This document shows positions 1-64,000 of a stretch of DNA of 64,000 nucleotides, piece by piece (within the stretch, counting starts at the first letter, position 1; each line of letters opens with the position of its first letter). A model generated the notes under the pieces. The model saw only the letters and a program-made list of their open reading frames with translations, was not told the origin of the DNA and made no database searches. The stretch is from assembly GCA_903908245.1 (NCBI GenBank), contig CAIVRE010000014.1, forward strand, positions 31,963-95,962, written 5' to 3'. A program made the translations under genes and the position numbers. The DNA comes from Candidatus Omnitrophota bacterium (GTDB lineage Bacteria > Omnitrophota > Gorgyraeia > Zapsychrales > Fredricksoniimonadaceae).

Positions 1-43
1 TTGTCCGTCCCCGGCCTGCGCAACCTTTTTCATGAACCCGCCA

Positions 44-793
44 TCAGAAATTGCGCGCGACCCCGATGGCGCCACTCACTATATAAGTATCTTTGACAAT
101 AGGACTCTTACAAATATTATTATCCAGCCATTCAACGCCCGTACGGATGACCACGCGCCACTCTTTGGAAAAACCCGTAGCCAGCATGACGCCGACGAAC
201 GGATCAGCCGCGGATCCCGGATCATACGCCGAACGGTCCGGTCGCACCTCCGCCGACCGGACGCCGTAATAATAACCCGTCAACTGAGCGGATTGCGCTT
301 TCACACCAGCGGACATCCTAAGCCTGAAATATTTCAATTTGTAGAACTGCTCCAGGAACAGCTCGCCTTCACGGCCGTTATAACGCGACAATATATCATT
401 AAGGACCCTGGCATTAAGGGATAACCCCTTAAAAGGCAATTCCAGCTCGGCCCGCAAGCCCGCGTCCCATGACTGCCGGCGATCCTCCATCCCGTTCAAA
501 GCCGTGCTGTCCTCGGAACTGTACCCCATCATCCGGGGAGACGTGACCACGCTCAACTTGAGGCCGCCATGTTCATAGAACGAATACCCCGCCTCGATCC
601 CACGGAAATAAAACCCCTTATAGTCCCAGGAAAAGAACGGGACCGGCATGACCTTTGCCCCGACCCCGTAATACGGACTGGTCATCACAACCGCACCGGC
701 CCCCAGAAGCTTCGGTGCCGGCTCCTCGGCCAAGACTGGGAACATCATCATTGTTCCGCTTAAAAGAACGGCCAGAAAAACTCTTTTGCGCAT
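44..793 (-). CDS. MipA/OmpV-family outer-membrane beta-barrel protein (start trimmed to the internal Met MRKRVFLAVLL, which gives a signal peptide and an AAGGAGG RBS)
   Basis: Signal peptide, aromatic-rich beta-strand pattern (YYGVGAKV..FYFRGIEAGYSF), C-terminal aromatic residue; RBS aaggaggggg upstream of ATG at 793. Confidence 0.6.
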   Translation of the reverse strand: MRKRVFLAVLLSGTMMMFPVLAEEPAPKLLGAGAVVMTSPYYGVGAKVMPVPFFSWDYKGFYFRGIEAGYSFYEHGGLKLSVVTSPRMMGYSSEDSTALNGMEDRRQSWDAGLRAELELPFKGLSLNARVLNDILSRYNGREGELFLEQFYKLKYFRLRMSAGVKAQSAQLTGYYYGVRSAEVRPDRSAYDPGSAADPFVGVMLATGFSKEWRVVIRTGVEWLDNNICKSPIVKDTYIVSGAIGVARNF

Positions 794-865
794 ATCCCCC
801 TCCTTGTCAGGCTTGAATATATCATAAATATTGTTTTGCAGCCCGCCTGATGTTATCTTTAATAT

Positions 866-1936
866 ATGAATAAAACGCCCGAAGGGGCCGAAGGCCCCCG
901 CATCAAGCACTACCTTGACCTGGCGATCAAATACCAGGCATCGGACATCCACCTGGTCGCCGGACAGCCGCCGGTGTACCGTGTCCAGGGCGCATTGATG
1001 ACCGTCGACCTTCCTTCCATTGATGCGGAGTATCTGCAGGAAGTGATCAACGAAATGTTCAATCAATCGCAACGCGAAACATTCTCAAAGACCCATGAGC
1101 TGGACTTTGCCTACTCCTGCGTTAAAGGCTATTGCTTCCGCGTGAATGTCCATCAGGAACGCGGCAATGTCGCGGCCACAATCCGTATCATGCCGAGCTC
1201 GCTCACCAGCCTTGAACTGCTGGGCCTTCCGCCGTCGATCGGAGAACTGGCCCTGAAGCGGTCGGGGCTCATCCTTATCATCGGGCGCGCCGGCTCCGGA
1301 AAAACAACAACAATGACGCACATGGTCGAGCATATCAACCAGAACTGCCGGCTAAAGATCATCACCATCGAAGACCCGATCGAATATATGCACACGTCCA
1401 AGAAAAGCCTGATCACCCAGCGGGAAGTCGGAGAAGATACCGCCTCCTTCACCGCCGGGCTGAAATACGCGCTGCGGCAGGACCCGGATGTGGTCGTGGT
1501 CGGTGAAATGCGCGACCTGGATTCCATCTCCATGGCACTGACGACCGCAGAGACCGGGCACCTGGTGCTGGGGACCCTCCACGCACCCGACGCGATCGAA
1601 GCCATCAATCGCATCATTGACGTTTACCCCGGAGACAAACAGAACCAGATCCGGGTGCAAATGGCGGAAAACATGCTCGCGGTCATCGGCCAGCACCTTC
1701 TCCCCAAGAAAGACGCTTCCGGAAGGGTGCTCGCGTCCGAACTGATCGTCACCACCATGGCCATCCGCAACATGATCCGGCGCAACGCCCTGGCCGAGAT
1801 CCGCAGCCAAATGGAAACCGGACGGGAAGGCATGTACACGCTGGAACAATGCCTCTCTTCCCTGGTCAAACGCGACATCGTGGCGCCCGACGTAGCCCAA
1901 AGCCACGCCAAATTCCCGTCACTTCTCGAGTTTTAA
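866..1936 (+). CDS. pilT: Type IV pilus retraction ATPase PilT
   Basis: Walker A GRAGSGKTTT, Asp box, His box; PilT/PilU length (356 aa); lacks the tetracysteine motif of PilB. Confidence 0.85.
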   Translation: MNKTPEGAEGPRIKHYLDLAIKYQASDIHLVAGQPPVYRVQGALMTVDLPSIDAEYLQEVINEMFNQSQRETFSKTHELDFAYSCVKGYCFRVNVHQERGNVAATIRIMPSSLTSLELLGLPPSIGELALKRSGLILIIGRAGSGKTTTMTHMVEHINQNCRLKIITIEDPIEYMHTSKKSLITQREVGEDTASFTAGLKYALRQDPDVVVVGEMRDLDSISMALTTAETGHLVLGTLHAPDAIEAINRIIDVYPGDKQNQIRVQMAENMLAVIGQHLLPKKDASGRVLASELIVTTMAIRNMIRRNALAEIRSQMETGREGMYTLEQCLSSLVKRDIVAPDVAQSHAKFPSLLEF

Positions 1937-2010
1937 TTAGGGGGACACTTTACTTAATTCACCTCGTGCTTTCTCGTATTAGGTGAATTAAGTAAAGTGT
2001 CCCCCTAATT
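1935..2010. repeat. Palindromic repeat element copy 1: perfect 30-bp inverted repeat (aattagggggacactttacttaattcacct) with 16-nt loop, doubling as bidirectional terminator
   Basis: Arms 1935-1964 and 1981-2010 are exact reverse complements; the same stem sequence recurs at 10977-11051 with a different loop. Confidence 0.65.
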
Positions 2011-2751
2011 CTACTTCACGCGGGTGGCGGTGAGGCGGGTAAAGACCGGCGCTTTGATCACAATAAAGACCGGCGCATGCCCGGGACCGGCTTCCACGTA
2101 ACCGCTCAGGCGCCCGTCGCGCACCACATTATTCTTCAAGTGCGCCTTCGGCTGCAGACGAACCACATCCACAAGCCTGTTCCCGACCGTGTGCATCTGT
2201 GTCTTGTTCCCGATGGCCAGGTCAATGGTGTAATTCTTCTCACTGTTGCACACCCTGATATCAAAACGCCTGCCCGGCTGAAGATCAAAGGTCCGGGCCA
2301 CATACACCGCGGTCACCGTATCCTGGGTGTTCTCGGGGATAGCAAACCGCTTTTCACTCCCGTCCGTGGCGCTCTTGAAATATGCCAGATGCTTGTCCTG
2401 GTCGAAATCGATCACCGCATCCTTTTTGTACCCGCCTTCACGGCGATGAACCTCATGCCGCAGGGAATAAAGGCGCTCCGCATCAAGATAAGAAACATAA
2501 TGGTCCTCCACGCGGTACAACTTGGAACACAGGCCGACCGTACGCGCCGTGACCTCGATCCGGTAAACTTTCCGCCCTCTCAACTCCGTCAGACCCTTGA
2601 TCTCGGAAGTGATCTCCCCCGCCGTTATCCCGAGCCATTTGATCTTAAAGACCACGGACTCTTTCTCGGGCAAGGACCAGCCCTTGTCCGCGGCATGAGC
2701 GGACGAGGCGCAACACAGGATAAAAAATATTACAGCAATGACTGTTCTCAT
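2011..2751 (-). CDS. Secreted protein, probable DUF3108-like
   Basis: N-terminal signal peptide MRTVIAVIFFILCCASSAHA; size and composition recall DUF3108; no catalytic motif seen. Confidence 0.35.
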   Translation of the reverse strand: MRTVIAVIFFILCCASSAHAADKGWSLPEKESVVFKIKWLGITAGEITSEIKGLTELRGRKVYRIEVTARTVGLCSKLYRVEDHYVSYLDAERLYSLRHEVHRREGGYKKDAVIDFDQDKHLAYFKSATDGSEKRFAIPENTQDTVTAVYVARTFDLQPGRRFDIRVCNSEKNYTIDLAIGNKTQMHTVGNRLVDVVRLQPKAHLKNNVVRDGRLSGYVEAGPGHAPVFIVIKAPVFTRLTATRVK

Positions 2752-2832
2752 ATTTATAAATGTTATACTCTAAACAGGACAAGGTTAAGGTTCTTTTCTT
2801 CAACTGCGCCATTCTATCCATGGAGGCGGGCC

Positions 2833-4167
2833 ATGACCCCAAAAACCACGAAATTCTTCGTCCTCGACACCAATGTCATCCTCCATGATAGCGCCTGCCT
2901 TCACCAATTCAAGGAACATGATGTTGTTGTTCCCATCACGGTCATTGAAGAGCTCGACAAATTCAAAAAAGGCAACGAATCCCTCAACTTCCAGGCGCGG
3001 CATTTCCTGAAAGAACTCGACAAGATCAGCGCCGAAGGCATCTTTAACGGCGGGATCCCCATCGGCAGGAACAAGGGCAACCTCCTCATCAAGCTCGACC
3101 AGCGCTTCCACCCCGACCTCAAGCCGCACTTCGAGAACGACAAGCCCGACCACAAGATCCTTAACTGCGCCTATTGCCTGGCCAAAGAATACCCCAACCG
3201 CGAAGTGACCCTGGTCACCAAAGACGTGAACCTGCGGGTCAAGGCCAAAGCCATCCGGCTCATTGCCGAAGATTATACCACCGACCACGTCAAGGATATC
3301 TCGACCATTTACAAAGGCTACCGCTTTGAAGAGAACGTCTCGCGCGACGTGATCGACAGGCTCTGCCATGACCCCAATGGCGTTCCTGTAAAATCGTTCA
3401 AATCACGCAATAAATTCCGCCCCAATGAATTCGTGGTGGCCCGCAACAAGGAAATCTCCGCCCTGGGCTGTGTGGACCCGAAAGACATGATGATCAAGCA
3501 CATCACCAAGGTGAACGCGTCGGGCATCAAACCCCGGAACGTGGAACAGATGTTCGCCCTGCACGCGCTGATGAATGAAGATATCCGCCTGGTCACGGTC
3601 TCCGGCAAAGCGGGCACGGGGAAAACGCTTCTGGCCCTTGCCGCGGCGCTCGCCCAACGCGATAATTACAAACAGATATTCCTGGCACGCCCCATCATCG
3701 CGCTGTCCAACAGGGACCTGGGCTACCTTCCGGGAAGCGTGGACGAGAAAATAAGCCCTTACATGCAGCCGCTGTACGACAACCTCGGCGTGATCCAGGA
3801 CGAGAACATTGAGACCGTCGAACGCCGCGGCAGAAAATTCCAGAAAATGCTCGACGAAGAAAAGCTGGTGATCGCGCCCCTGGCTTATATCCGCGGCCGC
3901 AGCCTGGTCGACACGTACTTCATCGTGGACGAAGCCCAGAACCTCACGCCGCACGAGATCAAGACCATCATCACCCGGGCGGGCGAGAACACCAAAATGG
4001 TGTTCACCGGCGACATTTTCCAGATCGACCATCCGTACCTGGATATTTATTCCAACGGGTTAAGCTACCTGATCGACAAAATGCAGGGGCAGAAACTGTA
4101 CACACATATTTTCCTGGAAAAAGGCGAACGCTCCGAACTGGCGGAACTGGCCAGCGACCTGCTGTGA
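2833..4167 (+). CDS. PhoH-like ATPase with N-terminal PIN domain (YlaK/PhoH2 type); start trimmed from the long ORF to MTPKTTKFFVLDTNVIL
   Basis: PIN acidic residues (VLDTNV, EELD), Walker A GKAGTGKT, PhoH signature region; RBS ggagg upstream of 2833. Confidence 0.8.
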   Translation: MTPKTTKFFVLDTNVILHDSACLHQFKEHDVVVPITVIEELDKFKKGNESLNFQARHFLKELDKISAEGIFNGGIPIGRNKGNLLIKLDQRFHPDLKPHFENDKPDHKILNCAYCLAKEYPNREVTLVTKDVNLRVKAKAIRLIAEDYTTDHVKDISTIYKGYRFEENVSRDVIDRLCHDPNGVPVKSFKSRNKFRPNEFVVARNKEISALGCVDPKDMMIKHITKVNASGIKPRNVEQMFALHALMNEDIRLVTVSGKAGTGKTLLALAAALAQRDNYKQIFLARPIIALSNRDLGYLPGSVDEKISPYMQPLYDNLGVIQDENIETVERRGRKFQKMLDEEKLVIAPLAYIRGRSLVDTYFIVDEAQNLTPHEIKTIITRAGENTKMVFTGDIFQIDHPYLDIYSNGLSYLIDKMQGQKLYTHIFLEKGERSELAELASDLL

Positions 4168-4192
4168 CCGGCCACCGCAAACGGCCCGGCCC

Positions 4193-4696
4193 CTAGGCGG
4201 CCAGGCGGCCCCAATACTCGTTCCTCAAAAGGACGCCCACATTCCGGGCCGCCTTTGCCCGGTCATTCTCCCTGCCAACCACATCGGCCTTGTTGCAGGC
4301 CGGAATGCCGCCGATCAGCTGATGAACATAATTATCCTGCTCCTCGTCGCTCATGTAGCGGTCACGGATATCCTTAAGCTCCCCGGAATCGAGAAAGAAC
4401 CCTCCGCAGGAATAACATTCATCCACATTGACCTCGCGGTCACGCTCATACTTATGGGCATGCATCATGCTCCCGCATTTAGGACAGTTCAGCGGAGCCC
4501 TGTTATTGTCATTGGTCCGGGGATAATGCAGCGCGGCCTGCAATGCCTCTCCGGTCCCCTCGTTCTTTTCGTCAAGCATACGCAGCTCCAGATAATCGAA
4601 CCAGATGCCTTTACAACCCCCTTCGCACACATTGACTTTAGTGCTTATCCCGAAATCTTTTTCAACCATTGCCTTGGAACAGACCGGACAATCCAT
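4193..4696 (-). CDS. Zinc-ribbon protein with two TFIIB-type Zn-finger modules
   Basis: Two CPxC...CxxCxGxWFD/FLD GEL modules (CPVCSKAM..CEGGCKGIWFDYLEL; CPKCGSMM..CYSCGGFFLDSGEL). Confidence 0.45.
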   Translation of the reverse strand: MDCPVCSKAMVEKDFGISTKVNVCEGGCKGIWFDYLELRMLDEKNEGTGEALQAALHYPRTNDNNRAPLNCPKCGSMMHAHKYERDREVNVDECYSCGGFFLDSGELKDIRDRYMSDEEQDNYVHQLIGGIPACNKADVVGRENDRAKAARNVGVLLRNEYWGRLAA

Positions 4697-4721
4697 ATCC
4701 CCTCCTTGAAATAAAAAGATC

Positions 4722-5051
4722 CTACCATTTCTTGAAAATAAAGAACACTGCCGCGATGATAAACGCGAATCCCACCAGATAATTCCACTTGAAAGGTTCC
4801 TTTAGGTACCACACTGAAAACGCGCTGAATACCACCAAAGTAATAACTTCCTGGACGGTCTTAAGCTGTGCCGCGTTGAACTGCCCGTAGCCCCAGCGGT
4901 TGGCCGGGACCATCAGGCAATATTCAAAGAACGCGATCCCCCAACTGGCCAGAATGACCAGCCACAAAGGCTGGTCCCTGAACTTCAAATGCCCGTACCA
5001 GGCGAATGTCATAAAAATATTGGAAAAAGTCAGCAAAACGACCGTTATCAT
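4722..5051 (-). CDS. Small DMT-superfamily membrane protein (DUF486/COG3169-like)
   Basis: About 4 TM helices in 109 aa; conserved MVPANRWGY-type motif. Confidence 0.45.
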   Translation of the reverse strand: MITVVLLTFSNIFMTFAWYGHLKFRDQPLWLVILASWGIAFFEYCLMVPANRWGYGQFNAAQLKTVQEVITLVVFSAFSVWYLKEPFKWNYLVGFAFIIAAVFFIFKKW

Positions 5052-6289
5052 GCCCTGACCCTCTTCGCGATCGCGCGGGCCGCAGAAACGCCCGAGGCCC
5101 AGGCCCAGTGTAAATTAAACCCGCCGATACGGCCATCCACATCCACTACCTCGCCGGCAAAATACAGGCCTTCCTGCAAACGGGATTCCAGAGAAGCGCC
5201 TTTCAGCTCCTTAAGGTCAACACCGCCGGCAGTGATCTCGGCCTTGGGGTAACCGGCCGCATCCTTCACAGGTAAAGTGAACGCACGCAATACCCTCTCA
5301 AGGGAATGCCGGTCGTTCTTGCCGACCTCCGACATCCCCGGGCGCTTCGATCCGTCAACTCCGGCCTGCCCCAGCAATATCAATACCAGCCGCTCGGGCA
5401 ATCGCGTACCCAATAAATTCTTTAAACTTTTCTGTCCGGCACCCTGGAACAGGAAATCCACGCCATCATTCTTTACATCCGGGAAGAAATCCGCCCGCAC
5501 CTTGCCGTTCCGGGAACGAGCGTCGATCCACGCCCGGCTGATCTCCAGCGCCACCGGGCCGCTGAAACCGTGATGCGTAAAAAGCAGCGGCCCCTGGACC
5601 GCATGGACCTTCCGATGTTCCACCCATAAAGACAATCCGGCGTTCACCACAATACCCGAAAGGCTCGTGAATATTTCAGACTCTGTCGACAACGGCGTAA
5701 GCGCCGGGCGGGTGGCAACGACCTGATGCCCGAAATTTTCGGCAAATTGATATCCTGACCCATCCGAGCCGGTAACCGGATAGGACAGGCCCCCTGTCGT
5801 AACAAGCACCGCCCGCGCCCTTTCAACAGAACCGCCGGCCACCACATTGAAACAACCATCCTGGAATGCGACAGAACTGACACGCGCACCGCAACGCACC
5901 TGCGCACCGTTACCGGCCGCCGCGCCCGTCAAAGACTTCAACACGGTACGCGCGCTGTTATCTGCCGAAAAATAACAACCATCCTCCTGAAGCGCCATGG
6001 GCGCGCCCCATTGCTCAAAGAACCCAAGCGCATCACCTGTTGAAAAACCCTTGAGCACATGCCGAAGCGTGTGCGCACACCCGGCATGATAATCCTTTTC
6101 GCTGACCTTGACGTTCGTGGCGTTACAACGCCCGCCGCCGCACATCAAAAGCTTTGTACCCGGCTCTTTCTGCCCTTCCAGGACCAGGACCTTGAGTTTG
6201 AGCTTCGCGCCCTCGGCGGCGGCCATCAGCCCTGCCGCTCCCGCGCCGATAATAATAAGATCGTACGATTCATTGGCCATAAAACGCAT
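5048..6289 (-). CDS. BaiN/HI0933-family NAD(P)/FAD-dependent flavoprotein
   Basis: N-terminal dinucleotide fold DLIIIGAGAAGLMAA, family-typical length (~410 aa) and C-terminal GGxN motif region. Confidence 0.7.
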   Translation of the reverse strand: MRFMANESYDLIIIGAGAAGLMAAAEGAKLKLKVLVLEGQKEPGTKLLMCGGGRCNATNVKVSEKDYHAGCAHTLRHVLKGFSTGDALGFFEQWGAPMALQEDGCYFSADNSARTVLKSLTGAAAGNGAQVRCGARVSSVAFQDGCFNVVAGGSVERARAVLVTTGGLSYPVTGSDGSGYQFAENFGHQVVATRPALTPLSTESEIFTSLSGIVVNAGLSLWVEHRKVHAVQGPLLFTHHGFSGPVALEISRAWIDARSRNGKVRADFFPDVKNDGVDFLFQGAGQKSLKNLLGTRLPERLVLILLGQAGVDGSKRPGMSEVGKNDRHSLERVLRAFTLPVKDAAGYPKAEITAGGVDLKELKGASLESRLQEGLYFAGEVVDVDGRIGGFNLHWAWASGVSAARAIAKRVRA

Positions 6290-6335
6290 TGTAATTGTTT
6301 TTGTTAATTAAGGCAATACAGCGGGAAAAAGCTGC

Positions 6336-6917
6336 CTATGACCGGCCCGGAAGGACACGACGCTTCTTCCACCAAAGGAATAAACCATAACAAACAGCGA
6401 GGATAACGGCGGCGACGCAAACAAGTTTCACGTATCGCACGGCCAGTGCGCCAAAGACGGCCAAAAGGTAAAGCCTCGGGACCACCCCGATCATGGTACA
6501 GACCACAAATGGAATAAAAGGGATCCTGGTCAATCCTGAAGCGATGGAAAAAACCTTGAACGGAATGATCGGAAGGAGACGGCCCAGCAGGACGCTCCAC
6601 ACACCGTATTTCCGAGAGAACGCTTCGGACCTCTCAATATGATGCGGCTTGATGAAGAAATACCGGCCAAACTTTATGACGAACGGCAACCCGGCATAGC
6701 GCCCGATCGCGTAACCGACCATTGCGCCCAGCGTTGAACCCAGCGCGCCGAAAACAACGATCGAATAGAGCGGAACACCGATCGCTCCCGCCCCCGCGAT
6801 GACAGCCTCGGACGGGATCGGAATAACACTCGACTCCAGGAACATTGCAACGAATGTCCCCCAGTCCCCGTGTTTGCTGATAAGTTCCGCGAACATTGGC
6901 GGCATTGATTCAATCAT
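6336..6917 (-). CDS. DedA/VTT-domain membrane protein
   Basis: DedA signature (FLESSVIPIPSE ... GRLLPIIPF), 4-5 TM helices. Confidence 0.7.
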   Translation of the reverse strand: MIESMPPMFAELISKHGDWGTFVAMFLESSVIPIPSEAVIAGAGAIGVPLYSIVVFGALGSTLGAMVGYAIGRYAGLPFVIKFGRYFFIKPHHIERSEAFSRKYGVWSVLLGRLLPIIPFKVFSIASGLTRIPFIPFVVCTMIGVVPRLYLLAVFGALAVRYVKLVCVAAVILAVCYGLFLWWKKRRVLPGRS

Positions 6918-6997
6918 GCGAAAAGTGTACCCGCAGACGCCGCAAGGGTCAAGCGTTAAACCGGAAAATCCTGGCCCTTCACAGATGGGGATCGCGT

Positions 6998-8305
6998 CTA
7001 AAAAGAAGAACGATATTTCAGGAACACCCGGTCGTCCGGCAGGTCAACAGGGGAAATTTTCATCCCCGCGGCAGAATCACTGGCCGAACCCAATGCACCG
7101 CTCGAACGGGCGGGCTTCACCTCTTTCTGCGCACCGAACAAAAGATGGCTGGTCAACTGATACTCCCCCTCCAGGCGCTGGGTCAACTCCCGCTGGCTCT
7201 GGGTATTGGTCCCCACTGCAACCCCATACCCGATCCCCAGGCGTTCCGTCAGGTCTTTCGAGATCGTCACGCCCTGCTTTTTGTCATCCGCATTAAAAGA
7301 AATGTCGCTTAAGCCCATGGCCCGGATGATCCTTACCCGGTCTCCGCCAAAAAGCAGATAATCCACAAAATTGGATGTCAGCGCCGGCGACATCCTGGCC
7401 TTATCCGACGACCCCTCAACCACCCCCGACCAGCGCTTGCCGGTCGCCAGCATCAATAAGAGCTGCTCCTTGGGACACGACGGATCGGAGGTCAAGAGCA
7501 CCTCCGGAGCCTGGCGGGTCCCTTTGACCGAAATATCAATAAGCGTACGCGCGACTTTTGAAGACGCGCGGATATCCAGTTCAGGCTTTGACGGATAGCC
7601 GGTAAATGTCAGCACGCTGGGCTTCAGCTCGATCCTGACAGCAGGACTGCGCAGATATCCGCTGTCTAAAAAAAGCTTGCCGTGCGTCTCCCAACGAGGG
7701 GATCCCCTGATGAAATGAAGGTCCGCCCTGGCCTCCACATCCTGCAGGATAAATTCATTCTGCATGATCCGCTCAATAAAGAAATGCCCGCTGACAGCCG
7801 GCCGGTCCAGTGTTCCCCCAACGAACAGGTCAATATCGCGCAATGCCCCCTTGAACGGCGGGACTTCAAAGAACTTCGTCAAAACACCACGCACATTGCC
7901 CAGGTCAAGGCCGCGGGTATACACATTTCCCGCAACTTCCTTTCCATAAAGCCGTGCGTTAAAGACAACAGGATCATCCCCCGGATGGAAAAGACGCCCG
8001 TTAACGACACCGATATCCAGGCCTTCCAGGGAAAACCGGTTAAAACGGATCGAAAGCGACTGAACCCGGAGAAAACTGGACTCGGGCAGATACGGAATGA
8101 TCCGGACCTCGAGCTGGTCGGCCTTGATACCGCCGATCAGGCTGCCTTCGAGGGCCGCCCATGATACAGTGCGCGCGCCCAATGTCCGGCGGGCGAGCTC
8201 CCTGACAACGGTCTTCGCGCCCCAGGGCGTAAACCCGAGCCATGCAACGAACCCGGCCAAAAGCAGGATCAAACCAACCATGATGGAAAGAAGTACGCGC
8301 ATCAC
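6998..8305 (-). CDS. Membrane-anchored TamB/AsmA-like protein (DUF490-like C-terminus)
   Basis: Single N-terminal TM anchor, long beta-rich periplasmic body, C-terminal region resembling TamB DUF490. Confidence 0.4.
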   Translation of the reverse strand: MMRVLLSIMVGLILLLAGFVAWLGFTPWGAKTVVRELARRTLGARTVSWAALEGSLIGGIKADQLEVRIIPYLPESSFLRVQSLSIRFNRFSLEGLDIGVVNGRLFHPGDDPVVFNARLYGKEVAGNVYTRGLDLGNVRGVLTKFFEVPPFKGALRDIDLFVGGTLDRPAVSGHFFIERIMQNEFILQDVEARADLHFIRGSPRWETHGKLFLDSGYLRSPAVRIELKPSVLTFTGYPSKPELDIRASSKVARTLIDISVKGTRQAPEVLLTSDPSCPKEQLLLMLATGKRWSGVVEGSSDKARMSPALTSNFVDYLLFGGDRVRIIRAMGLSDISFNADDKKQGVTISKDLTERLGIGYGVAVGTNTQSQRELTQRLEGEYQLTSHLLFGAQKEVKPARSSGALGSASDSAAGMKISPVDLPDDRVFLKYRSSF

Positions 8306-9216
8306 TTGGGTTCAGGGTGGACGGTAACATCCGCGCCCGGCTCGACCGCGCGGATGACTTTTTCAACAGCAGTGGTCAGGGCATGCGCCTCTTTCAGCGA
8401 CAAGCCGCTATCCATCAGGACATGCATATCAATGAAGACCTGCGCGCCTGACGGACGAATCCGCACGCGATGGCAATTGATCACACCGGGGACTTTAGCC
8501 GCAACAGCAATGACCTTGGCATAAAGCCCGGCCGGAGCTTCATCGAGCAAGGCACTGATCGTGCGCATCCCGAGCTTCACACTCACCTGGACAACGATCA
8601 CGGCCACGCAAAGCGCCGCAATGGCATCCGCATAATGCAAAAAATCACCATTAGGGATCATGTCGCTGAGCGCCACGCACGCAAGGCCGGCAATAACCAC
8701 CGCCGAACTCCAGATATCCGTTGAAAAATGCAGCGCATCCGCTTCCAACGCCTGGCTTTTATGCTTCTTTGCCACGCGATAAAGCATGCGTGAACGCGAA
8801 ATATCGACCAAAATGGAAATGCCCATGACCGCGAACGACCAGAACGTGACCGATACATCCACTTTTCCCAAAACCAGGCGATGAATCGATTCATACCCGA
8901 TCCAAACACAGGTCAAAAGCAGCAAGAACGTTTCAAAAAGCGCCGAAAGGTTCTCGACCTTGCCATGGCCATAGCGATGTTCGCGGTCCGCCGGCTTGGC
9001 CGATTCCCGCACCGCGAAGAACGTGACCGCCGCGGCTACCAGGTCCAGCCCGGAATGAGCCGCTTCGGCCAAAATACCCAAACTTCCGGTAGAAACCCCC
9101 ACCACCAGTTTCATGGCCACCAGGCCAAGCGCGGAAAAAACCGAATTCGTTGCCGCGGCATTCTTTTCCCTCTCCGCGGTCATTGCCACCTCTGCCTTCT
9201 TTTTAAAAATATCCAT
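8302..9216 (-). CDS. Cation diffusion facilitator (CDF) family metal efflux transporter
   Basis: Six TM helices with CDF HxxxD motifs (HSGLD, HFSTD) and C-terminal cytoplasmic domain. Confidence 0.8.
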   Translation of the reverse strand: MDIFKKKAEVAMTAEREKNAAATNSVFSALGLVAMKLVVGVSTGSLGILAEAAHSGLDLVAAAVTFFAVRESAKPADREHRYGHGKVENLSALFETFLLLLTCVWIGYESIHRLVLGKVDVSVTFWSFAVMGISILVDISRSRMLYRVAKKHKSQALEADALHFSTDIWSSAVVIAGLACVALSDMIPNGDFLHYADAIAALCVAVIVVQVSVKLGMRTISALLDEAPAGLYAKVIAVAAKVPGVINCHRVRIRPSGAQVFIDMHVLMDSGLSLKEAHALTTAVEKVIRAVEPGADVTVHPEPK

Positions 9217-9227
9217 CCCGACATCCC

Positions 9228-10418
9228 TTATACTTTTCCGGCAAATGCTTTACCGTATTCCACACACGCATCCAGCGCCGGCCCATCCGGCTCCCACACA
9301 TTCTTGATCCCGTCATCCACAACATCATATCCGATCTCTTTGAGGATCGCGCTCATCCGCACCTGCGCCTCACCCGACCAGCCATAACAGCCAAACGCCG
9401 CCGCTTTCTTGCCTTTGAACGCCAGGCCGCGCATTTCTTCCAGCGCGGCGGCTACGGATGAAAGCATGCATTTATTATGCGATGGAGACCCTACCAGGAC
9501 GGCCTTGGAACGGAAAATATCGGTCATCACATCGTTCTTGTCCGACTTTGACAGGGAATGGACAATGATCTCAACCTCGCCATCCGCCATACGGATACCC
9601 CTGGCAATGGCCTCGGCCATAGCGCGCGTCCCACCCCACATCGAATCATAAATAATACAAATGCGGTTCTCCTGATAAGCGTTGGCCCAGGCGTCATACT
9701 TGGCAAAAACCTTGCCGATATCCTTGCGCCAGCAAGCCCCGTGACTGGTGCAGATCATTTCGATCGGCAACCGCATCGCCGCGATCTCTTTCAACTTCGC
9801 GTCAACCATCTTGCTCCAGGGCGCGATAATATTCGCGTAATACTTGATGTCCTCCTCGCGAAGCGTCGCCTGGTCCGCAAGATCAGCAAAGATCTTGTCC
9901 GTCGCCAGATGCTGGCCAAAAGCATCATTGGAAAAAAGAATATTGTCACCCGTAAGATACGTGAACATGGTGTCCGGCCAGTGGAGCATCGCGGCCTCGA
10001 TAAAGACCAGCTTCTTGCCATGGCCGATATCCAGCGTATCGCCCGTACGGACGGGCTTGAAATTCCAGTCCTTGTGATAATGCCCCTTGAGCGACTTGAC
10101 CCCGTTGGGGGTGCAATAGACCGGAACATCAGGGATAGAGCGCATCAGGTCTTCCATCGCACCGCTGTGATCCACCTCGGCATGATTGGCGATCACCGCA
10201 TCGATCTTCCTGAGGTCGATCTCTTTGGGCAATTCACGCATGAACTCCTGGGAATAAGGTGCCCAGACCGTATCGATCAGGACCGACTTTTCCTCTTTGA
10301 TCAAATAAGAATTATATGTGGAACCATGATTGGTCGAATACTCGTCGCCATGGAACCGGCGCAGCTGCCAGTCCACTTTCCCCATCCAATAGACATTGTT
10401 CTTTATTTTTTGTGCCAT
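9228..10418 (-). CDS. fprA: FprA-family flavodiiron protein (metallo-beta-lactamase plus flavodoxin domains)
   Basis: Di-iron ligand motif HAEVDHSG, C-terminal flavodoxin-like domain; 396 aa. Confidence 0.85.
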   Translation of the reverse strand: MAQKIKNNVYWMGKVDWQLRRFHGDEYSTNHGSTYNSYLIKEEKSVLIDTVWAPYSQEFMRELPKEIDLRKIDAVIANHAEVDHSGAMEDLMRSIPDVPVYCTPNGVKSLKGHYHKDWNFKPVRTGDTLDIGHGKKLVFIEAAMLHWPDTMFTYLTGDNILFSNDAFGQHLATDKIFADLADQATLREEDIKYYANIIAPWSKMVDAKLKEIAAMRLPIEMICTSHGACWRKDIGKVFAKYDAWANAYQENRICIIYDSMWGGTRAMAEAIARGIRMADGEVEIIVHSLSKSDKNDVMTDIFRSKAVLVGSPSHNKCMLSSVAAALEEMRGLAFKGKKAAAFGCYGWSGEAQVRMSAILKEIGYDVVDDGIKNVWEPDGPALDACVEYGKAFAGKV

Positions 10419-10510
10419 AAGCGATGCCCCCTGCGTCTTTGTCGCTAAAGATTAAAGCAATATTACAGAACTTTCTTCCTTAATACAATGAGAAAATCCC
10501 CCGAAAATAT

Positions 10511-10535
10511 AAAACCCGGGACTGGCCCGGGTTTT
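10511..10535 (-). terminator. Rho-independent terminator for the 10558-10956 gene
   Basis: aaaacccggg-actgg-cccgggtttt hairpin followed by a T-run on the minus-strand transcript. Confidence 0.5.
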
Positions 10536-10557
10536 ATAGAACAACAACGAATAACGA

Positions 10558-10956
10558 TCATTTCTTAAAACAAACACTGCAAGGCTTATAACCATCCTTC
10601 TCGGCCGCAGCCGCATCCTTATAATAGACCTTGTTGGCCGTGTCCATATTGCCGACCATTTTGCAGGACTGCTTGTGATACTTCTGGCCGCCCTTGGTCG
10701 CCACCAGCGCATCGGCTGAAGTCGGAGGGTTGCAGGTTTTACACGCGGTATACCCCGCCTTTATCGCCGCCTCGGGCGACGCAAACTTCACCAGCTTTTC
10801 AGCCGGGATCTTCTTGGCCACCGGGCATGAAACAACATGGAACTTTTCGCCGCCCTTACTGGCCACATAACCCGCTCCCGTCTCCTGCGCCATCGCGACA
10901 CCGGAAAGCAAAAGCATTAACGCGCCTGACATTAAAACAGATACGATCTTTTTCAT
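10558..10956 (-). CDS. Secreted protein with two tandem Ada-type Cys4 zinc-binding-like modules
   Basis: Signal peptide; two repeats of GG(E/Q)K(F/Y)H...C...FAS/YKDAAAA..GY..CK.C matching the Ada N-terminal Zn-binding pattern. Confidence 0.4.
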   Translation of the reverse strand: MKKIVSVLMSGALMLLLSGVAMAQETGAGYVASKGGEKFHVVSCPVAKKIPAEKLVKFASPEAAIKAGYTACKTCNPPTSADALVATKGGQKYHKQSCKMVGNMDTANKVYYKDAAAAEKDGYKPCSVCFKK

Positions 10957-10976
10957 ACCACACCTCCACGTTTAAG

Positions 10977-11051
10977 AATTAGGGGGACACTTTACTTAAT
11001 TCATCAAGTGCATAAAACAAGCGATTTGAATTAAGTAAAGTGTCCCCCTAT
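10977..11051. repeat. Palindromic repeat element copy 2 (same stem as 1935-2010, different 23-nt loop)
   Basis: Arms 10980-11003 and 11027-11050 (tagggggacactttacttaattca) are exact reverse complements; identical to the copy-1 stem. Confidence 0.65.
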
Positions 11052-11061
11052 TTATTATTTA

Positions 11062-12306
11062 TTAACGCCTGCGGAACCTTCCGCCGGCACCGGCACGGGG
11101 ACGGAAACTGCGCCCGCCGAACTTCTTGACACCACCAGCCGGAGCATGCACGGACGGCGGCTTAAGCCAGAACTCCTGCGCCGGAACTTCAGGATGGGTC
11201 GCGACCGGAATATCGATCTGCACCAGTTTCTGAATGCTGCGCACCTCTTCGAACTGATCAGGTGTTGCAAAAGAAATGGCGCGGCCTTCCAGTCCCGCAC
11301 GCGCAGTGCGTCCGATACGATGCACATAATTATCAGCATCATCAGGCAAGTCGTAATTAATGACCAGTTCAATGTTCTTCACATCAATACCGCGGGCGGC
11401 GATATCCGTTGCCACCAGCACACGGTAACGGCCGACCTTGAAGCCTTCCAGCGCGGCTTTGCGCTGTCCGAGCGAACGGTCGGAATGGATCTCCGCCGCG
11501 TTGATATTCATTTTTTTAAGGTCCATCGTGATCTTGCGCGCGCCATGTTTGGTGCGGCTGAACACCAGGACCGAACCGCGGTACTGGGCAAGGACCTTCT
11601 GCAAAAGAAGATTCTTCTGCTCGCGATTAATAATATAAAGCTCCTGCGTCACATTGGTAGCAACTGTCCCCGAACGGGCGACTTCAATATGAATAGGAAG
11701 CTTCATGTGTCGGGACGTTAACGTCATGATCTCGCGCGGCATCGTTGCCGAGAAAAGCATGGTCTGGCGTTCCTTGGGAATAAAACGGAGGATCTGCTCG
11801 ATCTGCGGCGCAAAACCCATATCGAACATGCGGTCAGCCTCGTCAAGGACAAGGATGCTCACATTGTCCAGCTTGAGCGTATGACGCTCGGTCACATGGT
11901 CGATCAGACGGCCGGGTGTCGCCACGATCACACGGGGATTGCGGCGCAAGCCGCGGATCTGCTCGTCCATCGGCGCGCCGCCGATAAGAACGACCGACTG
12001 AATACCAAAAGCCGGCGCCACCTTGCGGATAGTCTCTTCAACCTGATATGCCAGCTCACGCGTAGGCACCAGGATAAGGCCAATGCCTTTTCCCGCCGCC
12101 AGGCGCTGAACCATCGGAATGGCGAACGCAAGCGTCTTGCCTGTTCCGGTCTGAGCCACACCCATCACGTCTTTCCCTTCGATAGCAAGGGGGATCGCTT
12201 TGTGCTGAATCGGTGTCGGCGTCTTGAACTTCATCTTTTCAAGCATTTCCAACACTTTGGGCGCGATACCGAGCCCATAAAAACTTGTTTCCTGATTTTC
12301 ACTCAT
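11062..12306 (-). CDS. DEAD-box ATP-dependent RNA helicase with C-terminal RGG tail
   Basis: Q motif, Walker A AQTGTGKT, DEAD box (VLDEADRM), SAT, HRIGRTAR motifs; Arg/Gly-rich C-terminus. Confidence 0.85.
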   Translation of the reverse strand: MSENQETSFYGLGIAPKVLEMLEKMKFKTPTPIQHKAIPLAIEGKDVMGVAQTGTGKTLAFAIPMVQRLAAGKGIGLILVPTRELAYQVEETIRKVAPAFGIQSVVLIGGAPMDEQIRGLRRNPRVIVATPGRLIDHVTERHTLKLDNVSILVLDEADRMFDMGFAPQIEQILRFIPKERQTMLFSATMPREIMTLTSRHMKLPIHIEVARSGTVATNVTQELYIINREQKNLLLQKVLAQYRGSVLVFSRTKHGARKITMDLKKMNINAAEIHSDRSLGQRKAALEGFKVGRYRVLVATDIAARGIDVKNIELVINYDLPDDADNYVHRIGRTARAGLEGRAISFATPDQFEEVRSIQKLVQIDIPVATHPEVPAQEFWLKPPSVHAPAGGVKKFGGRSFRPRAGAGGRFRRR

Positions 12307-12572
12307 AATACTTTCTTCTTTCTGTTTTTGTTAAACGCACTTGGACACAGCCGGCAAATATATAAATGCCCGGAAGGACAAGCCGCATAACACAACAGGG
12401 GCCTATCCATTTAAGTATTTTAACGATCATGTTCTTGTGCTCAATGCCGACCCTGAAAGCAAAACCGGCACACGAATGGCAGGACAATGCGGGTAGGACA
12501 TTTGATTTAACGGGGAGAGTATAACACACGATCCGGAATTTTGCTAAAAATAATTTTTCTGTACAACTGTCA

Positions 12573-13913
12573 TCACTTTAAGATACGCGCAGAAATAACA
12601 CGCTCAAGAAGAGAACCTTTGGCAGACCCGGCGCCAAGGTCCAGTGTGGTCACGGCCACGCGGCCTATGACACGCGCACGTTGACTGCCATCGGGCATCG
12701 GCTCGCGATAAGCCCAGGCGGAATGAATGGCATAAGGCTTGTCCTTGTAACTTCCAAGATACAATACAATATGCCCTTGCAGGCGAAGAATAGTGGCAGC
12801 GCCCAGCCCCTTGGCCACGATCCCGGATGACTTTTCAGCGGCAGAAAGTTTTTCATTGAACCCCCCCAGCATCGATCCGGCCTTCCCCTGCTCGGCGGAA
12901 TTCCTGGGCAATTGAATGCCCACAGACGCGAACACCATCTGCAAGAACCGGGAACAATCCTGTCCGCCGTTCATATCGCCCCAGCCATAGGGAGAATCCA
13001 GCAGTTTGAACGCCTGTTCATAGACCGCGCGCGGTGTATACGCCAAAGGGCCGGCCGAAGCGTCTTTCCTTGGAATATACGCTTTAACGAACTTGACCTC
13101 GCCACCCGGGCCAGCCGCAGGCACCTCCACCGCCCAAGATTCCGCCGAAACACTTTTATACGCGAACGCGGCCCCCATCCGGACAGCCGAAAGATACTCG
13201 GTCATTTCCTTATCCAGAAAGAGATCCGCCCTGGCGCTGGTAATGACCACCACCCTACCGGAGAGGGTGGAGGAAAAAACATCGCGCGATGTGCGGGCCA
13301 CGCTCGCTGTCGATACCCACCCGGAACTGATCGCATCATGAACAAAAAGCCATTGGCGATCGCGGCTATGCGCAAGCACGATCACTGGCTCGCCAAACCC
13401 AAGGCCGCTATTCTGAAGCTCGTCAAAATCCACATCCCCCGGATCGGCATAAAGCGGGCTGGCCGTAGGCAAAAGCCTCAAAGCCGCAGGCTTGATGATA
13501 AAACCGAATAACACCCCCACCTTTTCAGGAACAGAATCCACCTCGCGATAAAAACCGCTGATAAGATCCGGGCTCACCGTCTTTCCATCAACACCGAACA
13601 AAGTCCGCTTCTTCAACCCGTCAATGATCTCCGAAAGCTCGGCACGCACCTTGGCCCCCGGCAGCACCTCAGGCACGCGCGCAAGATCTTCGGTCAACCC
13701 GGCCGATACAAGTCGCCGATTCAAGGCCGCCACGCCCTGGGGCCCGAGGATCGGCTCATCAGGCGAAGGATGCCGTGCGACCCAGAACCCGGCTGTGCGC
13801 ATTTCATTGATCACGCCAGGCAGGACACCTGGCGCGGCATAGTTCACCTTCACCTCATCACCCCAGGCCGAACAAACGATCAGGCTGAAAACAACCGACA
13901 GAATTGCGCGCAT
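12573..13913 (-). CDS. NlpC/P60-family peptidoglycan peptidase with N-terminal SH3b-like domains
   Basis: Signal peptide; C-terminal catalytic Cys (QDCSRFLQ) and His (GHIVLYLG) spaced as in NlpC/P60. Confidence 0.65.
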   Translation of the reverse strand: MRAILSVVFSLIVCSAWGDEVKVNYAAPGVLPGVINEMRTAGFWVARHPSPDEPILGPQGVAALNRRLVSAGLTEDLARVPEVLPGAKVRAELSEIIDGLKKRTLFGVDGKTVSPDLISGFYREVDSVPEKVGVLFGFIIKPAALRLLPTASPLYADPGDVDFDELQNSGLGFGEPVIVLAHSRDRQWLFVHDAISSGWVSTASVARTSRDVFSSTLSGRVVVITSARADLFLDKEMTEYLSAVRMGAAFAYKSVSAESWAVEVPAAGPGGEVKFVKAYIPRKDASAGPLAYTPRAVYEQAFKLLDSPYGWGDMNGGQDCSRFLQMVFASVGIQLPRNSAEQGKAGSMLGGFNEKLSAAEKSSGIVAKGLGAATILRLQGHIVLYLGSYKDKPYAIHSAWAYREPMPDGSQRARVIGRVAVTTLDLGAGSAKGSLLERVISARILK

Positions 13914-14995
13914 AATATCCCCAGATAAGTTCCAACAATATTCCCTGTAATGGCCAGAAGCAACCCGACCGATGCCAGTCCCGGCTCATAAACAGCCGCC
14001 ACCACCGGCGCGGACGCCACCCCGCCGATATTCGCCTGGCTGGCCGCCGCCACCAAAAACAGCGGGGCACGCAAGATCCTGGCGCCTGCCAACAAAAATA
14101 TCAAATGGACCGCGATAATAACAAAACCGCCGATGATCAGAACAAGCGACGCTCCTAAATTCGACAGCGAGGCTTTCGAGCCGATCGCTGTAAGCACAAA
14201 ATACAAAAGCCAATAACCCGCCTTTGTCGCTCCGGCGCTCTCAAGTTTTCTGACGGGTGTGAACGAAAACCCGAGGCCCATGGCACTGACAATAATGATC
14301 GTCCAGGCATAAGGGCTCAAGATATCTTTGACCTGCGGCATAAACCGGGCGGCATACTGTGCTAAAGAACCGGCGACCAGCGCGCATGACAGAAGAAACA
14401 CACCGCCAGGCAGCGTCAGCCTGACCGTAACAGCCTTTATGCCCTCCGCCTTTGCCTTAAGGCTATCGAGCACCGACCGGTCCGAATGATTCCAACGGTC
14501 GAACGCCGGCTGCCATTTGACCGCCGCGATCAAAAGCCCCATCCACACATACGGCACGATCGTATCGACCACCACCATCGGCAGAAAAACCTGGTCCGGC
14601 ACCGACATCGCCTCTTTGACCGCGATCATATTGGCGCTTCCGCCCGTCCAGGACGCCGACAATGCACCGAACCCTGCCCAGAACTCCGACCCGACCCGAT
14701 GCTTCACCAGAATATACGCCACCGCCGCGCCGACGATCACGCCGGCACTGCCGATAAAGAACATCCCCAATGCTTTTCCACCCAGCCGGAATATGGCGCG
14801 GACATCCACTGTCACCAGGAGAAGGAACAATGACATCGGCAGGATGTTCGACGTGATCAGCCCCAGCACCGGCGCCTTGGGGTCAATTAACCCGAAAGTC
14901 GAAGCAAGCATCGGCAAGAAATAAATAAAGAACACCGAAGGAAGAACATTAAAAACAGGATCAAAACGCTTGTTCCGCGCGGCTAAAAGGACCAC
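13880..14995 (-). CDS. Polytopic membrane protein, DUF819-like putative transporter
   Basis: About 10 predicted TM helices; composition typical of DUF819. Confidence 0.4.
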   Translation of the reverse strand: MVLLAARNKRFDPVFNVLPSVFFIYFLPMLASTFGLIDPKAPVLGLITSNILPMSLFLLLVTVDVRAIFRLGGKALGMFFIGSAGVIVGAAVAYILVKHRVGSEFWAGFGALSASWTGGSANMIAVKEAMSVPDQVFLPMVVVDTIVPYVWMGLLIAAVKWQPAFDRWNHSDRSVLDSLKAKAEGIKAVTVRLTLPGGVFLLSCALVAGSLAQYAARFMPQVKDILSPYAWTIIIVSAMGLGFSFTPVRKLESAGATKAGYWLLYFVLTAIGSKASLSNLGASLVLIIGGFVIIAVHLIFLLAGARILRAPLFLVAAASQANIGGVASAPVVAAVYEPGLASVGLLLAITGNIVGTYLGILCAQFCRLFSA

Positions 14996-15152
14996 TAATT
15001 CAATAAAGCCAAGGACAAAGACAATGGCAAAAGAAGTTCTTAACAGGGCGCTATCCTCCTTACTGTTCGATCCATCTGAAGAACATCATAATATTCATTA
15101 AGAAAGCGCGCGTCAACACAATAGCGGATACGCCTGGCATCCCGAAACCTCT

Positions 15153-15779
15153 TTACATCCTGTACTCAATGACCCATTCCGTTGAAGGCAGAGACAACCT
15201 GACTTCTTTGTAATCAGCGCCCAATACCCCCTGCGCCTCCGCCTCTTTGCCAAGACAAATGATCTTATACGCCTTGGCCTTATCCAAGCCGACGGCCTTG
15301 ATAAAAAATGGCGTGCGCACCATCATGGAAACAAGCCCTATGACCTTGCCGTCCTTCATGACCGGATAACGCATGGCAATCAGCCTGGGTTGCACAATAC
15401 TGCCATGGGCCGGCTCAGACAACTGAGGGCCAGGAGCATCCTTTAATTTCTGCTGAAAATAATGTAACGGCGCGACCTTCTTCAGGTCAAACCCGCGGGC
15501 AAGAAAGTGCGACGGGAAAAGGACCTGCCGGATCACCCATTTCTCGTCAATAAAAGACCCGCCGAAGATCCCCGGCACACCGGCCACGACAGGCTTCATC
15601 GCTTCGCGAAAAGTCAGCTGATCGGGCTGCTTGTCCGCCGCCAGCTTAAGCTTCGCAAAAACATCGTCAAAATAGGCCTGTGCTTTCTGCCCCACCGCAT
15701 CATCGGCCGGAACAGGCGCTGCGCATGCGATACTGAACATCCCGAATAAAAACAACACCCCCAAAAGGATCCTTTTCAT
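15153..15779 (-). CDS. Secreted protein of unknown function (possible periplasmic sensor-like fold)
   Basis: Signal peptide MKRILLGVLFLFGMFSIACA; no recognisable catalytic motif. Confidence 0.3.
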   Translation of the reverse strand: MKRILLGVLFLFGMFSIACAAPVPADDAVGQKAQAYFDDVFAKLKLAADKQPDQLTFREAMKPVVAGVPGIFGGSFIDEKWVIRQVLFPSHFLARGFDLKKVAPLHYFQQKLKDAPGPQLSEPAHGSIVQPRLIAMRYPVMKDGKVIGLVSMMVRTPFFIKAVGLDKAKAYKIICLGKEAEAQGVLGADYKEVRLSLPSTEWVIEYRM

Positions 15780-16432
15780 ACATTTCCTTTCATTAATTTG
15801 AACACGGTAATATACCCCTGATAATGTGCCACGGTCTCAAAAGCCCCGAAGCGGGACCGTTCCATGGCCAAACGGAGCTTCCCTTCGATATTCTCCCGGA
15901 TCTCTTCCTGCTGGAACAGGAAATACCCGGCCCAGGCGCAGATCTTCCCGAAAATATTCGTCGGGATATCCACGTCGACAATGATCAGCGCTCCCCCCGG
16001 CTTTAACACGCGGAACGCCTCATCCAGGGCGCGGACCTTCAATCCAAAGTCGATATGGTGAAAAAAGAATGTCGAGATGCTGTGGTCAAAACTGGCATCA
16101 AAGAACGGTAAAGCCTCTGCCGCCGCAACGTCAAAATAAACATTGGCAAACCCCCTCGCCTTACGGATAGCGACATCGATCATTTTGGGCGCGGCATCCA
16201 CTCCGCTCACCCGGCCGCTCCTTTCAGCCAAAATCCGGCCAGCCTCAACAGTCAACGTCCCCGTACCGCAGCCGATATCCAGGACCGCAACGATATCAGG
16301 AGACGAAAGGAACTCCAGACAAACCCGGGACATGCGCGCTTCCTGTCCGAATAACATCAACGGGCTCAAGACATCATAAACAGCCGCAACATGATCCAGC
16401 GTCCGCCCTCTGGTCAGCGTCTTCGCGATCAT
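15776..16432 (-). CDS. Class I SAM-dependent methyltransferase (UbiE/Methyltransf_11-like); start trimmed to MIAKTLT so that ATGA overlaps the upstream gene stop
   Basis: SAM-binding motif I VLDIGCGTG, motif post-I and LKPGG motif. Confidence 0.7.
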   Translation of the reverse strand: MIAKTLTRGRTLDHVAAVYDVLSPLMLFGQEARMSRVCLEFLSSPDIVAVLDIGCGTGTLTVEAGRILAERSGRVSGVDAAPKMIDVAIRKARGFANVYFDVAAAEALPFFDASFDHSISTFFFHHIDFGLKVRALDEAFRVLKPGGALIIVDVDIPTNIFGKICAWAGYFLFQQEEIRENIEGKLRLAMERSRFGAFETVAHYQGYITVFKLMKGNV

Positions 16433-17463
16433 TCCAGCCACCTCACAGACCTCTCCACGTCCAACGCCTTGAACATCCACAGGACGACCGCCCGGGCATA
16501 TTCCTCCTTAAGGCCAAGCCCGCATTCATTGAGGTGGCGCAGGCCGTCGAGCATATACCCGTACCCCATGCGCGCGACAGGAGCAAGTTCATCCTGAAAT
16601 TCGGAAAATATCGGTTGCTCCACAGACAACCCGCCTTCCATGGCCTGCAGGCGCCTGAATGCCGATGGATGTTGATGCACCATCAGCGAAAGGGCATAAT
16701 TCTGCCGCCGCTCAAGATGATCCCGGGCCAGGTCTCTTATGTCATCAAGCAACTGACAACCGAGCCCGAACTGCCCCAGGCCCTGCCGGCATTCGGCCAG
16801 CACCCTGCGGTCGGGCGCCTTCTCGATCTTCTCCGGGCCGAAAAGCGGCAAATGGAACAAAAGCCCGGTCTTAAGCTGATGGATGGTATCAAGCACATAT
16901 CCCGGCGGAGGGCGCTTCTCGATTCCACCCTCCTCCGACGCCTCTTCCGCGGCGCTAGGCAGAAGGACCTGGAGCGTCCCGTCCGAAACAATACGGGCCT
17001 CTTCCCTCGTGATAATGCCGCCGGAAACAGCATCGTCCAAAAAACGGGCCAGGATCCGGTCCGCAGCCATGATCACCACGACCTGGCGCATGACCCTGGA
17101 ATCCACCGGCATCCTGACCGAAAAGGAAACCTTGTCCTCCCCGTCCAACAGGTTGTCCGCCGATGTGACCCAGATACGAAAAAGATAATTGATCCGGCCG
17201 TACAGCATCCGCCGCTCCGGGGAAATGCCCAGGAAACCGTACACGGCCTGAAAAAGCGCGGAGAAGAAATTCCGGTGCGGCATGTACATTTCAGGAGGCA
17301 AAGAACCGGCCCTGATCATGAACTCCTTCTGCGTCAGGGACGGCGAGATCACCACCTCCCGTCCCGCTTTTTCAACGTCGCTCAAGCACTGGCGGCATTC
17401 ATCGAACGACGCGCGCAGGACTTTATTGACCGAGAACGCGCGGGAAATATCCAGGATCAACAT
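16429..17463 (-). CDS. Divergent trans-isoprenyl diphosphate synthase-like protein
   Basis: Second Asp-rich motif GxxxQLLDDIRD matches the polyprenyl synthase GxxFQxxDDxxD; first motif degenerate. Confidence 0.4.
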   Translation of the reverse strand: MLILDISRAFSVNKVLRASFDECRQCLSDVEKAGREVVISPSLTQKEFMIRAGSLPPEMYMPHRNFFSALFQAVYGFLGISPERRMLYGRINYLFRIWVTSADNLLDGEDKVSFSVRMPVDSRVMRQVVVIMAADRILARFLDDAVSGGIITREEARIVSDGTLQVLLPSAAEEASEEGGIEKRPPPGYVLDTIHQLKTGLLFHLPLFGPEKIEKAPDRRVLAECRQGLGQFGLGCQLLDDIRDLARDHLERRQNYALSLMVHQHPSAFRRLQAMEGGLSVEQPIFSEFQDELAPVARMGYGYMLDGLRHLNECGLGLKEEYARAVVLWMFKALDVERSVRWLE

Positions 17464-18329
17464 AAACTGCCCCTCGCATAGTACTGTTGCAAATACGTGT
17501 CCAGGTCGATCTTGCCGCGCCGCTCCACTGAAACATCTACGACGGAAAAGAAGACGAGAAGTTTACCGAGCGCATAATATTGTGACGAGAACGGACGGAT
17601 CAGCCATAAGGCCAGCTCGCAGATCCAGACCGGGATAACAGAGACCGCCGGCGCCCTGTTCCAGACCCTGAAACAGGAATCGCAGATATCACGCCATGTC
17701 ATCTCCCTCGGCCCGCCGACGGAAATATAGGCATTGGAAAGATCAAACGCGCCGTCAACCATGAACAAGGCCAGTTCCCCGACTTCAACCGGTGCACAGG
17801 AAACATTGCCTCCGCCGATAATGTACATCCTCCCCTTCTGTGCAGTCCTGGCCATCTCCGCGAAATCACGCATGAACCCGCTCGCGCGGACAATGACCCA
17901 TTCGATCCCGCTTTTCTTAAGCGCCTCCTCGAACCTGAATTTCGCCTCCATGAGAGGAACGCCCTGCCTGGCGCCGATATCGGTCCCAACAGGTGAAATG
18001 AACACGAATTTCCTGACCCCCGCCCGCCTGGCTTCGGCAAGCAGGTTCATGTTCCCCTGATAATCCACGTCCATATGCGTCAGCCCGCCCCGCATCCGCG
18101 TGATGCCGATCACGGAAACGACGGTCTCGATCCCGGAACACGCCCCCGCCAGCGTGGAAGGCTTGGTGACATCGGCCACGATCCTGGACGACACCTTCCC
18201 GTCAAGGCCGCTGAATTCCCGGTCGGACAACCCGAGCCCGGAGGGATAAATGCCTTTCTTCACGAACGCGCCGACCAGCTCCCGCCCCAGCACTCCGCCG
18301 ACTCCCGCGATCAGAACTTTTTTGCTCAT
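17457..18329 (-). CDS. NmrA/atypical-SDR-like NAD(P)-binding protein
   Basis: N-terminal Rossmann motif KVLIAGVGGVLG; ~290 aa; no catalytic YxxxK. Confidence 0.55.
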   Translation of the reverse strand: MSKKVLIAGVGGVLGRELVGAFVKKGIYPSGLGLSDREFSGLDGKVSSRIVADVTKPSTLAGACSGIETVVSVIGITRMRGGLTHMDVDYQGNMNLLAEARRAGVRKFVFISPVGTDIGARQGVPLMEAKFRFEEALKKSGIEWVIVRASGFMRDFAEMARTAQKGRMYIIGGGNVSCAPVEVGELALFMVDGAFDLSNAYISVGGPREMTWRDICDSCFRVWNRAPAVSVIPVWICELALWLIRPFSSQYYALGKLLVFFSVVDVSVERRGKIDLDTYLQQYYARGSLC

Positions 18330-18515
18330 TATGTCCTCCCTGTCGATCTTCCCCTTACCCTGCTCTTCATGCCCTGCAATATTATGGACGGGCCATCCGG
18401 ATAAAAGAAGCGCAATGTCCCCTAAAACGCTCTTTGCAATGCAATCAATGGCGGAAATAATAAAAAACCCCGCAAGAAATTGCAGGATCAGAAGGAAGGG
18501 ACCGGAAAACCCGTG

Positions 18516-19055
18516 TCAGACGCCATATTTCTTTAACTTATACCAAAGATTGCGCTCCGAGATCCCCAGCAAACGGGCAGCCTCTGCCTTGACGCCGTGA
18601 GCGGCCTTAAGGGCTTTCTGAATGGCTTCTTTCTCTTTAGTGTCCAACTGGGACTGCAGATCAAATCCATCTGTCGCGGGAACCTGGTCTGTTGATACTT
18701 TCTGCATGACGTTCTTGACAGCCTGTACAAGCTCATCAACGCTAAATGGCTTGCGCATATAGTCACACGCCCCGTGCTTCAGGGTTTTCACCGCCGTATC
18801 CACCTCCGCGTGAGCCGTCGTCACGATCACCGGCAATTTGATCCCCAGGCGTTCCATTTCATAAATGAGTTCGACCCCGTCCATGACCGGCATGCGCACA
18901 TCGGTCACGACAACATCAACATGCTGATCGAACAGGATCTTCAACGCCTCCTGGCCGTTCGACGCGGTCAAAACATTGAACCCATGTTCCGGAAGCCCCA
19001 TCCGCAAGACCCTGAGCAACCGGGGCTCATCATCAACGATCAAGATGTCTGGCAT
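18516..19055 (-). CDS. Response regulator: receiver domain plus Fis-type HTH (no sigma-54 AAA domain)
   Basis: Receiver acidic pocket (VDDE...D), C-terminal Fis HTH (AARLLGISERNLWYKLKKY). Confidence 0.75.
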   Translation of the reverse strand: MPDILIVDDEPRLLRVLRMGLPEHGFNVLTASNGQEALKILFDQHVDVVVTDVRMPVMDGVELIYEMERLGIKLPVIVTTAHAEVDTAVKTLKHGACDYMRKPFSVDELVQAVKNVMQKVSTDQVPATDGFDLQSQLDTKEKEAIQKALKAAHGVKAEAARLLGISERNLWYKLKKYGV

Positions 19056-19056
19056 A

Positions 19057-20373
19057 TCAGGTCCTTATCGGTAAATAAACAGTGAACGCTGTCCCATCCA
19101 AAGAAGGATTGCTGACATCGATCCTTCCCCCATGGTCCTCAACGATACCCTTGACGACCGTGAGACCGATCCCGAATCCGTACGGTTTGGTCGTGTACAT
19201 AAGATCGAAGATCTTCCGCTTCTGTTCGGGCCCAAGCCCGACCCCGTGATCCCTCACCTGCAATACGTACTCCCGCCCCACGGCCGTCATCGTGATCTCG
19301 ATAGAGCTCTTCGCACGGGAAGCCTCGATGGCATTGAGCAATAAATTCATCACCACCTGTTTGATCGCCTCGGCATGACAAAGCAAAAGGACCCCGGGCG
19401 CCTGGTCGCGGACCTCAAGCTTCAGATCTGCCGCCTCGATCTTCGACGCGAACAACTCCGCAACTCTCAGGATCAAGGCCGAAATATCGGCAGGGACTTT
19501 GGGCTTATTGCCGCCCCGGCGCAAATGCAGGAGATCCGTGAGCAGCCCGTCGATCCGTTCCACTTCCGATGAAATGTCATGTGCCAGCACCGCCGCATCT
19601 CCCGTAGAACGCCTGGCGATCACACTGGCCGCGCTTTTAACGACACCCAGAGGATTTCGGATCTCATGCGCGAGGTGCTGGACGAGCGTCACCGACGCTA
19701 TTTGCCTCTCCTGCTCCATCAACTGCTTCGCCTGCCGGCGCAGGACGTTCAGACTGCCGGCGCTGATGCCCAGGATGGACAGCGCCACGATGGCCATAAA
19801 ATAAACACTGTCCCTCTCCGCTTTATTGCGGGCCTTTTGAGCCTTGGCCAGGGAAGAACGGATATTTTCAAAATAAAACTGACGCAAAGGATGGCTGGCG
19901 GCCTGCAATTGGTCCAAAGAACGGATCAGGGAAGCAACCGCCAGATCTGTCGGCTTCGCACCTAACGCGGCGATCGTCCGGGTCAACTCAAGGAACGCCT
20001 GGCGTGCCGGGACCAACAACCGGGCTTCCTGTTGTTCATACTTGAGCGGATTGACCTTAGCTATCTCATCATGCTCATCACGGGCCCATGAAGAAAGGAG
20101 CCGCATGATCTCCTGCGATTTTAATTTCAATGCATCAACCGGAAGTATCCCGGCCTGCCAGGCGCTGATATCCGTTGAGATGCCCTTGAGGACATCTTCG
20201 GCAGAGACCATCCGCTGATACTCCTGCCATTCCCCCTCGAACTGGAGCTGGTAAACACGGATCCCTTCCAGATAATGCAGGCCAATACCGCCGATAACGG
20301 CAATAACAAGCCCCAGCACGGCAAATATCCAGGCGATCCTGTTGGTCAATTTGCGATAATATGATCTCATCAT
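19057..20373 (-). CDS. Membrane sensor histidine kinase (two TM segments, periplasmic loop, HisKA plus HATPase_c)
   Basis: H-box HEIRNPLGVV; N, G1, G2 boxes; overlaps the downstream RR by 1 nt. Confidence 0.8.
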   Translation of the reverse strand: MMRSYYRKLTNRIAWIFAVLGLVIAVIGGIGLHYLEGIRVYQLQFEGEWQEYQRMVSAEDVLKGISTDISAWQAGILPVDALKLKSQEIMRLLSSWARDEHDEIAKVNPLKYEQQEARLLVPARQAFLELTRTIAALGAKPTDLAVASLIRSLDQLQAASHPLRQFYFENIRSSLAKAQKARNKAERDSVYFMAIVALSILGISAGSLNVLRRQAKQLMEQERQIASVTLVQHLAHEIRNPLGVVKSAASVIARRSTGDAAVLAHDISSEVERIDGLLTDLLHLRRGGNKPKVPADISALILRVAELFASKIEAADLKLEVRDQAPGVLLLCHAEAIKQVVMNLLLNAIEASRAKSSIEITMTAVGREYVLQVRDHGVGLGPEQKRKIFDLMYTTKPYGFGIGLTVVKGIVEDHGGRIDVSNPSLDGTAFTVYLPIRT

Positions 20374-22118
20374 TTCCCAAGAATGCGTTTGGCCTTGGCA
20401 ATGAACGAGCCGCTGCGCGCGTTCTGCGGCTGGATCAGTGCGCGCTGCATTTCCCGTTCGGCAAGAGTTTTAGGCACATACACGCGCTCGCCGGTAAAAG
20501 GATGCATCGCCGTATGGTACATGCATGCCGATACCGTCATAGGCAACGGAATAAAATCCTGCACCTGCTCGGGGCACATGCCCCGCTTCTGCAGGGTGGC
20601 CGCACAGGCATGCGCCTCGTTGAGGTCGCACCCCGGATGAGCGGTAATAAAATAATTCGCCAGATACTGCCGGCTTTTCAGGCCGGCATTGATCTTCTCG
20701 AATTTGCGCACAAATTCTTCATACTTCTCGTGGGGAGGCTTGTTCATCAGCGCCAGCACCTTGTCATCCGTATGCTCGGGGGCCACTTTCATCTGTCCGC
20801 TCACATGATGCGCGCATATTTCCCTGAAATATTCTTCGCTTTCAGGCTCGACCAGCAGATCATAGCGCAGGCCGCTTCCGATAAAAACATGTTTGACCCC
20901 GGGGACCTGGCGGATCGCCCGGTACAGCGACAGGGCCTGGTCATACCCCGTCTTAAGCGACGGGCATCTTGACGGCATGATGCAATGCTTGTCGCGGCAG
21001 GGGCCCTGCGTTTCCCAATTGCGGCATGAAGCCGCGTATAAATTGGCTGTCGGCCCACCCACATCCGTGATGGTCCCGCGGAACGCGGTGTCTTTGGCAA
21101 TGCGGCGAACCTCATTAAGGACCGAATGCGGTGTGCGGCTTTGGATCACACGCCCCTGGTGCATGGCAAGCCCGCAGAAAGAACATTCCCCCGAACACCC
21201 GCGCACGACCGTGATCGACCAGCGCACGACCTCAAAACCCTTGACCCCTCCCTGCACGTCATAAGACGGATGCCAGCGGCGGGCGTAAGGCAGATCATAG
21301 CTTTTATCAAGCGCTTCCGATGAAAAAGGCATGGCAGGGGGTTGCTGCAATACCACGCGATCACCATGGGCTTGCGCCAACACCTTGCCAGTCAGCGGGT
21401 TCATCTCGTCATAGGCCAGCCGGAACGCCTTGTTAAAAGCCTTAGGGTCATTCGACACTTCATCAAATGAAGACAGGACAACCGCTTCCGCCGGAACATC
21501 ATCAGGCTTGACCGCAACGACTGTCCCGCACACATCCCGGATCTCCGCGCAAGGCTGCCCCTGGTGCAAGCGGTCCACCACTTCACACACCGGGCGCTCA
21601 CCCATGCCGTAAATAAGAATATCTGCTTTTGCGTCAAGCAACAAAGAGCGCCGCACTGTATCGTCCCAGTAATCATAATGCGCAAGCCGCCGCATACTGG
21701 CTTCGATCCCGCCAATAATGATCGGCAGGCCCTTGAATGCCTCTCGCAGGCGATTGGCATACACAATGCACGCCCGGTCCGGACGTTTACCTGTTTTCCC
21801 TCCCGCGGCATAGTCATCTTCCCGGCGCGCCCGCTTATTCGCCGTATAATTGGCGACCATGGAATCCACATTGCCGCCGGAAACCAGCACGCACAACCGC
21901 GGGCGGCCCATACGGATAAAATCATCCGGGCTGCGCCAGTCAGGCTGGGCAATGATCCCGACCTTATAGCCCCGGTGTTCCAGCAGGCGGCCGATCAGCG
22001 CCGTGCCATAGGACGGATGGTCCACATAAGCATCCCCCGTCACCAAAAGGACATCTAGCTCCTTCCAGCCGAGCTTTGCCATTTCCTCAAAGGACATGGG
22101 AAGGAATTTAGCGGACAT
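20370..22118 (-). CDS. ygiQ: YgiQ-family radical SAM protein (UPF0313)
   Basis: N-terminal YgiQ domain (LLVTGDAYVDHPS) and CxxxCxxC cluster CSGECSFC; ~580 aa. Confidence 0.85.
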   Translation of the reverse strand: MSAKFLPMSFEEMAKLGWKELDVLLVTGDAYVDHPSYGTALIGRLLEHRGYKVGIIAQPDWRSPDDFIRMGRPRLCVLVSGGNVDSMVANYTANKRARREDDYAAGGKTGKRPDRACIVYANRLREAFKGLPIIIGGIEASMRRLAHYDYWDDTVRRSLLLDAKADILIYGMGERPVCEVVDRLHQGQPCAEIRDVCGTVVAVKPDDVPAEAVVLSSFDEVSNDPKAFNKAFRLAYDEMNPLTGKVLAQAHGDRVVLQQPPAMPFSSEALDKSYDLPYARRWHPSYDVQGGVKGFEVVRWSITVVRGCSGECSFCGLAMHQGRVIQSRTPHSVLNEVRRIAKDTAFRGTITDVGGPTANLYAASCRNWETQGPCRDKHCIMPSRCPSLKTGYDQALSLYRAIRQVPGVKHVFIGSGLRYDLLVEPESEEYFREICAHHVSGQMKVAPEHTDDKVLALMNKPPHEKYEEFVRKFEKINAGLKSRQYLANYFITAHPGCDLNEAHACAATLQKRGMCPEQVQDFIPLPMTVSACMYHTAMHPFTGERVYVPKTLAEREMQRALIQPQNARSGSFIAKAKRILGK

Positions 22119-23181
22119 GCGGTTGAACTCCTATCCCCGGACGGGCTTTGGACAGGTCGAAGGCGCCTCGCGCATTAAGATAAGGCGACCGCGCCAAAGA
22201 GCCTTTAATAAAAAATGTCGTATCCAGGTCAATGAACTCAAAGACTCCAAGGCCCGCGGCAAAATGCGCCGCGGCAGTTATCGCAAGAGAGCTTTCCATC
22301 ATCGCACCGATCATAAGCCTGGCGCCTTTGGCCCTGGCAAGGCGCACGATCTCCTCGCCCTCCAGAAATCCGCTCTTCATCAATTTGATATTCACGGCAT
22401 TGACCGCGCCGCGCTGAAGCGCAAAGACCGCGGCTTTCAGCGACCCCACGCTCTCGTCAGCACAAACCAGGATGCCGGCCGATCGGGTCAAACGGGCCAA
22501 CCCATCCCAATCATCTTTCTTGACCGGCTGCTCCAGCAGCCTCGGGATCACACCTTTGGCTTTCAACTCTTTTAGGAACTTCAACATGGACGTGGCAGTA
22601 AATGCCTGATTGGCATCAATGATGATCGCCGCCTTCGGCGCGCACCGCGCAACCATCAGCACACGCTCAATATCGAGTTCCGGCTCACGCCCAACCTTGA
22701 TCTTGAACGACCGGAAACCCCGGTGAAAGAAATCCTTCGCGGCCGCACCCGCTTCCGGCAAAGAACCGATCACAACCGTAATATCCGTCGACATCTTGAC
22801 CGCCTTTTCGCCGAACAAGCGCCACAGCGGAACCTTCATCGCCCTGGAAAAAGCATCCAGCACAGCCATCTCAAATGCAGCCAGTGCGGCATGATTTCCG
22901 TCGAACTTCTCTTTAAAGGAATACAACAATGAACGAAAATCCGAAATATCCTCGCCGATCAATGCCGTCCCGGCCTCTTTCAGGTTGGCCATGGTCTGCG
23001 CAACGGTCTCACCCGTAATATGCGACGCCACCGCGGCTTCGCCAAAACCGGGCATACCATCCTCCAGCTCGATCCGGAACAGGACATTGTCCAGTTCATC
23101 ATGCTGACCAGTAGCGATACGAAAAGGGGACACCAGCGGCGCCCTGAGAGGAAGGACCTGGAATGTTTTAACGATCATCAT
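22108..23181 (-). CDS. Enolase-superfamily dipeptide (L-Ala-D/L-Glu) epimerase / MLE-like
   Basis: KxK (FKIKVG), metal ligands DANQAF / EQP / DES, catalytic Lys; 357 aa. Confidence 0.7.
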   Translation of the reverse strand: MMIVKTFQVLPLRAPLVSPFRIATGQHDELDNVLFRIELEDGMPGFGEAAVASHITGETVAQTMANLKEAGTALIGEDISDFRSLLYSFKEKFDGNHAALAAFEMAVLDAFSRAMKVPLWRLFGEKAVKMSTDITVVIGSLPEAGAAAKDFFHRGFRSFKIKVGREPELDIERVLMVARCAPKAAIIIDANQAFTATSMLKFLKELKAKGVIPRLLEQPVKKDDWDGLARLTRSAGILVCADESVGSLKAAVFALQRGAVNAVNIKLMKSGFLEGEEIVRLARAKGARLMIGAMMESSLAITAAAHFAAGLGVFEFIDLDTTFFIKGSLARSPYLNARGAFDLSKARPGIGVQPHVR

Positions 23182-24452
23182 GTCCCTATCAACCGGTAGA
23201 TCAGCAGATACGCACCGATACCGGCCAAATATCCGGCAAGGGCAGGGAAAGAAACCTTCTTCAAATACCAGAAAAAATTGATCTTCTCCATGCCCATCAC
23301 CACAACGCCCGCCGCGCTACCGATAATAAGGATGCTGCCGCCTGTCCCGACGCTGAAAGCCAGCAATTCCCAAAGCTTGCAATCCATCGGATAACGGATC
23401 ACATCATACATCCCCATGGTCGCCGCCGTCAGCGGCACATTGTCCACGATCGCCGACAAAAGCCCGAGCAGGGTGGCAATGATATCCTTGTTATTAAAAC
23501 AATGATCCATCCACATCGCCAGGTCTCGCAAAACACCGGCTGTCTCAAGGGCCGCCACCGCCAGCAGAATACCGAGGAAAAACAGGATACTGCTCATGTC
23601 GATCTTGTGCAGCGCCTGCGGTACTTTCAAATGCTCCCGCTCCTCGCCATGCGTCATATCTGTTACCAGCCACAGCAGCCCCAGGCCGAAAAGAATGCCG
23701 ACGAACGGCGGCAATCCTGTAAGGCCTTTAAAGACCGGGACGAATATCAATGCCCCAAGCCCGAGAATAAACACGCGCCTGGCTCCAATATGTTTTTCCT
23801 CCGCCGGACGCTCCACCGCCGCGACCTCCCCCTTCATCATAAAAGAGAACCAGGCCAACGGCACAAGCATCGAAACCATGCTGGGGATGAACAACATTTC
23901 CATGATTCGAAGCGAGCTCACCCGCCCGCCGATCCACAGCATGGTGGTCGTCACATCCCCGATAGGCGTCCAGGCCCCGCCGGCATTGGCCGCGATAATG
24001 ACCATGCTGCCAAAAAGCATACGGTCCTCCCTGTCATCAACCAGGCGATGAAGGAGCGAAACCATGACGATCGCCGTCGTCAGATTATCCAGGACCGAAG
24101 AAAGAAAAAAGGTAATAAAGGAAACCACCCACAAAAGGACCCGTTTGTCCTTCACCTTCAGCATCGATGTCACAACCTGAAACCCTCCGTGCGTTTCCAT
24201 CAGCTGGACAATGGTCATGGCCCCGACCAGGAAAAAAATGATCTGGGAGGTCCCTTCCATATGATGGCCCAGGCTTTCCACCATGCCATGAGCCGAGCCG
24301 CCCGGAATCGCCGCCTGCTGCAGGGCCAACAGGACCCAGCAAACAACCGCCGTCAGCAAAGCCACGGCGGTCTTGTTCACACCGAGTTTATTCTCAAAGG
24401 CTATCGCCGAATAGCCCAGGACAAACACGACCATGATCAGGTTCTCGAACAT
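23178..24452 (-). CDS. NhaD/ArsB-family Na+/H+ antiporter-like permease
   Basis: About 12 TM helices, NhaD-like conserved segments. Confidence 0.6.
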   Translation of the reverse strand: MFENLIMVVFVLGYSAIAFENKLGVNKTAVALLTAVVCWVLLALQQAAIPGGSAHGMVESLGHHMEGTSQIIFFLVGAMTIVQLMETHGGFQVVTSMLKVKDKRVLLWVVSFITFFLSSVLDNLTTAIVMVSLLHRLVDDREDRMLFGSMVIIAANAGGAWTPIGDVTTTMLWIGGRVSSLRIMEMLFIPSMVSMLVPLAWFSFMMKGEVAAVERPAEEKHIGARRVFILGLGALIFVPVFKGLTGLPPFVGILFGLGLLWLVTDMTHGEEREHLKVPQALHKIDMSSILFFLGILLAVAALETAGVLRDLAMWMDHCFNNKDIIATLLGLLSAIVDNVPLTAATMGMYDVIRYPMDCKLWELLAFSVGTGGSILIIGSAAGVVVMGMEKINFFWYLKKVSFPALAGYLAGIGAYLLIYRLIGT

Positions 24453-24510
24453 GCTGTTCCTTTATTAAGATTTTTATCGGATATCCCCGGAAAAGGCATG
24501 ACAAAACGAA

Positions 24511-25083
24511 TCAATCTTTGGATCGCGCCGACTTGATCATATGATCGAACGCGCCCGCGAATTGCGCAAATGCCCCCGCAGCGTTCTGATAACGAAAGAA
24601 ATAAAAATTGCCCTTCACCCGCCCGATCAAAAGCTTCTCATGAGCAGCGACCAGAGGCACGTTGTGCGACATGCTCAGGATCGCCATATATGTCATATCC
24701 AGGACGACCGCGGGCTGCCCCAGCCAAAAGCCTTGCGCCCTCTTATCAAGTTTAAACCCGGAAAACTTTTCGCGCCTGGCAAGAATATCCGCCGCCGCTG
24801 CCTCAAGATCATCTTTAGTCCCAAGGTGCGCCGCATCCTTGACCGTTAACGAAATGACCGCCTCCTTTATCGCGTCCGGAGCAAGAAAAGAAACCTGGGC
24901 ATAACTGCTCCCGGCCCCGCGCGTCTCCCGAGCGGTCCATCCGGCAATCTTGTCCATCGTCACATTCAACAACGGGTCCTTGCTAACATATTTCTCATAT
25001 AAAAAAGGACTGCCGCAACCCCAAATTCCCGACATCAATATTACCGCCATAAGAAACCCTGCCAATTCTTTATGCCTTGTCAT
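24511..25083 (-). CDS. Lipoprotein of unknown function (start trimmed to MTRHKELAGFLMAVILMSGIWGC)
   Basis: Lipobox LMSGIWGC; ATG at 25083; the upstream 117 codons of the long ORF overlap the neighbouring gene. Confidence 0.4.
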   Translation of the reverse strand: MTRHKELAGFLMAVILMSGIWGCGSPFLYEKYVSKDPLLNVTMDKIAGWTARETRGAGSSYAQVSFLAPDAIKEAVISLTVKDAAHLGTKDDLEAAAADILARREKFSGFKLDKRAQGFWLGQPAVVLDMTYMAILSMSHNVPLVAAHEKLLIGRVKGNFYFFRYQNAAGAFAQFAGAFDHMIKSARSKD

Positions 25084-25099
25084 ATTTCCCCTTGATTGA

Positions 25100-26398
25100 T
25101 CAATACTCCGGAAGGCCCTGTCCTTGATACGCCAGCCGAACGCCCTCCCTGAAGACCTCAGGGCCCTGCTGATACCACGAAAGCCATCCATCATTAAAGG
25201 CATCCGTTGTGTCACCCTTGACTTCCTCCCAAAGGAGCATCGCATTACACATCGCATTATACTCCTGATCGATCGAATTACCCGGAATAGAAATATCACT
25301 ATAAGTAAGCTCAGGATGACGCTGAAGGGTCTTCTCGATCCACACATCCGGATGGTTGTAATAATCCGCATGGGTCGCCTCATGGGCCAGGATCGCCGCC
25401 AAGGCCCCTGGAGGATTATCTTTAAAATCCTCATTCAATTCAATACTGCCATGTGGGGGAGACGGATAAAAATACCCGCCCGCCCCATCCATTGGCGCCC
25501 AATTCACAGGGACCCCCAGGGACTCGATCAACTTGTACGCATAGCCGGCACTCGGGGAATCCTTTAAAACCTCCATGACCGGTGCAAGCCCATCCGCGAT
25601 CAATGCTCCACTGCCTGCCGGAAGGTCCAGATAGGACCACCCGCCATAGATCGCGGAATCAACCGGAACAACCGGCTTGACCGCCGCGCCACCGCCACCA
25701 ATTATTCCGCCGCCTCCGGTCCCGCCGCCTGTCGTTCCACCCCCTGTCGTTCCGCCCCCGCTGGACCCTCCACCACCGGATCCACCTCCGGATCCGCCGC
25801 CGCTTGCGCCACCCCCGCCGGACCCGCCGCCGCTGGCCCCGCCCCCGCTGGAACCTCCGCCACCGGATCCGCCCCCGCTTGTCCCGCCGGAAGCAGCACC
25901 CCCCGTTCCACCGGAAGAACCTCCCCCGCCGGAATCCGCCTGATTCGGGATCAGAAACGGCTCATAACCGGTAGTAATGATCCCCTGATTATTGGCCGCC
26001 ACAACAATCGGCGCCTGCGGGACAGTCCCTTGCGCCGCGAAAGCCGAAAGGTCCGCATCGATCCTTTTGGCGATGACCGTATAATCATTGCTGGTTACAC
26101 CCACCACCGAATATTCATAATTCTTCGGCGTGATCCTGATATCCATCCCGGCATTGACCTCGGCCGCATTCTGGGCAGCGACATACTGCCCCGTCAGCTC
26201 CTTGGTCCTTTCCTCTGCCCGGCGGATCGCCCCGACATTCACATACGCTTCCGCAACCTCGGCCTTCTTGATCTGCTTGCTAAAACAAACCAATGCCAAC
26301 GCGGCCAATAACGCCACAATAACGAAAGCAATAATGATCTCAACGATCGTGAACGCGGCTTTCCGGAATTTCATCGATCCCGACAGATAACGACTCAT
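25100..26398 (-). CDS. Pilin-like N-terminus + ~90-aa Gly/Ser linker + C-terminal HExxH (zincin-like) domain protein
   Basis: Prepilin-type N-terminus KAAFTIVEIIIAFVIVALLAALAL (Glu at +5); GGGS-type low-complexity tract (DNA 25684-25960); HEATH motif near 25380. Confidence 0.6.
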   Translation of the reverse strand: MSRYLSGSMKFRKAAFTIVEIIIAFVIVALLAALALVCFSKQIKKAEVAEAYVNVGAIRRAEERTKELTGQYVAAQNAAEVNAGMDIRITPKNYEYSVVGVTSNDYTVIAKRIDADLSAFAAQGTVPQAPIVVAANNQGIITTGYEPFLIPNQADSGGGGSSGGTGGAASGGTSGGGSGGGGSSGGGASGGGSGGGGASGGGSGGGSGGGGSSGGGTTGGGTTGGGTGGGGIIGGGGAAVKPVVPVDSAIYGGWSYLDLPAGSGALIADGLAPVMEVLKDSPSAGYAYKLIESLGVPVNWAPMDGAGGYFYPSPPHGSIELNEDFKDNPPGALAAILAHEATHADYYNHPDVWIEKTLQRHPELTYSDISIPGNSIDQEYNAMCNAMLLWEEVKGDTTDAFNDGWLSWYQQGPEVFREGVRLAYQGQGLPEY

Positions 26399-26478
26399 AT
26401 CATTCCCTCTGGCCCCCGGTCATACTACTATAAAGATTATCATAAAGTGCATATGCCCGCCAGGAACGCACCAAATAA

Positions 26479-26512
26479 AAAACCCCCTGCAAGTTTCCCT
26501 GCAGGGGGTTTA
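26479..26512 (-). terminator. Rho-independent terminator of cspA
   Basis: ccccctgca/tgcaggggg stem followed by U6AU3 on the minus-strand RNA. Confidence 0.5.
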
Positions 26513-26533
26513 TGGGTTCATTTCTGAAACGAA

Positions 26534-26734
26534 TTAGAGCTTAACAACGTTCTTAGCCTGTTCGCCCTTCGGACCTGTGGTGATCTCAAACTCGACCGCC
26601 TGGCCTTCGCTCAAAGATTTGTAGCCCTCACCCACGATCGCACTGTGATGCACGAAAACGTCCTTTCCGGACTCGGGGGTAATAAAGCCAAAACCTTTCT
26701 TGTCATCAAACCACTTAACTTTGCCACTTGCCAT
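26534..26734 (-). CDS. cspA: Cold-shock protein CspA family (start trimmed to MASGKVKWF)
   Basis: RNP1 KGFGFI and RNP2 VFVHH motifs; 66 aa; RBS aaaggagg. Confidence 0.9.
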
Positions 26735-26858
26735 ATTATGTTCCTCCTTTCGAACAAATTTGAGATTAAGTACGGCAGAGCAAAATAAAAAAACCGCCGG
26801 GCACACTACCTTCTACCCTGCGGTCTAAGATCATTTGTGCTCACTTAACTCATGAAGA

Positions 26859-26886
26859 AGTATAAACTATTTTCTGAAAATGTCAA
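26859..26886 (-). promoter_or_regulatory. Sigma70-like promoter for cspA (TTGACA-16-TATACT) giving a ~115-nt 5'UTR
   Basis: Minus-strand TTGACA at 26886-26881, TATACT at 26864-26859, 16-nt spacer. Confidence 0.4.
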
Positions 26887-26915
26887 CCAAATATTATCAC
26901 CGGCACACACAGCCC

Positions 26916-28820
26916 TCAGGAACCGGCCTCATTCCGCTTCGCTTCCAGCTCTTCCCAGCGACGATAAAGATCGACTATGGCAAAAGCCAGCCCTTCCGAA
27001 CGGGACTTGGCCCCGGCGATCTCGTCGGGGTCTTTTTTATAAAATTCCGGGTCCGCCAGTAATGCGCATAATTTGGTTTGCTCGTACTCCATCTCTTCGA
27101 TCTTGCCCGCAAAACTTTCCAGCTCGCGCATTTCCTTGAACGACAGCTTCCCGGCAGTGGAAGGCTTTTCCGCCGCCGCGCTCTTTTTCCCCGGCCGGTC
27201 TTCCGGCTGGACAGGCCCGACCCCGTTGGCTTTCTGCTGCAGCCAGTCATCATACCCGCCCGGATATTCATTGATATCGCCATTGCCCTCAAAGACCAGC
27301 GTTGAGGTCACCACATTATTGAGAAAAGACCGGTCATGGCTGACCAGGATCAGCGTTCCGGTGTATTCCACCAGAAGCTCCTCAAGAAGCTCCAGTGTTT
27401 CTATATCCAGGTCATTGGTCGGCTCGTCCATCACAAGGACATTCGCCGGCTTGGTGAATAACCGCGCCAGGAAGAGGCGATTGCGCTCTCCGCCCGAAAG
27501 GACCCTCACGGGCGTACGCGCCCGGTCAGGCGTGAACAGGAAATCCTGCAGGTACCCGATGACATGCCGCGGCTTGCCGTTGATCATCACACTGTCGGCT
27601 TCACCGGAAATGTTCTCGATGACCGTCTTGTTCTCGTCCAACCCTTCACGCAATTGATCGTAGTAAGCCACCTGCAGTTCGGTGCCGAAACGGATGGACC
27701 CTTTCGTGGGCGGCATTTTATTGAGCAGGATCCGCAGGAACGTGCTTTTCCCGCAGCCGTTCGCGCCGATGACCCCGATCTTGTCGCCGCGCATGATATT
27801 GGCCGAAAAATCACGAATCAGGCATTTATCGCCGTAAGAAAAACCGATACGGGAAGCCTTGACGATCAGATGGCCCGAAAGTTCGGTCTCCTGCGCCCTC
27901 ATCCGCACGACTCCGTCGCGCTGACGCAGCCTTCTTTTGGCCTCGCGCATCTCCTCGAGCGCCTTCACCCGGCCTTCATTGCGGCAGCGGCGCGCCTTGA
28001 CCCCCTGGCGCACCCAGACCTCTTCTTCGGCGAGCTTCTTGCCGAACTTGGCCAGACGGGCGCCTTCGATGGTGTCATTGAGCGCGCTGCGTTCCAGATA
28101 CTCGCGATAGCCGCACGACCAGCTGAACAGCTTGCCCCGATCGATTTCCAGGATACGCGTGGTCAAATGCTCCATGAACTGCCGGTCATGCGTAATAAAG
28201 AATACAGTGCCGGGATATTCCTTAAGGAAACCTTCCAGCCAGATGATGGAATCAATATCCAGATGGTTGGTCGGCTCATCAAGAAGAAGGATATCGGGCT
28301 TGCGGACCAGCGCGCGGGCCAAAAGCGCGCGGCGCTTCTGACCGCCGGAAAGGCTCGAAAATTCATCATCACCATTAAGTTTCAGTTTCGCAACAACCTC
28401 CTCCGCCTGATGGTCAAGCTCCCAGCCGTTGGTGCGGTCGAGTTCGGCCTGAAGCACGTCAAGCCTGCGAAGGATCTCTTTGGAATGGTCGGTATGCAGA
28501 AGATGCGTCACATGATGATAATCCTTCAGGAGGGTCGCACGCTCCCCCAGCCCCGAAAGCGCGACCTCAAAAACCGTCCCCTCGACATCCTGGGGAACAT
28601 CCTGCGGCAGATACGCCACCTCGATGCCTTTTTGAAAACATACGACCCCGTCGTCCGGACCGGTCTCGCCGGCCAGAAGGCGCATCATGGTGGTCTTTCC
28701 GGCGCCGTTGCGCCCCAGGAGCGCCACACGCTCGCGGGCCTCCAGCTGCAGGCTCACGCCGTCAAGCACACGAGGGCCGCCGAAAGCAACGACAACATCC
28801 TGTAAACTGATCAGAGCCAT
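26916..28820 (-). CDS. ABC-F family ATPase (Uup/EttA-like: two ABC domains, interdomain linker, C-terminal coiled coil)
   Basis: Two Walker A (GRNGAGKT, GANGCGKS), two LSGG signatures, no TM domain. Confidence 0.85.
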   Translation of the reverse strand: MALISLQDVVVAFGGPRVLDGVSLQLEARERVALLGRNGAGKTTMMRLLAGETGPDDGVVCFQKGIEVAYLPQDVPQDVEGTVFEVALSGLGERATLLKDYHHVTHLLHTDHSKEILRRLDVLQAELDRTNGWELDHQAEEVVAKLKLNGDDEFSSLSGGQKRRALLARALVRKPDILLLDEPTNHLDIDSIIWLEGFLKEYPGTVFFITHDRQFMEHLTTRILEIDRGKLFSWSCGYREYLERSALNDTIEGARLAKFGKKLAEEEVWVRQGVKARRCRNEGRVKALEEMREAKRRLRQRDGVVRMRAQETELSGHLIVKASRIGFSYGDKCLIRDFSANIMRGDKIGVIGANGCGKSTFLRILLNKMPPTKGSIRFGTELQVAYYDQLREGLDENKTVIENISGEADSVMINGKPRHVIGYLQDFLFTPDRARTPVRVLSGGERNRLFLARLFTKPANVLVMDEPTNDLDIETLELLEELLVEYTGTLILVSHDRSFLNNVVTSTLVFEGNGDINEYPGGYDDWLQQKANGVGPVQPEDRPGKKSAAAEKPSTAGKLSFKEMRELESFAGKIEEMEYEQTKLCALLADPEFYKKDPDEIAGAKSRSEGLAFAIVDLYRRWEELEAKRNEAGS

Positions 28821-28835
28821 AAACCAACCCGAATA

Positions 28836-28862
28836 CCTCCTTCATCCCGGGGATGATGGAGG
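28836..28862 (-). promoter_or_regulatory. Hairpin that pairs the ABC-F Shine-Dalgarno (AAGGAGG) with an upstream CCUCC
   Basis: cctccttcatcc-cggg-gatgatggagg, 13/14 bp complementary; SD lies 15 nt upstream of the ATG at 28820. Confidence 0.3.
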
Positions 28863-28865
28863 TTA

Positions 28866-29105
28866 TTAATAATTAAAAAGGTCTTTCAGCGTAAGATTGC
28901 GCTCGGGCTTGAGCGTGCGAAGGGCTTCGAGGATCTTTATCTGCATGTTCGGCGTAAGGATGCGGCCCTTGCGCCCTTTTTGCATCGCCTTGAAACTTAA
29001 CTGCCTGGTTGATGCCGCCACCACGTCCGCGTTCGACAGCGCCAGCGCGTTCATCAGCGCATCGATCGGCTGAACGCCATGCTCAATCGCCACTGATGAC
29101 CTCAC
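28866..29105 (-). CDS. Hypothetical 79-aa protein
   Basis: ORF only; overlaps the 3' end of the Rho-like gene by 23 nt; no recognisable motif. Confidence 0.25.
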   Translation of the reverse strand: MRSSVAIEHGVQPIDALMNALALSNADVVAASTRQLSFKAMQKGRKGRILTPNMQIKILEALRTLKPERNLTLKDLFNY

Positions 29106-30105
29106 CCACCGCCGCCAGGAAATCTTTATTCGTCGGATATTTATTAAGCTGTTTGATCAGCGCGCTGCCGGCCTCGACCGCCTTGTAATTCAGAAGCGCG
29201 CGGCGCAGCATCTCGACCTTCTTGAGCTCCTCGGCAGACATCAAAAGCTCCATCTTGCGCGTGGCACTTTTGGGGATATCGATCGCCGGATAAATGCGCC
29301 GGGTTGAAAGATCCCGTGACAGCACCACTTCCATATTACCCGTGCCCTTGAATTCCTCGAAGATCACATCATCCATCCGGCTGCCGGTCTCGACCAATAT
29401 CGTCGCCAGGATCGTGAGAGAACCGCCGTTCTCGATCTTGCGCGCGGCGCCGAAGATGCGCCGGGGAACTTCAATGGCGCGCGAATCAAGCCCGCCGGAG
29501 ATCGTGCGCCCGCTGGAACGGATCTCGGCATTATGCACGCGCGACAACCGCGTCAGGGAATCGATCAGCACCATCACATCTTTGCCCGAACCCGCCTCGC
29601 GCATGGCTTCATGCATAAGGTCGTCCGCCACACGCACGTGGTGCTCATAATCCTGGTCCGATGACGACGCCCGCACATCGGCTGTCACACTGCGCTTGAA
29701 ATCCGTCACCTCTTCCGGCCGTTCATCGACCAGAAGGCAATATAATTTTACCTGAGGATAGGCCTTGCCCACCGCTTGGCAGATATGCTTGAGGATCGTG
29801 GTCTTGCCTGAACCCGGCGGCGCCACAATAAGCCCGCGCTGGCCCATACCAATGGGGCAGATCAGGTCTATGGCGCGCATGGTGAACTCGGCACTGCCGT
29901 TCTCTAAATAAATACGGGGAGAAGGATCGATCGGCGTGCCGGCATAGAACGCGGCCTCAGCCGGGTCGCTACCGCGGCCGCCGAAAGGCCTGGACGCCGG
30001 CCGCTGGGACTGCTGCGGCTTGCGGGTCCTGCTGTCATTGCGCTGCTGGGATGTTTTCTGGCGCGACCGGCCGCCATGATTCCGGGGATGGTACAAGGAG
30101 CTCAT
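29083..30105 (-). CDS. rho: Rho-like transcription termination ATPase lacking the N-terminal RNA-binding (OB/CSD) domain
   Basis: Q-loop/Walker A GQRGLIVAPPGSGKT, ERPEEV, R-loop and C-terminal Rho motifs; N-terminal 80 aa are Arg/Gln/Ser-rich low complexity with no OB fold. Confidence 0.7.
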   Translation of the reverse strand: MSSLYHPRNHGGRSRQKTSQQRNDSRTRKPQQSQRPASRPFGGRGSDPAEAAFYAGTPIDPSPRIYLENGSAEFTMRAIDLICPIGMGQRGLIVAPPGSGKTTILKHICQAVGKAYPQVKLYCLLVDERPEEVTDFKRSVTADVRASSSDQDYEHHVRVADDLMHEAMREAGSGKDVMVLIDSLTRLSRVHNAEIRSSGRTISGGLDSRAIEVPRRIFGAARKIENGGSLTILATILVETGSRMDDVIFEEFKGTGNMEVVLSRDLSTRRIYPAIDIPKSATRKMELLMSAEELKKVEMLRRALLNYKAVEAGSALIKQLNKYPTNKDFLAAVGEVISGD

Positions 30106-30434
30106 TTTTTCTCTGTCATGATCTTTACTGTTATTGAAAGGCCATTACCCCATGGCCAAAGGAATGCAAATTCACCGCCGCCCGCGCCCTGGCGGAAATA
30201 CATGGTCTGGTTCGCCTGGATCCCGCCATAAGCCCTGGCTTTGGCTGATAGAGCAGACGTCGGAGGGACCCCTTTGGCTTTAAGCGGCTCGCCAAAATAC
30301 GAACGCAATAAAACCTCGGCAGCTCCCAGCGCATCGGAAGACACCACGATCTCGAAATGATCGTCCTGCTGCACGCGCGATTCTACACAATTGAGTTTTT
30401 TTGCTTCACCCAGCAATTCCTGGAAGGTCATCAA
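30102..30434 (-). CDS. Hypothetical 110-aa protein, ATGA-coupled to the Rho-like gene
   Basis: ORF with 4-nt overlap onto the downstream start; no recognisable motif. Confidence 0.3.
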   Translation of the reverse strand: MMTFQELLGEAKKLNCVESRVQQDDHFEIVVSSDALGAAEVLLRSYFGEPLKAKGVPPTSALSAKARAYGGIQANQTMYFRQGAGGGEFAFLWPWGNGLSITVKIMTEKK

Positions 30435-30598
30435 ACTGCTCTCATTGAATTGATCTCACGGAAGGACTGAATATATTCTTTAATGCGCAACAGCATACCA
30501 TACGAATATGAAAAATGCCAATTAATCCTTACACCGAAAGGAAAGCCCGTGTCAATACTATCCGGCACGGGCTTGAAGGGGCTGATCTGATCGTCCTC

Positions 30599-33586
30599 TT
30601 ATACCGACGGAGGCGCCGAACTCCCGGCATCGCTGAATAACGGCATATTCGCCGCCGGCTGAATGTTAAGGATGACCGGCACCAGGCCGTCGATCCTGAT
30701 ATTATCCAGGTTCTGCTGGCTGACCGGCAAAGGAACGCCCGCGCCATCGCGCTTGATCTTCAAATTCATGTCCGCCGTGTTGAGGTCGATACCACCGACC
30801 GGCTGCTTATCCTGCGAACGATCCACCGCTTCCAATATTCTTTCCGCCTGCGCCTCCCTCATTTCCCGGGTTTTCTCACGGCCACCCTGAACACCTTCCA
30901 GCAACCGCTGATGAGCTTCACGAAAAGCCTCTCTTGAGCGCTCTTTCTGCTCTTGCGAAGCTGCGCGGAACGCCTTCGCTTTTTCCATTAGATCCTGCAA
31001 TTGCTCGCGCATTTTAGTGCGCAATTCTTGCCCCATAGACATGAAATCTGCCAGGTCTTCAATTGACCTGATCTTTGCCTCAGTGACCATATCGATCGCT
31101 GACTGAGGTACGCCTTCAAAAGACAATGCTTTTCCATCATCAGAAACAGTGAATTTCCCGCTGCCGGGTTTCTCAAAATTGACCGGATTCTGTACATCCG
31201 TCGGGGCATACCCTTCTGCTTTCAAGATCGTAATGATCTCAGGCAGCTTGCCATCTTTGACGGCATACTTTCCACGGGCATCCTTGCCTCCGACCGACGA
31301 AGACGTCCCGTCGCCAAGCAAGGCATTCCCCATCAGAGGCTTGAATTCCATTCTGGAGTTGATAACGAATCCTGCGGAAATACCCGCCTGCGGACTGGCC
31401 TGACGGCCTTCCAGTTTAGTCTGACCTATCACCGCCGTATTCACAGGCTGGTCGTTCGCGCCGGGTTGCGTTATCCCCGATCCCTCCGGCGTATATTTCA
31501 AGGCCGCGATCTCCTCCGATTGGGCCTCCGTAACCGTCATTGCAACCTCTTTCTCCCCGACAGGCTTGGCATTATCGATCCCCATCCCCTGCAAACGGGA
31601 CATCAACGTCGGGATCAAATTCGGGCTTCCGACCGTCACGATCAAATTCACGACAGGCTGCCCGTCCTTCTGCGCGCTAATGCCGCGGCTCGCAACGATC
31701 AACAGCTTCTCGTTGGCTTTCAGATCCACCGCGATCTCTTTTAACGGAGAACGATAGATGATCGCCGCGTGTGTTAAAGCCCCCTTCCGCGGGCTGATGT
31801 CCCGTAGAAACCCGTTCGGGACATTTTTGATCGTCACCAGGCCATCAGAACCCACGGAAACTTTCGTATCTCCCGGCATATCGCTGACCGAATACTCCCC
31901 GGGAGCCGCAAAACGGCCCGGCAGCGTAACACCCAATCCTTCGATCAAATGATTGACCGCAGACCCCGGGCGATTCATCTCCTCCTGCGAAACCCCGCTC
32001 AATACCGCCTCGTTCTTCCCGTCATACGTGATCGTGAACTGGCCTGCCCCGGTCCCCGCTTGCGCCGTAAACGCCGGCACCGTAACAGCCGTAAGGTCGG
32101 TGATCCGGTTCCAATCCGCTTCCGGAGCCGTCGCGACCCGGATCTTCCCTGCTTCGAACGTTGCAGCAATATTGCTATTCCTTAAAGCCGCCATCACCGT
32201 TGACACCCATGCCGGCGCCACGCTTAAAGACCCGTTGACCACAACACTTTTCCCTCCATCGCCCCGGCTGATAACCCCGCTGCTCTCGGATATCAGCGCA
32301 ACATGTCCTGCCGGTATTTGCCTTTCCACTACCGGAGAATGATAGATCGTCGCTGCGTTAGGATAAGCACCAGGATTATCACTGGCCTTGGCATTAAAAG
32401 GATTGAGCAAAACCGCGACCAGCACAAGAAGGCTTCCGAAAGACAGGCCCTTGGATCGGCCCTCCGGTATAACCCGCTGTAACGACGCCTTGGCCGTTTC
32501 AAGATCAACCCGCGTCACCTGCCCCTTGTCAAATGTCTGCGCCGCATTCTCAAAACCGCCCGAGAAATACTTTCGGGGAATGATCTCCTGGGAATAAAAA
32601 TCCTTATCCTCCTTGATCATGTTGAACACGCCTTTTTGAAACGCCGCGACATATTGCTTGTAGATCTCCTGATTCTGAGCTGGGTCCTGGTCAATACCCC
32701 TGACCTTGGACCGGTCGCCATAGACCTTGTTCAGGATCGATTCCTTAAGAGCGCGCTTGTACCACGCGGCCAAAAGCGCGCCGCTGTACACCTGGCGGAC
32801 CGGCGCGAAATTCTGGCCTTCATTCACTTCCTTCTCAATGGCCGGAATAATGACATCGCGCATGACCTGCTGGGATATCTTCAACGCCTCGTTCTCATCG
32901 GGCGTAGCTTCATCGACCATGGTCTGCTTGCTGGCAAGATAATCTTTCTCCATCATGACCTTAAGATGCATGTCGATCACATAGACCGTACTGTCCTTCT
33001 CGTAGATCGTCGCGCTGTCAGGCAGGACCCACACCTTGTTAATAACATCGGTAGGAATATCGGTCGTCCCGAATTTCTGATAAGCCTGCTCATAAACACC
33101 ATCCCAGAATTTCTTTCCAAGGCCGGTATCAGGATTGGTCAGGGTCGCGGAGATCTGCTTCAAGAGATAATCCTGGGCCAAAAGGTCGCGGCCCATTTCT
33201 GTCATGCCGAAATTGTCAGGAATGATCCGGTTCTGTTCATACGGCGAAAGGTTGACCCACTGGTCCGTGTCGGGGATAGCCAAAGACGCCAGAAAATATT
33301 TGATCAATTTCTGATATTCATCCTGCTGCCCGGCATCCACGACCGGATTATCCCCGCGGGAAATAATAAAATCGAATTTAAACGGATCATTGGGATGAAT
33401 GACCATGCCCTTGAGCTGGGCCGGCATGAATGCGGCGCTTAACGGCGCCTGGACACCGGGCTGCGGCATGAGACCGACCGCGGTCAGCGACTGCGCAAAG
33501 CCTTGCGGAGGCATGATGCAACTCAACACAAAGCTCGTTAAAACAAAGAATGATGTTATTTTTCGCATGACCGGCTCCCTTTTCAA
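30599..33586 (-). CDS. Large (about 990 aa) secreted protein of unknown function with C-terminal coiled coil
   Basis: Signal peptide (MRKITSFFVLTSFVLSCIMPPQGFA); charged helical segment (residues ~850-930); no catalytic motifs. Confidence 0.5.
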   Translation of the reverse strand: MKREPVMRKITSFFVLTSFVLSCIMPPQGFAQSLTAVGLMPQPGVQAPLSAAFMPAQLKGMVIHPNDPFKFDFIISRGDNPVVDAGQQDEYQKLIKYFLASLAIPDTDQWVNLSPYEQNRIIPDNFGMTEMGRDLLAQDYLLKQISATLTNPDTGLGKKFWDGVYEQAYQKFGTTDIPTDVINKVWVLPDSATIYEKDSTVYVIDMHLKVMMEKDYLASKQTMVDEATPDENEALKISQQVMRDVIIPAIEKEVNEGQNFAPVRQVYSGALLAAWYKRALKESILNKVYGDRSKVRGIDQDPAQNQEIYKQYVAAFQKGVFNMIKEDKDFYSQEIIPRKYFSGGFENAAQTFDKGQVTRVDLETAKASLQRVIPEGRSKGLSFGSLLVLVAVLLNPFNAKASDNPGAYPNAATIYHSPVVERQIPAGHVALISESSGVISRGDGGKSVVVNGSLSVAPAWVSTVMAALRNSNIAATFEAGKIRVATAPEADWNRITDLTAVTVPAFTAQAGTGAGQFTITYDGKNEAVLSGVSQEEMNRPGSAVNHLIEGLGVTLPGRFAAPGEYSVSDMPGDTKVSVGSDGLVTIKNVPNGFLRDISPRKGALTHAAIIYRSPLKEIAVDLKANEKLLIVASRGISAQKDGQPVVNLIVTVGSPNLIPTLMSRLQGMGIDNAKPVGEKEVAMTVTEAQSEEIAALKYTPEGSGITQPGANDQPVNTAVIGQTKLEGRQASPQAGISAGFVINSRMEFKPLMGNALLGDGTSSSVGGKDARGKYAVKDGKLPEIITILKAEGYAPTDVQNPVNFEKPGSGKFTVSDDGKALSFEGVPQSAIDMVTEAKIRSIEDLADFMSMGQELRTKMREQLQDLMEKAKAFRAASQEQKERSREAFREAHQRLLEGVQGGREKTREMREAQAERILEAVDRSQDKQPVGGIDLNTADMNLKIKRDGAGVPLPVSQQNLDNIRIDGLVPVILNIQPAANMPLFSDAGSSAPPSV

Positions 33587-33715
33587 GGCCCCATATTAAT
33601 GGAACGACTGCCCAAGACTTCCACCGATTATAAATATACACTATAAAGCACAATGGAAACAAGACCACCCGGGGCTTTACGGGAAACCGTTTTCCGCCTG
33701 AACAGGAGAATACTT

Positions 33716-34060
33716 TTAATCAAGCGCTAAACTGATCCGGACCGCGATGTCTACCTTGGCCATCAAGGCAGGCGAAAGCGCGCCAAGCCGTTGGTCCAAA
33801 CGGCTTTTATCGATCGTCCGGATCTGGGACAAGAGGACCGTAGAGCCCTGTTTAAGGCCTGCGGCCCCGCAAGGGACCTGAACATTGGTAGGATACAACT
33901 TGGTAAAAACCTTCGTGGTCAAAGGCGCTATGATCGTTGTCAGCGAATATTCATTGCCCACATCGTTCTGAAGGACAAGGACCGGGCGATGACCGCGCTG
34001 TTCACTGCCACGGACCGGATCAAGATCGGCGCAATAGATCTCCCCCCTTTTAATCGGCAC
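33716..34060 (-). CDS. MazF/PemK-family type II toxin endoribonuclease (probable GTG start)
   Basis: N-terminal motif PIKRGEIYCADLDPVRGSEQRGHRPVLVLQ typical of PemK/MazF; overlaps the antitoxin stop. Confidence 0.75.
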   Translation of the reverse strand: MPIKRGEIYCADLDPVRGSEQRGHRPVLVLQNDVGNEYSLTTIIAPLTTKVFTKLYPTNVQVPCGAAGLKQGSTVLLSQIRTIDKSRLDQRLGALSPALMAKVDIAVRISLALD

Positions 34061-34295
34061 GCAACAATGCCTCCCGGTCAGAGAACTCAAAATCTTTCGC
34101 GAGGTCCATCGCCTCGCCGGACATCTCCGCGTACCCTTCCTTCAAGAGGGCTTCACGGACACACCGCTCTTTTTCATCAATATAAAAATCCACCGCACGC
34201 TGAATAAGGGTACTGCGACCGGCCTTTTCACGACGGGATTCCGCATCCAGGCGGGCTTTCATCTCTTCAGGGATCGTAATATTAATATGCACCAT
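34050..34295 (-). CDS. Ribbon-helix-helix (CopG-like) antitoxin, 81 aa
   Basis: RHH N-terminus MVHINITIPEEMKARLD, acidic C-terminus; RBS aaggag; directly upstream of the toxin. Confidence 0.65.
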   Translation of the reverse strand: MVHINITIPEEMKARLDAESRREKAGRSTLIQRAVDFYIDEKERCVREALLKEGYAEMSGEAMDLAKDFEFSDREALLRAD

Positions 34296-34301
34296 AGTAT
34301 C

Positions 34302-34340
34302 TCCTTTAGTATACACTGGAAGTATACCATTGAAGTATCT
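34302..34340 (-). promoter_or_regulatory. Candidate operator/promoter of the toxin-antitoxin operon: three AGTATAC-like repeats at 13-nt spacing
   Basis: gtatac at 34309-34314 and 34322-34327, agtatc at 34334-34339; read as TATACT -10-like hexamers on the coding strand. Confidence 0.3.
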
Positions 34341-34597
34341 CTCCCGCAATAAGGAATTACCACAAGTGTCCGGTAGGAACGCACAAACCCGTGACAACAT
34401 ATCACGCGCAAGCGAACGGGTGACGCCACAGGCGCCCCCCAAGCGAATTGGCCCGTAGATGACAAAAGAGCGGAAGCATTCGTGCCAATGCGATTGAAGG
34501 CTCGGCCTTTCACTTTATAAGATAAGGACGAGACTTCCTAGCATTGGCGTGAATGCTGAAGCCCGATATGCGGCCAGGCGGCAGGATCCGTGAACAA

Positions 34598-35743
34598 TTA
34601 CCCTCTTGGCTCATGCTCGCCATGATACTGGTAATAATTCACTTCGATCGTGCCGTTAAAAAGCTTGCGGACCCGGTCGGGCGCGGCACGCTTGAAAAAA
34701 TCGGGGAACCGCTTGTCGGCAGTAAGGACGAACAGCGACCAGCCTGTTTTCTTCTTGAACATGTTATGAATGGAAACATAGACCGGCGTAAGCTCTTTCT
34801 GGCTGCCCAGTTTGACCCCGTATGGCGGATTGGTGATGACGATCCCGTACTGTTTGTCGATCCAGAGGTCTTTGATATCCTTGACCGCGAACGCAATATC
34901 CCCGGCAACACCGGCATTCCTGGCATTGATCAGGCAATCCTTGATACGCTCTTCATCAATGTCGTAACCGAAGATCTTAAGCTCTCCTTCGCGGATAATA
35001 GCCGCTTGCGCGTCCAGCCTGGCCTTGCGCCAATACTCACTGTCAAGCGCAGGCCACAACTCGGAAACGAACTCCCGATCAATGCCCGGCGCGATATTCC
35101 GGGCGATCATGGCCGCCTCGATGAGGATCGTCCCCGACCCGCACATCGGGTCGATAAGCAGCCGCTCCTTATCCCAGAAACTTAAAAGGACCAGCGCTGC
35201 CGCCAGGTTCTCGCGCAAGGGGACATCGCCCTTGGCGCTGCGGTAACCGCGTTTGTGAAGGCCATTGCCGGATGTATCAAGGGTCAGTTGAGCAACGTCT
35301 TTAAGCAGCGCCACGGAAATGGTATATTCAGGGCCGGTCTCGGGTAAAATTTCCGTAAGGAATTTCTCCTTCAGGCGCTCGACAACCGCTTTCTTGACGA
35401 TCGACTGGCAGGAACGCACGCTCATCAACTGAGAGCGGACACATTTACCGATGACCTCGATCCTGGCATCATAAGTCAGCCAGTCCTCCCAGGGAAGCGC
35501 CCTGGCAGCATCGAACAACTGCCCGAAATCCGTCGCCGGGAATTCGCCCACTTTTACCAGGACCCTGTCAGCCGCCCTTAAACCGATATTCAACCGCGGG
35601 ATATCCTTCATTTCGGCGTCAAATTCGATCTTGCCATCGGCCACAACAAAGTCGTTAAAACCCAGGTCCATCAACTCCCTCTTGATAACAGCCTCGAGGC
35701 CGAATGTCGACAGAACGATCAGCCGTACCTTGCTCATTTCCAT
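34598..35743 (-). CDS. THUMP-domain class I SAM-dependent RNA (guanine-N2) methyltransferase (RlmL/COG0116-like)
   Basis: N-terminal THUMP region, SAM motif DPMCGSGT, catalytic NPPYG. Confidence 0.8.
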   Translation of the reverse strand: MEMSKVRLIVLSTFGLEAVIKRELMDLGFNDFVVADGKIEFDAEMKDIPRLNIGLRAADRVLVKVGEFPATDFGQLFDAARALPWEDWLTYDARIEVIGKCVRSQLMSVRSCQSIVKKAVVERLKEKFLTEILPETGPEYTISVALLKDVAQLTLDTSGNGLHKRGYRSAKGDVPLRENLAAALVLLSFWDKERLLIDPMCGSGTILIEAAMIARNIAPGIDREFVSELWPALDSEYWRKARLDAQAAIIREGELKIFGYDIDEERIKDCLINARNAGVAGDIAFAVKDIKDLWIDKQYGIVITNPPYGVKLGSQKELTPVYVSIHNMFKKKTGWSLFVLTADKRFPDFFKRAAPDRVRKLFNGTIEVNYYQYHGEHEPRG

Positions 35744-36984
35744 GACCCTTTCGGTACATTAAAATACCCATGACGCACGCCAGGAAAAAGCTTCCGGACC
35801 CGCTCCATGACCATACGAATACCCATCTGAGGGCTGTCATCCATCACTTTCATTTTCCTGAAATACAATTGCGGGTCATAATTCAGGTTCCGCCACTGGA
35901 TCATATCAACGCCGAACCGGCGGATCAGCCCCGTCAATGCCCTGAATTCATCTTCCCTGTCGGTAAAACCCGGCATCACCAGATAATTCAAAGAAACGAA
36001 CTTTTTCTGCCGCCGGGCGACCGCGATCGAAGCGCAAACATCGTCAAACCCGTACCCCTTCGGAGAATAATAACGCTCGTAATATTCACGCCGCGCGCTG
36101 TTAAGGCTGACACGAATGCTGTCCAGGCCCGCCCGGCACAAGGCGTCGATATCCGCCGTGTGGCTGGCGTTGGTATTCATATGGATCGTGCCCCGCGGCG
36201 TAGCCTTTCGGATGATCCCGATCGCCTCCTTAATGGTTCCGGCGGCCATGAGCGGCTCACCCTCACAACCCTGCCCGAAACTGACAATGGCGTCTTTGAC
36301 CGCCCTGATATGCAGCAAGGCGACCTCCGCGATCTCTTCCGGCGCAGGCACGAACCGCAGGCGTGGCTGAGTGGCGGAACAGGAACCTTTTGCCTGCAAA
36401 GAAATACACCCCAGGCATCGGGCATTGCAGGTCGGAGAGACCGGCAATGGCCCTTCATATTTCCCGAAAAAGAAATTGATAGCATTAGGACAGGAATTCA
36501 CCCAGGCGCAATCGGCCAGATGTTCGATCATCCGGTTGGACGTACCCGCAAACCTCCGGATCGCACGCGCCAAAAGATCCCTGTTGACACCGGTAATATC
36601 ATGATTTTTCCGGCGATCCACCCTTATCGCCGGCACATGGAAAGCGTTCCGATAGAACGCGACCGGCGTGTATGAAAAAAGCGGCAGGATCGTTGCGCCT
36701 TTACGTTGGGTGTACGCCACGCTTAAAAGCTGGGTGTACCCGGGAGGGATGAATGCGGCAACAGGCAAGACCCCCTCGACCGCTTCATAATCATTGCGCG
36801 CGATATTGAACGCCACCGGCGACCTGTCAGGAAGAAAGAACAGGTTACTGCCCGGAGGCAGCGGCACAAGGTCCCGGGACGACAAGAGCGATACCGCATC
36901 CCCCGCCTGTCCGCAGGCAAGATATCCGGGAAGATCGAAGACCTTTTGATCCTTATCGGCAACACAGAGCACAGCCTTTGGCAT
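35734..36984 (-). CDS. Radical SAM protein with N-terminal accessory domain (start trimmed to MPKAVLCV)
   Basis: CxxxCxxC cluster CNARCLGC; GxGEP-like glycine-rich segment; the first 128 codons of the long ORF are Arg/Ser-rich junk overlapping the HK gene. Confidence 0.65.
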   Translation of the reverse strand: MPKAVLCVADKDQKVFDLPGYLACGQAGDAVSLLSSRDLVPLPPGSNLFFLPDRSPVAFNIARNDYEAVEGVLPVAAFIPPGYTQLLSVAYTQRKGATILPLFSYTPVAFYRNAFHVPAIRVDRRKNHDITGVNRDLLARAIRRFAGTSNRMIEHLADCAWVNSCPNAINFFFGKYEGPLPVSPTCNARCLGCISLQAKGSCSATQPRLRFVPAPEEIAEVALLHIRAVKDAIVSFGQGCEGEPLMAAGTIKEAIGIIRKATPRGTIHMNTNASHTADIDALCRAGLDSIRVSLNSARREYYERYYSPKGYGFDDVCASIAVARRQKKFVSLNYLVMPGFTDREDEFRALTGLIRRFGVDMIQWRNLNYDPQLYFRKMKVMDDSPQMGIRMVMERVRKLFPGVRHGYFNVPKGSWK

Positions 36985-36985
36985 A

Positions 36986-38383
36986 TTATTGGATTTTCCC
37001 GCCGACAGGAAGATTGATCGTGACCACCGTGCCCTTGCCGACCGTACTGTGGACCATGATCCGGCCCGCATGCTTCTCGATAATATTGTAAACGATCGCC
37101 AGCCCAAGCCCAGTCCCCTGGCCGACTTCCCTGGTGGTAAAGAAAGGTTCGAAAATATGCTGAAGGTCAGGCTCCGGGATCCCGGAGCCGTCATCTTCGA
37201 TCTCGATAAGGACGTCATCCTTCTGGCACGAGGTGCGGATGACAACCCGGCCCTTCTCTCCGACAGCCTGCGCCGCATTAAGCAGCAGATTGATGAACAC
37301 CTGCTCGACCTGCCGGGGATGACAAAGTATCCGCGGAAGATCACCGTACTCCTTGACGACCTCAACATTATATTTCAAATTGCTCCGGGTAATATTAAGC
37401 GTGGCATCAATGAGCGCATGGATATCCGCGGATTCCTGTGCCGCCTTTTCTTCGCGCGCGAATGTCCTAAGGTCCGCAACGATCCTGGCGACCTGCGCCA
37501 CTCCACGGCTTGATTCCTCGATCAGTTTCCGGAGGTCCACGAAAAGCCCGGCCAGGTCCACCTCACGCCTGAAATCCTCCACCAAACCCAGCGGCTTGCA
37601 AACCTCCGCCAAAGAACACGCCTTCACGGCCGACTCGAGTTGGCCGTAAAACCTGAACATATCATCGATCGTATCGGTGTATCTCCTCAAAACGGAAAGA
37701 TTAGTGCTGATATAGCCTATCGGATTATTGATCTCATGCGCGATCCCCGCCGACAACCGGCCCAGCGATGCCATCTTCTCGGTCTGGATCATGTACGTCT
37801 GCATCTGCTTCAAATTCCGGTTCGCCAGCTCCAGGGATCTCTTCTCGAGGACCAGGGAACTGTTGACACTGGCCAGTTCCGCGGTCCGGTGATCGACGAG
37901 CAGCTCAAGATGACGGCGATAGGCCTCCAGCTCGGCTTCCGATTTCTTGCGCCCGGAAATATCATACGCCGTCCCCTGAATCCCGGTGATATTCCCGCTC
38001 TCGTCGGTCATGAATCTGGCATAGCACACCAAATGGATAGCATTGCCCGCTTTGCCAATATGGACCGCCTCAAAGTCCTTGACGGCCTCTCCGCCGATCA
38101 ACCTGGCGAATTCCTGCTCACAACGGACAGCCATTTCCGGGCGCTGAAAGTCGGAGAACTTCCTGCCCAGCATCTCCTCGACCTTGTAGCCGAACGCCTG
38201 CTCCCACGCCGCGTTAAGATAAACATAACGCCCCTCAAGATCACATTGCCAGATCAGGTTCAAAGACGCTTCGACGAAGTCATAATAGAACATCGCCTCG
38301 GCCCGCGACTTGATCAGTTCATCGATAAGCTGTTCTTTGGAAAGAATGAAAAGATCCTGGGGAGTGGATGATCGAGTATTCAT
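36986..38383 (-). CDS. Cytoplasmic PAS-domain sensor histidine kinase
   Basis: PAS fold; H-box HEINNPIGYI; HATPase N/G boxes; no TM segment. Confidence 0.8.
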   Translation of the reverse strand: MNTRSSTPQDLFILSKEQLIDELIKSRAEAMFYYDFVEASLNLIWQCDLEGRYVYLNAAWEQAFGYKVEEMLGRKFSDFQRPEMAVRCEQEFARLIGGEAVKDFEAVHIGKAGNAIHLVCYARFMTDESGNITGIQGTAYDISGRKKSEAELEAYRRHLELLVDHRTAELASVNSSLVLEKRSLELANRNLKQMQTYMIQTEKMASLGRLSAGIAHEINNPIGYISTNLSVLRRYTDTIDDMFRFYGQLESAVKACSLAEVCKPLGLVEDFRREVDLAGLFVDLRKLIEESSRGVAQVARIVADLRTFAREEKAAQESADIHALIDATLNITRSNLKYNVEVVKEYGDLPRILCHPRQVEQVFINLLLNAAQAVGEKGRVVIRTSCQKDDVLIEIEDDGSGIPEPDLQHIFEPFFTTREVGQGTGLGLAIVYNIIEKHAGRIMVHSTVGKGTVVTINLPVGGKIQ

Positions 38384-38434
38384 CTGACTAGGATTATACC
38401 CATGGGGCAGGCTTCTGGCTATTAGAAAAACCCG

Positions 38435-39991
38435 TCACCATTCGACAGGGAAATAATCTTTCAGGAACTTGCCGCACCAGTGCTCGCCCCTGAGTATCCC
38501 GTCAAAGAACGGGTCGCACACCCGCGCCGCGCCATCCACAATGTCCAGGGGTGGCTGAAAATCGTGCACCTGCTGTTTGCGCATCGAAAGGCCGAAGGGG
38601 TCTTCATCCGTAACCCACCCCGTATCGACCGCGTTCATGAAGATCCCGTACTTGGCCAGGTCGCTGGCGGAAGTATGTGTCAGCATATTGAGCGCGGCTT
38701 TGGCCATATTCGTATGCGGATGCCGGTCGGTCTTCACAAAACGGTGGAATTTGCCTTCCATCGCGGATACATTCACAATATGCTTTCTGCCCGTATTCTC
38801 GCGCTTCATCATCCCCGACAACTTATTGCACAGCACGAACGGCGCGATCGCATTGACCAGCTGCAGCTCGATCATCTCGGAGGTCTGGATCTCGCCCAGC
38901 CGCAGCCGCCAGCTGTTGGTCTCGCGCAGGTCCACCTGCTGAAGGTCGGCGTCAAGCTTTCCGACGGGGAATACCTTCTCCACCGACAGGTCCTGGTCGT
39001 ACACATAGGGGATCTGCGACAACTTGGCCGACGACGATAACCCGACACCCGGGACTTTCGCGGCCCAGGTGACCGGGATATTCGCGGTCTCGCCGCGAAC
39101 ACTGCCGGAATTAAGCCCCAACTGCGCCTTGCAATCCTCAAAAGCACCGAGCAATCCCTGAACATCTTTGGACAGATCATTAAAAGGAAGGGTTTCGTTC
39201 GGGATCATGTGCGCGTAAAAACCGGTAGGCCGCCGCACGGTCTGCGCCGCATTATTGATCAAAAGGTCCAGCCGGTCGTATTTCTGCTCAATGAACTTGC
39301 AGAAGATCTCGACGCTCGGCGTATGGCGCAGATCCAGCCCGTAAATATGCAGGCGGTCACCCCACTCCTTGAAATCTTTTTCTTTGGAATAGCGCATGGC
39401 GCTGTCCACCGGGAAACGCGTGGTGGCGATGACCCGTGCCCCGGCACGCAACATCATAAGAGAAGCCTGATACCCGATCTTGAGCCGGGAACCGGTGATA
39501 AGCGCGACCTGCCCCACCAGCGATGCCGTCTGGAACCGCTTGGCATAATTGAACTGCGCGCACTTCGGGCACATCGCGTCATAAAAAAAATGCAGCCTGG
39601 AGAATTCCGCCTTGCAGACATAACAATTACGCGGGCGAATAAGTTCATTATCCTTCGGCGTTAACGCCTCGGGCCCCTGGATCTGCGCCGGAGCAACGAA
39701 TACGGTCGATGTCCGGGCGCTGCGGATGCCGGTAGACGCGCGGACCTTGCGCTGATGCGCGTCGATCTGCTTAAGTTTTAGCGTCCGGCGGTCCTGGGCC
39801 CGCTTGCGGATCTCCTGCTTGTCAGGACGGGATATGCGCCCGGCCGCCATCATCAAATTGATCCTCTGCTCTTCGGTCAAATGCGCCAGTTGGTCACTGC
39901 CCTTGGACAGCTCATCAAGCATGTTAAGGCACGCCTGAAGCTCTTCGGGGGAATATTTCGGTTGAGGGGTATTGTTCTCGGGATTATTCAT
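38435..39991 (-). CDS. SDR-family NAD(P)-dependent oxidoreductase with long N-terminal extension containing a CxxC...CxxC zinc ribbon
   Basis: Rossmann [13 protein letters not shown]; catalytic region; N-terminal CYVCKAEF...CPKCAQF. Confidence 0.55.
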
Positions 39992-40012
39992 TGGATACGC
40001 CGGAAGCGGAAC

Positions 40013-40360
40013 TCACAGCTTGTTGTATTTGGTGTGCCGGCCCTTGCATTTTTCAACGGGGTATTTCGCCGCGTTCTTCTTTGTTTTACGTTCAATGGCC
40101 TGGGGAAGGTCGATCTCCAGATCGTGCGCCAGTTCGAACAGGTACCAGGCCACGTCGGCCAGTTCATCCGCCAGCTCTTCCCTGCACTCACGCCCGTACT
40201 GCACCACTTCTTCGGGTGATTTCCACTGAAAATGCTCCAGGACCTCGGCGGCCTCTAGCACCAGCGAAAGCGCCACATCCTTGTGATTGTGGAACTGCTT
40301 CCAGTCCCGCTCCTCACGGAACTTCATCATCTTCTCGGTGATCTCGCGGATCTCGCCCAT
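40013..40360 (-). CDS. MazG-like nucleotide pyrophosphohydrolase (start trimmed to MGEIREI)
   Basis: MazG EExGEL-type motif (LVLEAAEVLEHFQW...EELADELADVAWY); 115 aa. Confidence 0.7.
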   Translation of the reverse strand: MGEIREITEKMMKFREERDWKQFHNHKDVALSLVLEAAEVLEHFQWKSPEEVVQYGRECREELADELADVAWYLFELAHDLEIDLPQAIERKTKKNAAKYPVEKCKGRHTKYNKL

Positions 40361-40511
40361 TGTCCGGCCCTTTTCATTATGATTTATCGCACGAAGTCTA
40401 GCATTCAAGCCTGTAAGTGTCCACTTTTTCATTGCCAAACCCGCAAGCATCATTATATTAGGAAAGACGCGCGAAGCCTATCCTACAGAAAACAAACATA
40501 AAGAGACCTCT

Positions 40512-42320
40512 ATGTCCGTTGAAAAACGCTCTGTCACACGCTTTGAACTGCTCATGGACGCCGGGTTCGGCGCCCAGAAAGCCGGCGACATCCTTCTTGC
40601 CGCCTTTGTGGCCATGGGGGAATATGTCTACGTGGAACCCATGATCCCCGCCGAGATCTCTCCGCCGATCAGGACCCCGTTCGCCCTTTCCGGCATCATC
40701 ATCCGGCTGGCGGATTTCGACATCACCAATATCGGCAACGACACGGACCTCATCCTGGCCTCGCATGAGGTCGTGCTTGACCGGCGGCTGAACGACAGGG
40801 AATACAACAAGAAATGCACCATCCTGCTCGACACCGGCGACCGCGAGAAGAGCCCGGCCACCTATGACGCGGTGCTCAAACGCTGCGCTGATGAAGGGCT
40901 TGCCGTCACCCTGTTCGATATCGACGCCCCCTCCAAAGAGATCCTGGGAGAGATCAGCGGAAAAGGCCGGAACCTTTTCTACCTCGGCATGCTGTCGTAC
41001 ATCTACAGTATGGACGAAGCGATCGTCAAGGACGAGATCGAGAACGCCCTGGGCAAAAAGTTCAACCCGGAACTTAAAACCAAGAACATCTCCCTTTACC
41101 ATAACGGCTACCAGCTGGCCAAAGGCCTGGGCCTTGTCCGGTACAAGGTCGAAGCCTCTCCCCGCCAGGGCGAAAAGATCCTCATCGACGGCAATACTTC
41201 GCTGAGCATGGGCATCATCGATGCCGGCTTCAAGCTGTTCTCGGGATACCCCATTACTCCGGCATCATCGGTCATGCACAACCTGGCCCGTGAACTGCCC
41301 TCTTACGGCGGCTGCGTCCACCAGGCCGAGGACGAGATCGCGGCCATCGGGGTCGCCATCGGCGCTTACTACAGCGGAGTTCCGGCCATCACGGCAACGT
41401 CCGGCCCGGGTTTGTCGCTCAAACAGGAATTCATCGGCTACGCCCAGTCGGCGGAGATCCCGCTTGTTGTCATCGATGTCCAGCGCGGCGGCCCTTCAAC
41501 CGGCATGCCCACCAAAACCGAACAATCCGACCTGACGCCCGCGGTCTTTGGCTCTCACGGAGACCATACCAAGGTCGTTATCAGCGTATCAAACGTGATT
41601 GACTGCTTCTACGCGCCGCACCTGGCCCGCTACCTGACGGAAAAATTGCGCGTGCCGGTGATCATCATGAGCGACTTCCAGACGGCCAACAGCTATAAGG
41701 TCATCACCAAGCCGAAGATCGTCAACATGAACAATGTGGACGAGATCCCGGATTTTATCCTGGAACGCTTCCACATCCGGCGGCTGCCGGACAACATTGA
41801 AATGGTTCGCCTCAATCAAAGCCTGCCCGGGACGCCAGGCCAGATGCGCCGGGTGACCGGGCTCAACACCAACGCCCAGGGGCAGATCACCACATCGTCC
41901 GCCTCAAGCCAGCGCGGACATCAGGTCCGCAATGAAAAGGTCCACCATGTCCGCCGCGCGCTCACCACGCCCGAACTGTTCGGTCCCGCCGCCAACGATA
42001 TCCTGGTCGTCGGCTGGGGGTCCACCCGTGGAGCCCTCGAAGAAGCCATCGGGCTGGCAGAAAAACAAGGCATCAAGGCGTCGGGGATGCACCTGCGCGT
42101 CGTCTATCCCCTGCCTTTATCGCTTAAAGACGTTTTCGCAAAATACAAGAAGATCGTGACCGTCGAAGTTGCTTACGGCGACGGGCTTAAACCTTCGCCG
42201 CTGGCGCTTTTACTGCGTTCGGAGACACTGGCCGATATCAAACCGCTGATCGCGGAAGCGACCGGACGGCCCGTTCGCCCCAAAGTGATCCTGGAGCGCA
42301 TCAAGGAGGCTTTACAATGA
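40512..42320 (+). CDS. korA: 2-oxoacid:ferredoxin oxidoreductase alpha subunit with fused N-terminal gamma-like domain
   Basis: POR/KOR alpha conserved segments (GYPITPAS, TSGPGLSLKQE); ATGA overlap with the beta-subunit gene. Confidence 0.8.
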   Translation: MSVEKRSVTRFELLMDAGFGAQKAGDILLAAFVAMGEYVYVEPMIPAEISPPIRTPFALSGIIIRLADFDITNIGNDTDLILASHEVVLDRRLNDREYNKKCTILLDTGDREKSPATYDAVLKRCADEGLAVTLFDIDAPSKEILGEISGKGRNLFYLGMLSYIYSMDEAIVKDEIENALGKKFNPELKTKNISLYHNGYQLAKGLGLVRYKVEASPRQGEKILIDGNTSLSMGIIDAGFKLFSGYPITPASSVMHNLARELPSYGGCVHQAEDEIAAIGVAIGAYYSGVPAITATSGPGLSLKQEFIGYAQSAEIPLVVIDVQRGGPSTGMPTKTEQSDLTPAVFGSHGDHTKVVISVSNVIDCFYAPHLARYLTEKLRVPVIIMSDFQTANSYKVITKPKIVNMNNVDEIPDFILERFHIRRLPDNIEMVRLNQSLPGTPGQMRRVTGLNTNAQGQITTSSASSQRGHQVRNEKVHHVRRALTTPELFGPAANDILVVGWGSTRGALEEAIGLAEKQGIKASGMHLRVVYPLPLSLKDVFAKYKKIVTVEVAYGDGLKPSPLALLLRSETLADIKPLIAEATGRPVRPKVILERIKEALQ

Positions 42321-43240
42321 CAACCCCCAACACCACGACCGGGGCCGGAACGCCGCCAGTCACGACCAAGGACCTGTTTGCCGAGAACCCCCGCTGGTGT
42401 GCCGGCTGCGGCGACTTCGGGATCCTGGCCAGCCTTAAAAAATTCCTGATCGAACGCCAGCTCCGCCCGGAAATGACCGTCAATATCTCGGGGATCGGCT
42501 GTTCCAGCCGGGCGCCCAATTATTTCAATACCTACGGCGCCCACTCGATCCACGGCCGGGCGATCCCGGTCGCGCTCGGGGTTGCGCTGGCCCGTCCGGA
42601 CCTCAACCTGTTCGTGCACTCCGGTGACGGCGACGCCATGAGCATCGGCGGGAACCACCTGCTGCACGGGATCAACAAGAACTTCAAATGCGTATTCCTG
42701 ATGTACGACAACGAGATCTACGCGCTCACCAAGAACCAGACCTCCCCGACAACACGCAAAGGCCATCCGACCTTTACCCAGCCGCAGGGAAGTTTCCTTA
42801 ACCCCCTCAATCCGCTGACCGTGGTGCTGGGGCTGGGCGCCTCGTTCGTGGCCTCGTCGGCTGACTGGATCCCCGACCACCTGACCGACACGATCAAGGC
42901 CGGCTTCGACCATCCCGGGTTCGCTTTCATCCATATTGCCCAGCGCTGCACGCACTTTGACGCGGGGAATTTCGACCACAAAACGTCCGACTGGTTCTCG
43001 TTCCTGAAACACGCGAACGGCATTGAACCCGACAAGCGCCTGGCCAACAAAGCCGAGCTCGTCAACCATGACCCGTCAGACATGGGAACGGCCTTTAAAC
43101 TTGCCGCATCTGACCGCCGTTATTTTGGATTATTTTATCAGGACAGGAACAAACCGCGCTATGACCAGGTGCTGCGCGACCTGGTGGCCAACGCGCCGAA
43201 AAAGGACAGGGCCAAGCTCCTCGACGCATACAACATTTAA
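42317..43240 (+). CDS. korB: 2-oxoacid:ferredoxin oxidoreductase beta (TPP-binding) subunit
   Basis: WCxGCGDF motif, TPP-binding GDGD...N region. Confidence 0.85.
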   Translation: MTTPNTTTGAGTPPVTTKDLFAENPRWCAGCGDFGILASLKKFLIERQLRPEMTVNISGIGCSSRAPNYFNTYGAHSIHGRAIPVALGVALARPDLNLFVHSGDGDAMSIGGNHLLHGINKNFKCVFLMYDNEIYALTKNQTSPTTRKGHPTFTQPQGSFLNPLNPLTVVLGLGASFVASSADWIPDHLTDTIKAGFDHPGFAFIHIAQRCTHFDAGNFDHKTSDWFSFLKHANGIEPDKRLANKAELVNHDPSDMGTAFKLAASDRRYFGLFYQDRNKPRYDQVLRDLVANAPKKDRAKLLDAYNI

Positions 43241-43268
43241 CCTCCTTCACCCCCGGGGTGAAGGAGGT
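43241..43268. terminator. Bidirectional hairpin terminator between korB and the convergent alcohol dehydrogenase gene
   Basis: cctccttcaccc-ccgg-ggtgaaggagg perfect 12-bp stem immediately after both stop codons. Confidence 0.5.
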
Positions 43269-43269
43269 T

Positions 43270-44250
43270 TCAACCCGACTTGAGGACGACTTTCAGGGAA
43301 TCCTTGGCGCCCACCACCAGATCGAACGCCTCCTGAATATTGCTCAGGGGCAATCGGTCCGTGATCAACTCTCTCACCTTGACCTTACCCGTACTGATGA
43401 GCTCGAGCGATTCTTCCAGGTCAACAGGAGCCGCGCCGTACGACGATGTCACGGTGAGCTCTTTTCTCCAGAAATCAGGGATAGGAAGAGGGATATCCCG
43501 GTTGGGAATGGCAAAAAGCAGGACAACACCTTTCTTGTCAACGCAACGGAACGCCTGATCGATGGCGCCAAACGCGCCGGTGCAAATAATGACCTTATCC
43601 GCCGTAAGCTTTACCTCTTGAGCGGCGTTGATCACCTCGTCAGCCCCAAGCTCCCGGGCCTTGTTCAAGCGGAACGCATTGATATCCGTCACCACCACCC
43701 GCGCGCCTTTAAGCTTGGCGAGCACGACATTCATCAGCCCGGAAACACCCGCGCCAAGGATAAGGACCGTCTGCCCCGCCCGCACATCAATAAGCCGAAG
43801 GCCCCTGACGCCGCAAGCCAGCGGCTCGATCATGGTGCCTTCCTCGTAGGAAACATGCTCCGGCAGGACATAGACCCCGCGCTCGACATTGATCTGAGGG
43901 ATACGGATGAATTCACTGTATCCGCCGGGATCATAATTGCCCTGATGCAGGGTATCGCAAGCCGTATGGTTCCCCGCCTGACAATACTTGCACTGCCCGC
44001 ACGGCACATGATGGCTCACGAAAACCCGCTCGCCGACTTTATATTTGGAAGACTGTGACTCGATAATTTCGCCGCTGATCTCATGGCCCAGGATGCGCGG
44101 GCCTTTCTTGACGCGGTACCATTCCATCACATCCGTCCCGCAAATACCGCTGGCACGCATTTTGACCAGGATCTCGCCGGGGCCGATCACGGGAACAGGC
44201 AATTCTTCAATGCGGACATCTTTATTGTTGTAATATCTGGCAACGATCAT
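43270..44250 (-). CDS. Zinc-dependent medium-chain alcohol dehydrogenase (threonine/sorbitol dehydrogenase-like)
   Basis: Catalytic Zn ligands (C37, H59 region GHEISGEI), structural Zn CxxCxxC, Rossmann GAGVSGL. Confidence 0.8.
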   Translation of the reverse strand: MIVARYYNNKDVRIEELPVPVIGPGEILVKMRASGICGTDVMEWYRVKKGPRILGHEISGEIIESQSSKYKVGERVFVSHHVPCGQCKYCQAGNHTACDTLHQGNYDPGGYSEFIRIPQINVERGVYVLPEHVSYEEGTMIEPLACGVRGLRLIDVRAGQTVLILGAGVSGLMNVVLAKLKGARVVVTDINAFRLNKARELGADEVINAAQEVKLTADKVIICTGAFGAIDQAFRCVDKKGVVLLFAIPNRDIPLPIPDFWRKELTVTSSYGAAPVDLEESLELISTGKVKVRELITDRLPLSNIQEAFDLVVGAKDSLKVVLKSG

Positions 44251-44322
44251 AAAAATAAACGTCCTTAATATCCGTTGGCTCGCCGGGCGGCTTATCAGGT
44301 CGCCCCTACGCCAATGCCGGCG

Positions 44323-45108
44323 TTACGCTTTGGCACCGTGGAATATTTCCCGGGCCTGCTTCAAAGAAACATTCTGATGCACAATGGCCTGCAGGGCCTT
44401 GGCCATGGCGACGGGATTCGAGCTCTGCCAGACATTCCGGCCCAGGTTCAGCCCCACCGCGCCTTTCTGCATTCCGTCGTGAACAAATTCCAGAACGCCC
44501 TCTTCCGTCTCGCACTTCGGGCCGCCGGCCATGATGACCGGCACAGGGCACCCCTGCACCACTTTATCAAAATCCTTGTCGCACCAGTAGGTCTTGACCA
44601 CCCTCGCGCCCAGTTCCGCCGCGATCCGGCAGCACAAACCCAGATAGCGCGCGTCGCGCTTTTCCATCTCGCGGCCGACAGCCGTAACCGCCATCACCGG
44701 GATCCCGTAAGGTTCGCACAGGTTCACCAGCGTCGAAAGGTTCTTCAATGTTTCTTTCTCATGGTCACTGCCGATAAAAACTGAAACACCCACCGCGCAG
44801 GCATTGAGCCGGATGACCTCATCGACAGATGTCGTGATCTCTTCATTGGCCAGGTCTTTGCCTACCATACTGGTACACCCCGAAACCCTGAGGATGATCG
44901 GCTTGCTGCCAACAGGGTCGATCGCCGCGCGCAAAACACCGCGCGTACAAAAAAGAGCATCCACATAAGGCAGCAGCGGCTTGATCGTTTCCGCCGGCCG
45001 TTCAAGGCCCTTGGTCGGCCCCTGAAAATACCCATGATCGATCGGCATGAAAAAACATTTGCCGTTCGGCATTAACTGACTTAACCGATTTTTCATTCCC
45101 CAGTCCAT
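44323..45108 (-). CDS. DhnA-type class I aldolase (DeoC/FbaB/LsrF family)
   Basis: Family-typical Schiff-base Lys region (VVKTYW) and overall length/composition. Confidence 0.65.
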   Translation of the reverse strand: MDWGMKNRLSQLMPNGKCFFMPIDHGYFQGPTKGLERPAETIKPLLPYVDALFCTRGVLRAAIDPVGSKPIILRVSGCTSMVGKDLANEEITTSVDEVIRLNACAVGVSVFIGSDHEKETLKNLSTLVNLCEPYGIPVMAVTAVGREMEKRDARYLGLCCRIAAELGARVVKTYWCDKDFDKVVQGCPVPVIMAGGPKCETEEGVLEFVHDGMQKGAVGLNLGRNVWQSSNPVAMAKALQAIVHQNVSLKQAREIFHGAKA

Positions 45109-45180
45109 ACATGCCCCCCTGATATTAAAGATAATTATGTAATGTAACGGCAGCCCACGGTTCCGTCAAGAAAAAGCCTC

Positions 45181-45633
45181 TCACCAGTAAAGCTTTTTAA
45201 ACCTCGCCGAATAACGCTTGATCCATTTACGCGAAGCATCTTCCAGAGAAACCTGCTTGCCTGACTGCAAACTCAACAGATCACGGAACTCCGCGATCAG
45301 GTAGATCTGCTCGATCATCTTGACCTTGAACGCTTCCTGGATCCTCAAAAAACTCACGGCAATATCAAAAAGCCTGGTTTCCGCATTCTTCGTACAACGC
45401 ACGACCCTGGCTTTAACACTGAACATCTTGTCCTCAAAAGGCATTTTAACCACGATCCTCGTCCCGTCTTTGACCATGTTCTTGGAAGAGAATAACAGCC
45501 CGCCCAGGCTCACATTCAACGTCTGGGAACGTTCTTCTTCCTGGCCCTTCTTCTCACTGTCCCCAAGCACTGTATAAGCAAGTGGCATGCACAAAGGATG
45601 ACGAATGAACCTCCGGCTTTCAATGACCTTCAT
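45181..45633 (-). CDS. PilZ-domain c-di-GMP-binding protein
   Basis: RxxxR (ESRRFIRHP) and (D/N)xSxGG (NVSLGGLLF) PilZ motifs. Confidence 0.7.
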   Translation of the reverse strand: MKVIESRRFIRHPLCMPLAYTVLGDSEKKGQEEERSQTLNVSLGGLLFSSKNMVKDGTRIVVKMPFEDKMFSVKARVVRCTKNAETRLFDIAVSFLRIQEAFKVKMIEQIYLIAEFRDLLSLQSGKQVSLEDASRKWIKRYSARFKKLYW

Positions 45634-45684
45634 AACTCCCCCCGTTCCTTTTCTTTAAAATGTACCCATCCCCGCCCGACGATC

Positions 45685-47367
45685 TCAAATATCCGGCCCC
45701 CCGTCAAACACAGTCAAAGTGAACTCAAGCGGGACAAGCCCCATACTGGACTGTTCCTGGCGGCTTGGGCCAATGCTCAGCCGGGCCGCATCAAATCCGG
45801 CGGCCAAAATAAGATCATTCACGGCTTTGGCACGCGCAGCCGCCAAAGACTGCAGGGCCGGCTTATCCGCAACGCCATTACCGATCAACTGCCGCTTGAT
45901 CTCCTCTACGATCTTATCATCGTTATAAGCGCCTTCTTTGATCTTATATTTTTTCGTGATCTCCCATAGTTCACGGATACCGACCCTGCGCTGATATAAC
46001 ATCTGGTATATCCAGCTCTCGGAGCGCGTTGATGTCCGACGCAACTCGGCATAATCCTTTGCCAGCGTTTCCGTCTTGATCGCCTTCCAATCGAGATCGG
46101 GGTCATAACCGCCGTTGACCTCAAGCCTGAGCTTCGGATGCTCCTTAAGCCCCTGCAGCAGCGTATGGATCTTGACCTTCTCGGCGTCAGAAATATCAGC
46201 CTTGCCTGGCACGAACCGGACATACCCCAATTCATCCGTCCCGCTATCCACGCCGATCGCCGACCCCAGAAAAGCGAACGGCTTGGTAACAAGCCCTGTA
46301 AAGAAATTCGTCACGACCTGTCCGATCAGCGGCCAGTAATGAAAATCAGGCTTGCTCATATCACCCGTCACAGGAAGCGATATTTTAATGCGTCCCTGCG
46401 GGTCTTCCAGCAACGCCACCACCAGGCCGAACGGCAGCGGCAAAGCATCCTTGCTTTCCACCTTCTGACCAAAAGCAAAGCGCTGGACCAGGATCTTATG
46501 CGCGGCTGTCAACTTGTTCCCGCTGATACGATAATCCGTCTTGAACTCCAATACGCCACCCTTAAGCGCCCGTCCGGTATATTTCCCGACATAAGGGGTC
46601 AATACGTCCAACGCAAAACCATTAAAGGAAAAACTTGCTTCAAGCTCGACAGGCTGGACGAATGGCTTGATGTTCACTTCAGAATTGATGATCCCTTTAC
46701 TCCCCAGCTTTGCCTGAAAAACAACCCTGGCCAACCCATCCCGCCGGGTGGAAAGGCCCGTAACCCGCACATCGATGTCGCTTAAAGCAACGGAAAAGTT
46801 GGGATGAATCGTACGGTCGAGAAAATTCACGCGGCTATTCTTGAGCGTGATAACGTCAACCACGACCAAAGGCAAAGAAGGCATAGGCACCGCCACGGCC
46901 AGTCCCTGCAGCTTGGACGGATTTTTCTGAAGAGCGATCGCCGCCGCAGGCGCCGACTTCTCCCCCGATGGAACAAGATCCATCAGGTTCACATGCCCGC
47001 CGTCTGACAGGACCATATTGACCTTCAGTCCGTCCACCGACAATGATTCCACGCGATATGCTTGCTTGAACAGCGCAATAAAACTGACATCCACCCCCAG
47101 CCGGTCAAAACCCGCCATGACCTGCCCGTCCGTATCAAGCACCGCAAGTCCACGCACATCCAGCTGCCATAAAAAAGGATTGAACATCACCGAAGCGACC
47201 CTGACAGGATGCCCGAGGATCCTGGTCCCCTGGCTTTCAACGCCGAATTTTAACGCCAACGGTAAAACAACAGCAGCCGCAAAAAGATAAAAAACATAAC
47301 AACCAGCCGCGATCTTCAGAAACCAAGGAACAATCCTTTTCAACATATCAACCCCTGCCTCAAACAC
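45685..47367 (-). CDS. Membrane-anchored DUF748/AsmA-like protein
   Basis: N-terminal TM anchor followed by long beta-rich body; resembles DUF748. Confidence 0.35.
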   Translation of the reverse strand: MFEAGVDMLKRIVPWFLKIAAGCYVFYLFAAAVVLPLALKFGVESQGTRILGHPVRVASVMFNPFLWQLDVRGLAVLDTDGQVMAGFDRLGVDVSFIALFKQAYRVESLSVDGLKVNMVLSDGGHVNLMDLVPSGEKSAPAAAIALQKNPSKLQGLAVAVPMPSLPLVVVDVITLKNSRVNFLDRTIHPNFSVALSDIDVRVTGLSTRRDGLARVVFQAKLGSKGIINSEVNIKPFVQPVELEASFSFNGFALDVLTPYVGKYTGRALKGGVLEFKTDYRISGNKLTAAHKILVQRFAFGQKVESKDALPLPFGLVVALLEDPQGRIKISLPVTGDMSKPDFHYWPLIGQVVTNFFTGLVTKPFAFLGSAIGVDSGTDELGYVRFVPGKADISDAEKVKIHTLLQGLKEHPKLRLEVNGGYDPDLDWKAIKTETLAKDYAELRRTSTRSESWIYQMLYQRRVGIRELWEITKKYKIKEGAYNDDKIVEEIKRQLIGNGVADKPALQSLAAARAKAVNDLILAAGFDAARLSIGPSRQEQSSMGLVPLEFTLTVFDGGPDI

Positions 47368-47477
47368 TGCGCTCTTATCTACCTAAATCGCGCCCCTTTA
47401 CGGCCAGCAACACCGGTATTTTCAAGAATACTAATATTAACACGCCCGCGAGCTTGAACACAAGTCCGAAAGTTTTC

Positions 47478-47505
47478 TTGAAATACAAAGTATTAAAGAT
47501 AAAAT
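47478..47505 (+). promoter_or_regulatory. Sigma70-like promoter (TTGAAA-16-TAAAAT) in front of the 19-codon ORF
   Basis: Hexamers at 47478-47483 and 47500-47505. Confidence 0.35.
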
Positions 47506-47562
47506 AATTTATTGCAACCGTTGGAGAACGACCGTTCAACATTCATAAACGCAGGAGGAACA

Positions 47563-47622
47563 ATGGGCGACAAGAATCCGAAGAACAAGATCAAGAAGGG
47601 CAAGACAGCGAAAAAGAAGTAA
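47563..47622 (+). CDS. 19-aa lysine-rich small protein MGDKNPKNKIKKGKTAKKK
   Basis: AGGAGG 6 nt upstream of the ATG, own promoter, terminator hairpin 30 nt downstream. Confidence 0.4.
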   Translation: MGDKNPKNKIKKGKTAKKK

Positions 47623-47653
47623 TCAGCAAAAACCGCGATCCATCGCGCAAAGA

Positions 47654-47686
47654 AAAAGCCGGACGTTTAAAACCGTCCGGCTTTTT
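47654..47686. terminator. Bidirectional rho-independent terminator
   Basis: aaaaagccggacg-tttaaaa-ccgtccggcttttt: 11-bp GC-rich stem flanked by A-run and T-run. Confidence 0.55.
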
Positions 47687-47713
47687 ACATTACACCCTAT
47701 AAAAAACTGCGGC

Positions 47714-48190
47714 TTATTTCGCGGCCGATAGCGGCACAACAGCCTTGGCCTGAACCTCGGCCCTCGTTTTCTCCTGGATCCCCTTCCACTGCTTCCACTG
47801 CTCGGCCGACAACACCGCCTCGACCTTGCGGGAAACCTCGAGGTCGCGGCAGGTGTTATCCACCTGGATATCCGCGATCTTCTGCAGCTGAGCGCGGATC
47901 TTCTTGATTTCTTCCCGTTCGGAAACCATCTTGTTAAGGTCCTGACGCAAGATCGTGATCTGCTGGGTCTTGGCCAGCAACGCGTCCTTCAGGCCGCCTG
48001 TAAGCGTTTTAATATCCGTGACCTGTTTATCCGTCAGCCCCAATTCCTTCTGGAAAGAAAAGATCGTCTTTCCCTCGGCCGGCTGCGCCACAGGCGCGGC
48101 CGCGGCCGGGACCACAGGCTCGACTGCCAGCGCATAACCAGCCATGGAAAGACCCAAAACCGTCATTACCGCGATCAATAACCTTTTCAT
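47714..48190 (-). CDS. Periplasmic LTXXQ-motif (Spy/CpxP-like) helical protein
   Basis: Signal peptide; LTDKQ and repeated helical K/Q-rich segments. Confidence 0.5.
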   Translation of the reverse strand: MKRLLIAVMTVLGLSMAGYALAVEPVVPAAAAPVAQPAEGKTIFSFQKELGLTDKQVTDIKTLTGGLKDALLAKTQQITILRQDLNKMVSEREEIKKIRAQLQKIADIQVDNTCRDLEVSRKVEAVLSAEQWKQWKGIQEKTRAEVQAKAVVPLSAAK

Positions 48191-48365
48191 ATCATCCCTT
48201 TCGTTAAAAGACCCCCGCCGACATCTTTATCGACGGGAAAATAATTCAGAACGATCAGCCTGATCCCGCAGGATCATGCCTATATTACCTCGGCGCGGGA
48301 CTGTGTCAAATTAATTTCTCGCATTGCGCCGCAAAGAACCCGACCATCTTCCTGTCGCCCCTGCC

Positions 48366-50153
48366 TTATGGGGCACATCTGTCATTAACACAATGATTGC
48401 TGTCACATTCCCAATCATTCTGATAACAAAGAGATCCGATGGAACGATCGGTGCAGGTCGCGTACGATGTTTCACAAAAGATCTGGCACTGGTCCTGCGC
48501 GCCGCAATGTTCGCCAAGAGCCCCGTTGGTGCAAGCCCGCTGCCACCCCGAATCATACCCGCAGAACCCCGTCTCGCAAGAACTGTTGTCCGTACACGGA
48601 TCGCCGAAAACCGCTTTCGTCGCGGAGCATTTAAAACCGACACAATAACTTCCGGAACAGTCCGCGCCTGAATCACACCCAGACCCGACACTGCCATCCC
48701 CGCAGCTGGAATGGATACACTGCCCCGACTGACAACTGGAATTGTCCGTGCATGCCGCGCCGGCCGCGCCGGGAGAAGCCTGGCATATCCCGTCAACACA
48801 AAAACCGGATACACAAAAAAGCCCGGAAGAACAGAAATCCCCGTCCGCAATGCTGTGTGTAGCCACGCACGCCCCCGTTGCGGTGTCGCACGACTCTTCC
48901 GCAGTACAACAATTCACCGGCTCGGCATACGCCCAGCCGATGTTCTGTGTGCAGGCGGTAGTGCCATTGGGACAACAATATCCCGGAGCCCAGAACCAGC
49001 CCAGATTGTTGTTATTATTCGCGCAAAAGGTCCCCGCGCCGCAACATGTCATTGGCTGCGAATAACCGCAACATTCATCCCCGTTATTGCAGCAGGTCGC
49101 ATCATGCCCTCCGCCGCTGCTGCACACGAACTGGCCGCTGTTACAGCACTGGACCCTTCCCACGACGGATACGCCGCAACTGTTATCCAGCGGGCAGCAA
49201 TTCCCGACATTGGCAAAATTCTTGCAGCAATACTCCCCGCCGGAACATGTTGCTCCGGCACAATCGGCATCTGCCACAGCAGAACAATAATCCCCGCCGA
49301 CTCTCGGGACATACAATTCCCCTGCAGCGCACGACCCTTGAGTATATCCCGTAAAAACACAACTGCTGGCCGTGCAGGATTGTCCCGCGCCACACGTCGA
49401 CCAGCAACCACCGCAATTGTAGGGGTCCGTGGCAAAATCCGCGCAACTGCCCCAGCAACACCCGGGGTTCTCTCCGCCGCACACATTCCCCGGGCTGCCG
49501 CAATTATTGATATCCCAATTAGTATCGATACAACCGCCGCCACTGCAATAAGAACACCAGTTGCCGCAGCCACCGCAATTGTTGGGATCAGAAGCAAGGT
49601 CCGTACAGCCGCCCCAACAGCACCCGGGGTTCTCCCCGCCGCACACATTCCCGATGCCACCGCAATTATTGACATCCCAGTCTATGTCGACACAACCGCC
49701 ACCGCTGCAATAAGAACACCCGTTGCCGCAACCGCCGCAATTATTAGGATCCGTCGCAAGGTCTGTACAGCTGCCCCAGCAGCACGCGGGATTCTCTCCA
49801 CCGCACACATTCCCGCAACTGCCGCAATTATTAATATCCGAATCCGGATAGACACACGCCCCGGAACAATCGGTCTCGGCTGGAGTGCACCCGCAGACCC
49901 CTCCGACACAAGGCCGCCCGTCGCCGCAAACAGTCCCGCAACCGCCGCAATTATTGGCGTCAGATGTAATATCGGCACAACTGCTGCCGCAACAAATGGT
50001 CCCGCCCGTACAGGTGCCGCAAACCGGGTTCACCCCGTCCTTGAACGGACTGTTCGTGGCCAAAGGGACAGTCGTTATGGCAAAAGCCTGGTTATGCGCC
50101 ACAACCAGAAAAAGCCCCAGGACGATCAAAGAGAACAGCCGGATCATTTTCAT
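48366..50153 (-). CDS. Secreted cysteine-rich protein with about 7 Stig1-type repeats followed by further Cys-rich modules (paralog A)
   Basis: Signal peptide MKMIRLFSLIVLGLFLVVAHNQAFA; repeats CCWG(S/G)CTDLA(T/S)DPNNCGGCGN-C; over 100 Cys in 595 aa. Confidence 0.7.
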   Translation of the reverse strand: MKMIRLFSLIVLGLFLVVAHNQAFAITTVPLATNSPFKDGVNPVCGTCTGGTICCGSSCADITSDANNCGGCGTVCGDGRPCVGGVCGCTPAETDCSGACVYPDSDINNCGSCGNVCGGENPACCWGSCTDLATDPNNCGGCGNGCSYCSGGGCVDIDWDVNNCGGIGNVCGGENPGCCWGGCTDLASDPNNCGGCGNWCSYCSGGGCIDTNWDINNCGSPGNVCGGENPGCCWGSCADFATDPYNCGGCWSTCGAGQSCTASSCVFTGYTQGSCAAGELYVPRVGGDYCSAVADADCAGATCSGGEYCCKNFANVGNCCPLDNSCGVSVVGRVQCCNSGQFVCSSGGGHDATCCNNGDECCGYSQPMTCCGAGTFCANNNNNLGWFWAPGYCCPNGTTACTQNIGWAYAEPVNCCTAEESCDTATGACVATHSIADGDFCSSGLFCVSGFCVDGICQASPGAAGAACTDNSSCQSGQCIHSSCGDGSVGSGCDSGADCSGSYCVGFKCSATKAVFGDPCTDNSSCETGFCGYDSGWQRACTNGALGEHCGAQDQCQIFCETSYATCTDRSIGSLCYQNDWECDSNHCVNDRCAP

Positions 50154-50165
50154 ATCACCTCTGCC

Positions 50166-50585
50166 TTAAAAAGAAATATCCCCGGCATCCGAGATCGCGG
50201 CTGGCTGGCTTTGCCCGGGAAGACCGGCGGAAAAAACCACATAATACCTTCTGTTGCTTGAAACAAGATACTTGTACTCGCTGGTCGCTGTCGCGCCGAA
50301 AGGATCGTACAAAGGCGCTTTGATCAGTTGCGGGGTCGCAGGGATCAGGGCAGACGCACAGATGGTATCCGTCCCCGCAGGAAAAGACCTTTGGTGAATA
50401 TAATACGCCTCCAGCGCAGCCTGCAAGGCTTTGACCTCACTCTGGGCCCGGGTGACCCTGCCCTGGTCCTGCATGCCCTTGATACGAGGCACAGCGATCC
50501 CGATCAAGATCCCCAGCACGGCAAGAACAACAAGGAGTTCCAGAAGGGTAAAACCTTTAGGCCTGCTGACCGGCTCTGACGCCAT
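50166..50585 (-). CDS. GspG/PulG-like major pseudopilin (paralog of 57836-58291)
   Basis: Prepilin N-terminus KGFTLLELLVVLAVLGILIGIAVP plus GspG-type motif RIKGMQDQ. Confidence 0.8.
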   Translation of the reverse strand: MASEPVSRPKGFTLLELLVVLAVLGILIGIAVPRIKGMQDQGRVTRAQSEVKALQAALEAYYIHQRSFPAGTDTICASALIPATPQLIKAPLYDPFGATATSEYKYLVSSNRRYYVVFSAGLPGQSQPAAISDAGDISF

Positions 50586-50599
50586 AAAACACCCCCCTC

Positions 50600-50926
50600 T
50601 TATTTCACCTGGGCCGGTGTCTGCATCGCGGCCTTATGCGCTAGGGCACGCTCTTTCGCCAACTTCATCTGCTCTTCGATCCTGGCCGCAACTTCCGGAT
50701 TAGCCTTGAGAAAAGCATCCCGTTCGGCATTCAACTGTTCGTTGAGCGCCTTGCGCGCCTCGGCCTGTTTTTTCATCAAGGCAGACCATTCCGCCTGCCC
50801 GGCAAATTGATCCGGCCGAACAATTGCCTGCGCGGCAGCGGGCTCCGTCGATGCAGCCGGCTGGGCAAAAGACATTGCAGGAAGAACCATTAACGCCGCG
50901 ACCACTCCCAGGAATACTTTCTTCAT
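50600..50926 (-). CDS. Small secreted helical protein (Spy-like?)
   Basis: Signal peptide; Ala/Lys/Glu-rich helical 108-aa protein. Confidence 0.4.
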   Translation of the reverse strand: MKKVFLGVVAALMVLPAMSFAQPAASTEPAAAQAIVRPDQFAGQAEWSALMKKQAEARKALNEQLNAERDAFLKANPEVAARIEEQMKLAKERALAHKAAMQTPAQVK

Positions 50927-51146
50927 AACCTTCTCCTTTGTTATTTATAATGATAACCAAACCCGGTCCCTGCCTGGCCCCCCGTTCGGGGAGGACAGTC
51001 GATCATCAGCTGCACGTCCCCGTTGCGGTATTGCACGACTGTCCGGCCGTACAACAATTGATCGGCTCACCGTACGCCCAGCCAAGGTTCTTCGCGCAAG
51101 CCGTCGTGCCATTGGGGCAACAATATCCCGGAGCCCAGTACCAGCC

Positions 51147-52889
51147 CTAGCTGTTGTGATTATTCGCGCAGAATGTCCCTGCTCCGCAACATGTCATCGG
51201 ATTGGAATAACCGCAGCATTCATCCCCGATATTACATACTGTCGCGTCATGGCCCCCTCCGCTTACACAGGCAAATTGGCTGCTGCTGACACAGGCGACC
51301 CTTCCGACAACGGACGAACTGCATGTTTGGTCCATATCGCAACAAACCTGGTCCCCGCTGCCACCCCACCCGTTCACTGCCGCGTAATTCTTGCACGAAT
51401 ATTGCGTAGCCGAACAACCGCTATCCCCGGCTTGCGTACAATAACTGCCGCCGCCCTGATTTGCGATCTCCATTTGCCCCGCAGGGCACTGGCAGACGCT
51501 ATCAATGCAAGTCTTGCTGCCTGTGCACACATTCCCGCACCAGCCGCAATTGTTATTATCAGCGCTCATATCCTCTAGACAACTGCCACCGGAACAGCAG
51601 CCTAAAGGACATACATTCCCGAGACTGCCGCAATTGTTGGGATCCGAATTTAAATCCACACAACTGCTCCCGATACAACTCGAAGGACACCAATTGCCGC
51701 AACCGCCGCAGTTGTTCGTATCCGTTGCAAGGTCACTGCACCCGCCCCAACAGCACGAAGGGTTTTCTCCGCTGCACACGTTCCCGACACTGCCGCAATT
51801 GTTGACATCCCAATCCAGGTCATAACAGCCGCTACCGACACAATAAGGACACCAGTTCCCGCAGCCGCCGCAATTATTCGTATCCGTCGCAAGGTCCGTA
51901 CAACCACCCCAGCAACACGCGGGATTATCCCCATAACACACATTACCGGGGCTGCCGCAATTATTGACATCCCAGTTCATATCCGGCGTACAAACACCCG
52001 CAGTACAATAAGGAAGGTCCCAAGGGCACACATTGCCACAGCTGCCGCAATTATTTGTATCCGCATTGGTATCCACACAAAACCCGGAACAGATCGTCAG
52101 CCCGCCCGGGCAGCTGGTGCCGCAACTCCCCGTTGAAGTATCGCAAGCCTCCTCGGACGTACAGCAATTGACCGGCTCCATATATGCCCACCCGCCCCAA
52201 TACGCGCAAGTCGTCGTGCCGGTAGGGCAGCAATATCCCGGGGCATAAAGCCAGCCGAAAGGATTATTATTATTCGCGCAAAACGTTCCCGGGCCGCAGC
52301 AGGTCAGCGGATTGGAATAACCGCAGCATTCTTCCCCGTTATTGCACACGGTCGCGTCATGCCCCCCCCCGCTTATACAAGCGAATTGATTATTGCTGAC
52401 ACATCCAACCCTTCCAACAACAGAAGCACTGCAGGTTTGATCGGTCTCGCAACATGTCTGGTCAGTGCTCCCGCCCCACCCATGAATAGCATAATAATTC
52501 TTGCACGCATATTGCGTCGATGAACAACCCGTATCACCCGGTTGCGCACAATAACTGCCGCCGCCCTGGTTCCAGATCTGCATCTGCCCCGCGGCACAGG
52601 TCCCCTGGTTATAAGGAAGAACAACCGTACACGCTCCGCTGGAACAGGCTTTTCCAACACCGCAAACAGTCCCGCAACCACCGCAATTATTGACATCGGA
52701 AGAAATATTGACGCAACTGCTGCCGCAACAAACAGTACCGCCCGAACAGACCCCGCAAGCCGGATTTATCCCGCTCTGATACGGGCTATTGGTTGCCAGA
52801 GGAACAGGCTTTATGGCCAGGGCCGTGTTGCCTGCCGCAACCAAAGAAAACCCGAGGACAATTAGAAGAAACAGCCTGATCGTTTTCAT
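51147..52889 (-). CDS. Secreted cysteine-rich Stig1-repeat protein (paralog B, modules in a different order)
   Basis: N-terminal 90 aa about 75% identical to paralog A; Stig1-type repeats in the C-terminal half; a CCGxGTFCANN module occurs twice. Confidence 0.7.
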   Translation of the reverse strand: MKTIRLFLLIVLGFSLVAAGNTALAIKPVPLATNSPYQSGINPACGVCSGGTVCCGSSCVNISSDVNNCGGCGTVCGVGKACSSGACTVVLPYNQGTCAAGQMQIWNQGGGSYCAQPGDTGCSSTQYACKNYYAIHGWGGSTDQTCCETDQTCSASVVGRVGCVSNNQFACISGGGHDATVCNNGEECCGYSNPLTCCGPGTFCANNNNPFGWLYAPGYCCPTGTTTCAYWGGWAYMEPVNCCTSEEACDTSTGSCGTSCPGGLTICSGFCVDTNADTNNCGSCGNVCPWDLPYCTAGVCTPDMNWDVNNCGSPGNVCYGDNPACCWGGCTDLATDTNNCGGCGNWCPYCVGSGCYDLDWDVNNCGSVGNVCSGENPSCCWGGCSDLATDTNNCGGCGNWCPSSCIGSSCVDLNSDPNNCGSLGNVCPLGCCSGGSCLEDMSADNNNCGWCGNVCTGSKTCIDSVCQCPAGQMEIANQGGGSYCTQAGDSGCSATQYSCKNYAAVNGWGGSGDQVCCDMDQTCSSSVVGRVACVSSSQFACVSGGGHDATVCNIGDECCGYSNPMTCCGAGTFCANNHNS

Positions 52890-52999
52890 ATCACCAGCAA
52901 ATTAATATTAGAAGAAAACTCCGCAGATTAATGAACAATCCGCTTTAAAGCCTCAGAAAAAGATTACTCCCAAAAAGAGGATTCAAGAAATATTTTCTT

Positions 53000-53575
53000 T
53001 TATGGCATGCCCGGCAAAAGCTGCTGCTGATCCGGCTGGGCGGACTGCATTTCCTGCGGAAGGTCCTGCGGCGGTGTCTTCTGGAGTTCCGGCTGAGGTT
53101 CCGGCTGGGATTCCTGCTGTAAAAGAGTCAGGACCATCTCTCTCCCTCCCCCGGCAATGATCACCGAATCCTCCCGGATGGCCTTGACCGCCATCCCGCC
53201 TCCCACATCGGCCCCGACACCAACCACGATATCATTGATAATAGCACTGGGTAAAGCACCGCTGGATATAATGCCCGTCAGGATATAACGCTTCATTGAA
53301 ACCGGTGCCTTAACGGCCATTACCGGAGGGGTCACCGGCTTGACCATCGTTTTGAACGCGCGTGAATCAAACGGGTCCCTTTCGCCCCAATCCACCGAAA
53401 TATAGCCGTCATCACTGCTCTTGTCGGCGTTGATCAGGTCCATCAGCTCTTTCTGATCCGACAGGACCGCTGCCGAAGAAACGGCCGGATCAGCTTGCGC
53501 GGTCCTGATCCCGACCGGCACAAGCGCCACAACCGCCCAGCAGCACATAAGAATGATTTTTTTATTTCTGTCCAT
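53000..53575 (-). CDS. PilP-like pilus assembly lipoprotein
   Basis: Signal peptide; C-terminal beta-domain pattern YILTGIISSG..P.AII..VVGVGADVGGGMAVKAIREDSVII like PilP. Confidence 0.55.
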   Translation of the reverse strand: MDRNKKIILMCCWAVVALVPVGIRTAQADPAVSSAAVLSDQKELMDLINADKSSDDGYISVDWGERDPFDSRAFKTMVKPVTPPVMAVKAPVSMKRYILTGIISSGALPSAIINDIVVGVGADVGGGMAVKAIREDSVIIAGGGREMVLTLLQQESQPEPQPELQKTPPQDLPQEMQSAQPDQQQLLPGMP

Positions 53576-54089
53576 TGTCTTTTGCCACCCACAACACGAA
53601 CGTCATCTTCGCTGTCACCTGTTCCAGGCTGGTGCCCTGCGGCCGCACCCGCAGGCTTTCAACCGCAATGATCCCCTCGGGCATATTCCTGACCGCCGTC
53701 AGAAAAAGTCCGAGATCCTTGAAAGAAGACACGGTTTCAACCCCCATGGGCATCCGTCGATAGATCTCTTTCTTTTCCTTCTCAACCCCGTACGGCCTCA
53801 AAGTGACGATCCCCACCCTGTTTTCCTTGGCCAGCCTGGCAAGGACGTCCTTGGCCAAAGGAAGGCTTTCTTTGGTGAACAACCGCTGACGCGCATCGCC
53901 AGCACTCCTGGCCGAAAGAAGGCTGCGCAAAAAAAGATTCTTCTGGGCATACCCATTCTGCTGCTCATAAAACTCTTTATTCGCCTCAATAACAGGAGAA
54001 CATAAAAAGAATGCCAAAAAACCCAGGAACAGAATAACGGCGAACGAGGAAATATAAAAAACGATCTTTTCATCTATTTTAAAGTTCAT
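53562..54089 (-). CDS. PilO-like inner-membrane pilus assembly protein
   Basis: Single N-terminal TM plus ~140-aa periplasmic domain; sits between PilMN and PilP; overlapping stops/starts. Confidence 0.55.
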   Translation of the reverse strand: MNFKIDEKIVFYISSFAVILFLGFLAFFLCSPVIEANKEFYEQQNGYAQKNLFLRSLLSARSAGDARQRLFTKESLPLAKDVLARLAKENRVGIVTLRPYGVEKEKKEIYRRMPMGVETVSSFKDLGLFLTAVRNMPEGIIAVESLRVRPQGTSLEQVTAKMTFVLWVAKDNGQK

Positions 54090-55813
54090 TTTTTTGCTTC
54101 CCCCTGCCCCATACGCCCCTCGATCTGAAACTGCGTAACATTGGCCGTCCTTGGCATCTTTTGAGACGGCAAAAGGCGGGCCGAACTCACAATATCCTTG
54201 TTAAGGTCCAGCACGAGCTGAGCCGGCGCTTCCTGCGCTTCCCGCCCGTCACCAACCACCATCCCCGACAAAGTCACCCTGTCGCCATCGAGATTGATCT
54301 CGGTCAAACAAACATTCCTGGGAAGATAACTTAACTGTTTGAACAGAACACTCATGTCCGGACGGGTGCGCGCCAGCATTTTCACCTTAAGCTCGCCTTT
54401 GAACCTCTCGACCTGCGGCAAAAGGCCTTCGTATTCGCCTCTGGAAAACGCCAACCGCGCGCGGTTCGCATCCCTTTCCGCCGACAGGCCATGATACGCA
54501 CCACCCAGGACCAGAATGACGGCCGCCGCCGACAGGCCGGCAACGATCTTCCTGACAAAGATCTTTTTCCGTTCTTTAAGATGGCTCGGCAAAAGGTTGA
54601 TCCCGTGCGGATCCCCGAGCGAAGCCCCGATCGCCAGGACCAGCCGATGGGCCTCTTCCTCATTACGCACAACACCATCATAAAGAAGTTCAATGTCCTT
54701 GAGCGGATTACCCAAATGGACCGGCAGATTCAGCTCGGCGTTCAGATATCCCGGTAAACCTTTAAGCCTGGCCCCGCCGCCGAACACGATAAGCCGGTCA
54801 ACCGTACCGACACGCATCTTGTCGCGGTAGAAATCGAAGGAACGCGAGATCTCGCCCACGAACTGTTCAAGCCTTGGGCGCAGCAACGCCAGGATCTGCG
54901 GAGCCGAGATCTTGCCGTTAATGATAAAATCATCGTCCGGTGAAGGCAGCCCGTGATCCCTTTTGATCTGCTCGGCCTCTTCGAGCGTAAGCTCGATCTT
55001 TCCTGCGTTGGTGAACATCGCGCGGGTCAGGCTGCGGGTCAGGTCCGACCCCGTCACCGTGATCTGACGCGAGAACTCCAGCCTGGAATTCCGATAGAAA
55101 TTCAATTCCGTGCCGATGGTCCCCATTTCAAGGACCGCGATCGTTTCCTCCATCCGGAGCTTGGACTTCTTGATGATATTCTCCATGGCCAATGCCAGCG
55201 GGATAATGGCGCTCACATTAAGCCCCAGCGGCGACTCGTCGGCCATGCCCGCTTCGCCACCGGACAACGGCTTTTCCCGCTGGGAAATAAAATGCGACAA
55301 AAGATCATCCACGGACGACTTGGCGGCCGCCGCCACCATCACATTCATTTTCTCCACACCCTTGTCCATGACACGGCCCAGGACTTTGAAATCCACCACC
55401 GGATTCTTGATGGCGAAATGCTGGGAATTGAGGACCTCCAGCCTGATCGCGTCCACCAGGTCCCCCGGCGGCATGACAGGCAGGACCATATTCTCGACCA
55501 TGGCCTGCCGGCCGAAAAGGACACAAACGATCTCCGCCCGGCGGGTATTAAAGTCCGCCAATACCGACTTAAGGGCCGCGATGGCCGCGGCCGCGCGCTG
55601 GTTCTCGTCGGAAATATCAATGCTTCGGACCGCCGTCTTGATCAGTGTGGGTTTCCCCCGGTAAATGGCTGTCTGCGCCACGCTCACCGAAGCATAACTG
55701 ATATCGATGCCGATGACCGACCGGCCGGCGCACAAAGCTTTCTGAAGCCTGAGCTGCTGCGGATCGGCCATTGCTGTGTCCTTGAGCGCCTCGGCTCCGC
55801 CGCCTTCAACCAT
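54086..55813 (-). CDS. PilM-PilN fusion protein (actin-like ATPase-fold PilM fused to TM/periplasmic PilN)
   Basis: PilM-like N-terminal 380 aa (GIDISYASV...), then PilN hallmark INLLPSHLKERKK followed by a TM helix. Confidence 0.75.
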   Translation of the reverse strand: MVEGGGAEALKDTAMADPQQLRLQKALCAGRSVIGIDISYASVSVAQTAIYRGKPTLIKTAVRSIDISDENQRAAAAIAALKSVLADFNTRRAEIVCVLFGRQAMVENMVLPVMPPGDLVDAIRLEVLNSQHFAIKNPVVDFKVLGRVMDKGVEKMNVMVAAAAKSSVDDLLSHFISQREKPLSGGEAGMADESPLGLNVSAIIPLALAMENIIKKSKLRMEETIAVLEMGTIGTELNFYRNSRLEFSRQITVTGSDLTRSLTRAMFTNAGKIELTLEEAEQIKRDHGLPSPDDDFIINGKISAPQILALLRPRLEQFVGEISRSFDFYRDKMRVGTVDRLIVFGGGARLKGLPGYLNAELNLPVHLGNPLKDIELLYDGVVRNEEEAHRLVLAIGASLGDPHGINLLPSHLKERKKIFVRKIVAGLSAAAVILVLGGAYHGLSAERDANRARLAFSRGEYEGLLPQVERFKGELKVKMLARTRPDMSVLFKQLSYLPRNVCLTEINLDGDRVTLSGMVVGDGREAQEAPAQLVLDLNKDIVSSARLLPSQKMPRTANVTQFQIEGRMGQGEAKK

Positions 55814-55825
55814 AAACAGGATCCT

Positions 55826-56944
55826 TCATTTCTCACCCCAGCTGTTGGGGACCGGCGTAAAGCCGGATCCCGCCGTATCGCCTGCGTAGATCTGCGCGAT
55901 CTCGATCGAAGACAAAGCCCTGTTGTAAAGACGGACATCGTCCATTGTCCCGGAAAAATACAAATTATTATCCCGCATATTCGAACCTATGACCAGAGCG
56001 TAATTCCCGTTGTAACTGACATCCTTGGCGGCCGTTGATGTCCCATCCGCAAGGCCATCCAGATAATATTTCCCGCCCGTGCCTCCGCTTTTCACAAAAC
56101 ACACATGATGCCATGCCCCGTCATTCACGCCGGTATTGCTTCCCGCGCCGGCCGGAAACCCATAGCCGCTGTCCCAGTCCCAGAAAACCATCTTGTGATT
56201 GGAGTAAACCTCCCAAACACACTCTCCGGCTATACTGGCGGCTGTACGCCCCAAAGACAGGATAAAACACTCCCCGGCGCAAGCGGTCTTGATCCATGCA
56301 CAAACCGTCAGATTCGAACGGGGAGGATTATTAAATGTCGTCCTTGTCAAATAAGAGCTGCTCCCGTTAAAACTTAACGCCCCGACGCCGACCTTCCCCG
56401 CTGTCCAGGCCGGATCATTAACATACGTCCCCGTATTCCCCCTGCCGCTGGAATCCGCCGCCGTTATGGGCATCGTTCCGGAAGCTGCGTCATCGAACTT
56501 CCACCAGCCTACGGGGCCCATTCTCACGCGCTGGTATACGACCCGGGTCATTTGATTGACGGTCGACCGACCGGTGATATAGATCGAGCTGTCGGGAGCG
56601 TAATCCTCCACCCACATCGTATAACTGCCGCTGGTCAAATTTTCACTCCGTGGATCTGTTGGCCCCGCGCCGGCCGCCGCCGGATAAGCCGTCGTCCGCC
56701 ACGTCCCGTAAATACTCGCATCCGGCGCCGTGTTGAGCAGATACCACATCGCCTTGTTCACCCCCGCCTCCGCCAGATAGAACGCCTGGCTGCTGTTCAG
56801 CTGCCGGGCGGCGTTAAGCTGGGAATAGATCACCGTATTAATAAAGACCACCACAAAGACCACCAGCGCGAACATGAACATCATGGTCATCAAAAGAATA
56901 CTGCCGCGCCGGCCGCTGATCTTAAATATCGTCGATATTGTCAT
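55826..56944 (-). CDS. Minor pilin/pilus tip candidate: PilX_N-type N-terminal TM segment plus C-terminal LamG/concanavalin-like domain (start trimmed to MTISTIF)
   Basis: GRRGSILLMTMMFMFALVVFVVVF hydrophobic segment; C-terminal LamG_3 signature (...SGTMDDVRLYNRALSSIEIAQIY). Confidence 0.55.
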   Translation of the reverse strand: MTISTIFKISGRRGSILLMTMMFMFALVVFVVVFINTVIYSQLNAARQLNSSQAFYLAEAGVNKAMWYLLNTAPDASIYGTWRTTAYPAAAGAGPTDPRSENLTSGSYTMWVEDYAPDSSIYITGRSTVNQMTRVVYQRVRMGPVGWWKFDDAASGTMPITAADSSGRGNTGTYVNDPAWTAGKVGVGALSFNGSSSYLTRTTFNNPPRSNLTVCAWIKTACAGECFILSLGRTAASIAGECVWEVYSNHKMVFWDWDSGYGFPAGAGSNTGVNDGAWHHVCFVKSGGTGGKYYLDGLADGTSTAAKDVSYNGNYALVIGSNMRDNNLYFSGTMDDVRLYNRALSSIEIAQIYAGDTAGSGFTPVPNSWGEK

Positions 56945-56957
56945 TGGAAAAGAGCTG

Positions 56958-57434
56958 TCACAGGTTCCTTGGCCTGACCTTGCTGCGCACATGCACAACA
57001 GACCCCGCATTATCGGCGGAAAGGTCGATCGTGATCACGTTCCCGCTTTGACTGAACACCGTCGTGGCCGAAGGCTGTATCCTCGCTGCAATGGTGCCCC
57101 CGGTATCCGCAGGGTCCGCTGCCAGCCCTTTCAACAAACGATAAGAAATCGTGTTAAGAACAAAACGGTATTCTTTCGCCCCTGCCCCATCGCCCAGGTC
57201 GGCCTTGAACGTCACTTTTTGCCCGCTTAAAGATGTGATCTCGGTAGCCCGGCGAAGCTGCTTGACCATCAATTCCATGGCCTGGGACAGCTCCATCCTC
57301 GTGGAAGCACGGCGGTCCCCGGCGTCCCAAGAGCTCAGGCAAGCCAGGTAAACGAACACAACCGTCCCTGCGAGGATCGCCATGACAGCCGAAGAAATAA
57401 GAAGTTCAACGAGCGTAAAAGCCGTCTTGTTCAT
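56958..57434 (-). CDS. Pseudopilin (prepilin-type N-terminal cleavage/methylation domain)
   Basis: MNKTAFTLVELLISSAVMAILAG N-terminus. Confidence 0.7.
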   Translation of the reverse strand: MNKTAFTLVELLISSAVMAILAGTVVFVYLACLSSWDAGDRRASTRMELSQAMELMVKQLRRATEITSLSGQKVTFKADLGDGAGAKEYRFVLNTISYRLLKGLAADPADTGGTIAARIQPSATTVFSQSGNVITIDLSADNAGSVVHVRSKVRPRNL

Positions 57435-57442
57435 CCTGATCC

Positions 57443-57823
57443 CTAAAGCGTCCGGTTGGCCAGCAATGTTTCCAGGCTCACTTGCTGGTCAACGCCTTTG
57501 AATTTCCAGTAGATGATGACCTTCACTTGTTTCGGGTCGCCGGAAACGGTGATCTGGCGATCGTACAGGGCAAACGGCGCGCCAATATTCACCCGCGCCA
57601 CTGCCGCAACAGAGCCCCAACCCGTATCTTTAAGTACCTCCATCTGCTCCTGCGCCAGCGCGGACGCAACAACCATGCCTTCCACGCTCTGATCAGTGCC
57701 CAGCGCCTGGGACATCGCCCCAACCGCCGAAAAAACACCCACCGCCAGCACAATACCGGCCAACATCAATTCCAGCAATGTGAACCCGCCGTTGCGGGCA
57801 CGGCCCTTACACCTCATGATCAA
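57443..57823 (-). CDS. PilV/GspI-like pseudopilin
   Basis: GGFTLLELMLAGIVLAVGVFS prepilin N-terminus; 126 aa. Confidence 0.65.
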   Translation of the reverse strand: MIMRCKGRARNGGFTLLELMLAGIVLAVGVFSAVGAMSQALGTDQSVEGMVVASALAQEQMEVLKDTGWGSVAAVARVNIGAPFALYDRQITVSGDPKQVKVIIYWKFKGVDQQVSLETLLANRTL

Positions 57824-57835
57824 CTCCCGCTAACA

Positions 57836-58291
57836 TCAGATACAGCCGGCAACAGTTCCGTTCGTAACACAAATGCCGCCGTTAAGATTACCCGTGACCG
57901 CGGCACCGCCATCAGTAAGCGCGCTGATCGTTGGCGCAGTACCAGGCCCGACGGATATAATGATATAATAAAGCCCGTCCGTAGACTTAAGATACTTGTA
58001 CTCGGTCCCGGTGGCGGCGAACGGATCATAGAGCGGAGCAGCCACGATCTTGGGATTCAAGGCATTGAGCGTGCTGGCACAGATCGTATTACTGCTCGCC
58101 GGATAAGCATTGCTGTTGTTGATATAATACGACACGATCGCGGTCTGAAGCGTCTTGAGCTCGGACTTGGCTTTCTGGATATTGGCCTGGTCCTGCATGC
58201 CTTTGATACGCGGAACAGCGATGCCGATCAGGATCGCGAGGACCGCGAGCACAACGAGAATTTCGAGGATCGTAAAACCTTTTTTATTCAT
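57836..58291 (-). CDS. GspG/PulG-like major pseudopilin
   Basis: KKGFTILEILVVLAVLAILIGIAVPRIKGMQDQ; about 65% identical to the 50166-50585 product over the N-terminal half. Confidence 0.8.
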   Translation of the reverse strand: MNKKGFTILEILVVLAVLAILIGIAVPRIKGMQDQANIQKAKSELKTLQTAIVSYYINNSNAYPASSNTICASTLNALNPKIVAAPLYDPFAATGTEYKYLKSTDGLYYIIISVGPGTAPTISALTDGGAAVTGNLNGGICVTNGTVAGCI

Positions 58292-58322
58292 ACTGTTTCT
58301 CCTTTTTGTTTTTTACCGTCTT

Positions 58323-59552
58323 TTATCGTTGAATTGTTTTAACAAGGTCGAACATCGGCAGAATGACCGACGCCAACATTGTTCCTACGCATATCCCCAA
58401 GAAAGAAATGAACACCGGCTCAATGAACACGATCGACTGCTTGATCGCGAACTCCACTTTCAACTCGTAAAAATCCGCGACTTTATTGAGCATTTCTCCT
58501 ATTCTACCACTTTTCTCCCCTACAGAGATCATATATACCACGTCTCTGGAAAATTCCTGATGCCCTTCAAGCGCCGTATAGATCCCTTCGCCCTTCTCGG
58601 CACTGGCGCGCACCTCGCGCACGATCCCGGCGAAGACCATATTCCCGATCACATCCTCGACGATATCCAGGGCCCTCAGGAGAGGCACTCCGGAGTTCAG
58701 CATGGAACCAAAGGTCCGGCTGAAACGCGCCACGAACATATTGCACATCAGAGGACCGACGATCGGAAGCTTCAAAAGGACACGATGCCAAAGCTTCTTG
58801 CCGAACTCGGTCCCCAGGAATTGCCGGACACCCAGGACGAGCGCCCCCAGGATCAAAAAGAACAACACCCAATAATGCTGAAGCCATATCCCCAGGCTGC
58901 ACATCAATTGAGTGGCCAGAGGCAGCTCCACCCCGGCCTTGCTGAAGATCTCCGCGAACTTCGGGATAACGAACGTCAGGATCAACAGGATGACACCCGT
59001 GCCGACAGTCATCAATATCACCGGATACGTAAGCGCGCCAACGACCTTCTGCCTCAGGTCTTCCTGCTTTTCCATATGCACCGCCAGCGTCTTTAACACC
59101 TGGCCCATGGTCCCGGAAGATTCCCCGACGCGCACCATGTTGATGAAGAACGGGGAAAAGACCCGGGGATGCCCCTCCAGCGCGTCCGACAAAGACGACC
59201 CTTCCGAAACCTGCAGGGCGATCTTCTGCACCACACTCCCGAAATAAAGATTCCCCAGTTGCCCGGCAATACTGTTAAGCGCCCCCAGCAGCGGGATACC
59301 CGCGCCGACCATGTTGGAAAGGTTGACGCAAAAAAGCATCAGCTCCGCGATCGTCACGCGCGTGACCCGAACGACAGCGGGCGCCACAGGAACAGTGACC
59401 GCACTGTGCACAAGCGCGACCTCGCCGACCTTGACCGGCGTATAGTCCCTCCGGTGCAGCTGCCTGATCGCATCCTGCTCGTTCTCGGCTTCCACCTCGC
59501 CCGTAACCAGGCCACCGGCATTATTCCTGGCTTTATAAGAAAACACGATCAT
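58323..59552 (-). CDS. GspF/PilC-family inner-membrane platform protein
   Basis: Two T2SSF repeats, 3 TM helices, 409 aa. Confidence 0.85.
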   Translation of the reverse strand: MIVFSYKARNNAGGLVTGEVEAENEQDAIRQLHRRDYTPVKVGEVALVHSAVTVPVAPAVVRVTRVTIAELMLFCVNLSNMVGAGIPLLGALNSIAGQLGNLYFGSVVQKIALQVSEGSSLSDALEGHPRVFSPFFINMVRVGESSGTMGQVLKTLAVHMEKQEDLRQKVVGALTYPVILMTVGTGVILLILTFVIPKFAEIFSKAGVELPLATQLMCSLGIWLQHYWVLFFLILGALVLGVRQFLGTEFGKKLWHRVLLKLPIVGPLMCNMFVARFSRTFGSMLNSGVPLLRALDIVEDVIGNMVFAGIVREVRASAEKGEGIYTALEGHQEFSRDVVYMISVGEKSGRIGEMLNKVADFYELKVEFAIKQSIVFIEPVFISFLGICVGTMLASVILPMFDLVKTIQR

Positions 59553-59571
59553 TCAAGACCCCTCGCCCTTT

Positions 59572-61191
59572 TTATTCCTGCTGGATCACCCGGTAGACCT
59601 CTTCTTTCTTCGTCAGGCCTTCCTCGGCCTTCTCCATGCCGTTATCACGCAGGCTCTGCATCCCGGCCGAAAGGGCCGCACGGTTGATCTCGTCGGCAGA
59701 TGCCTTGCGCAGGATCAGCTTGCGGATCTCTTCATCAAAAACCATCAGCTCATAGATCCCGGTACGCCCCTTATACCCCGTCATGGAACAATTCTTGCAA
59801 CCCTGGCCGGCGCAATCCCGGCAGTTGAGGCGCACCAGGCGCTGCGCCATAACACCAATGATCGAAGACACCAGAAGGAACGACTCAACGCCGATATCCA
59901 GAAGGCGGGTCACCGCCCCGGCCGCATTGTTGGTATGAAGCGTCGCGAGGACCAAATGGCCCGTCAGGGACGCCTGGATGGCGATCTGCGCGGTCTCCAC
60001 ATCACGGATCTCGCCGATCATGATCACGTCGGGATCCTGCCGGAGGATCGCGCGCAGGCCCCGGGAGAACGTCAGGTCGACCGCCGGATCCACCTGTGTC
60101 TGGCGAATACCCGGCAAACGGTATTCCACGGGGTCTTCAATGGTCACGATCGATTTCTCGGGCGAGTTGATCGTGCTCACCGAGGAATACAGCGTGGTCG
60201 TCTTGCCGCTGCCCGTCGGCCCGGTGACCAGGATGATCCCGCTGGTGCGGGTCAAAAGGGCCTTGAACTTGGTCAGGTTCTCCTTGTGCAGGCCGATCTG
60301 CTCCAGGCCCAGCAGAATGGCACTGGTGTCCAAAAGCCGCAAGACCGCGTTCTCTCCGTAAACTGTCGGCAAAAATGAAATACGGATATCCACGCGCCGG
60401 CTGTCAAGCTGCATCTGAATGCGCCCGTCCTGCGGCTTGCGGCGTTCGGCGATATCCAGGCTCGCCAGGATCTTGAGGCGCGAAATGATCGCCGCGCGGA
60501 ATTGCTTGGGAGGCAATGCCTGCGGATACAATATCCCGTCGATCCGGAAACGGATATTCAGGGAAAGCTCCTCCGGCTCGATATGGATATCCGACGCCCC
60601 GTCGTTAACAGCCTTGATGATCATCGTGTTAACGAATTTAACCAGCGGAGACTCCTCCACCGACCCCTGCAGCCGGTGGACCTCGACCTCGTCGCCTTCT
60701 CTTACCTCGCGCTTCTGGTCGTCAAGGGTCTTGATCGCTTCCTGGATCCCGCTGGGCATCGCATAAAACTCCCCCAGGGCCTTCTTAACCTCGTCTTCCG
60801 TGGCAATAGCCGGATCGATCACAAGCCCTGTCCGGACCGTCAATTCATCGATCGCATAAAGATCAAAAACATCGACCATGGCGCAGGTCAGGCTGCCGCC
60901 GATCTTGAAGACCGGGATCACCTGGTACTTGCGCGCCATCTCCTCGGGGACCAGGCGGATCACCTCGGGATCGATCTCAAGGTTCCCGATCTCGATGCGG
61001 GGGATATCCGTCTGCTCGGAAATAAAATCGGCAAGCTTGTCCTGCGTGATCAGGCCCAGCCGCGGCAGGACCTTGATCGCGGGGTCCCCGCTGCTCTTTT
61101 GCTCGATCTGGACGCTTTCCCACTGATGCTGGGAAATAAGGCCCTTCTCGAACGCCAGCTCCCCGACGGCTTTCTTGGAATATTTAGCCAT
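59572..61191 (-). CDS. GspE/PilB-family assembly ATPase
   Basis: N-terminal GspE_N/MshEN-like domain; Walker A GPTGSGKTTT; Asp/His boxes; tetracysteine CRDC...CKNC motif. Confidence 0.85.
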   Translation of the reverse strand: MAKYSKKAVGELAFEKGLISQHQWESVQIEQKSSGDPAIKVLPRLGLITQDKLADFISEQTDIPRIEIGNLEIDPEVIRLVPEEMARKYQVIPVFKIGGSLTCAMVDVFDLYAIDELTVRTGLVIDPAIATEDEVKKALGEFYAMPSGIQEAIKTLDDQKREVREGDEVEVHRLQGSVEESPLVKFVNTMIIKAVNDGASDIHIEPEELSLNIRFRIDGILYPQALPPKQFRAAIISRLKILASLDIAERRKPQDGRIQMQLDSRRVDIRISFLPTVYGENAVLRLLDTSAILLGLEQIGLHKENLTKFKALLTRTSGIILVTGPTGSGKTTTLYSSVSTINSPEKSIVTIEDPVEYRLPGIRQTQVDPAVDLTFSRGLRAILRQDPDVIMIGEIRDVETAQIAIQASLTGHLVLATLHTNNAAGAVTRLLDIGVESFLLVSSIIGVMAQRLVRLNCRDCAGQGCKNCSMTGYKGRTGIYELMVFDEEIRKLILRKASADEINRAALSAGMQSLRDNGMEKAEEGLTKKEEVYRVIQQE

Positions 61192-61207
61192 AGTCTGCTC
61201 TCGACGG

Positions 61208-61609
61208 TCACACGCGAACGATCAATTCCTCGACCTTGCGCATCAATTCCGGGATATTGATCGGTTTGTTGATAAAAGCATCCACCTTCACCTGGGCACT
61301 GAGCCTCTCATCTGCCGCGTCGGCACTGGCCGTGACCATGATCACGGGGATCCCGCGAAACCGCCTGTCCGCCTTGATCAGGGCGCACGTCTTCAGGCCA
61401 TCCATCTTGGGCATCATCCGGTCGAGGATGATCAGGTCCGGAAGGCTTTGCTTCACCGCCGCCAGCGCCTCCTGGCCGTTATAACACTTGGCCACCTCAA
61501 AACCGGCCGCATGAAGGCTGGCTTCCAGGAACCTCACGATCCCCGGATCGTCATCAACCACAAGGATCCTTTTCTTGGCTGTCTCTTCTGTCACGGTCAT
61601 TCCCCTCAA
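61208..61609 (-). CDS. Single-domain CheY-like response regulator embedded in the pilus cluster
   Basis: Receiver residues (VVDDD, ...D..MP.MDG, ...T...K); no output domain. Confidence 0.7.
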   Translation of the reverse strand: MRGMTVTEETAKKRILVVDDDPGIVRFLEASLHAAGFEVAKCYNGQEALAAVKQSLPDLIILDRMMPKMDGLKTCALIKADRRFRGIPVIMVTASADAADERLSAQVKVDAFINKPINIPELMRKVEELIVRV

Positions 61610-61621
61610 GCTTTCTGTTGT

Positions 61622-63265
61622 TCACGGGCCTTTGGCGGCCGCGTCCTTGCTCTTGCGGCCAACCACTTCCTGGCACGCGTTCACGAACATTTCCGTCGTA
61701 TCAATATAAGAGCTGTTCGGAAAATTCTCCCTCATCTTCGCAAGCGCCTCACCCGCCGCTTCGCACTTATGGAACCCTTTCACATAAAGGGCGGCCACTT
61801 TGTACAGACAAAAATCGCTTTTCCCCGAATTAGGGAAATGCTGCAGGATCGTTTTATACGTTTTGATCAGCTCGGAATACAGGTAAAGGTCATCCGCCGG
61901 TTTTTTAGAAACATCTTTTTCCAGGCTCGCCGCATATGTCAACAATCCCGAAAGCAGGTCCATGTCCGGTTCCAGGGACTTGGATTCCACATAAACCCCC
62001 GGCTGGGCCCCGGGCTTATCGAACACCATCGGCTGGGTCGAACGGATGATATGGGGCGTAATAAAGACGGTCAGCTCGGACGTCTGGTCTGTGTCCGCTC
62101 GCCGCTGAAAGAACCATCCCAGGACAGGGACATTCCTGATGCCTGGCACTCCGTTCCTCGAACGGTCCTCGTTCTTGCTGATAAGCCCGCCGATAATGAT
62201 CGTCTCGTTATCCTTGACCCGGACCGTGGCGTCCGCTTCGCGGGTGCCGATCAACGGCGCCCCGTCGGAACTGTAACCGGTCACGGTCGATACCTCCGGG
62301 TGGATCTTCATCGTTATCCACCCGTCGGGAGAGACCATGGGGGTCACCCTCAGGGACGTCCCGACCTCGACATACGAAGTCCCCGATGTATTGGTGATCC
62401 CGCCCGACGACCCAGAAATGCTCGTTTGCGTCGACTTGTACGGGACGCGGTCGCCGATGATGATCTTCGCTTCCTGGCCGGTGAGGGTCGCAATGGATGG
62501 CGATGCCAGCACGCGCGCTTTGTCGCTCTGCACCAGGGCGTCGATCGTCACATTCGCCGCAAGGTATTTCAGGTTCGGCGTTAACAGCAGCTGGCCGCCG
62601 TCCGTATCTTTCGCCGAGGAGCCCGTGTTGAACTCCGCGGACTGAAGGCTTCCGTGCGGAGGAGTGACCTTGCTGGTAATGGAGGTCCCGATCTTTTCCA
62701 CCTCCGCGGTCTTGATATCGACGATCCTTGCCTCAATAAGGACCTGCATCGGCGGAAGGTCGATCTCCTTGAGGAGGGCCTTGATCTCCCCGATGTTCTG
62801 CGGATAATCCCTGACGACCAGGCTGTTGGTCGCAATGATGGTCTGGATATCCCCCTTGCTCGAGATCGCCTTGCCTAAAAGTTCTTTGGCATCCTTGACG
62901 GCCAGATAACTCAACGGCAGCGATTCGGTCGCCAGTTCCGCTTCCGATTTGGACATGATATAAACGATCTTGTCCTTGCGATAGAACGCGTAACCATTAA
63001 CGTCGAGGAAGGCCGTCAACGCCTCATCGATGGAAATATTCTTGAGCTTGGCGGAGACTTTCCCCGAAACGCTCTTGGAAATGACGATATTGAAATCGTA
63101 GGAATACGCCAGGGCTTTGAGCACGGACGACAGGTTGGCATTGTTGTAATCCAGGCTGACAAGCTGCGGAGGCCCGGCAAGGACAGAACCACCGTCGGCC
63201 GAAAAGGGCATCTGCCATGGGCCGGCAAAAAAGATCATCAGGGAAATGAGGACGCGTTTTAACAA
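61622..63265 (-). CDS. Secretin (GspD/PilQ family)
   Basis: Signal peptide, N0/N1-like domains, C-terminal secretin domain with VPGIRNVPVLGWFF motif. Confidence 0.8.
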   Translation of the reverse strand: MLKRVLISLMIFFAGPWQMPFSADGGSVLAGPPQLVSLDYNNANLSSVLKALAYSYDFNIVISKSVSGKVSAKLKNISIDEALTAFLDVNGYAFYRKDKIVYIMSKSEAELATESLPLSYLAVKDAKELLGKAISSKGDIQTIIATNSLVVRDYPQNIGEIKALLKEIDLPPMQVLIEARIVDIKTAEVEKIGTSITSKVTPPHGSLQSAEFNTGSSAKDTDGGQLLLTPNLKYLAANVTIDALVQSDKARVLASPSIATLTGQEAKIIIGDRVPYKSTQTSISGSSGGITNTSGTSYVEVGTSLRVTPMVSPDGWITMKIHPEVSTVTGYSSDGAPLIGTREADATVRVKDNETIIIGGLISKNEDRSRNGVPGIRNVPVLGWFFQRRADTDQTSELTVFITPHIIRSTQPMVFDKPGAQPGVYVESKSLEPDMDLLSGLLTYAASLEKDVSKKPADDLYLYSELIKTYKTILQHFPNSGKSDFCLYKVAALYVKGFHKCEAAGEALAKMRENFPNSSYIDTTEMFVNACQEVVGRKSKDAAAKGP

Positions 63266-63430
63266 ACGGATCAGGGACCCTCTATCTTTTTAATAAGATC
63301 AATAAAATATTTTAAGCCTCCCGCGCATCAAGCGGAAAAGACGTAGAAAAAATTTACCTATTATAAGAATTATATTAAGCAATCCGGGGGCTTTAAACAA
63401 GACAAAACGAACAATTCTCCCCCCAATGCG

Positions 63431-63472
63431 AAAAAACAAAAAACCCGCTGCAAATGTTCCTTTTGCAACGGG
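63431..63472 (-). terminator. Rho-independent terminator of the corA-like gene, separating it from the pilus cluster
   Basis: cccgttgcaaa/tttgcagcggg stem (1 mismatch) followed by U6GU6 on the minus-strand RNA. Confidence 0.5.
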
Positions 63473-63505
63473 CTCACTCAAATCGTTCCCAAAAAATATC
63501 CCGGC

Positions 63506-64000
63506 TTAAAACCATTTCCGTTTTTTAAAGAATACAAGCATGCCAACCACGATCACCGCCATCAGGCCCAGGAGAGAAAAATACCCGTACCGCCAGCTCA
63601 ATTCCGGCATATTGTAAGGCGACGCCTCGGTCCTGAAATTCATGCCGTAAAGCCCGGCCAGGAACGTCAAAGGGATAAAGATCGTGGCAATGATCGTAAG
63701 CACCTTCATGACCTCGTTGAGCCGGTGGCTGAGGCTCGACAGGTACACATCAAGCATGCTGGCCGCTGTCTCCCGGAAGGCCTCGATGGTATCGACCGCC
63801 TGGATCACATGGTCGTGGATATCGCGGAAATACGCCAGGGACTCTGCCCGGATCAGCGCGGACTCGCTCTGGGTCACCGCCCGCACGACCTCCCTCAGCG
63901 GCCAGACGGATTTCCTTAAAAAAATAAGCTGCCTCTTGGTTTTATTGATCGCCTGCTGCACCTTGATGTCCGGATCAGCCAGCAGTTCTTCCTCGATCAG
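63506..64000 (-). CDS. corA: CorA-family Mg2+/Co2+ transporter, C-terminal part (gene continues beyond the window edge)
   Basis: YGMNF motif, two C-terminal TM helices, KKRKWF tail; ORF is open to the window end. Confidence 0.75.
   Translation of the reverse strand: MIEEELLADPDIKVQQAINKTKRQLIFLRKSVWPLREVVRAVTQSESALIRAESLAYFRDIHDHVIQAVDTIEAFRETAASMLDVYLSSLSHRLNEVMKVLTIIATIFIPLTFLAGLYGMNFRTEASPYNMPELSWRYGYFSLLGLMAVIVVGMLVFFKKRKWF

Follow-up and report, generated by a model that had tools for sequence, protein, structure and literature searches.

The closest described counterparts of the sequences examined here are the TIRYTs and TIRtrons, which were defined by Di Nocera, De Gregorio & Rocco in 2013 (PMC3733652). 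[quoted passage not shown] Many TIRs have the motif GGGGWSAS (PMC3733652, PMC6006769). In the survey of Quentin et al. 2018 (PMC6006769), most TIRYTs belong to subclass 2.1 of the TnpAY1 proteins, equivalent to group 1 of Bertels, which is described by the motifs NHVH or NH[YF]H, W[EQ], and YIELNP or Y[IV]HLNP, by a median length of 238 aa and by a C-terminal HTH-like domain (Bac_DnaA_C, HTH_23 or HTH_28), and for which no REP-like secondary structures were reported. Of the RAYT groups, group 1 is distributed most widely; its members include plasmid-borne ones, and the 16-mers that flank them are few (Bertels et al. 2017, PMC5581495). TIR dimers associated with TIRYTs are a known but poorly studied kind of element; the term TIRYT is rare in the literature that we searched, and no biochemistry of any TIRYT is reported there.

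In the 64-kb stretch of Candidatus Omnitrophota DNA analysed for the current report (the window), two hairpin-forming sequences are built from the same pair of arms. Copy 1 (1935-2010, 76 nt) consists of a left arm on the plus strand (1935..1964, AATTAGGGGGACACTTTACTTAATTCACCT, with the GGGG end outward), a 16-nt spacer (1965..1980, CGTGCTTTCTCGTATT) and a right arm on the minus strand (1981..2010) that is the exact reverse complement of the left one, the two 30-nt arms being 100% complementary. The left arm fits the consensus AATTCSGGGGACACTTTACTTAATTC of a wider family that is described below. Copy 2 (10977-11053) repeats ~27 nt of each copy 1 arm, with its left arm at 10977..11003 on the plus strand (AATTAGGGGGACACTTTACTTAATTCA), its right arm at 11027..11053 on the minus strand (TGAATTAAGTAAAGTGTCCCCCTATTT) and between them a 23-nt spacer (11004..11026) that is unrelated to the spacer of copy 1. 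When the 30-mer of copy 1 is compared with the copy 2 arms there are 2 and 3 mismatches, which are confined to the inner or outer ends. The outer pentamer of the copy 2 right arm is degenerate (AAATA in place of AATTA). All four arms contain the 20-mer core GGGGGACACTTTACTTAATT without a mismatch, each of them begins with GGGGACAC, a match to the TIRYT motif GGGGWSAS, and TA adjoins GGGGG...CCCCC on both sides of both copies. The number of matches to the arm expected by chance, from dinucleotide-preserving shuffles, is zero. Neither a third copy of the arm nor a similar palindrome with GGGGWSAS was found within the 64 kb, and no Rfam family matched anywhere in the window at gathering thresholds.

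The internal complementarity of a single arm (GGGGGACACTTTACTTAATT) is limited to AATT, and formation of the hairpin needs the pair of arms. The resulting stem is AT-rich and 25-30 bp long, and RNA folding yields energies of -57/-51 kcal/mol for copy 1 and -44/-43 kcal/mol for copy 2, with z-scores between -7 and -13. Independent assemblies of this organism (L133, L134, L136 and L137) agree in all 76 nt of copy 1, and the hairpin is therefore not an assembly artefact.

Copy 1 occupies the whole of the 74-nt gap between the stop codons of two convergent genes, one for a PilT-like T2SSE ATPase (866..1936, plus strand) and the other for a DUF3108 protein (2011..2751, minus strand). The pilT-like gene ends in a TAA whose last two bases are the first two of the left arm of copy 1, the right arm abuts the DUF3108 stop codon (2011-2013), and both proteins keep their native C-termini (..LEF and ..TRVK, respectively, each followed directly by the stop). 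Copy 2 sits in the 105-nt spacer between a gene for a DEAD-box RNA helicase (11062..12306, minus strand), which lies upstream of it in the direction of transcription, and a small gene with an Ada metal-binding (Zn) domain (10558..10956, minus strand), which lies directly downstream. On the minus strand, 20 nt with a GGAGG ribosome-binding site separate the left arm of copy 2 from the start codon of the Ada-like gene; the distance from the right arm to the helicase stop codon is ~8-13 nt, and this interval is AT-rich. The best matches of the neighbouring genes are in metagenome-assembled genomes (MAGs) of Candidatus Omnitrophota. An earlier, sequence-only reading of the window had described a 30-nt stem with its exact reverse complement and a 16-nt loop after pilT, and a second copy with a different 23-nt loop in the gap between the helicase and Ada-like genes, both at gene ends; all of this is borne out here, the arms of the second copy being ~27 nt long.

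The arm is present in more than 130 public loci distributed over several phyla. Among species-representative genomes, 12 stretches contain the exact 20-mer, under the labels Desulfospira (complete chromosomes), Omnitrophota, Planctomycetota, Nitrospirae, Aminicenantes and Thermodesulfobacteriota, and an 18-mer occurs in at least 120 metagenome loci; the complete Desulfospira chromosomes have 1 and 3 exact-20-mer loci. Alignment of 137 unique contexts yields a logo with a sharply bounded unit, AATTC-S-GGGGACACTTTACTTAATT-C, which can also be written AATTC-S-G-GGGACACTTTACTTAATT-C, and conservation stops at the edges of this unit. Since these loci were mostly found by an exact match to the arm, its apparent invariance is partly an effect of ascertainment. 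Arms occur singly, in tandem as direct copies (L007, L023), in arrays (L148) or as inverted dimers, of which the loci listed have 42, spaced by 3-147 nt. Some of the dimers retain the last ~15 codons of a TIRYT gene (L116, L131/L040), and these are internal-deletion intermediates; at the other extreme the arms are just 3-6 nt apart. Other dimers share a spacer with a dimer at a different site (twice each in L046, L003 and L012, and also L028/L038), and such recurrence of identical spacers within some genomes fits the copying of the dimer as a unit. A minority variant, TA|GGGGG, with A at position -3 as in 17 of the 137 arms, is common to all four arms of the window and to an arm pair of another Omnitrophota MAG (L004); judged by these sequences, the shared variant points to a lineage-specific subfamily. 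A full-text search with the arm sequence AATTCSGGGGACACTTTACTTAATTC, as the 16-mer GACACTTTACTTAATT, did not find it in the searchable literature. Its occurrence in the Omnitrophota and its near-identity across phyla are likewise absent from the papers that we consulted.

The protein associated with this arm can be recognised from loci in which one ORF, 219-243 aa long, lies between a pair of inverted arms spaced by ~705-745 nt (10 metagenome loci among those listed). For nine of these loci the interval from the end of the 5' arm to the start codon is 36-38 nt, and the final 6-10 nt of the ORF are shared with the 3' arm, the TAA stop codon being located inside AATTAAGTAAAG; in the tenth (L088) the interval is 75 nt. 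Over all, the TIRYT gene or fragments of it lie beside the arms in ~18 of 132 loci, which total 0.77 Mb. The enclosed ORF matches the Pfam family Y1_Tnp (E 4e-14) and scores 76.7 bits against the NCBIfam model REP_Tyr_transpos, which is below the cut-off of 80; its sole relative of solved structure is the TnpA(REP) of E. coli (4ER8). It is 64% identical over the full length (E 2e-107) to GSU2396, which is listed as a TIRYT in supplement 5 of PMC3733652. The motifs seen in an alignment of six sequences, NH(I/V)H, LWQGRF (LFQ in L094) and RY(V/I)E(L/R)NPV, together with the length of 219-243 aa, agree with the description of TnpAY1 subclass 2.1. The C-terminal 83-84 aa have no Pfam match to an HTH at E <= 10; the tail itself is conserved among the aligned TIRYTs (TGRPLG...GPK).

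Homologues in two cultured bacteria were found through the protein and not through the DNA, and they confirm the link between arm and gene. In both of them, Desulforapulum autotrophicum HRM2 and Desulfonema ishimotonii, a variant with one mismatch, GGGGACACCTTACTTAATT, stands on the two sides of the gene; HRM2 has 3-4 copies of GATCTGGGGACACCTTACTTAATT upstream and 3-5 downstream. On viral contigs, where the homologues are 42-44% identical, the flanking sequence is GAATTACGGTGACAGTGCACTCAAT, with the same skeleton. A search of plasmids with the TIRYT protein yielded only distant homologues (<=45% identity) and identified no vehicle of horizontal transfer. The 64-kb window has no TIRYT gene (tblastn E > 0.1); weak tblastn matches that recur at 28364-28585 fall within a gene for an ABC-F ATPase, on the opposite strand, and were set aside as noise.

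Because the arms carry the motif GGGGACAC, flank TIRYT genes in other genomes and enclose there a protein with 64% identity to GSU2396, the window hairpins can be read as TIR dimers. On these comparisons of sequence it is highly probable that the arms are the TIRs of a TIRYT family and that each hairpin represents a TIRtron without its gene. The likeness extends to a Y1 gene of ~220-240 aa between long inverted repeats that start with GGGGWSAS, to a 3' repeat that overlaps the end of the gene, to a moderate number of dispersed copies, whether single, dimeric or grouped, and to a wide but patchy taxonomic distribution. The differences are that the window holds gene-less dimers only and that Pfam does not find the C-terminal HTH of subclass 2.1. 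The sequence-only reading had proposed a mobile or structural repeat of the REP or MITE kind in preference to two independent terminators. Its mobile part holds, given more than 130 loci, the RAYT-like Y1 gene that the repeat flanks and the absence of copy 1 from relatives; the family is not that of canonical REPs, in that the GTAG foot is missing, the arm is not a palindrome and the match is to the TIRs of TIRYTs.

Absence from relatives can be seen directly at the site of copy 1. The related genomes keep the convergent pilT/DUF3108 pair, with DUF3108 proteins that are 71-81% identical and with the same ends on both proteins as in the window (LEF and TR(I/V)K before the stops), but their stop-to-stop gaps measure 3 nt (L139/L140), 1 nt (L143) and 18 nt (L141) versus 74 nt in the window. 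The junction in L139 reads ..GAATTT TAA ACA TTA CTTAAT.., and that in the window ..GAGTTT TAA [TTAGGGGG...CCCCCTAATT] CTA CTTCAC.. It follows from the gaps of 1-18 nt that copy 1 is an insertion into the few bases between two stop codons, present at this orthologous site in one genome and absent in others. In a genome examined as a closer relative for this site (P0004/L165) synteny is lost, the downstream gene not being pilT. An empty counterpart of the copy 2 site was not found in L144, L145, L146 or L147, where the sequence between the helicase and Ada-like genes is unrelated and contains other hairpins: a true GC hairpin and T-run terminator in L147, a cousin palindrome, GGGGACATGTATCAAATTC...GAATTTGGTACATGTCCC, followed by T8 in L144/L145, and another hairpin in L146. 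The sequence-only reading had also raised the matter of target-site duplication, and here neither a duplication nor a defined cleavage site is demonstrable; in the window TA and AATT, being palindromic, would look the same as a longer repeat. The outer pentamer of L112/L114 is inverted and not direct, which makes it part of the repeat and no duplication.

Taken together, the best explanation is in all likelihood that the two hairpins are non-autonomous TIRtron derivatives that arrived by insertion. Each would consist of two TIRs head to head, with a short spacer in place of the gene of a parent TIRtron, a small element coding for a RAYT-like HUH/Y1 transposase of TnpAY1 subclass 2.1 (Bertels RAYT group 1). 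A TIRYT that resides elsewhere in the genome, or was once present there, might have moved the dimers in trans. If this enzyme behaves like TnpA(REP) and the TnpA of IS608, the arms might pair on single-stranded DNA into a stem of 25-30 bp that is recognised by the enzyme, which would then cut at the foot of the stem, where the conserved AATTC lies; a single-strand hairpin mechanism of this kind is what we infer, by analogy, for TIRYTs. The IS200/IS605 elements and the PATEs offer a parallel, with a Y1 HUH transposase and gene-less miniature derivatives, and their single-strand chemistry without target duplication is by analogy likely to apply here. Their ends, in contrast to the long terminal inverted repeats described here, are different sub-terminal hairpins, and the tyrosine motif is Y...NP in the present proteins and Y...Q in theirs. 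That the dimer was mobilised in trans as a unit, as opposed to having decayed in place, is a matter on which we put the chances at about even. The window copies have identical arms and unrelated spacers, an observation that counts against the copying of one master dimer.

The alternative that fares best is that both sites received a full TIRtron whose interior was later deleted, in which case the dimers would be remnants that have never moved and would need no transposase now. We regard this as a serious, though less likely, alternative. It accords with the deletion intermediates that retain the 3' end of a TIRYT gene elsewhere (L116, L131/L040), with the unrelated spacers of the two window copies and with the lack of a TIRYT gene in the window, but it would require two independent, near-total deletions that left 16 and 23 nt, neither of which contains recognisable sequence from a TIRtron interior, and the dimers that share a spacer at different sites of other genomes fit copying as a unit.

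Far less credible is the reading in which the hairpins are canonical REPs or REPINs that belong to a RAYT which is domesticated and passed on vertically (Bertels groups 2/3), as known from Pseudomonas and E. coli. The resemblance to REPIN/RAYT systems and to the REP/BIME of E. coli with TnpA(REP) is real: the associated protein is RAYT-like, a homologous HUH/Y1 enzyme, the repeats form inverted doublets with one long hairpin that lie between genes, just after gene ends, and the transposase gene stands between its own repeats in the layout of a REPtron. At the foot of the present hairpin, though, there is AATTA/GGGGG and no GT[AG]G, nor is there any in the logo of 137 arms, and this missing foot largely refutes the canonical REP/REPIN reading. 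Moreover, a single arm is not self-complementary; the enzyme falls short of the REP_Tyr_transpos cut-off (76.7 bits versus 80) and has the motifs and length of subclass 2.1 and the TIRYTs, not those of subclasses 2.2/2.5; the same arm occurs in different phyla, whereas REPs are species-specific; and the copy density is low, with 2 copies in the 64 kb. The copy number of REPs is typically >100 per genome.

It is likewise very improbable that the hairpins are terminators or mRNA-stabilising structures that were selected by the host and share their sequence by chance. Like Rho-independent terminators, they are stable stem-loops right after gene ends, their stability as RNA is extreme, and other hairpins occupy the helicase-Ada position of relatives, one of them a real terminator (L147). 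Unlike such terminators, they combine an AT-rich stem of 25-30 bp with loops of 16 and 23 nt and have no U-tract on either side of either hairpin, their tails reading TAATTCTAC, TAATTAAAAC and TAATTCTTAAAC; a terminator scan found 0 terminator-like sites at 1700-2300 and 10750-11300. Copy 1 is missing in relatives in which the convergent gap is 1-18 nt, and a terminator function would leave unexplained why the same 25-nt arm surrounds a transposase gene in unrelated bacteria. Judged by their sequence, the hairpins are not canonical Rho-independent terminators, and the terminator role that the sequence-only reading had thought probable is unsupported, with no U-tract in either direction and a negative scan. 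It had further suggested stabilisation of mRNAs, and some effect of this kind at 3' ends is possible: the transcribed hairpin might protect the 3' end of the upstream mRNA or, perhaps, attenuate read-through. A meaningful effect on transcripts nevertheless strikes us as rather doubtful. In genomes of this sort, hairpins at gene ends should not be annotated as terminators by default.

Classical MITEs moved by a DDE transposase, such as an IS630/Tc1-like enzyme with TA duplication, are the least credible reading. The elements are indeed small, with perfect terminal inverted repeats and no coding capacity, and in the window each copy has TA on either side of GGGGG...CCCCC. In the 137 contexts, however, it is AATTC-S and not TA that is conserved outside GGGG, the outer pentamer is inverted in L112/L114 and hence part of the repeat, and the only gene found between arms codes for a Y1 transposase and never for a DDE enzyme. 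Several other identities were considered from the sequence and set aside, namely integron attC sites (the palindrome is perfect and has no R'/R'' boxes), CRISPR repeats (there is no array), ends of the Tn3 family (there is no 38-bp repeat ending in TAAG) and a sequencing-adapter artefact (the sequence is present in independent assemblies and in cultured genomes).

The TIRtron interpretation turns an anonymous repeat into an interpretable footprint of a mobile element in the Omnitrophota, a candidate phylum without a cultured model. A wider reading, which we put forward tentatively and think less likely than its alternatives, is that all these loci derive from one TIRtron lineage with a near-invariant TIR of 25 nt, whose transposase has diverged to ~40% identity while the element moved between distant phyla and seeded gene-less dimers, some of them tolerated in frame inside proteins. 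The phylum spread on which this reading draws is robust for the Omnitrophota and Desulfobacterota, whereas Planctomycetota, Nitrospirota and Aminicenantes enter it as labels of MAGs only. If it were true, the TIRYTs (RAYT group 1) would be active, horizontally spreading transposons and not domesticated genes, and a defined, conserved DNA substrate would be at hand for the first biochemical test of the class. The bounded, conserved arm is in addition a substrate for asking how a Y1 transposase handles long inverted repeats as opposed to small hairpins, and there are cultured hosts of TIRYTs in D. autotrophicum HRM2, Desulfonema ishimotonii and G. sulfurreducens.

For the window itself the practical consequence is small. 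More notable than the window copies are the near-invariant arm across hosts, phyla and transposases with as little as 40% identity, an invariance that is partly a matter of ascertainment and of MAG labels, and the in-frame copies in Desulfospira. There the same dimer lies in frame inside a gene for a sigma-54 activator and is translated, much as are the Rickettsia palindromic elements (RPE) and intragenic REPs, to which it is unrelated in sequence and from which the window copies differ in being intergenic.

The two hairpins of the window, copy 1 (1935-2010, in the gap between the pilT-like and DUF3108 genes) and copy 2 (10977-11053, between the helicase and Ada genes), have arms that are identical across 27 nt, whereas their spacers are unrelated. 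The palindrome of copy 1 also extends into the spacer (window 1960-1964 / 1981-1985), by 4 nt (ACCT/AGGT) past the arm that is conserved in the family. Identical arms and unrelated spacers are a pair of facts that fit no simple model of copying or decay.

Dimers (two inverted arms around a short spacer) with a remnant of the gene for TIRYT, the RAYT-like HUH/Y1 tyrosine transposase, were found at locus L116 (12456-12607), L131 (3482-4027) and L040 (689-1234). These dimers are internal-deletion intermediates, on the way from a full TIRtron, the TIRYT gene enclosed by two arms, towards a bare hairpin; their spacers retain the final ~15 codons of the gene (..KLKLQKPGSKK..*).

At the intergenic site of window copy 2, two close relatives of the window organism carry a different palindrome (L144 3252-3387; L145 1832-1967), which reads GGGGACATGTATCAAATTC(N17)GAATTTGGTACATGTCCC followed by T8 and looks like a cousin TIR family. 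This suggests that the helicase-Ada site has been hit repeatedly, or that one element has been replaced there by another.

In-frame dimers occur within the sigma-54 enhancer-binding protein genes of a Desulfospira MAG (OY760175.1, L001 1710-1800) and of OY761554.1 (L008 6730-6830). Each is the same TIR dimer as in the window family, with additional partial outer copies, and lies after the AAA+ domain and before the C-terminal HTH domain, and the two species share the read-through product ..NSGDTLLNCAQLSKVSPEL.., in likeness to Rickettsia palindromic elements and intragenic REPs. At L012, dimers (5808-5900 and 7018-7100) are followed by nested copies of the outer arm end, each shorter than the last (..GTGTCCCCCGAATTACGAAGTAAAGTGTCCCCCGAATTACGGGAAGTGTCCCCCGAATTACGG), and the stop codon of an RHS/YD-repeat ORF (3492-5825) now falls within an arm (..GGHFT*).

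Solo arms occur in toxin-antitoxin-rich surroundings. At L009 (6440-6525), the truncated start of a Phd/YefM-like antitoxin runs into an arm (..AKKHLSAVI|arm) and an intact paralogue lies 1 kb downstream; at L003 (2124-2671), an arm stands in place of the HEPN partner expected for a nucleotidyltransferase gene. In Desulforapulum autotrophicum HRM2 (CP001087.1), 3-5 tandem arms on either side of the TIRYT gene (L148 1089-1232 and 2207-2375) form a REPtron-like layout, and this array-flanked gene makes the cultured organism a handy experimental system. The arms at L007 (222-290) and L023 (601-653) are tandem direct repeats with a period of about 34-35 nt, rather than inverted pairs.

Follow-up and report, generated by a model that had tools for sequence, protein, structure and literature searches.

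Why a pilin-like protein should carry an HExxH domain at the end of a long glycine-rich tether is the question raised by a gene at positions 25100..26398 of the window, by which we mean the whole 64,000-nt stretch of DNA that was analysed (all features described here lie on its minus strand). The gene is an ORF of 432 aa plus stop, and a 432-aa gene call for the same ORF is also present on ENA contig L005. Past the end of the upstream csp gene, a hairpin that resembles an intrinsic terminator (26480..26511; a 14-bp stem, then a T-run) marks the 5' boundary of a unit of two genes, the second of which encodes a 190-aa lipoprotein. Our analysis suggests that this unit probably encodes a modular type IV pilin that would enter a filament and display a metallopeptidase-like enzyme, together with a cognate partner that would bind or inhibit this enzyme.

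The N-terminus of the protein is MSRYLSGSMKFRKAA↓FTIVEIIIAFVIVALLAALALVCF, with the predicted cut at A15↓F16. The leader peptide (aa 1-15; 26354..26398) was read off the sequence and ends KFRKAA↓F, with basic residues ahead of the cut, Ala at -1 and Phe at +1, the class III arrangement of a small residue, classically Gly, at -1 and then Phe or Met. Translation might instead begin at M9, which would give a 7-aa leader. E20 is at position +5 of the α1-N helix, and F16-F39 is a hydrophobic stretch of approximately 24 residues, which accommodates the approximately 20 hydrophobic residues of α1-N. The pilin module that follows (aa 16-155; 25934..26353) was recognised by phmmer against the PDB and by sub-threshold Pfam and NCBIfam matches. 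The best PDB match of the N-terminal 155 aa was PilA (6xxd, E 1.5e-5), which aligned over aa 16-113 including strands of the head; other type IV pilins were also matched, and the mature Phe1 of solved pilin chains aligned with F16. The 6xxd alignment and a ComP_DUS match (Pfam, E 7e-4) both point to a globular pilin head after α1. The ComP_DUS match and a GspG match (NCBIfam) were below threshold, as were the scores against N_methyl (PF07963; 20.0 bits, threshold 21.2) and TIGR02532 (10.8, threshold 16.3). N_methyl was matched by 43 of 123 homologues at E <= 0.01, with a best E of 1.9e-8.

For classical prepilin peptidases Ala is a less than optimal residue at -1, and this counts against reading the protein as a modular pilin. 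However, it does not refute a prepilin signal, since Ala and Ser are common at this position in the T4a-like members of the family (Gly in 29, Ala in 16 and Ser in 6) and Ala is also found at -1 in a minor pseudopilin of the T2SS-like operon in the window (KTA↓FTLVE, 56958-57434). An acidic residue at +5 is retained in nearly all T4a-like members; pilin genetics has established that this residue is important for assembly and not for anchoring. Together, these results support the assignment of the N-terminus as a predicted prepilin signal and small type IVa pilin head. The class III signal with Glu at +5 proposed in the initial annotation is therefore upheld by the pilin homology over aa 16-113 and by N_methyl matches across the family. 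A plain Sec signal or transmembrane anchor was rejected in view of the pilin-head homology together with the family-wide class III motif.

The pilin module is joined to the C-terminal domain by a Gly/Ser/Thr tether (aa 156-237; 25688..25933), defined by its composition (G54 S15 T7 A4 I2, 66% Gly) and by imperfect 15/30-nt tandem repeats in its DNA. The low-complexity Gly/Ser linker described previously is present, at a length of 82 aa and not approximately 90. Homologues were also found to keep the features whose retention the initial annotation had proposed as a check, with a Gly-rich linker of at least 30 aa in 48 of 52 T4a-like and 12 of 16 Flp-like members, and a near-invariant HExxH.

The C-terminal globular domain (aa 238-432; 25103..25687) has a length of 195 aa, where 190 had been estimated, and a mass of approximately 21 kDa. 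It carries HEATH at 339-343 (25370..25384), in which conservation and modelling suggest that H339 and H343 are two candidate metal ligands and E340 the catalytic Glu. A third metal ligand had been named as a feature to look for, and on the same grounds E379, in an SIDQEYNA motif (25262..25264) on a downstream helix, is a candidate. H339 was conserved in 123/123 homologues, E340 in 120, H343 in 122 and E379 in 121, and these residues form a predicted gluzincin-type HExxH...E signature. The AlphaFold2 model of the domain (pLDDT 92.6) contains three strands, an HExxH helix and a Glu helix; HEATH is within predicted helix 93-111, and predicted helix 139-156 begins at E379 (domain-model numbering). 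The mixed sheet, active-site helix and lower helical subdomain of a zincin fold could all be recognised in this model, which resembled zincin-fold proteins only. The single best structural match was a non-peptidase HExxH oxygenase domain. Foldseek searches of the domain against the PDB returned no match at E <= 0.001, with myoglobin noise at lower ranks. A chance HExxH was ruled out by the near-invariance of the motif and by the fold. These results support a zincin-like HExxH domain with putative peptidase activity, in agreement with the candidate zincin site first noticed here. The extreme C-terminus, LPEY (25103..25114), also stood out by conservation and in the model, with L in 97, P in 85, E/D in 85 and Y/F in 100 of the 123 homologues, and pLDDT 97 for the last block. 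In minigluzincin zymogens, C-terminal tails reach the active site.

The closest curated family is best described as a relative. The protein scored 12.7 bits (E 0.078) against DUF6782, for which the gathering threshold is 27 bits, whereas the distant homologues P0122 (32.9 bits) and P0028 (32.8 bits) passed this threshold; 19 of 123 members matched DUF6782 at E <= 0.01. Because the window protein falls below the threshold and distant homologues above it, the domain is, as judged by profile scores, a divergent branch related to DUF6782 and lies outside the family as curated. It is predicted to share with DUF6782 and with minimal gluzincins (proabylysin, projannalysin and M48-type cores) an HExxH helix with the Glu on a later helix, and a small three-stranded sheet ahead of the active-site helix. 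Weak matches to Tox-MPTase4 were seen in two family members. A full-text paper search for DUF6782 found nothing.

The lipoprotein gene (24511..25083) starts 16 nt past the stop of the pilin gene and is preceded by AAGGGGA. The initial annotation had noted only that it is translationally close, and our results extend this considerably: a homologue of the lipoprotein gene lies directly 3' of the HExxH gene in 19/19 independent pairs, with gaps of -35 to +30 nt. Of these pairs, 16 came from loci found by HExxH-domain patterns alone, and the genome scan for further loci used a 4-sequence alignment as the query. One genome (L003) carries two divergent pairs. The divergence of the partner is correlated with that of the enzyme (Mantel r 0.61; 0/5000 permutations as high), a mirror-tree correlation that could alternatively have its source in simple co-inheritance. 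The distant homologue P0028, a DUF6782 protein that has no signal, is followed by a partner homologue that also has none (E 3e-17), and the compartment of the partner therefore tracks that of the enzyme. Two other distant homologues, P0029 (lipoprotein-type) and P0030 (Sec-type), are found without the partner, so that some members at the margin of the family are unpaired. With these exceptions, comparison of the loci indicates that the lipoprotein is an obligate, co-diverging and cognate partner, a relationship missed in the initial annotation.

The N-terminus of the partner is MTRHKELAGFLMAVILMSGIWG↓C. Its predicted lipoprotein signal ends IWG↓C and conforms to a lipobox; of 22 aligned partners, all have Gly at -1 and 20 have the Cys. 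These 22 sequences gave sub-threshold Pfam matches to PsbP (11), PsbP_2 (6; best 1.7e-6), LpqN (3) and DcrB (1), by which the partner is weakly PsbP/LpqN-like. The lipoprotein from the window itself had no match in Pfam, sequence profile searches of the partner against the PDB gave nothing meaningful, and an AF2 model of the partner built from two sequences only reached pLDDT 35. PADLOC had no match for the pilin and lipoprotein pair.

At 50% identity the HExxH-domain family falls into approximately 190 clusters, nearly all of them from Omnitrophota MAGs. Among 122 full-length cluster representatives, the domain is fused to three classes of pilin (51 T4a-like, 16 Flp-like and 6 TadE-like), and the class III motif is present in at least 73. 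The near-invariant HExxH, the recurring class III motif and the recurring linker show that this architecture is not due to chance. The TadE-like versions are located inside Tad pilus operons; in one locus (L004) the HExxH gene is preceded by 12 Flp-like pilin genes, and in another (L007) it is upstream of a T2SSF-family (TadB/C-like) platform gene. The fusion to three pilin classes, the siting in Tad operons and the acidic residue at +5 favour use in a filament over a plain membrane anchor. Searches of plasmids with tblastn found nothing.

Candidate assembly machinery is present in the window as a T2SS/T4P-like cluster (50166..63265), identified by Pfam matches and pilin N-termini. It encodes a secretin, GspE, GspF, two GspG-like proteins, minor pseudopilins, a LamG GspK-like protein, PilM and a PilO-like protein, with pseudopilins of GspG/I/J/K-like types, and from its predicted gene content is a complete-looking machine. 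This cluster, 25 kb away, may assemble the HExxH pilin, and its presence likewise favours use in a filament. Several observations count against a modular pilin, among them the N_methyl and DUF6782 scores below threshold. No pilus genes were found within +/-6 kb of T4a-like modules in the window or in other genomes, and Pfam searches detected no prepilin peptidase gene within the 64,000-nt window. In addition, it is not obvious how a secretin would let through a 21-kDa domain carried by a shaft subunit.

Taking this evidence together, we propose the following sequence of events. The class III signal would insert the HExxH pilin into the inner membrane, where a prepilin peptidase is expected to cut at A15↓F16 and leave the α1-N helix and a small T4a-type head. 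The 82-residue tether would join this head to the gluzincin-like domain, which would face the periplasm. Small numbers of these pilin modules, placed probably at the tip, may then be built into a filament by a type IV machine, and the filament could bring the enzyme out of the cell by way of the secretin, to be displayed or delivered there. The machine may be a T4aP or the T2SS-like system 25 kb off, and for Flp- and TadE-like paralogues elsewhere a Tad pilus. The translationally coupled PsbP-like lipoprotein would bind the catalytic domain, and most likely keep it inactive or protect the producer during its wait in the periplasm; alternatively, it may be an adaptor. The most likely chemistry would be metal-dependent hydrolysis of peptide bonds in an external target, with envelope protein of a prey or host cell, or a peptidoglycan peptide, as candidates.

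The most serious rival to this proposal, which we nevertheless consider unlikely, is a membrane-tethered periplasmic protease that is never polymerised, in which the pilin head is an anchor, the tether spans the periplasm and the lipoprotein is a substrate adaptor. NlpI-Prc, a lipoprotein adaptor and protease pair, provides an analogue. The lack of adjoining pilus genes at the window locus and at other T4a-like loci is consistent with such a protease, as is a partner that is a lipoprotein of the same compartment. The partner is moreover kept with non-pilin homologues that have no signal, and the enzyme-partner pair therefore works without a filament. However, a plain transmembrane anchor needs neither a full pilin head nor a conserved acidic residue at +5, and would have no use for convergent fusion to T4a, Flp and TadE classes or for the embedding of TadE-like versions in Tad pilus operons. 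It is also conceivable, if improbable, that the HExxH domain does not cleave peptides at all, and is instead an Fe/α-ketoglutarate oxygenase (ChlH-like), a non-peptide hydrolase or a non-catalytic binding module. The best structural match of the model would fit an oxygenase, yet the combination of fold match and RiPP/biosynthetic context that characterises ChlH-like α-KG HExxH oxygenases was not found.

Less probable still is that the protein is a T2SS substrate or pseudopilus cargo, whose pilin module serves only for targeting and whose tether is cut to free the zincin as a soluble exoenzyme. The GspG/I/J/K-like pseudopilins in the window would suit this role and the long unstructured tether offers an obvious cleavage site, but no conserved mark of such a site was seen in the linker, literature searches gave no precedent, and the fusions to Flp and TadE classes suggest Tad pili and not a T2SS. 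A more specific form of the preferred reading, filament display by a modular pilin, which we offer tentatively and regard as rather unlikely, is that HExxH pilins are filament-delivered weapons, with a zincin effector carried on T4a, Flp or TadE pilins and the lipoprotein as periplasmic immunity protein or inhibitor. The extending pilus of the Omnitrophota, which are proposed to be ultra-small predators or parasites, would then press the zincin onto or into the host envelope.

Modular type IV pilins are an established concept, with S. sanguinis PilB (vWA module) and PilC (lectin module) as examples (Raynaud et al. 2021, PMC8179133), and an InterPro survey found 264 architectures, including predicted peptidase modules S74 and M26 (PMC8179133). 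The HExxH pilin fits the definition in that work, with a class III signal, a small pilin module and an unrelated C-terminal module. It differs from described modular pilins in its DUF6782-related zincin-like domain, in an 82-aa Gly-rich tether where these have a short linker, in the occurrence of the module on three pilin classes, and in its pairing with a dedicated lipoprotein gene. The HExxH module and its partner appear to be undescribed, and literature searches for a pilin with a zincin or metalloprotease gave no account of this architecture. Archaeal solute-binding proteins are similar in that functional proteins without a structural role reach the surface by means of a prepilin-type signal and homologues of pilus-assembly proteins; however, these have no enzyme module or partner lipoprotein, and the HExxH pilin keeps a full bacterial head. 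General knowledge of effector-immunity pairs and polymorphic toxins offers a further parallel, with a C-terminal enzyme on varied delivery modules, a small downstream cognate gene, and a partner in the compartment of the enzyme, although toxicity and protection are putative here. In contrast to polymorphic toxins, the C-terminal domain of the HExxH pilins is constant, and the PsbP/LpqN-like fold is no recognised immunity family among those checked.

Type IV filaments adhere, pull, take up DNA and secrete. Enzymes built into filament subunits are so far only predicted, from domain surveys, and the HExxH pilin family provides a testable system for asking whether pili can display or deliver enzymes. 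The enzyme with its partner is likewise a testable system for asking how a cell stays safe from an enzyme that waits in its own periplasm. Omnitrophota have been proposed to be predators or parasites and are rich in T4aP and Tad systems (PMC10066038), which are the main genomic hint of this lifestyle. Since the family is concentrated in this phylum, it is a candidate effector for a predatory or parasitic biology that is currently without one. In Myxococcus xanthus, the Tad-like Kil apparatus is required for contact-dependent killing of prey (PMC8460266). In both cases a type IV filament system is tied to predation, which for the Omnitrophota is a proposal, and TadE-like HExxH proteins lie inside Tad loci, whereas the lytic effector of Kil is unknown and no pilin-fused enzyme has been described for it (PMC8460266). 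If HExxH pilins are indeed weapons, they and their partners would make up an effector-immunity system based on type IV filaments, and would be candidates for the kind of lytic factor that is missing from contact killing of the Tad/Kil type. For DUF6782, these loci provide a first genomic context and a first partner.

The HExxH gene (25100-26398, minus strand) encodes 432 aa, and its gene call is identical on the ENA contig L005. The protein begins with MSRYLSGSMKFRKAA and continues, past the putative processing site, with FTIVEIIIAFVIVALLAALALVCF, giving a basic leader that ends in Ala (-1), then Phe at position +1, with Glu at +5 and ~24 hydrophobic residues. Pfam and NCBIfam profiles matched this part below threshold (N_methyl, 20.0 vs 21.2 bits; ComP_DUS, E 7e-4; GspG, E 4e-4). 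Type IV pilins were its only matches among PDB sequences, and the alignment with the best of these, PilA 6xxd (E 1.5e-5), spans residues 16-113 and reaches the head strands. F16 aligns with the first residue of mature solved pilin chains, and cleavage is therefore predicted between A15 and F16. By this alignment the N-terminal part is a pilin module, more than a signal alone, which bears out the pilin-like, class III N-terminus proposed in the initial annotation. Ala at -1 is common in T4a-like members of the family (G 29, A 16, S 6 at this position), and is also found in a minor pseudopilin of the window's T2SS-like operon (KTA/FTLVE, the slash marking cleavage) and in several Flp-like pilins encoded at a related Tad locus (KA/Q). 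The tether (residues 156-237) is encoded by imperfect 15/30-nt repeats. A Gly/Ser linker is present as described, but the composition count (G54 S15 T7 A4 I2) gives 82 aa and not ~90, the one inaccuracy in the earlier description of this gene. Antisense to this tract runs a poly-Pro ORF of 88 aa (25677-25943, plus strand), which is an artefact mirroring the (GGN)n coding repeats and was rejected as a gene. The C-terminal domain comprises residues 238-432, with HEATH at 339-343. We have high confidence in this architecture and in the family assignment. Between the HExxH gene and the cold-shock gene upstream of it lies a strong hairpin that resembles a terminator (26511-26480).

A first homology search returned only three partial Omnitrophota proteins, perhaps because the exact 432-aa sequence, for which an exact look-up found no entry, is missing from the protein collection. 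Profile searching found 30 homologues, and when 1.84 billion cluster representatives were searched exhaustively by profile, 193 reached E <= 1e-3 and 94 E <= 1e-10; most homologues from this search are 360-450 aa long with the HExxH-family domain at the C-terminus. Judged by where the homologues come from, the source of the window is most probably an Omnitrophota bacterium. Across a 123-member alignment H339 never varies, 120 members keep E340, 122 H343, 121 E379 and 116 W390, and the terminal LPEY is mostly kept. The AlphaFold2 model of the domain, built from a 31-sequence alignment (pLDDT 92.6, pTM 0.88), has two helices, three strands, a long HEATH-bearing helix and four further helices, the second of which starts with E379, a candidate third metal ligand. 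Near-invariance of the H/E/H residues and the zincin-like predicted fold support the zincin site suggested initially. Foldseek with this model found no match at E <= 0.001, but its top four matches, all above that value, were zincins. The Pfam family DUF6782 ('putative metallopeptidase') matched 19 members, with two distant homologues passing its threshold (P0122, 32.9 bits; P0028, 32.8 bits), and weak matches to SprT-like, M48 and Tox-MPTase4 are scattered across the family. We conclude that the domain is of the gluzincin type (HExxH...E), a divergent branch related to DUF6782 without a close solved relative. One homologue of 759 aa, P0140, is a multi-enzyme, secreted-toxin-like architecture, in which a lipase-like alpha/beta-hydrolase domain precedes a pair of HExxH-family domains; the motif of the first is degenerate (HQGEH).

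The same domain is carried by three classes of pilin. N-terminal motif patterns, which miss a few further class III-like members, assigned 51 of 122 representatives of at least 200 aa to a T4a/pseudopilin-type start ([G/A/S]F[T/S]L[L/I]E), 16 to a Flp-type start (G-x4-EY) and six to a TadE-type start ([G/A]QSTLE). A Gly-rich linker of at least 30 aa was present in 48/52 T4a-like, 12/16 Flp-like and 1/6 TadE-like members; in the first two classes its median length is 66-74 aa. In some variants the tether is replaced or extended, by Stig1-type Cys-rich repeats in the homologue P0053 or by a Fn3-like segment at L003:3666-5090. The L003 genome encodes two divergent HExxH-partner pairs (3666-5695 and 7845-9581), one T4a-like with the Fn3-like insert, a HEGTH motif and a partner lacking the lipobox Cys, the other a Flp-like protein with a lipoprotein partner. 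TadE-like HExxH proteins sit inside Tad-type loci. At L004 (865-9918), a tandem array of twelve Flp-like pilin genes, many of them encoding Ala at -1, precedes a TadE-like gene of 469 aa; then come the TadE-like HExxH gene, its partner and a gene whose 834-aa product has no Pfam match. At L007 the order is TadE-like HExxH gene, partner, 829-aa gene, Flp-like gene and T2SSF-family (TadB/C-like) gene. In the flanks examined, T4a-like versions, including that of the window, usually do not adjoin machinery genes.

The lipoprotein gene downstream forms an obligate pair with the HExxH gene. It (24511-25083, minus strand) was initially noted as translationally close; it starts 16 nt past the HExxH stop behind AAGGGGA, and its product begins with a lipoprotein signal that ends IWG before the Cys. 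A homologue lies directly downstream at L001 (36% identity, E 5e-40), in both L003 pairs, and at L004, L006 and L007. Scanning one genome per species with HExxH-domain patterns alone yielded 16 loci (14 from Candidatus Omnitrophota), and at all 16 the partner HMM matched directly downstream on the same strand (gaps -35 to +30 nt, E 1e-36 to 1e-88). In total, the partner is directly downstream in 19/19 independent pairs. Pairwise divergences of the two proteins correlate (Mantel r 0.61; 0/5000 permutations as high), and in the partner alignment the lipobox has an invariant Gly at -1, then Cys. Scattered sub-threshold matches of the partner fell in one structural group (PsbP 11/22, PsbP_2 6/22, LpqN 3/22 and DcrB 1/22 members). 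The non-pilin DUF6782 protein P0028 lacks a signal, and the partner homologue directly downstream of it (4-nt overlap, E 3e-17) also lacks a signal peptide. The pair therefore predates the joining of the enzyme to pilins, and the compartment of the partner tracks that of the enzyme, which argues for direct interaction. Upstream, P0028 and its partner have a HerA/DUF87-type ATPase gene and an ORF of 59 aa (L024 1-2787; also L025 and L026), and this arrangement may represent a conflict or defence-type system that acts in the cytoplasm with the same two proteins. The outlying homologues P0029 and P0030 have no partner. Our confidence in the partner's exact role is low.

Candidate machinery in the window is a T2SS/T4P-like cluster (50166-63265, minus strand throughout), recognised by Pfam matches and pilin N-termini. 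It encodes a secretin (61622-63265), GspE (59572-61191), GspF (58323-59552), two GspG-like pilins (57836-58291 and 50166-50585), GspI/J-like minor pseudopilins (57443-57823; 56958-57434, with Ala at -1), PilM (54086-55813), a PilO-like gene (53562-54089) and a weak T2SSC-like gene (53000-53575). A 394-aa GspK-like protein (55826-57010), with the hydrophobic N-terminus RRGSILLMTMMF and a LamG/concanavalin-like domain, is itself modular and pseudopilin-like. Interleaved with the cluster are genes for two very Cys-rich secreted proteins of ~580-595 aa (48366-50153 and 51147-52889, minus strand) with Stig1-type repeats. In P0053 the same repeats stand between the pilin module and the HExxH domain, a hint of a common functional context.

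These features suggest a route to the cell exterior. Prepilin peptidase would cut the HExxH protein between A15 and F16, and the processed protein would wait in the inner membrane with its enzyme domain in the periplasm, bound to the lipoprotein. A type IV filament machine would then take up the pilin module and carry the enzyme outward, probably at the filament tip, since a shaft subunit with a 21-kDa appendage would pass a secretin with difficulty. Once outside, the enzyme would hydrolyse peptide bonds of an external target. The main rival is a membrane-tethered periplasmic protease that never polymerises and has the lipoprotein as its adaptor. From established pilin genetics, an acidic residue at +5 is required for assembly, not for anchoring, and its near-universal presence in T4a-like members supports filament competence. 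We hold filament display with moderate confidence. An exoenzyme that is cleaved and secreted is a lesser rival, as is a HExxH enzyme other than a peptidase; our confidence in peptidase activity is likewise moderate.

Raynaud et al. surveyed more than 1,200 modular pilin proteins in 264 architectures, among them predicted S74 and M26 peptidase modules (PMC8179133), so a pilin joined to an enzyme module is no new category. The HExxH protein is a modular pilin of this kind, sharing with them the union of a pilin and an unrelated module, and differs in its undescribed zincin module and cognate lipoprotein. Our literature search found no account of the HExxH family, its long Gly tether, its T4a/Flp/TadE spread or its obligate partner. 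Omnitrophota, reported to abound in T4aP and Tad systems, have been proposed as predators or parasites (PMC10066038), and contact killing by Myxococcus needs a Tad-like machine whose lytic factor is still unknown (PMC8460266). These reports make an effector-immunity reading of the pair attractive, though unproven. This coherent, phylum-specific family lends itself to testing and might connect pili with enzymatic attack.

Elsewhere in the window, a 995-aa ORF (30599-33586, minus strand) had no Pfam match at E <= 1e-5. Among the other genomes examined, none had an antiporter, epimerase-like or NlpC/P60 gene beside the pair. In the window, an NhaD-type antiporter and an L-Ala-D/L-Glu epimerase-like enolase-superfamily gene lie directly downstream of the pair and a NlpC/P60+SH3b peptidoglycan peptidase 11 kb from it; together these neighbours occupy 22108-24452 and 12573-13913 (both minus strand).

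Follow-up and report, generated by a model that had tools for sequence, protein, structure and literature searches.

The question raised by this locus is whether a short intergenic gap contains a complete, independently expressed gene for a peptide of only 19 residues and, if so, what that peptide might do. The gap separates two minus-strand genes in the window analysed here, a 64-kb stretch of DNA from Candidatus Omnitrophota bacterium, and measures exactly 346 bp (47368-47713), as against the approximately 350 bp given in a preliminary description of the locus. The candidate micro-gene lies on the plus strand, where its signals span 47478-47689 (47478-47686 as first described), and since 41 of the 47 long ORFs that served as gene proxies in the 64-kb window are on the minus strand, it is among the few plus-strand units of the window. 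Its neighbours are considered as context only. The divergent neighbour (45685-47367, minus strand) encodes a DUF748/AsmA-like protein (Pfam PF05359, E 6e-109) which starts at either a GTG at 47367 or an ATG at 47346, gene callers taking the ATG start and thus a 553-aa product; the promoter of this gene must also sit within the gap. The convergent neighbour (47714-48190, minus strand) encodes a periplasmic protein of 158 aa that resembles Spy/CpxP (NCBIfam Spy E 1e-7, below the cutoff); one homologue carries the JGI name Spy/CpxP family, and a consensus scan assigns this gene a promoter-like site of its own (48309->48282). The composition of the gap is A-rich and G-poor, with local intergenic DNA containing 35% A and 17% G.

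Two further features of the window are recorded here as observations in their own right. Genes for two proteins of about 590 aa, both Cys-rich and carrying repeated modules of the Stig1-like type, are interspersed with genes of type II secretion/pseudopilins (N_methyl, T2SSG); the coordinates concerned are 48366-50153, 51147-52889, 50166-50585 and 57836-58291, all on the minus strand, and the pairing of Stig1-like protein and pseudopilin looked unusual. Overlapping small genes at 33716-34060 and 34050-34295, again on the minus strand, encode products with the N-termini VPIKRGEIYCADLDPVRGSEQ... and MVHINITIPEEMKARLD..., of which the former looks like a MazF/PemK-type toxin and the latter like a ribbon-helix-helix antitoxin.

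The expression signals proposed for the micro-gene can be located individually. The claimed promoter is present as a near-consensus, sigma-70-type site on the plus strand, with a -35 element TTGAAA (47478-47483), a 16-nt spacer and a -10 element TAAAAT (47500-47505) that together match 10 of 12 consensus positions, and in a consensus scan this site (47478-47505) is the sole promoter-like sequence of the gap. From its position we infer that transcription would start near 47511-47514, giving a predicted 5' leader of about 50 nt (47511-47562, plus strand) that holds the Shine-Dalgarno sequence AGGAGG (47553-47558). The strong Shine-Dalgarno sequence first described is thus where it was said to be, although the spacing between it and the ATG is 4 nt (AACA), not 6. 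Both it and the start codon are unpaired in the centroid fold of the window transcript, and RNA folds leave the Shine-Dalgarno sequence and ORF unstructured in the window as well as in L014, the contig that carries the homologue described below.

The same region contains a 13-nt inverted repeat (47420-47432 and 47471-47483, overall 47420-47483) whose arms are 92% complementary and separated by 38 nt, and which places AGTWTTCTTGAAA on both strands, pointing apart. Read from the sequence, these copies may be the paired -35 regions of divergent promoters, although the significance of the arrangement is uncertain. No sigma-70-like minus-strand promoter for the DUF748 gene occurs in the gap at 9/12 or better. 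The minus-strand copy of the repeat is followed by N16-CGTAAA upstream of the DUF748/AsmA-like gene and resembles an ECF-sigma-type promoter; on our own reading of the sequence, TGAAAA-N16-CGTAAA is a possible promoter for that gene. Elsewhere in the window, a promoter-like site TTCATA-18-TATAAT (10/12) at 50922-50951 on the plus strand has no plus-strand gene downstream and overlaps the start region of a gene on the opposite strand (50600-50926, minus strand); either the match is spurious or it marks another orphan transcript.

The 19-codon, Lys-rich ORF is likewise present as claimed, on the plus strand, from an ATG at 47563 to a TAA stop that ends at 47622 (47563-47622), and encodes MGDKNPKNKIKKGKTAKKK. 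The product contains nine Lys, one Asp and no Arg, for a net charge of about +8, and its only non-polar residues are M1, I10 and A16; it has no Cys, no Ser, a single Thr and no signal peptide. Judging from the sequence, an unbroken helix is disfavoured by Gly2, Pro6 and Gly13, and the peptide cannot fold alone. As the initial Met precedes Gly, it is probably removed to yield a mature 18-mer, GDKNPKNKIKKGKTAKKK, with a charge of about +8, which we infer to be soluble, cytoplasmic and polycationic. The 19-codon ORF itself was uncalled by gene callers in contigs carrying the window sequence, and a 36-aa form extended to an upstream TTG is absent from a collection of 15 billion proteins.

How readily such signals might coincide can be gauged from the window itself. 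AGGAGG occurs 28 times on its two strands, and is followed after 3-10 nt by an ATG that opens an ORF of at least 15 codons in seven instances (both strands), comprising four true gene starts, two sites inside genes, and the micro-ORF; among the small ORFs preceded by a Shine-Dalgarno sequence in the gaps of the window, the micro-ORF alone has a full AGGAGG with an ATG. Promoter matches of at least 10/12 number 10 in 64 kb, and eight of these are intergenic, most of them correctly placed upstream of genes, in a window of which only about 12% is intergenic DNA. That consensus scans work in this organism is confirmed by a positive control, a CspA-like cold-shock gene (26534-26734, minus strand) with AGGAGG, an 11/12 promoter (26886->26859) and a leader of about 125 nt.

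The codons of the ORF provide a further test. Scored against a codon adaptation index (CAI) reference set of 54 window genes, the micro-ORF reaches 0.889, whereas the window genes average 0.738 and none exceeds 0.82; compared with 18-codon windows drawn from real genes, it ranks within the top 6%. When codons for the same peptide were drawn from local intergenic composition, none of 20,000 draws attained this value (P < 5e-5), and under uniform composition the corresponding probability is 0.002; among 942 ATG-initiated ORFs of 19 codons or more that are not genes, only 0.4% match its codon score. GC content by codon position (5/18, 5/18 and 15/18, with a genomic GC3 of 0.67) is concentrated at third positions, and eight of the nine Lys codons are AAG, despite A-rich and G-poor surroundings which would predict AAA. 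Further, the repeats of CAAGA within the ORF are spaced by 15, 6 and 9 nt, all multiples of three, and are therefore in codon register. Both codon usage and three-base periodicity are consequently those of a protein-coding gene.

At the 3' end, the preliminary description was right that a hairpin is present, but its stem, given as 11 bp, GC-rich and followed by a U-tract, comprises 13 bp, and the micro-ORF does not have this strong hairpin to itself. The structure (47653-47689) is symmetric, of the form A5-stem-T5, with an 8-bp GCCGGACG core flanked by five A-U pairs. Its folding energy is -21.2 kcal/mol on the plus strand and -22.1 on the minus strand (z = -7.1 and -6.5), and no shuffled sequence folds equally well. 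It sits 26 nt past the stop codon of the convergent Spy-like gene, homologues of which in other contigs also have a hairpin and T-run directly 3'. This proximity, together with the symmetry of the AAAAA-stem-TTTTT arrangement, points to a terminator used in common, and the hairpin is best read as a putative bidirectional intrinsic terminator shared by the micro-gene on the plus strand and the Spy-like gene on the minus strand. A smaller hairpin between it and the ORF, CGCGAT(GG)ATCGCG followed by GTTTTTG on the minus strand (47634-47647; -6.5 kcal/mol), folds no better than shuffles on that strand, is not U-tailed on the plus strand and is terminator-like on the minus strand only, where it is possibly a second, weak terminator of the Spy-like gene. 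No Rfam family was matched at gathering score anywhere in the 64-kb window; the hairpin region has sub-threshold matches only, to the terminator parts of sRNA models.

The evidence that most directly concerns selection is provided by a homologue, which was recovered using a query of three concatenated copies of MGDKNPKNKIKKGKTAKKK. The match, P0129, is a 34-aa called product consisting of MRKSGWLMITKQEAL followed by MGDKNPKNKIKKGKTAKKK, and is encoded on a 3.1-kb JGI contig, L014 (Ga0207193_1080521, from JGI 3300020048). The relevant part of this product, an ORF at 1034-1093, specifies a peptide identical to that of the window at 19 of 19 residues, although the two ORFs differ at five nucleotides, all at third codon positions. 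Four of these differences are synonymous changes (from window to L014, CCG>CCA, AAG>AAA, GCG>GCC and AAA>AAG), the fifth converts the stop codon TAA to TAG, and none is non-synonymous. A Nei-Gojobori-style count gives four changes in 9.7 synonymous sites (dS about 0.6) and none in 44.3 non-synonymous sites (dN 0), and the probability that four random differences would all be silent is about 0.001. The similarity is bounded precisely by the ATG and the stop; the 60-nt flanks are 33% and 23% identical, as expected of random sequence, and the in-frame upstream extension added by the gene caller is unrelated between the two contigs. The codon-level comparison (dN/dS) that had been recommended at the outset is thereby supplied, and the intact ORF in L014 is the reverse of the loss in relatives that would have counted against a gene. 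Changes that are exclusively silent, preservation of both frame and stop, and similarity confined to the ORF constitute the pattern of purifying selection, here observed in one homologue.

The setting of this second copy is different. L014 has a GC content of 48%, compared with 55% for the window, and its genes differ from those of the window, with an uncharacterised protein upstream of the micro-ORF and a CheW-REC protein and chemoreceptor downstream; the co-oriented CheW-REC gene lies 260 nt past the micro-ORF, in a context absent from the window. The local signals nonetheless recur, in that AGGAGG stands 5 nt before the ATG and a different intrinsic terminator (a 10-bp stem with T7) lies 28 nt after the stop. 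A clear sigma-70 promoter was not found upstream of the L014 micro-ORF; about 55 nt upstream, where no sigma-70-like promoter was found, there is a perfect 12-bp palindrome, ATGCCCGGGCAT (967-978), which could be an operator or a remnant. The C-terminus of the upstream protein in L014 (3-737) resembles that of a 995-aa protein of the window (30599-33586, minus strand), with 32% identity over 65 aa (E 1e-5), and this hints, if weakly, at an Omnitrophota-like source for L014 as well. Judged on these two sequences, it appears that a Shine-Dalgarno sequence, ORF and terminator have been kept by selection while their surroundings changed, which is the signature of a protein-coding unit. Recent transfer between lineages could inflate the apparent conservation between the window and L014, but it would not explain the silent-only pattern of change.

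Other searches returned nothing comparable, and apart from same-species contigs P0129 on L014 is the only homologue found. The same-species contigs, recovered from other samples (L004-L006), match the window without a single difference across 5-6.5 kb; as they contain no population variation, they are uninformative with respect to selection. The closest relatives are further MAGs of Candidatus Omnitrophota with about 70% amino-acid identity, in which synteny is broken around both neighbours, so that the conserved synteny sought at the outset was not found in them, and no analogous ORF occurs at syntenic positions or in about 85 kb of DNA from these relatives. The DUF748 neighbour is represented by two loci in the genome collection (71% and 58% identity), which have different upstream genes and no gap, and contigs encoding closer homologues of the protein (up to 72% identity; L011-L013) also lack the arrangement. 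For the Spy-like neighbour, a metagenome scan returned one relative at 29% identity, while the homologues P0002-P0004 adjoin other downstream genes, across gaps that contain a terminator only. Neither tblastn of the peptide nor a scan for K-rich, Shine-Dalgarno-preceded small ORFs detected a paralogue or analogue in the window or at any locus examined. Likewise, there were no matches to the 36-aa extended ORF among 1.84 billion representatives, to a degenerate pattern in viral contigs, or to the peptide as a string in the literature. Searches of Pfam-A and NCBIfam (hmmscan, E up to 10) found no family for the peptide or its 36-aa extension and a phmmer search of PDB chains found no match to the peptide, in each case with the low sensitivity inherent to a 19-mer.

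Taken together, we are highly confident, on sequence grounds, that the MGDKNPKNKIKKGKTAKKK ORF is a real, translated gene under selection, and both its gene-like codon usage and the silent-only homologue support the proposal of a small protein with expression of its own. A sceptical alternative, that an A-rich gap containing the promoter and terminator of neighbouring genes merely happens to hold AGGAGG, an ATG and 19 codons, would be aided by the tendency of such composition to favour AAR codons, by a terminator to which the convergent gene has at least an equal claim, and by the two evidently fortuitous combinations of AGGAGG, ATG and ORF inside window genes. It is nonetheless scarcely credible, as local composition predicts AAA rather than AAG and fails the codon test at P < 5e-5, and an identical peptide with silent-only changes in an unrelated context brings this reading close to refutation. 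To revive it, L014 would have to be a chimera or contaminant derived from the organism of the window itself, and the five nucleotide differences speak against that. If instead the functional product were the transcript, a regulatory or dual-function sRNA of about 180 nt acting in trans or as an antisense directed at the DUF748 5' region or promoter, then the ORF would be secondary or incidental. The sRNA-like size of the transcript, with its own promoter and strong terminator, suits this idea, as do the location of the DUF748 promoter, which has to lie in this gap as well, and an inverted repeat that joins both promoter regions. We consider it quite unlikely, because four silent differences, a kept stop and similarity that ends exactly at the ORF reflect constraint on protein and not on RNA, and the ORF region is unstructured in folds and no Rfam family reaches threshold. 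As the copy in L014 has different neighbours, what has been conserved cannot be cis-antisense action. Identity with a known non-coding RNA was rejected separately, the covariance models giving no match at gathering score and only sub-threshold matches to terminators.

Two further alternatives accept translation of the ORF but assign the peptide another role. Attenuator leader peptides, such as those of the his, thr, leu, phe and trp operons of enterobacteria, share with the micro-ORF a length of 14-30 codons, enrichment in one residue, a Shine-Dalgarno sequence and a terminator hairpin, and a lysine-sensing leader or regulatory uORF whose translation controls termination could be imagined here given that nine of 19 codons specify Lys, that hairpins lie within 32 nt of the ORF as in amino-acid attenuators, and that a co-oriented CheW-REC gene follows in L014. 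A leader peptide had indeed been offered as an alternative in the preliminary description. With no co-oriented gene downstream in the window, where the next gene (47714-48190) is convergent and no plus-strand gene follows, such a role does not fit; the Lys-codon cluster of an attenuator is present, but it draws on the preferred AAG instead of rare codons, and it is accompanied by neither a co-oriented gene downstream in the window nor an antiterminator/terminator pair, the MFE and centroid folds of window and L014 transcripts forming the terminator alone, with one small independent hairpin added in the window, and leaving the ORF unpaired without any antiterminator pairing. The hairpin, for its part, is accounted for as the terminator of the Spy-like gene, and residue-for-residue conservation of a peptide across loci with unrelated downstream genes is atypical for leaders, so that we judge this role highly improbable. 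We hold it to be similarly improbable that the product is a membrane-active or antimicrobial cationic peptide, a toxin, or the precursor of a modified or secreted peptide, the first of which had also been suggested. Short cationic peptides are often membrane-active, and the window neighbours are envelope-related, including the Spy-like chaperone, the DUF748/AsmA-like protein and the secretion pseudopilins. Yet with only M1, I10 and A16 non-polar the peptide lacks a hydrophobic face, and it lacks a signal peptide; the absence of Cys and Ser and presence of a single Thr disfavour a modified precursor; and no modification, export or immunity genes are common to both contexts, the envelope-related setting itself being absent in L014. 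A type I toxin or similar membrane-active peptide was also rejected as a class, as there is no hydrophobic or amphipathic segment that would insert in a membrane.

As to a possible partner of the peptide, small basic proteins of the ribosome offer a close precedent. bTHX (about 26 aa, in Thermus, Bacteroidota and chloroplasts), bS22 (about 30-33 aa, in mycobacteria, Bacteroidota and Borrelia), bL37 (about 24 aa, in mycobacteria) and eL41 (25 aa, in eukaryotes) are all similarly tiny and extremely basic. They were found by structure, are routinely missed by gene callers, are highly conserved and sit in rRNA pockets, and the high-expression signals of the micro-gene would fit a ribosomal component of this kind. 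A study of the Borrelia ribosome described an unannotated bS22 with 61% Lys+Arg, and anticipated more such proteins in other bacteria (doi 10.1101/2023.04.16.537070). The resemblance is not one of sequence, however, as MGDKNPKNKIKKGKTAKKK is shorter (19 aa), contains no Arg and matches none of these proteins in Pfam, NCBIfam or PDB chains. Known tiny ribosomal proteins are Arg-rich, and bS22, bL37 and eL41 are helical, whereas a helix is unlikely in MGDKNPKNKIKKGKTAKKK due to its Gly, Pro and Asn residues. Identity with bTHX (30S Thx) was rejected for want of a Pfam-A/NCBIfam profile or PDB match, at the low sensitivity that a 19-mer allows, and a bS22/bL37/eL41-type sequence on account of the missing family match, the zero Arg content, and Gly2, Pro6 and Gly13, which oppose a helix. 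To our knowledge, at 18-19 residues the peptide is shorter than any bacterial ribosomal protein.

A second group of comparators binds DNA. Lys-rich, histone-H1-like DNA binders of bacteria include Hc1 and Hc2 of chlamydiae and the C-terminal tails of mycobacterial HupB, which, like the peptide, are rich in Lys, Ala, Thr, Pro and Gly and poor in Arg (e.g., KKGKTAKKK), and which bind electrostatically; the likeness is one of composition. They differ in being much longer proteins, or repeats appended to folded domains, whereas MGDKNPKNKIKKGKTAKKK is a free 19-mer. As a composition with Lys as its only basic residue, and with Gly, Pro and Asn, is closer to H1-like tails than to Arg-rich, helical ribosomal micro-proteins, DNA is the main alternative to RNA as a partner. 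More broadly, the micro-gene resembles other bacterial small proteins (up to 50 aa) encoded by stand-alone small ORFs, in having its own expression signals and in being invisible to standard annotation, but most characterised members are 25-50 aa long and hydrophobic or membrane-bound, whereas MGDKNPKNKIKKGKTAKKK is a hydrophilic polycation of 19 aa.

The explanation that we favour for the locus as a whole, with somewhat better than even confidence, is that of a monocistronic micro-gene for a probably highly expressed polycationic peptide that likely binds a polyanion. Transcription from the sigma-70-type promoter would yield a single-gene RNA of about 180 nt, in which an unstructured leader of about 50 nt with a consensus Shine-Dalgarno sequence would promote efficient translation of the 19-codon ORF, and which would end at the hairpin common to the convergent Spy-like gene. 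A near-consensus promoter, full Shine-Dalgarno sequence, optimal codons and strong terminator together suggest that the micro-gene is highly expressed. The lysines of the peptide would then bind a polyanionic partner, most likely rRNA or the ribosome, given that every residue is conserved, that its signals suggest high expression and that tiny basic ribosomal proteins provide a precedent; DNA is the alternative. That the peptide binds nucleic acid or the ribosome, as the preliminary description had also entertained, is put forward tentatively from its composition, at somewhat less than even confidence. The more specific proposal of an unrecognised, lineage-specific ribosomal or ribosome-bound micro-protein of Omnitrophota, lodged in a pocket or channel of rRNA, would explain both the residue-for-residue conservation and the high-expression signals, but we regard it as unlikely.

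As far as its two sequences indicate, the micro-gene appears to define a new family of small proteins with no detectable relatives among known families. Stand-alone small ORFs that encode basic peptides are already known, and this member is distinguished by being unusually short, hydrophilic, and reliant on Lys alone for its basic charge. Genes of such length fall below the cut-offs of gene callers and are consequently absent from protein databases; the present example was recovered from raw sequence signals, and then backed by the pattern of silent substitution in a second metagenome contig. As an 18-19-mer, the peptide is concrete and synthesisable, and so directly assayable. If it should prove to be confined to a few close lineages, then it would be one more orphan small protein. 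Almost everything known of the candidate phylum Omnitrophota comes from metagenome-assembled genomes, and should the peptide prove abundant and associate with the ribosome or nucleoid, it would be among the shortest stand-alone conserved bacterial proteins known to us, and would represent a new component of the core machinery in these bacteria.

Follow-up and report, generated by a model that had tools for sequence, protein, structure and literature searches.

A conserved type IV filament (pilus/T2SS-like) gene cluster followed by a lineage-specific cassette of cysteine-rich protein genes in an Omnitrophota genome

Organization of the locus

The window is a stretch of 64,000 nucleotides from contig CAIVRE010000014.1 of a Candidatus Omnitrophota bacterium. 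As described in the first-pass annotation of this DNA, an unbroken minus-strand array runs from 63265 to 48366, with the machinery genes overlapping or spaced by at most 31 nt; it extends further to 47714. The features of the array and its borders are given below, together with a retraction ATPase gene from elsewhere in the window.

63441..63475, minus strand: intrinsic terminator, 14-bp stem and T-run (fold -29.4 kcal/mol, z = -2.7)
63369..63397, minus strand: promoter-like site TTTAAA-17-TATAAT 5' of the secretin gene, by consensus match alone (10/12)
61622..63265, minus strand: secretin, 547 aa (Pfam Secretin 1.3e-48, Secretin_N 7.8e-10)
61208..61609, minus strand: receiver-only response regulator (Response_reg 1.9e-27, no output domain)
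59572..61191, minus strand: assembly ATPase, GspE/PilB family (T2SSE 5e-135, MshEN 2e-20)
58323..59552, minus strand: inner-membrane platform protein GspF/PilC (T2SSF twice, 7.6e-60)
57836..58291, minus strand: major (pseudo)pilin GspG1 (N_methyl 3.8e-7, T2SSG 2.3e-5, both above gathering score)
57443..57823, minus strand: minor pseudopilin, GspI/PilV-like (weak NCBIfam matches, PilV 2.3e-4 and GspI 9e-4; N_methyl E 0.013)
56958..57434, minus strand: minor pseudopilin, GspJ-like (N_methyl 2.5e-5, GspJ 3.6e-4)
55826..56944, minus strand: K/PilX-like subunit with C-terminal LamG (concanavalin-like) domain (Laminin_G_3 1.9e-25)
54086..55813, minus strand: PilM-PilN fusion (PilM_2 2.4e-22, residues 35-397)
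53562..54089, minus strand: PilO/GspM-like bitopic protein (Pfam PilO 2.4e-5, 24.9 bits against a cut-off of 22)
53000..53575, minus strand: PilP/GspC(HR)-like protein (T2SSC 1.3e-4, GspC TIGR01713 1.2e-6, both below cut-off)
52923..52943, minus strand: weak A/U-rich hairpin (8 pairs, 3 of them G-C; region fold z = -1.2)
51006..52889, minus strand: Cys-rich protein 1, Cys1 (Stig1 2.8e-17 in 5 stretches; Sec signal)
50600..50926, minus strand: small helical protein sm108, 108 aa, with signal peptide
50166..50585, minus strand: second GspG-like pseudopilin, GspG2 (N_methyl 1.4e-8, T2SSG 1.7e-6)
48366..50153, minus strand: Cys-rich protein 2, Cys2, 595 aa, 15.8% Cys (Stig1 8.2e-18, five times)
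48212..48239, minus strand: G+C-rich 12-bp hairpin followed by UCUUUU
47714..48190, minus strand: periplasmic helical protein, weakly Spy/CpxP-like (NCBIfam Spy 1e-7, 32 bits against a cut-off of 174)
866..1936, plus strand: PilT/PilU-family retraction ATPase (TIGR01420 411.5 bits against a cut-off of 319.1; also by tblastn)

The terminator at 63441..63475 closes the upstream corA-like gene and sets the array apart, in agreement with the first-pass annotation. The hairpin at 52923..52943, in the 110 nt that separate Cys1 from the PilP-like gene, is not distinguishable from shuffles and is not convincing as a terminator, and the promoter scan reported no promoter-like site within 52889-53000. 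From this absence of strong terminator and promoter signals, the machinery and the Cys-rich genes probably belong to one transcription unit, with the cassette reached by read-through. The hairpin at 48212..48239, found 3' of Cys2 by terminator scan and folding, is a possible end of the unit; a promoter-like site (48309-48282) lies immediately upstream of it, and the interior of the cassette holds promoter-like sites.

The PilT/PilU gene is located far from the cluster, as noted before, and would act in trans. No prepilin-peptidase motif was found within the window, which repeats the earlier result by a weak motif test. YgiQ, also encoded in the window, shares 88%, 87% and 80% identity with its counterparts in Omnitrophota metagenome-assembled genomes (MAGs).

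Components of the machinery

Profile searches agree with the earlier recognition of a type IV filament (pilus/T2SS-like) machine and support nearly all component labels. PilX_N (E 0.014 across the full profile), PilN (E 0.086) and Spy/LTXXQ stayed below threshold, and the gene labeled PilP is conserved, but its weak match is to T2SSC/GspC.

The secretin consists of an N0/STN-like domain, Secretin_N and the secretin domain, and ends in a tail of about 140 aa, which is TPR-like in appearance (TPR_6 E 0.009, sub-threshold) and kept in relatives; Pfam and NCBIfam profile searches gave no AMIN domains on it. NCBIfam scores are 228 bits for PilQ and 216 bits for GspD, each below its cut-off, and the closest PDB match is PilQ (8e-33), followed by GspD (1.6e-24). 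The ATPase begins with an MshEN domain and has a tetracysteine motif; the GspE and PilB models score it equally (570.8 bits each, both below their cut-offs), and the c-di-GMP motif model reaches 24.5 bits against a cut-off of 38. The platform protein scores higher with GspF (341 bits) than with PilC (299 bits), both below cut-off.

GspG1 shows the prepilin motif KKG/FTILE in a motif scan and scores 58 bits against TIGR01710 (cut-off 88.85). The GspI/PilV-like, GspJ-like, PilO-like and PilP-like genes are kept in relatives. The K/PilX-like subunit lacks the E5 residue and has 372 aa in the public gene call, with the open reading frame reaching 57010; in its relatives the N-terminal part is retained, and the number of LamG domains ranges from 0 to 4. 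The natural PilM-PilN fusion contains an actin-like cytoplasmic domain, one transmembrane segment and a periplasmic domain, which is a GspL-like architecture; when its profile was compared with structures, PilM was matched at 5e-33 and GspL not at all. Pfam PilN (PF05137) is present on some homologues.

The cysteine-rich cassette

A cassette of 5.3 kb (52889-47714) follows the machinery and contains two Cys-rich genes, GspG2 and two genes for small helical proteins of the periplasm. Stig1 repeats, five in each Cys-rich protein at about 1e-17, were found as previously proposed, but with 580 and 595 aa these proteins are not giant. Both carry Sec signal peptides of the AxA type. After the signal, Cys1 has one Stig1-like unit, a first module B, the Stig1 repeats and then another module B; in Cys2 the Stig1 repeats precede its module B, and the C-terminal region consists of Cys-rich repeats. 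Cys1 (about 15% Cys) ends at an in-frame TAG (51147-51149) that interrupts its second, conserved module B, as seen from alignment to Cys2 across the stop; a further 46 in-frame codons encode the same conserved module up to TGA TGA at about 51006. The 580-aa call is identical on 11 contigs, and the premature TAG could mean that the cassette is decaying.

Cys1 and Cys2 are paralogues found in this organism only. Among 899 matches to Cys2 (Cys2 itself aside), Cys1 alone covers more than 57% of it, and module B has only three matches in 1.84 billion representative proteins; by these searches both proteins are near-orphans outside the Stig1 repeats. The AF2 model of Cys2 is confident for residues of about 40-270 only, and a fold search of the PDB gave no match.

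GspG2 lies 14 nt after sm108 and 12 nt before Cys2, and is 56% identical to GspG1. A neighbor-joining tree without support values places the pair as sister paralogues, and from its sequence GspG2 appears to be a recent, lineage-specific duplicate of the major subunit. A major pseudopilin copy next to each Cys-rich gene had been claimed; only GspG2 is in the cassette, and GspG1 lies 5 kb upstream of Cys1. Pfam and NCBIfam searches gave no family match for sm108. The Spy-like protein contains LTDKQ and LSAEQ motifs (Pfam LTXXQ E 0.18); its gene does follow the array, but lies outside the 48366-63265 previously assigned to the cluster.

Related loci

At least 14 further loci carry this machinery, the named ones all in Omnitrophota MAGs, with identities of 42-54% for the PilM-PilN protein and 67-76% for the ATPase. 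The order secretin-RR-E-F-G-I-J-K-(PilM-PilN)-PilO-PilP is kept in L001-L007, L017-L024 and L029, and the regulator has orthologues (52-66% identity) at the corresponding place, flanked by the secretin gene and the ATPase gene, in L001-L004, L006 and L029. We read the region from 63397 to 53000 as encoding a complete type IV filament machine that represents a conserved Omnitrophota subtype and has the PilP/GspC(HR)-like gene as its final gene. Its order, first taken as unrecognized, corresponds in essence to the canonical gsp series D-E-F-G-I-J-K-L-M, with C at the end, if the PilM-PilN fusion is taken to hold the position of GspL, PilO that of GspM and PilP that of the GspC HR domain. Because of this order, PilMNOP-type proteins beside GspEFG parts, earlier singled out as an oddity, are expected and present no anomaly.

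None of the at least 14 loci compared has a Cys-rich gene near the machinery, and the cassette is thus a lineage-specific add-on. What follows the PilP-like gene in relatives is variable: DUF2079, Band7, an ABC transporter, Fic-pseudopilin fusions or extra GspG copies, the last in L005, L006 and L007. L036 has a module-B gene followed by a 98-aa protein weakly similar to sm108. Outside this organism, the three best Stig1 homologues are found in unrelated neighborhoods with no adjoining pilus genes.

Kind of machine and alternative readings

Despite the gsp order, the component sequences are nearer to type IVa pilus proteins. A lectin-tipped surface filament for attachment is the most likely product and a pure secretion piston less likely, judging from the PilQ-like secretin, the PilM matches without GspL and the PilT/PilU gene in the window. 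The 0-4 LamG domains and 1-4 major-subunit paralogues of relatives fit an exposed, diversifying filament. In S. sanguinis a minor pilin with a lectin module is experimentally known at the pilus tip (PMC9934059), and nearly all Omnitrophota have been reported to possess T4aP clusters (PMC10066038).

Against a pure pilus stand the gsp order, the T2SSG domain on both major subunits, the preference for GspF over PilC, the GspC-like matches of the last machinery gene, a cluster without PilT and a secretin without AMIN; the PilT at 866..1936 may serve a different pilus system elsewhere in the genome. With the GspL architecture of the fusion and the Sec signals of the Cys-rich proteins, these traits, AMIN aside, favor a true T2SS, in which a short periplasmic pseudopilus would act as a piston. 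Its co-encoded substrates would be the folded Cys-rich proteins, for which the Spy-like protein and sm108 would serve as periplasmic holdases; preprints describe Omnitrophota T2SS-like loci beside large secreted proteins. We consider this rather unlikely, as all T2SS equivalog models score below cut-off, the sequences resemble PilQ and PilM more than GspD and GspL, profile matches to GspH, PDZ-bearing GspC and GspL were not found, and an exposed pilus would better explain the variable lectin-bearing tip and multiple major subunits. The T2SS-like locus published for Omnitrophota also has rcpC and a PPIase, both absent here.

The first-pass annotation viewed the whole 15-kb array as one purpose-built, undescribed system exporting or displaying both Stig1-repeat proteins. 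Contiguity on one strand, no strong terminator between machinery and Cys1 and a pseudopilin copy within the cassette agree with this view, which is nevertheless very improbable and largely refuted by synteny. The machine is not dedicated to the Cys-rich proteins, because it occurs in at least 14 loci without them, because the best three foreign Stig1 homologues are away from pilus genes and because Cys1 and Cys2 are organism-specific; the canonical gsp order and the stop codon in Cys1 also speak against it. Machinery and Stig1 genes thus occur apart, but a terminator and promoter pair at 52889-53000 was not found.

It is possible, if doubtful, that the cassette is just a neighbor, inserted by chance where the operon varies at its 3' end and encoding Sec-exported periplasmic or cell-surface proteins with their own small chaperone-like partners, and that GspG2 is a spare major-subunit variant. 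The variation after the PilP-like gene in every relative, the GspG paralogues of L005-L007 without Cys-rich genes, the seemingly self-contained pair in L036 and the internal promoter-like sites would fit; the 12-14 nt spacing of sm108, GspG2 and Cys2, the lack of a convincing terminator or promoter pair 5' of Cys1 and the placement of a lineage-specific duplicate exactly inside the cassette argue against it. These same features of the gap and of the embedded GspG2 point toward a link between cassette and machine, an association seen in one organism, the same genome having been recovered in several assemblies.

Proposed working and significance

A conserved Omnitrophota filament machine with a lineage-specific Cys-rich client cassette is our preferred reading as a whole, with a probability of about 0.5. 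By family knowledge, the GspE/PilB-type ATPase would power the GspF/PilC platform, which would polymerize the GspG-like major subunit upon a primer of I-, J- and K-like subunits, the K-like one bearing the LamG lectin-type domain. The PilM-PilN fusion, the PilO-like and the PilP/GspC-like protein would connect the platform to the PilQ-like secretin, through which the filament would exit, and gating of the ATPase is the probable role of the conserved receiver-only regulator.

T2SS substrates may be encoded beside gsp operons, e.g. PulA and SslE, and PilY1 is a large Sec-exported non-pilin adhesin encoded among pilin genes. Like these, the Cys-rich proteins would either exit through the filament or be displayed with it, and in this lineage they are most plausibly clients of the filament machine. 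The machine itself is of an ordinary kind and does not exist for the Cys-rich proteins.

Organization of the machinery genes

All genes of the array lie on the minus strand, from position 63265 down to 47714. The machinery genes, from the secretin gene to the gene in the PilP position, are spaced by no more than 31 nt or overlap, and are followed by a cassette of five further genes. The first-pass annotation had claimed a single minus-strand array of the pilus or type II secretion system (T2SS) kind, which is borne out by the coordinates and by profile searches.

Genes of the machinery (window positions, strand, product and profile matches)
61622-63265, minus, secretin (Pfam Secretin 1.3e-48)
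61208-61609, minus, receiver-only response regulator
59572-61191, minus, GspE/PilB ATPase (T2SSE 5e-135; MshEN N-domain)
58323-59552, minus, GspF/PilC platform (clear T2SSF domain)
57836-58291, minus, GspG-like major subunit, GspG1 (N_methyl and T2SSG)
57443-57823, minus, small prepilin-type protein (weak GspI/PilV matches)
56958-57434, minus, small prepilin-type protein (weak GspJ match)
55826-56944, minus, LamG-domain protein, K/PilX-like (N-terminal PilX_N sub-threshold, E 0.014)
54086-55813, minus, PilM-PilN fusion, 575 aa (PilM domain at residues 35-397, membrane segment, periplasmic tail)
53562-54089, minus, PilO-like protein (Pfam PilO above cut-off)
53000-53575, minus, PilP-position protein (weak match to GspC/T2SSC HR domain)

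With the NCBIfam equivalog and subfamily models of either system, all scores of the cluster are below cut-off. The secretin scores 228 with the PilQ model TIGR02515 (cut-off 284), higher than the 216 bits with the GspD model TIGR02517 (cut-off 351). The ATPase reaches 570.8 with GspE (cut-off 630), tied with PilB, which is also below its cut-off, and the platform 341 with GspF (cut-off 424). Both GspG copies exceed the gathering score of Pfam T2SSG (24.8 and 28.5 vs 21) and score 58 and 63 with TIGR01710 (cut-off 88.85). The fusion protein scores 105 with the PilM model TIGR01175 (cut-off 133) and matches PilM_2 at 2.4e-22; its PilN part is weakly detected. Matches of the PilP-position protein to T2SSC (1.3e-4) and TIGR01713 (1.2e-6) are sub-cut-off, and its profile matches include no PDZ domain. 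The I-, J- and K-like genes stand in the right order with weak profile support, and profile searches found no GspH-like gene in the cluster. In the N-domain of the ATPase the c-di-GMP motif model stays below cut-off, with Arg missing from the first motif. A single-sequence AF2 model of the LamG subunit was unusable (pLDDT 37), a long N-terminal helix being the only predicted element.

At its C-terminus the secretin has a conserved tail of about 140 aa (61625-62053, minus strand) with a weak TPR_6 match and BamD/YbgF-like repeats of the FP.S.Y type; the tail may serve as an integral pilotin-like domain or as one contacting peptidoglycan.

Outside the cluster, and far from it as had been noted, a PilT/PilU gene is located at 866-1936 on the plus strand (TIGR01420 411.5 vs cut-off 319.1). 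The absence of a prepilin peptidase from the window, as noted at first, agrees with a six-frame translation free of the GxGDxK motif, a weak test; the gene is presumably located elsewhere in the genome. Horizontal acquisition of the cluster was considered and dropped, as the GC content is 0.54-0.57 throughout and no compositional break was seen.

Related loci

Among 5.8 billion proteins the PilM-PilN fusion has 17 detectable homologues, and most of the named ones belong to Omnitrophota MAGs. The YgiQ gene of the window, more than 25 kb from the cluster, encodes a protein with 88%, 87% and 80% identity to YgiQ of Omnitrophota MAGs. On these grounds the window is assigned to an Omnitrophota genome. 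The 'atypical T2SS' (Pul/OxpG) of Geobacter was dropped as a candidate on taxonomy, since the PilM-PilN homologues and YgiQ point to Omnitrophota.

At least 14 related loci came out of scans of species-representative genomes (7-sequence alignment) and metagenome contigs. As judged by tblastn, these keep the order secretin, regulator, ATPase, platform, one to three GspG, I-, J- and K-like subunits, PilM-PilN, PilO- and PilP-like proteins, the PilM-PilN proteins being 42-54% and the ATPases 67-76% identical to those of the window. The minor subunits are missing in a sub-group of four loci (L006, L018, L020 and L023), and the K-like subunits carry between 0 and 4 LamG domains. In two distant loci from Patescibacteria / Saccharibacteria (L009, 12125-14199; L010, 6707-8788) a receiver-only regulator likewise lies directly 3' of the GspE/PilB ATPase gene, so that the pairing of ATPase and regulator may be widespread.

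The region 3' of the PilP-like gene differs from locus to locus. L003 and L004 have a DUF2079 membrane protein there, L003 additionally a Band7 protein; L006 has two further GspG copies and then an ABC transporter; L005, L017 and L007 have Fic-pseudopilin fusions and more GspG copies; downstream of the gene in L018 nothing cassette-related was found. The first-pass annotation had proposed to look for the Stig1 genes beside the machinery in related genomes: at least 14 loci hold the machinery, and none has a tblastn match to Cys1, Cys2, the 108-aa protein or the Spy-like protein of the cassette. No giant gene was present in the related loci examined, within up to 10 kb of downstream flank.

The in-frame Fic-GspG fusions directly follow the PilP-like gene in L005 (5141-6619) and L007 (4592-6037), and a further one extends in L007 from 12159 to the locus end. 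They consist of a Fic domain of about 315-340 aa with the motif HPFYDGNGSLAR (Pfam Fic 3e-13), directly followed by a perfect prepilin cleavage site, AKG/FTILEILVV..., and a GspG-like domain. The Fic domain thus occupies the position of the prepilin leader peptide, an arrangement of which we know no described example. Beside the fusion gene of L005, on the minus strand at 6648-10810, are genes for a reverse transcriptase (PADLOC RT / RT_UG26-like, 1e-38), a protein of 580 aa without annotation and a DrmC-like member of the PLD family, which together look like a defence-type reverse-transcriptase module.

Pilus or type II secretion system

Named after the T2SS, the genes of the cluster follow the order D-(regulator)-E-F-G-I-J-K-L-M-C, which reads as the canonical gsp order with C shifted to the end. 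By the equivalences established for the type IV filament superfamily, the PilM-PilN fusion is built like GspL, and PilO and PilP are the counterparts of GspM and of the GspC HR domain. Against PDB, the secretin matches PilQ structures (8e-33) better than GspD (1.6e-24), and a profile of the fusion protein matches PilM at 5e-33, with no match to GspL. In sequence the machinery parts lean to type IVa pili. The cluster is a subtype of its own within a known superfamily, restricted to Omnitrophota and placed between type IVa pili and the T2SS. Of the interpretation given in the first-pass annotation, the kind of machine holds; the novel layout does not, the order being that of canonical gsp operons, and neither does the exclusive link to the Cys-rich proteins, as relatives lack the cassette.

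With the type IVa pilus of Pseudomonas, Myxococcus and Thermus the cluster shares the PilB-type ATPase, the PilC platform, the actin-like PilM, PilN/O/P-like partners, a PilQ-like secretin, subunits with class III signal peptides and a PilT/PilU gene elsewhere in the genome; among PDB sequences, PilQ and PilM match best. It differs in being one operon in gsp order with PilM and PilN fused, in the T2SSG domain of the major subunit, in a secretin with no detected AMIN domains and a TPR-like C-terminal tail, and in the receiver-only regulator between the secretin and ATPase genes. With the canonical T2SS (Gsp/Pul/Eps/Xcp) it shares the order D-E-F-G-I-J-K-L-M, the GspG-type major pseudopilin, an I-J-K-like tip set, a GspC-HR-like protein and a single protein linking cytoplasm and periplasm in the GspL position. 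T2SS substrates such as pulA and sslE are encoded beside the operon, and the candidate substrates adjoin the operon here as well. In contrast to the canonical T2SS, no GspH, GspN, GspO or PDZ domain was found in the cluster, and its L-position protein is by sequence a full PilM.

From what is known of the family, the ATPase, platform, major subunit, I-J-K primer, alignment proteins and secretin would form a standard filament-assembly machine, and its product would be a surface filament with a lectin-type tip. We favour such a filament because of the LamG domain on the K-like subunit, whose copy number differs between relatives, the multiplication of major-subunit paralogues within genomes and the presence of a PilT gene. 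A lectin-module minor pilin at the pilus tip has been demonstrated experimentally in Streptococcus sanguinis (PMC9934059), a precedent that also argues for the surface filament. A machine of the T2SS kind is a serious rival, to which we give distinctly less than an even chance.

Comparable clusters have been reported from Omnitrophota and from Akkermansia. Type IVa pilus clusters occur in nearly all Omnitrophota according to a TXSScan-based 'type-4a pilus' assignment (PMC10066038). A conserved T2SS-like locus with pilZ downstream has been described upstream of very large secreted proteins in Omnitrophota (bioRxiv 10.1101/2023.11.21.568195; bioRxiv 10.64898/2026.06.07.730766). As in this giant-gene locus (West-Roberts et al. 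preprint), a PilZ gene is present here, two genes downstream of the cassette (45181-45633, minus strand), after a gene for a DUF748 (AsmA-like) protein (45685-47367, minus strand). In the published locus gspD/E/F are accompanied by rcpC and a Rotamase_2 PPIase, the last two being absent here: no cluster protein matches RcpC or Rotamase, and the window contains no giant ORF. The downstream proteins here, in contrast, have about 590 aa and Stig1 repeats.

In the pilus-like cluster Amuc_1098-1102 of Akkermansia muciniphila (PVC superphylum), PilM-PilN matches the PilM-like family of Amuc_1101 (8.8e-22) and the secretin matches the family of Amuc_1098, but neither score comes near its family cut-off (77 vs 650 and 47 vs 750), and no Amuc_1100-like protein was seen in the cluster. 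The Akkermansia secretin (PilQ) carries a BamD/TPR-type domain (PMC4960237), whereas the TPR-like part is C-terminal here.

The Cys-rich cassette

A gap of 110 nt separates the PilP-position gene from the first gene of the cassette.

Genes of the cassette (window positions, strand, product)
51147-52889, minus, Cys1, Stig1-repeat Cys-rich protein, 580 aa
50600-50926, minus, sm108, helical protein with signal peptide, 108 aa
50166-50585, minus, GspG2, second GspG-like gene
48366-50153, minus, Cys2, paralogue of Cys1, 595 aa
47714-48190, minus, Spy-like protein (175-nt gap before; NCBIfam Spy 32 bits vs cut-off 174)

Cys1 and Cys2, with 580 and 595 aa, are not the giant proteins they had been called, and a major-pseudopilin copy beside each of them was not found, as GspG1 lies 5 kb from Cys1 and GspG2 alone belongs to the cassette. 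Both proteins contain about 15% Cys, have signal peptides of the AxA type and share a conserved N-terminus, VPLATNSP.... Each has five stretches matching Stig1 (PF04885; 63.4 and 65.1 bits vs gathering score 24.1), and both fall short of the MXAN_6577-like family NF041328 of NCBIfam (55 and 62 bits, cut-off 100). Each gene contains a tandem repeat of 162 bp in 2.2-2.7 copies. An AF2 model of Cys2 from a 34-sequence alignment has pLDDT >90 for residues ~40-270, which are the Stig1 repeats and form small beta-hairpin units, and pLDDT <50 outside; a Foldseek search of this model against PDB gave no significant match. The Spy-like protein misses the Spy/CpxP family cut-off and has a Pfam LTXXQ E value of 0.18, with readable LTDKQ and LSAEQ motifs.

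Among the 899 homologues of Cys2, the one sequence other than Cys2 to cover more than 57% of its length is Cys1, the paralogue in the same genome. The others match the Stig1 repeats alone (coverage about 37%, identity 30-40%); Myxococcota contribute many of them. Stig1 repeats are shared with hundreds of bacterial Stig1 / MXAN_6577-like homologues, many of them myxococcal, whereas the C-terminal region and module B, the non-Stig1 module of about 165 aa with three copies in the window, are near-orphans. When the Stig1 genes were in turn checked for pilus machinery nearby, as the first-pass annotation had suggested, the three best foreign homologues were found among unrelated genes, none next to pilus genes. 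An exhaustive HMMER search of 1.84 billion representatives matched module B to three proteins, Cys2 included, two of the three lying on contigs so short (about 1 kb) that hardly any gene context is visible; a scan of JGI metagenome contigs found none. The only two foreign relatives of module B are on L036 (1-850 of a 1.2-kb contig, GCA_020049755.1) and, as protein P0270, on L037. The module on L036 is uninterrupted and is followed by a 98-aa helical protein with a signal peptide, weakly like the 108-aa protein of the window, which hints at Cys-rich protein and small helical protein forming a pair of their own.

In Cys1 the reading frame stops at an in-frame TAG within a conserved Cys-rich module (51006-51149, minus strand). 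The 46 same-frame codons after it, GWYWAPGYCCPNGTTAC...TATGTCS, end in a tandem TGA TGA and can be aligned both to the rest of this module in Cys2 and to the first module copy of Cys1; Cys2 has Leu (TTG) in the position of the TAG. Since the 580-aa product is called identically on 11 contigs from several assemblies, the stop is not an assembly error, and we regard it either as a nonsense mutation that has become fixed or as a site of read-through. Reassignment of TAG was rejected, as it terminates 4 of the 45 checked ORFs in the window and is an ordinary, rare stop codon.

Transcription signals and relation of machinery and cassette

The terminator predicted upstream of the array is real (63475-63441), with a promoter-like site behind it at 63397-63369. 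The 110-nt gap before Cys1 contains a weak A/U-rich hairpin (z = -1.2) and no promoter-like site. GspG2 is separated by 14 nt from the small gene and by 12 nt from Cys2. The transcription unit may run as far as a stronger hairpin with a short U-run 3' of Cys2 (48239-48212), and the Spy-like gene is preceded by a separate promoter-like site. A neighbour-joining tree without support values pairs GspG2 with GspG1 as sisters, suggesting that the gene was duplicated in this lineage.

A link between machinery and cassette is favoured by the weak hairpin and missing promoter-like site in the 110-nt gap, by GspG2 as a probable lineage duplicate of GspG1 wedged between the small gene and Cys2, and by the AxA signal peptides of both Cys-rich proteins. 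Against it stand the absence of comparative support, the relatives having no cassette, the 3' end of the operon, which is variable in all of them, and the interruption of one of the two Cys-rich genes. What ties the candidate cargo to the machine is gene adjacency in a single organism. On this balance we put the probability that the Cys-rich proteins are clients of the machine at a little under one half, and that of a system dedicated to them at under one tenth.

The minor-pilin operon of Pseudomonas encodes, with PilY2 and PilE, the large Sec-exported non-pilin PilY1, whose gene precedes those of a small protein and a pilin; the succession Cys1, sm108 and GspG2 is comparable in layout. The likeness rests on gene arrangement, with no similarity in sequence or domains, no vWA or beta-propeller, and a layout that is not conserved in the relatives.

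Machinery and cassette can also be read jointly, the cluster then being a living intermediate of type IVa pilus and T2SS that has acquired the lineage's own client cassette, with GspG2 adapting the filament to export or present the two disulfide-rich proteins for contact with host or prey. The features that would mark such an intermediate are the PilM/PilQ-type sequences, the PilM-PilN fusion in the GspL position, the GspG-type subunit and the gsp order. Taken as a whole, we consider this combination unlikely.

The machinery as such is nothing out of the ordinary within a well-known superfamily. Its natural PilM-PilN fusion in gsp order bears on the origin of the GspL protein of the T2SS from pilus parts. 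The predatory or symbiotic contact apparatus of Omnitrophota has so far been inferred from genomes only; if the client relationship is true, the cluster would offer a compact and tractable case of a type IV filament machine gaining lineage-specific cargo or adhesins.
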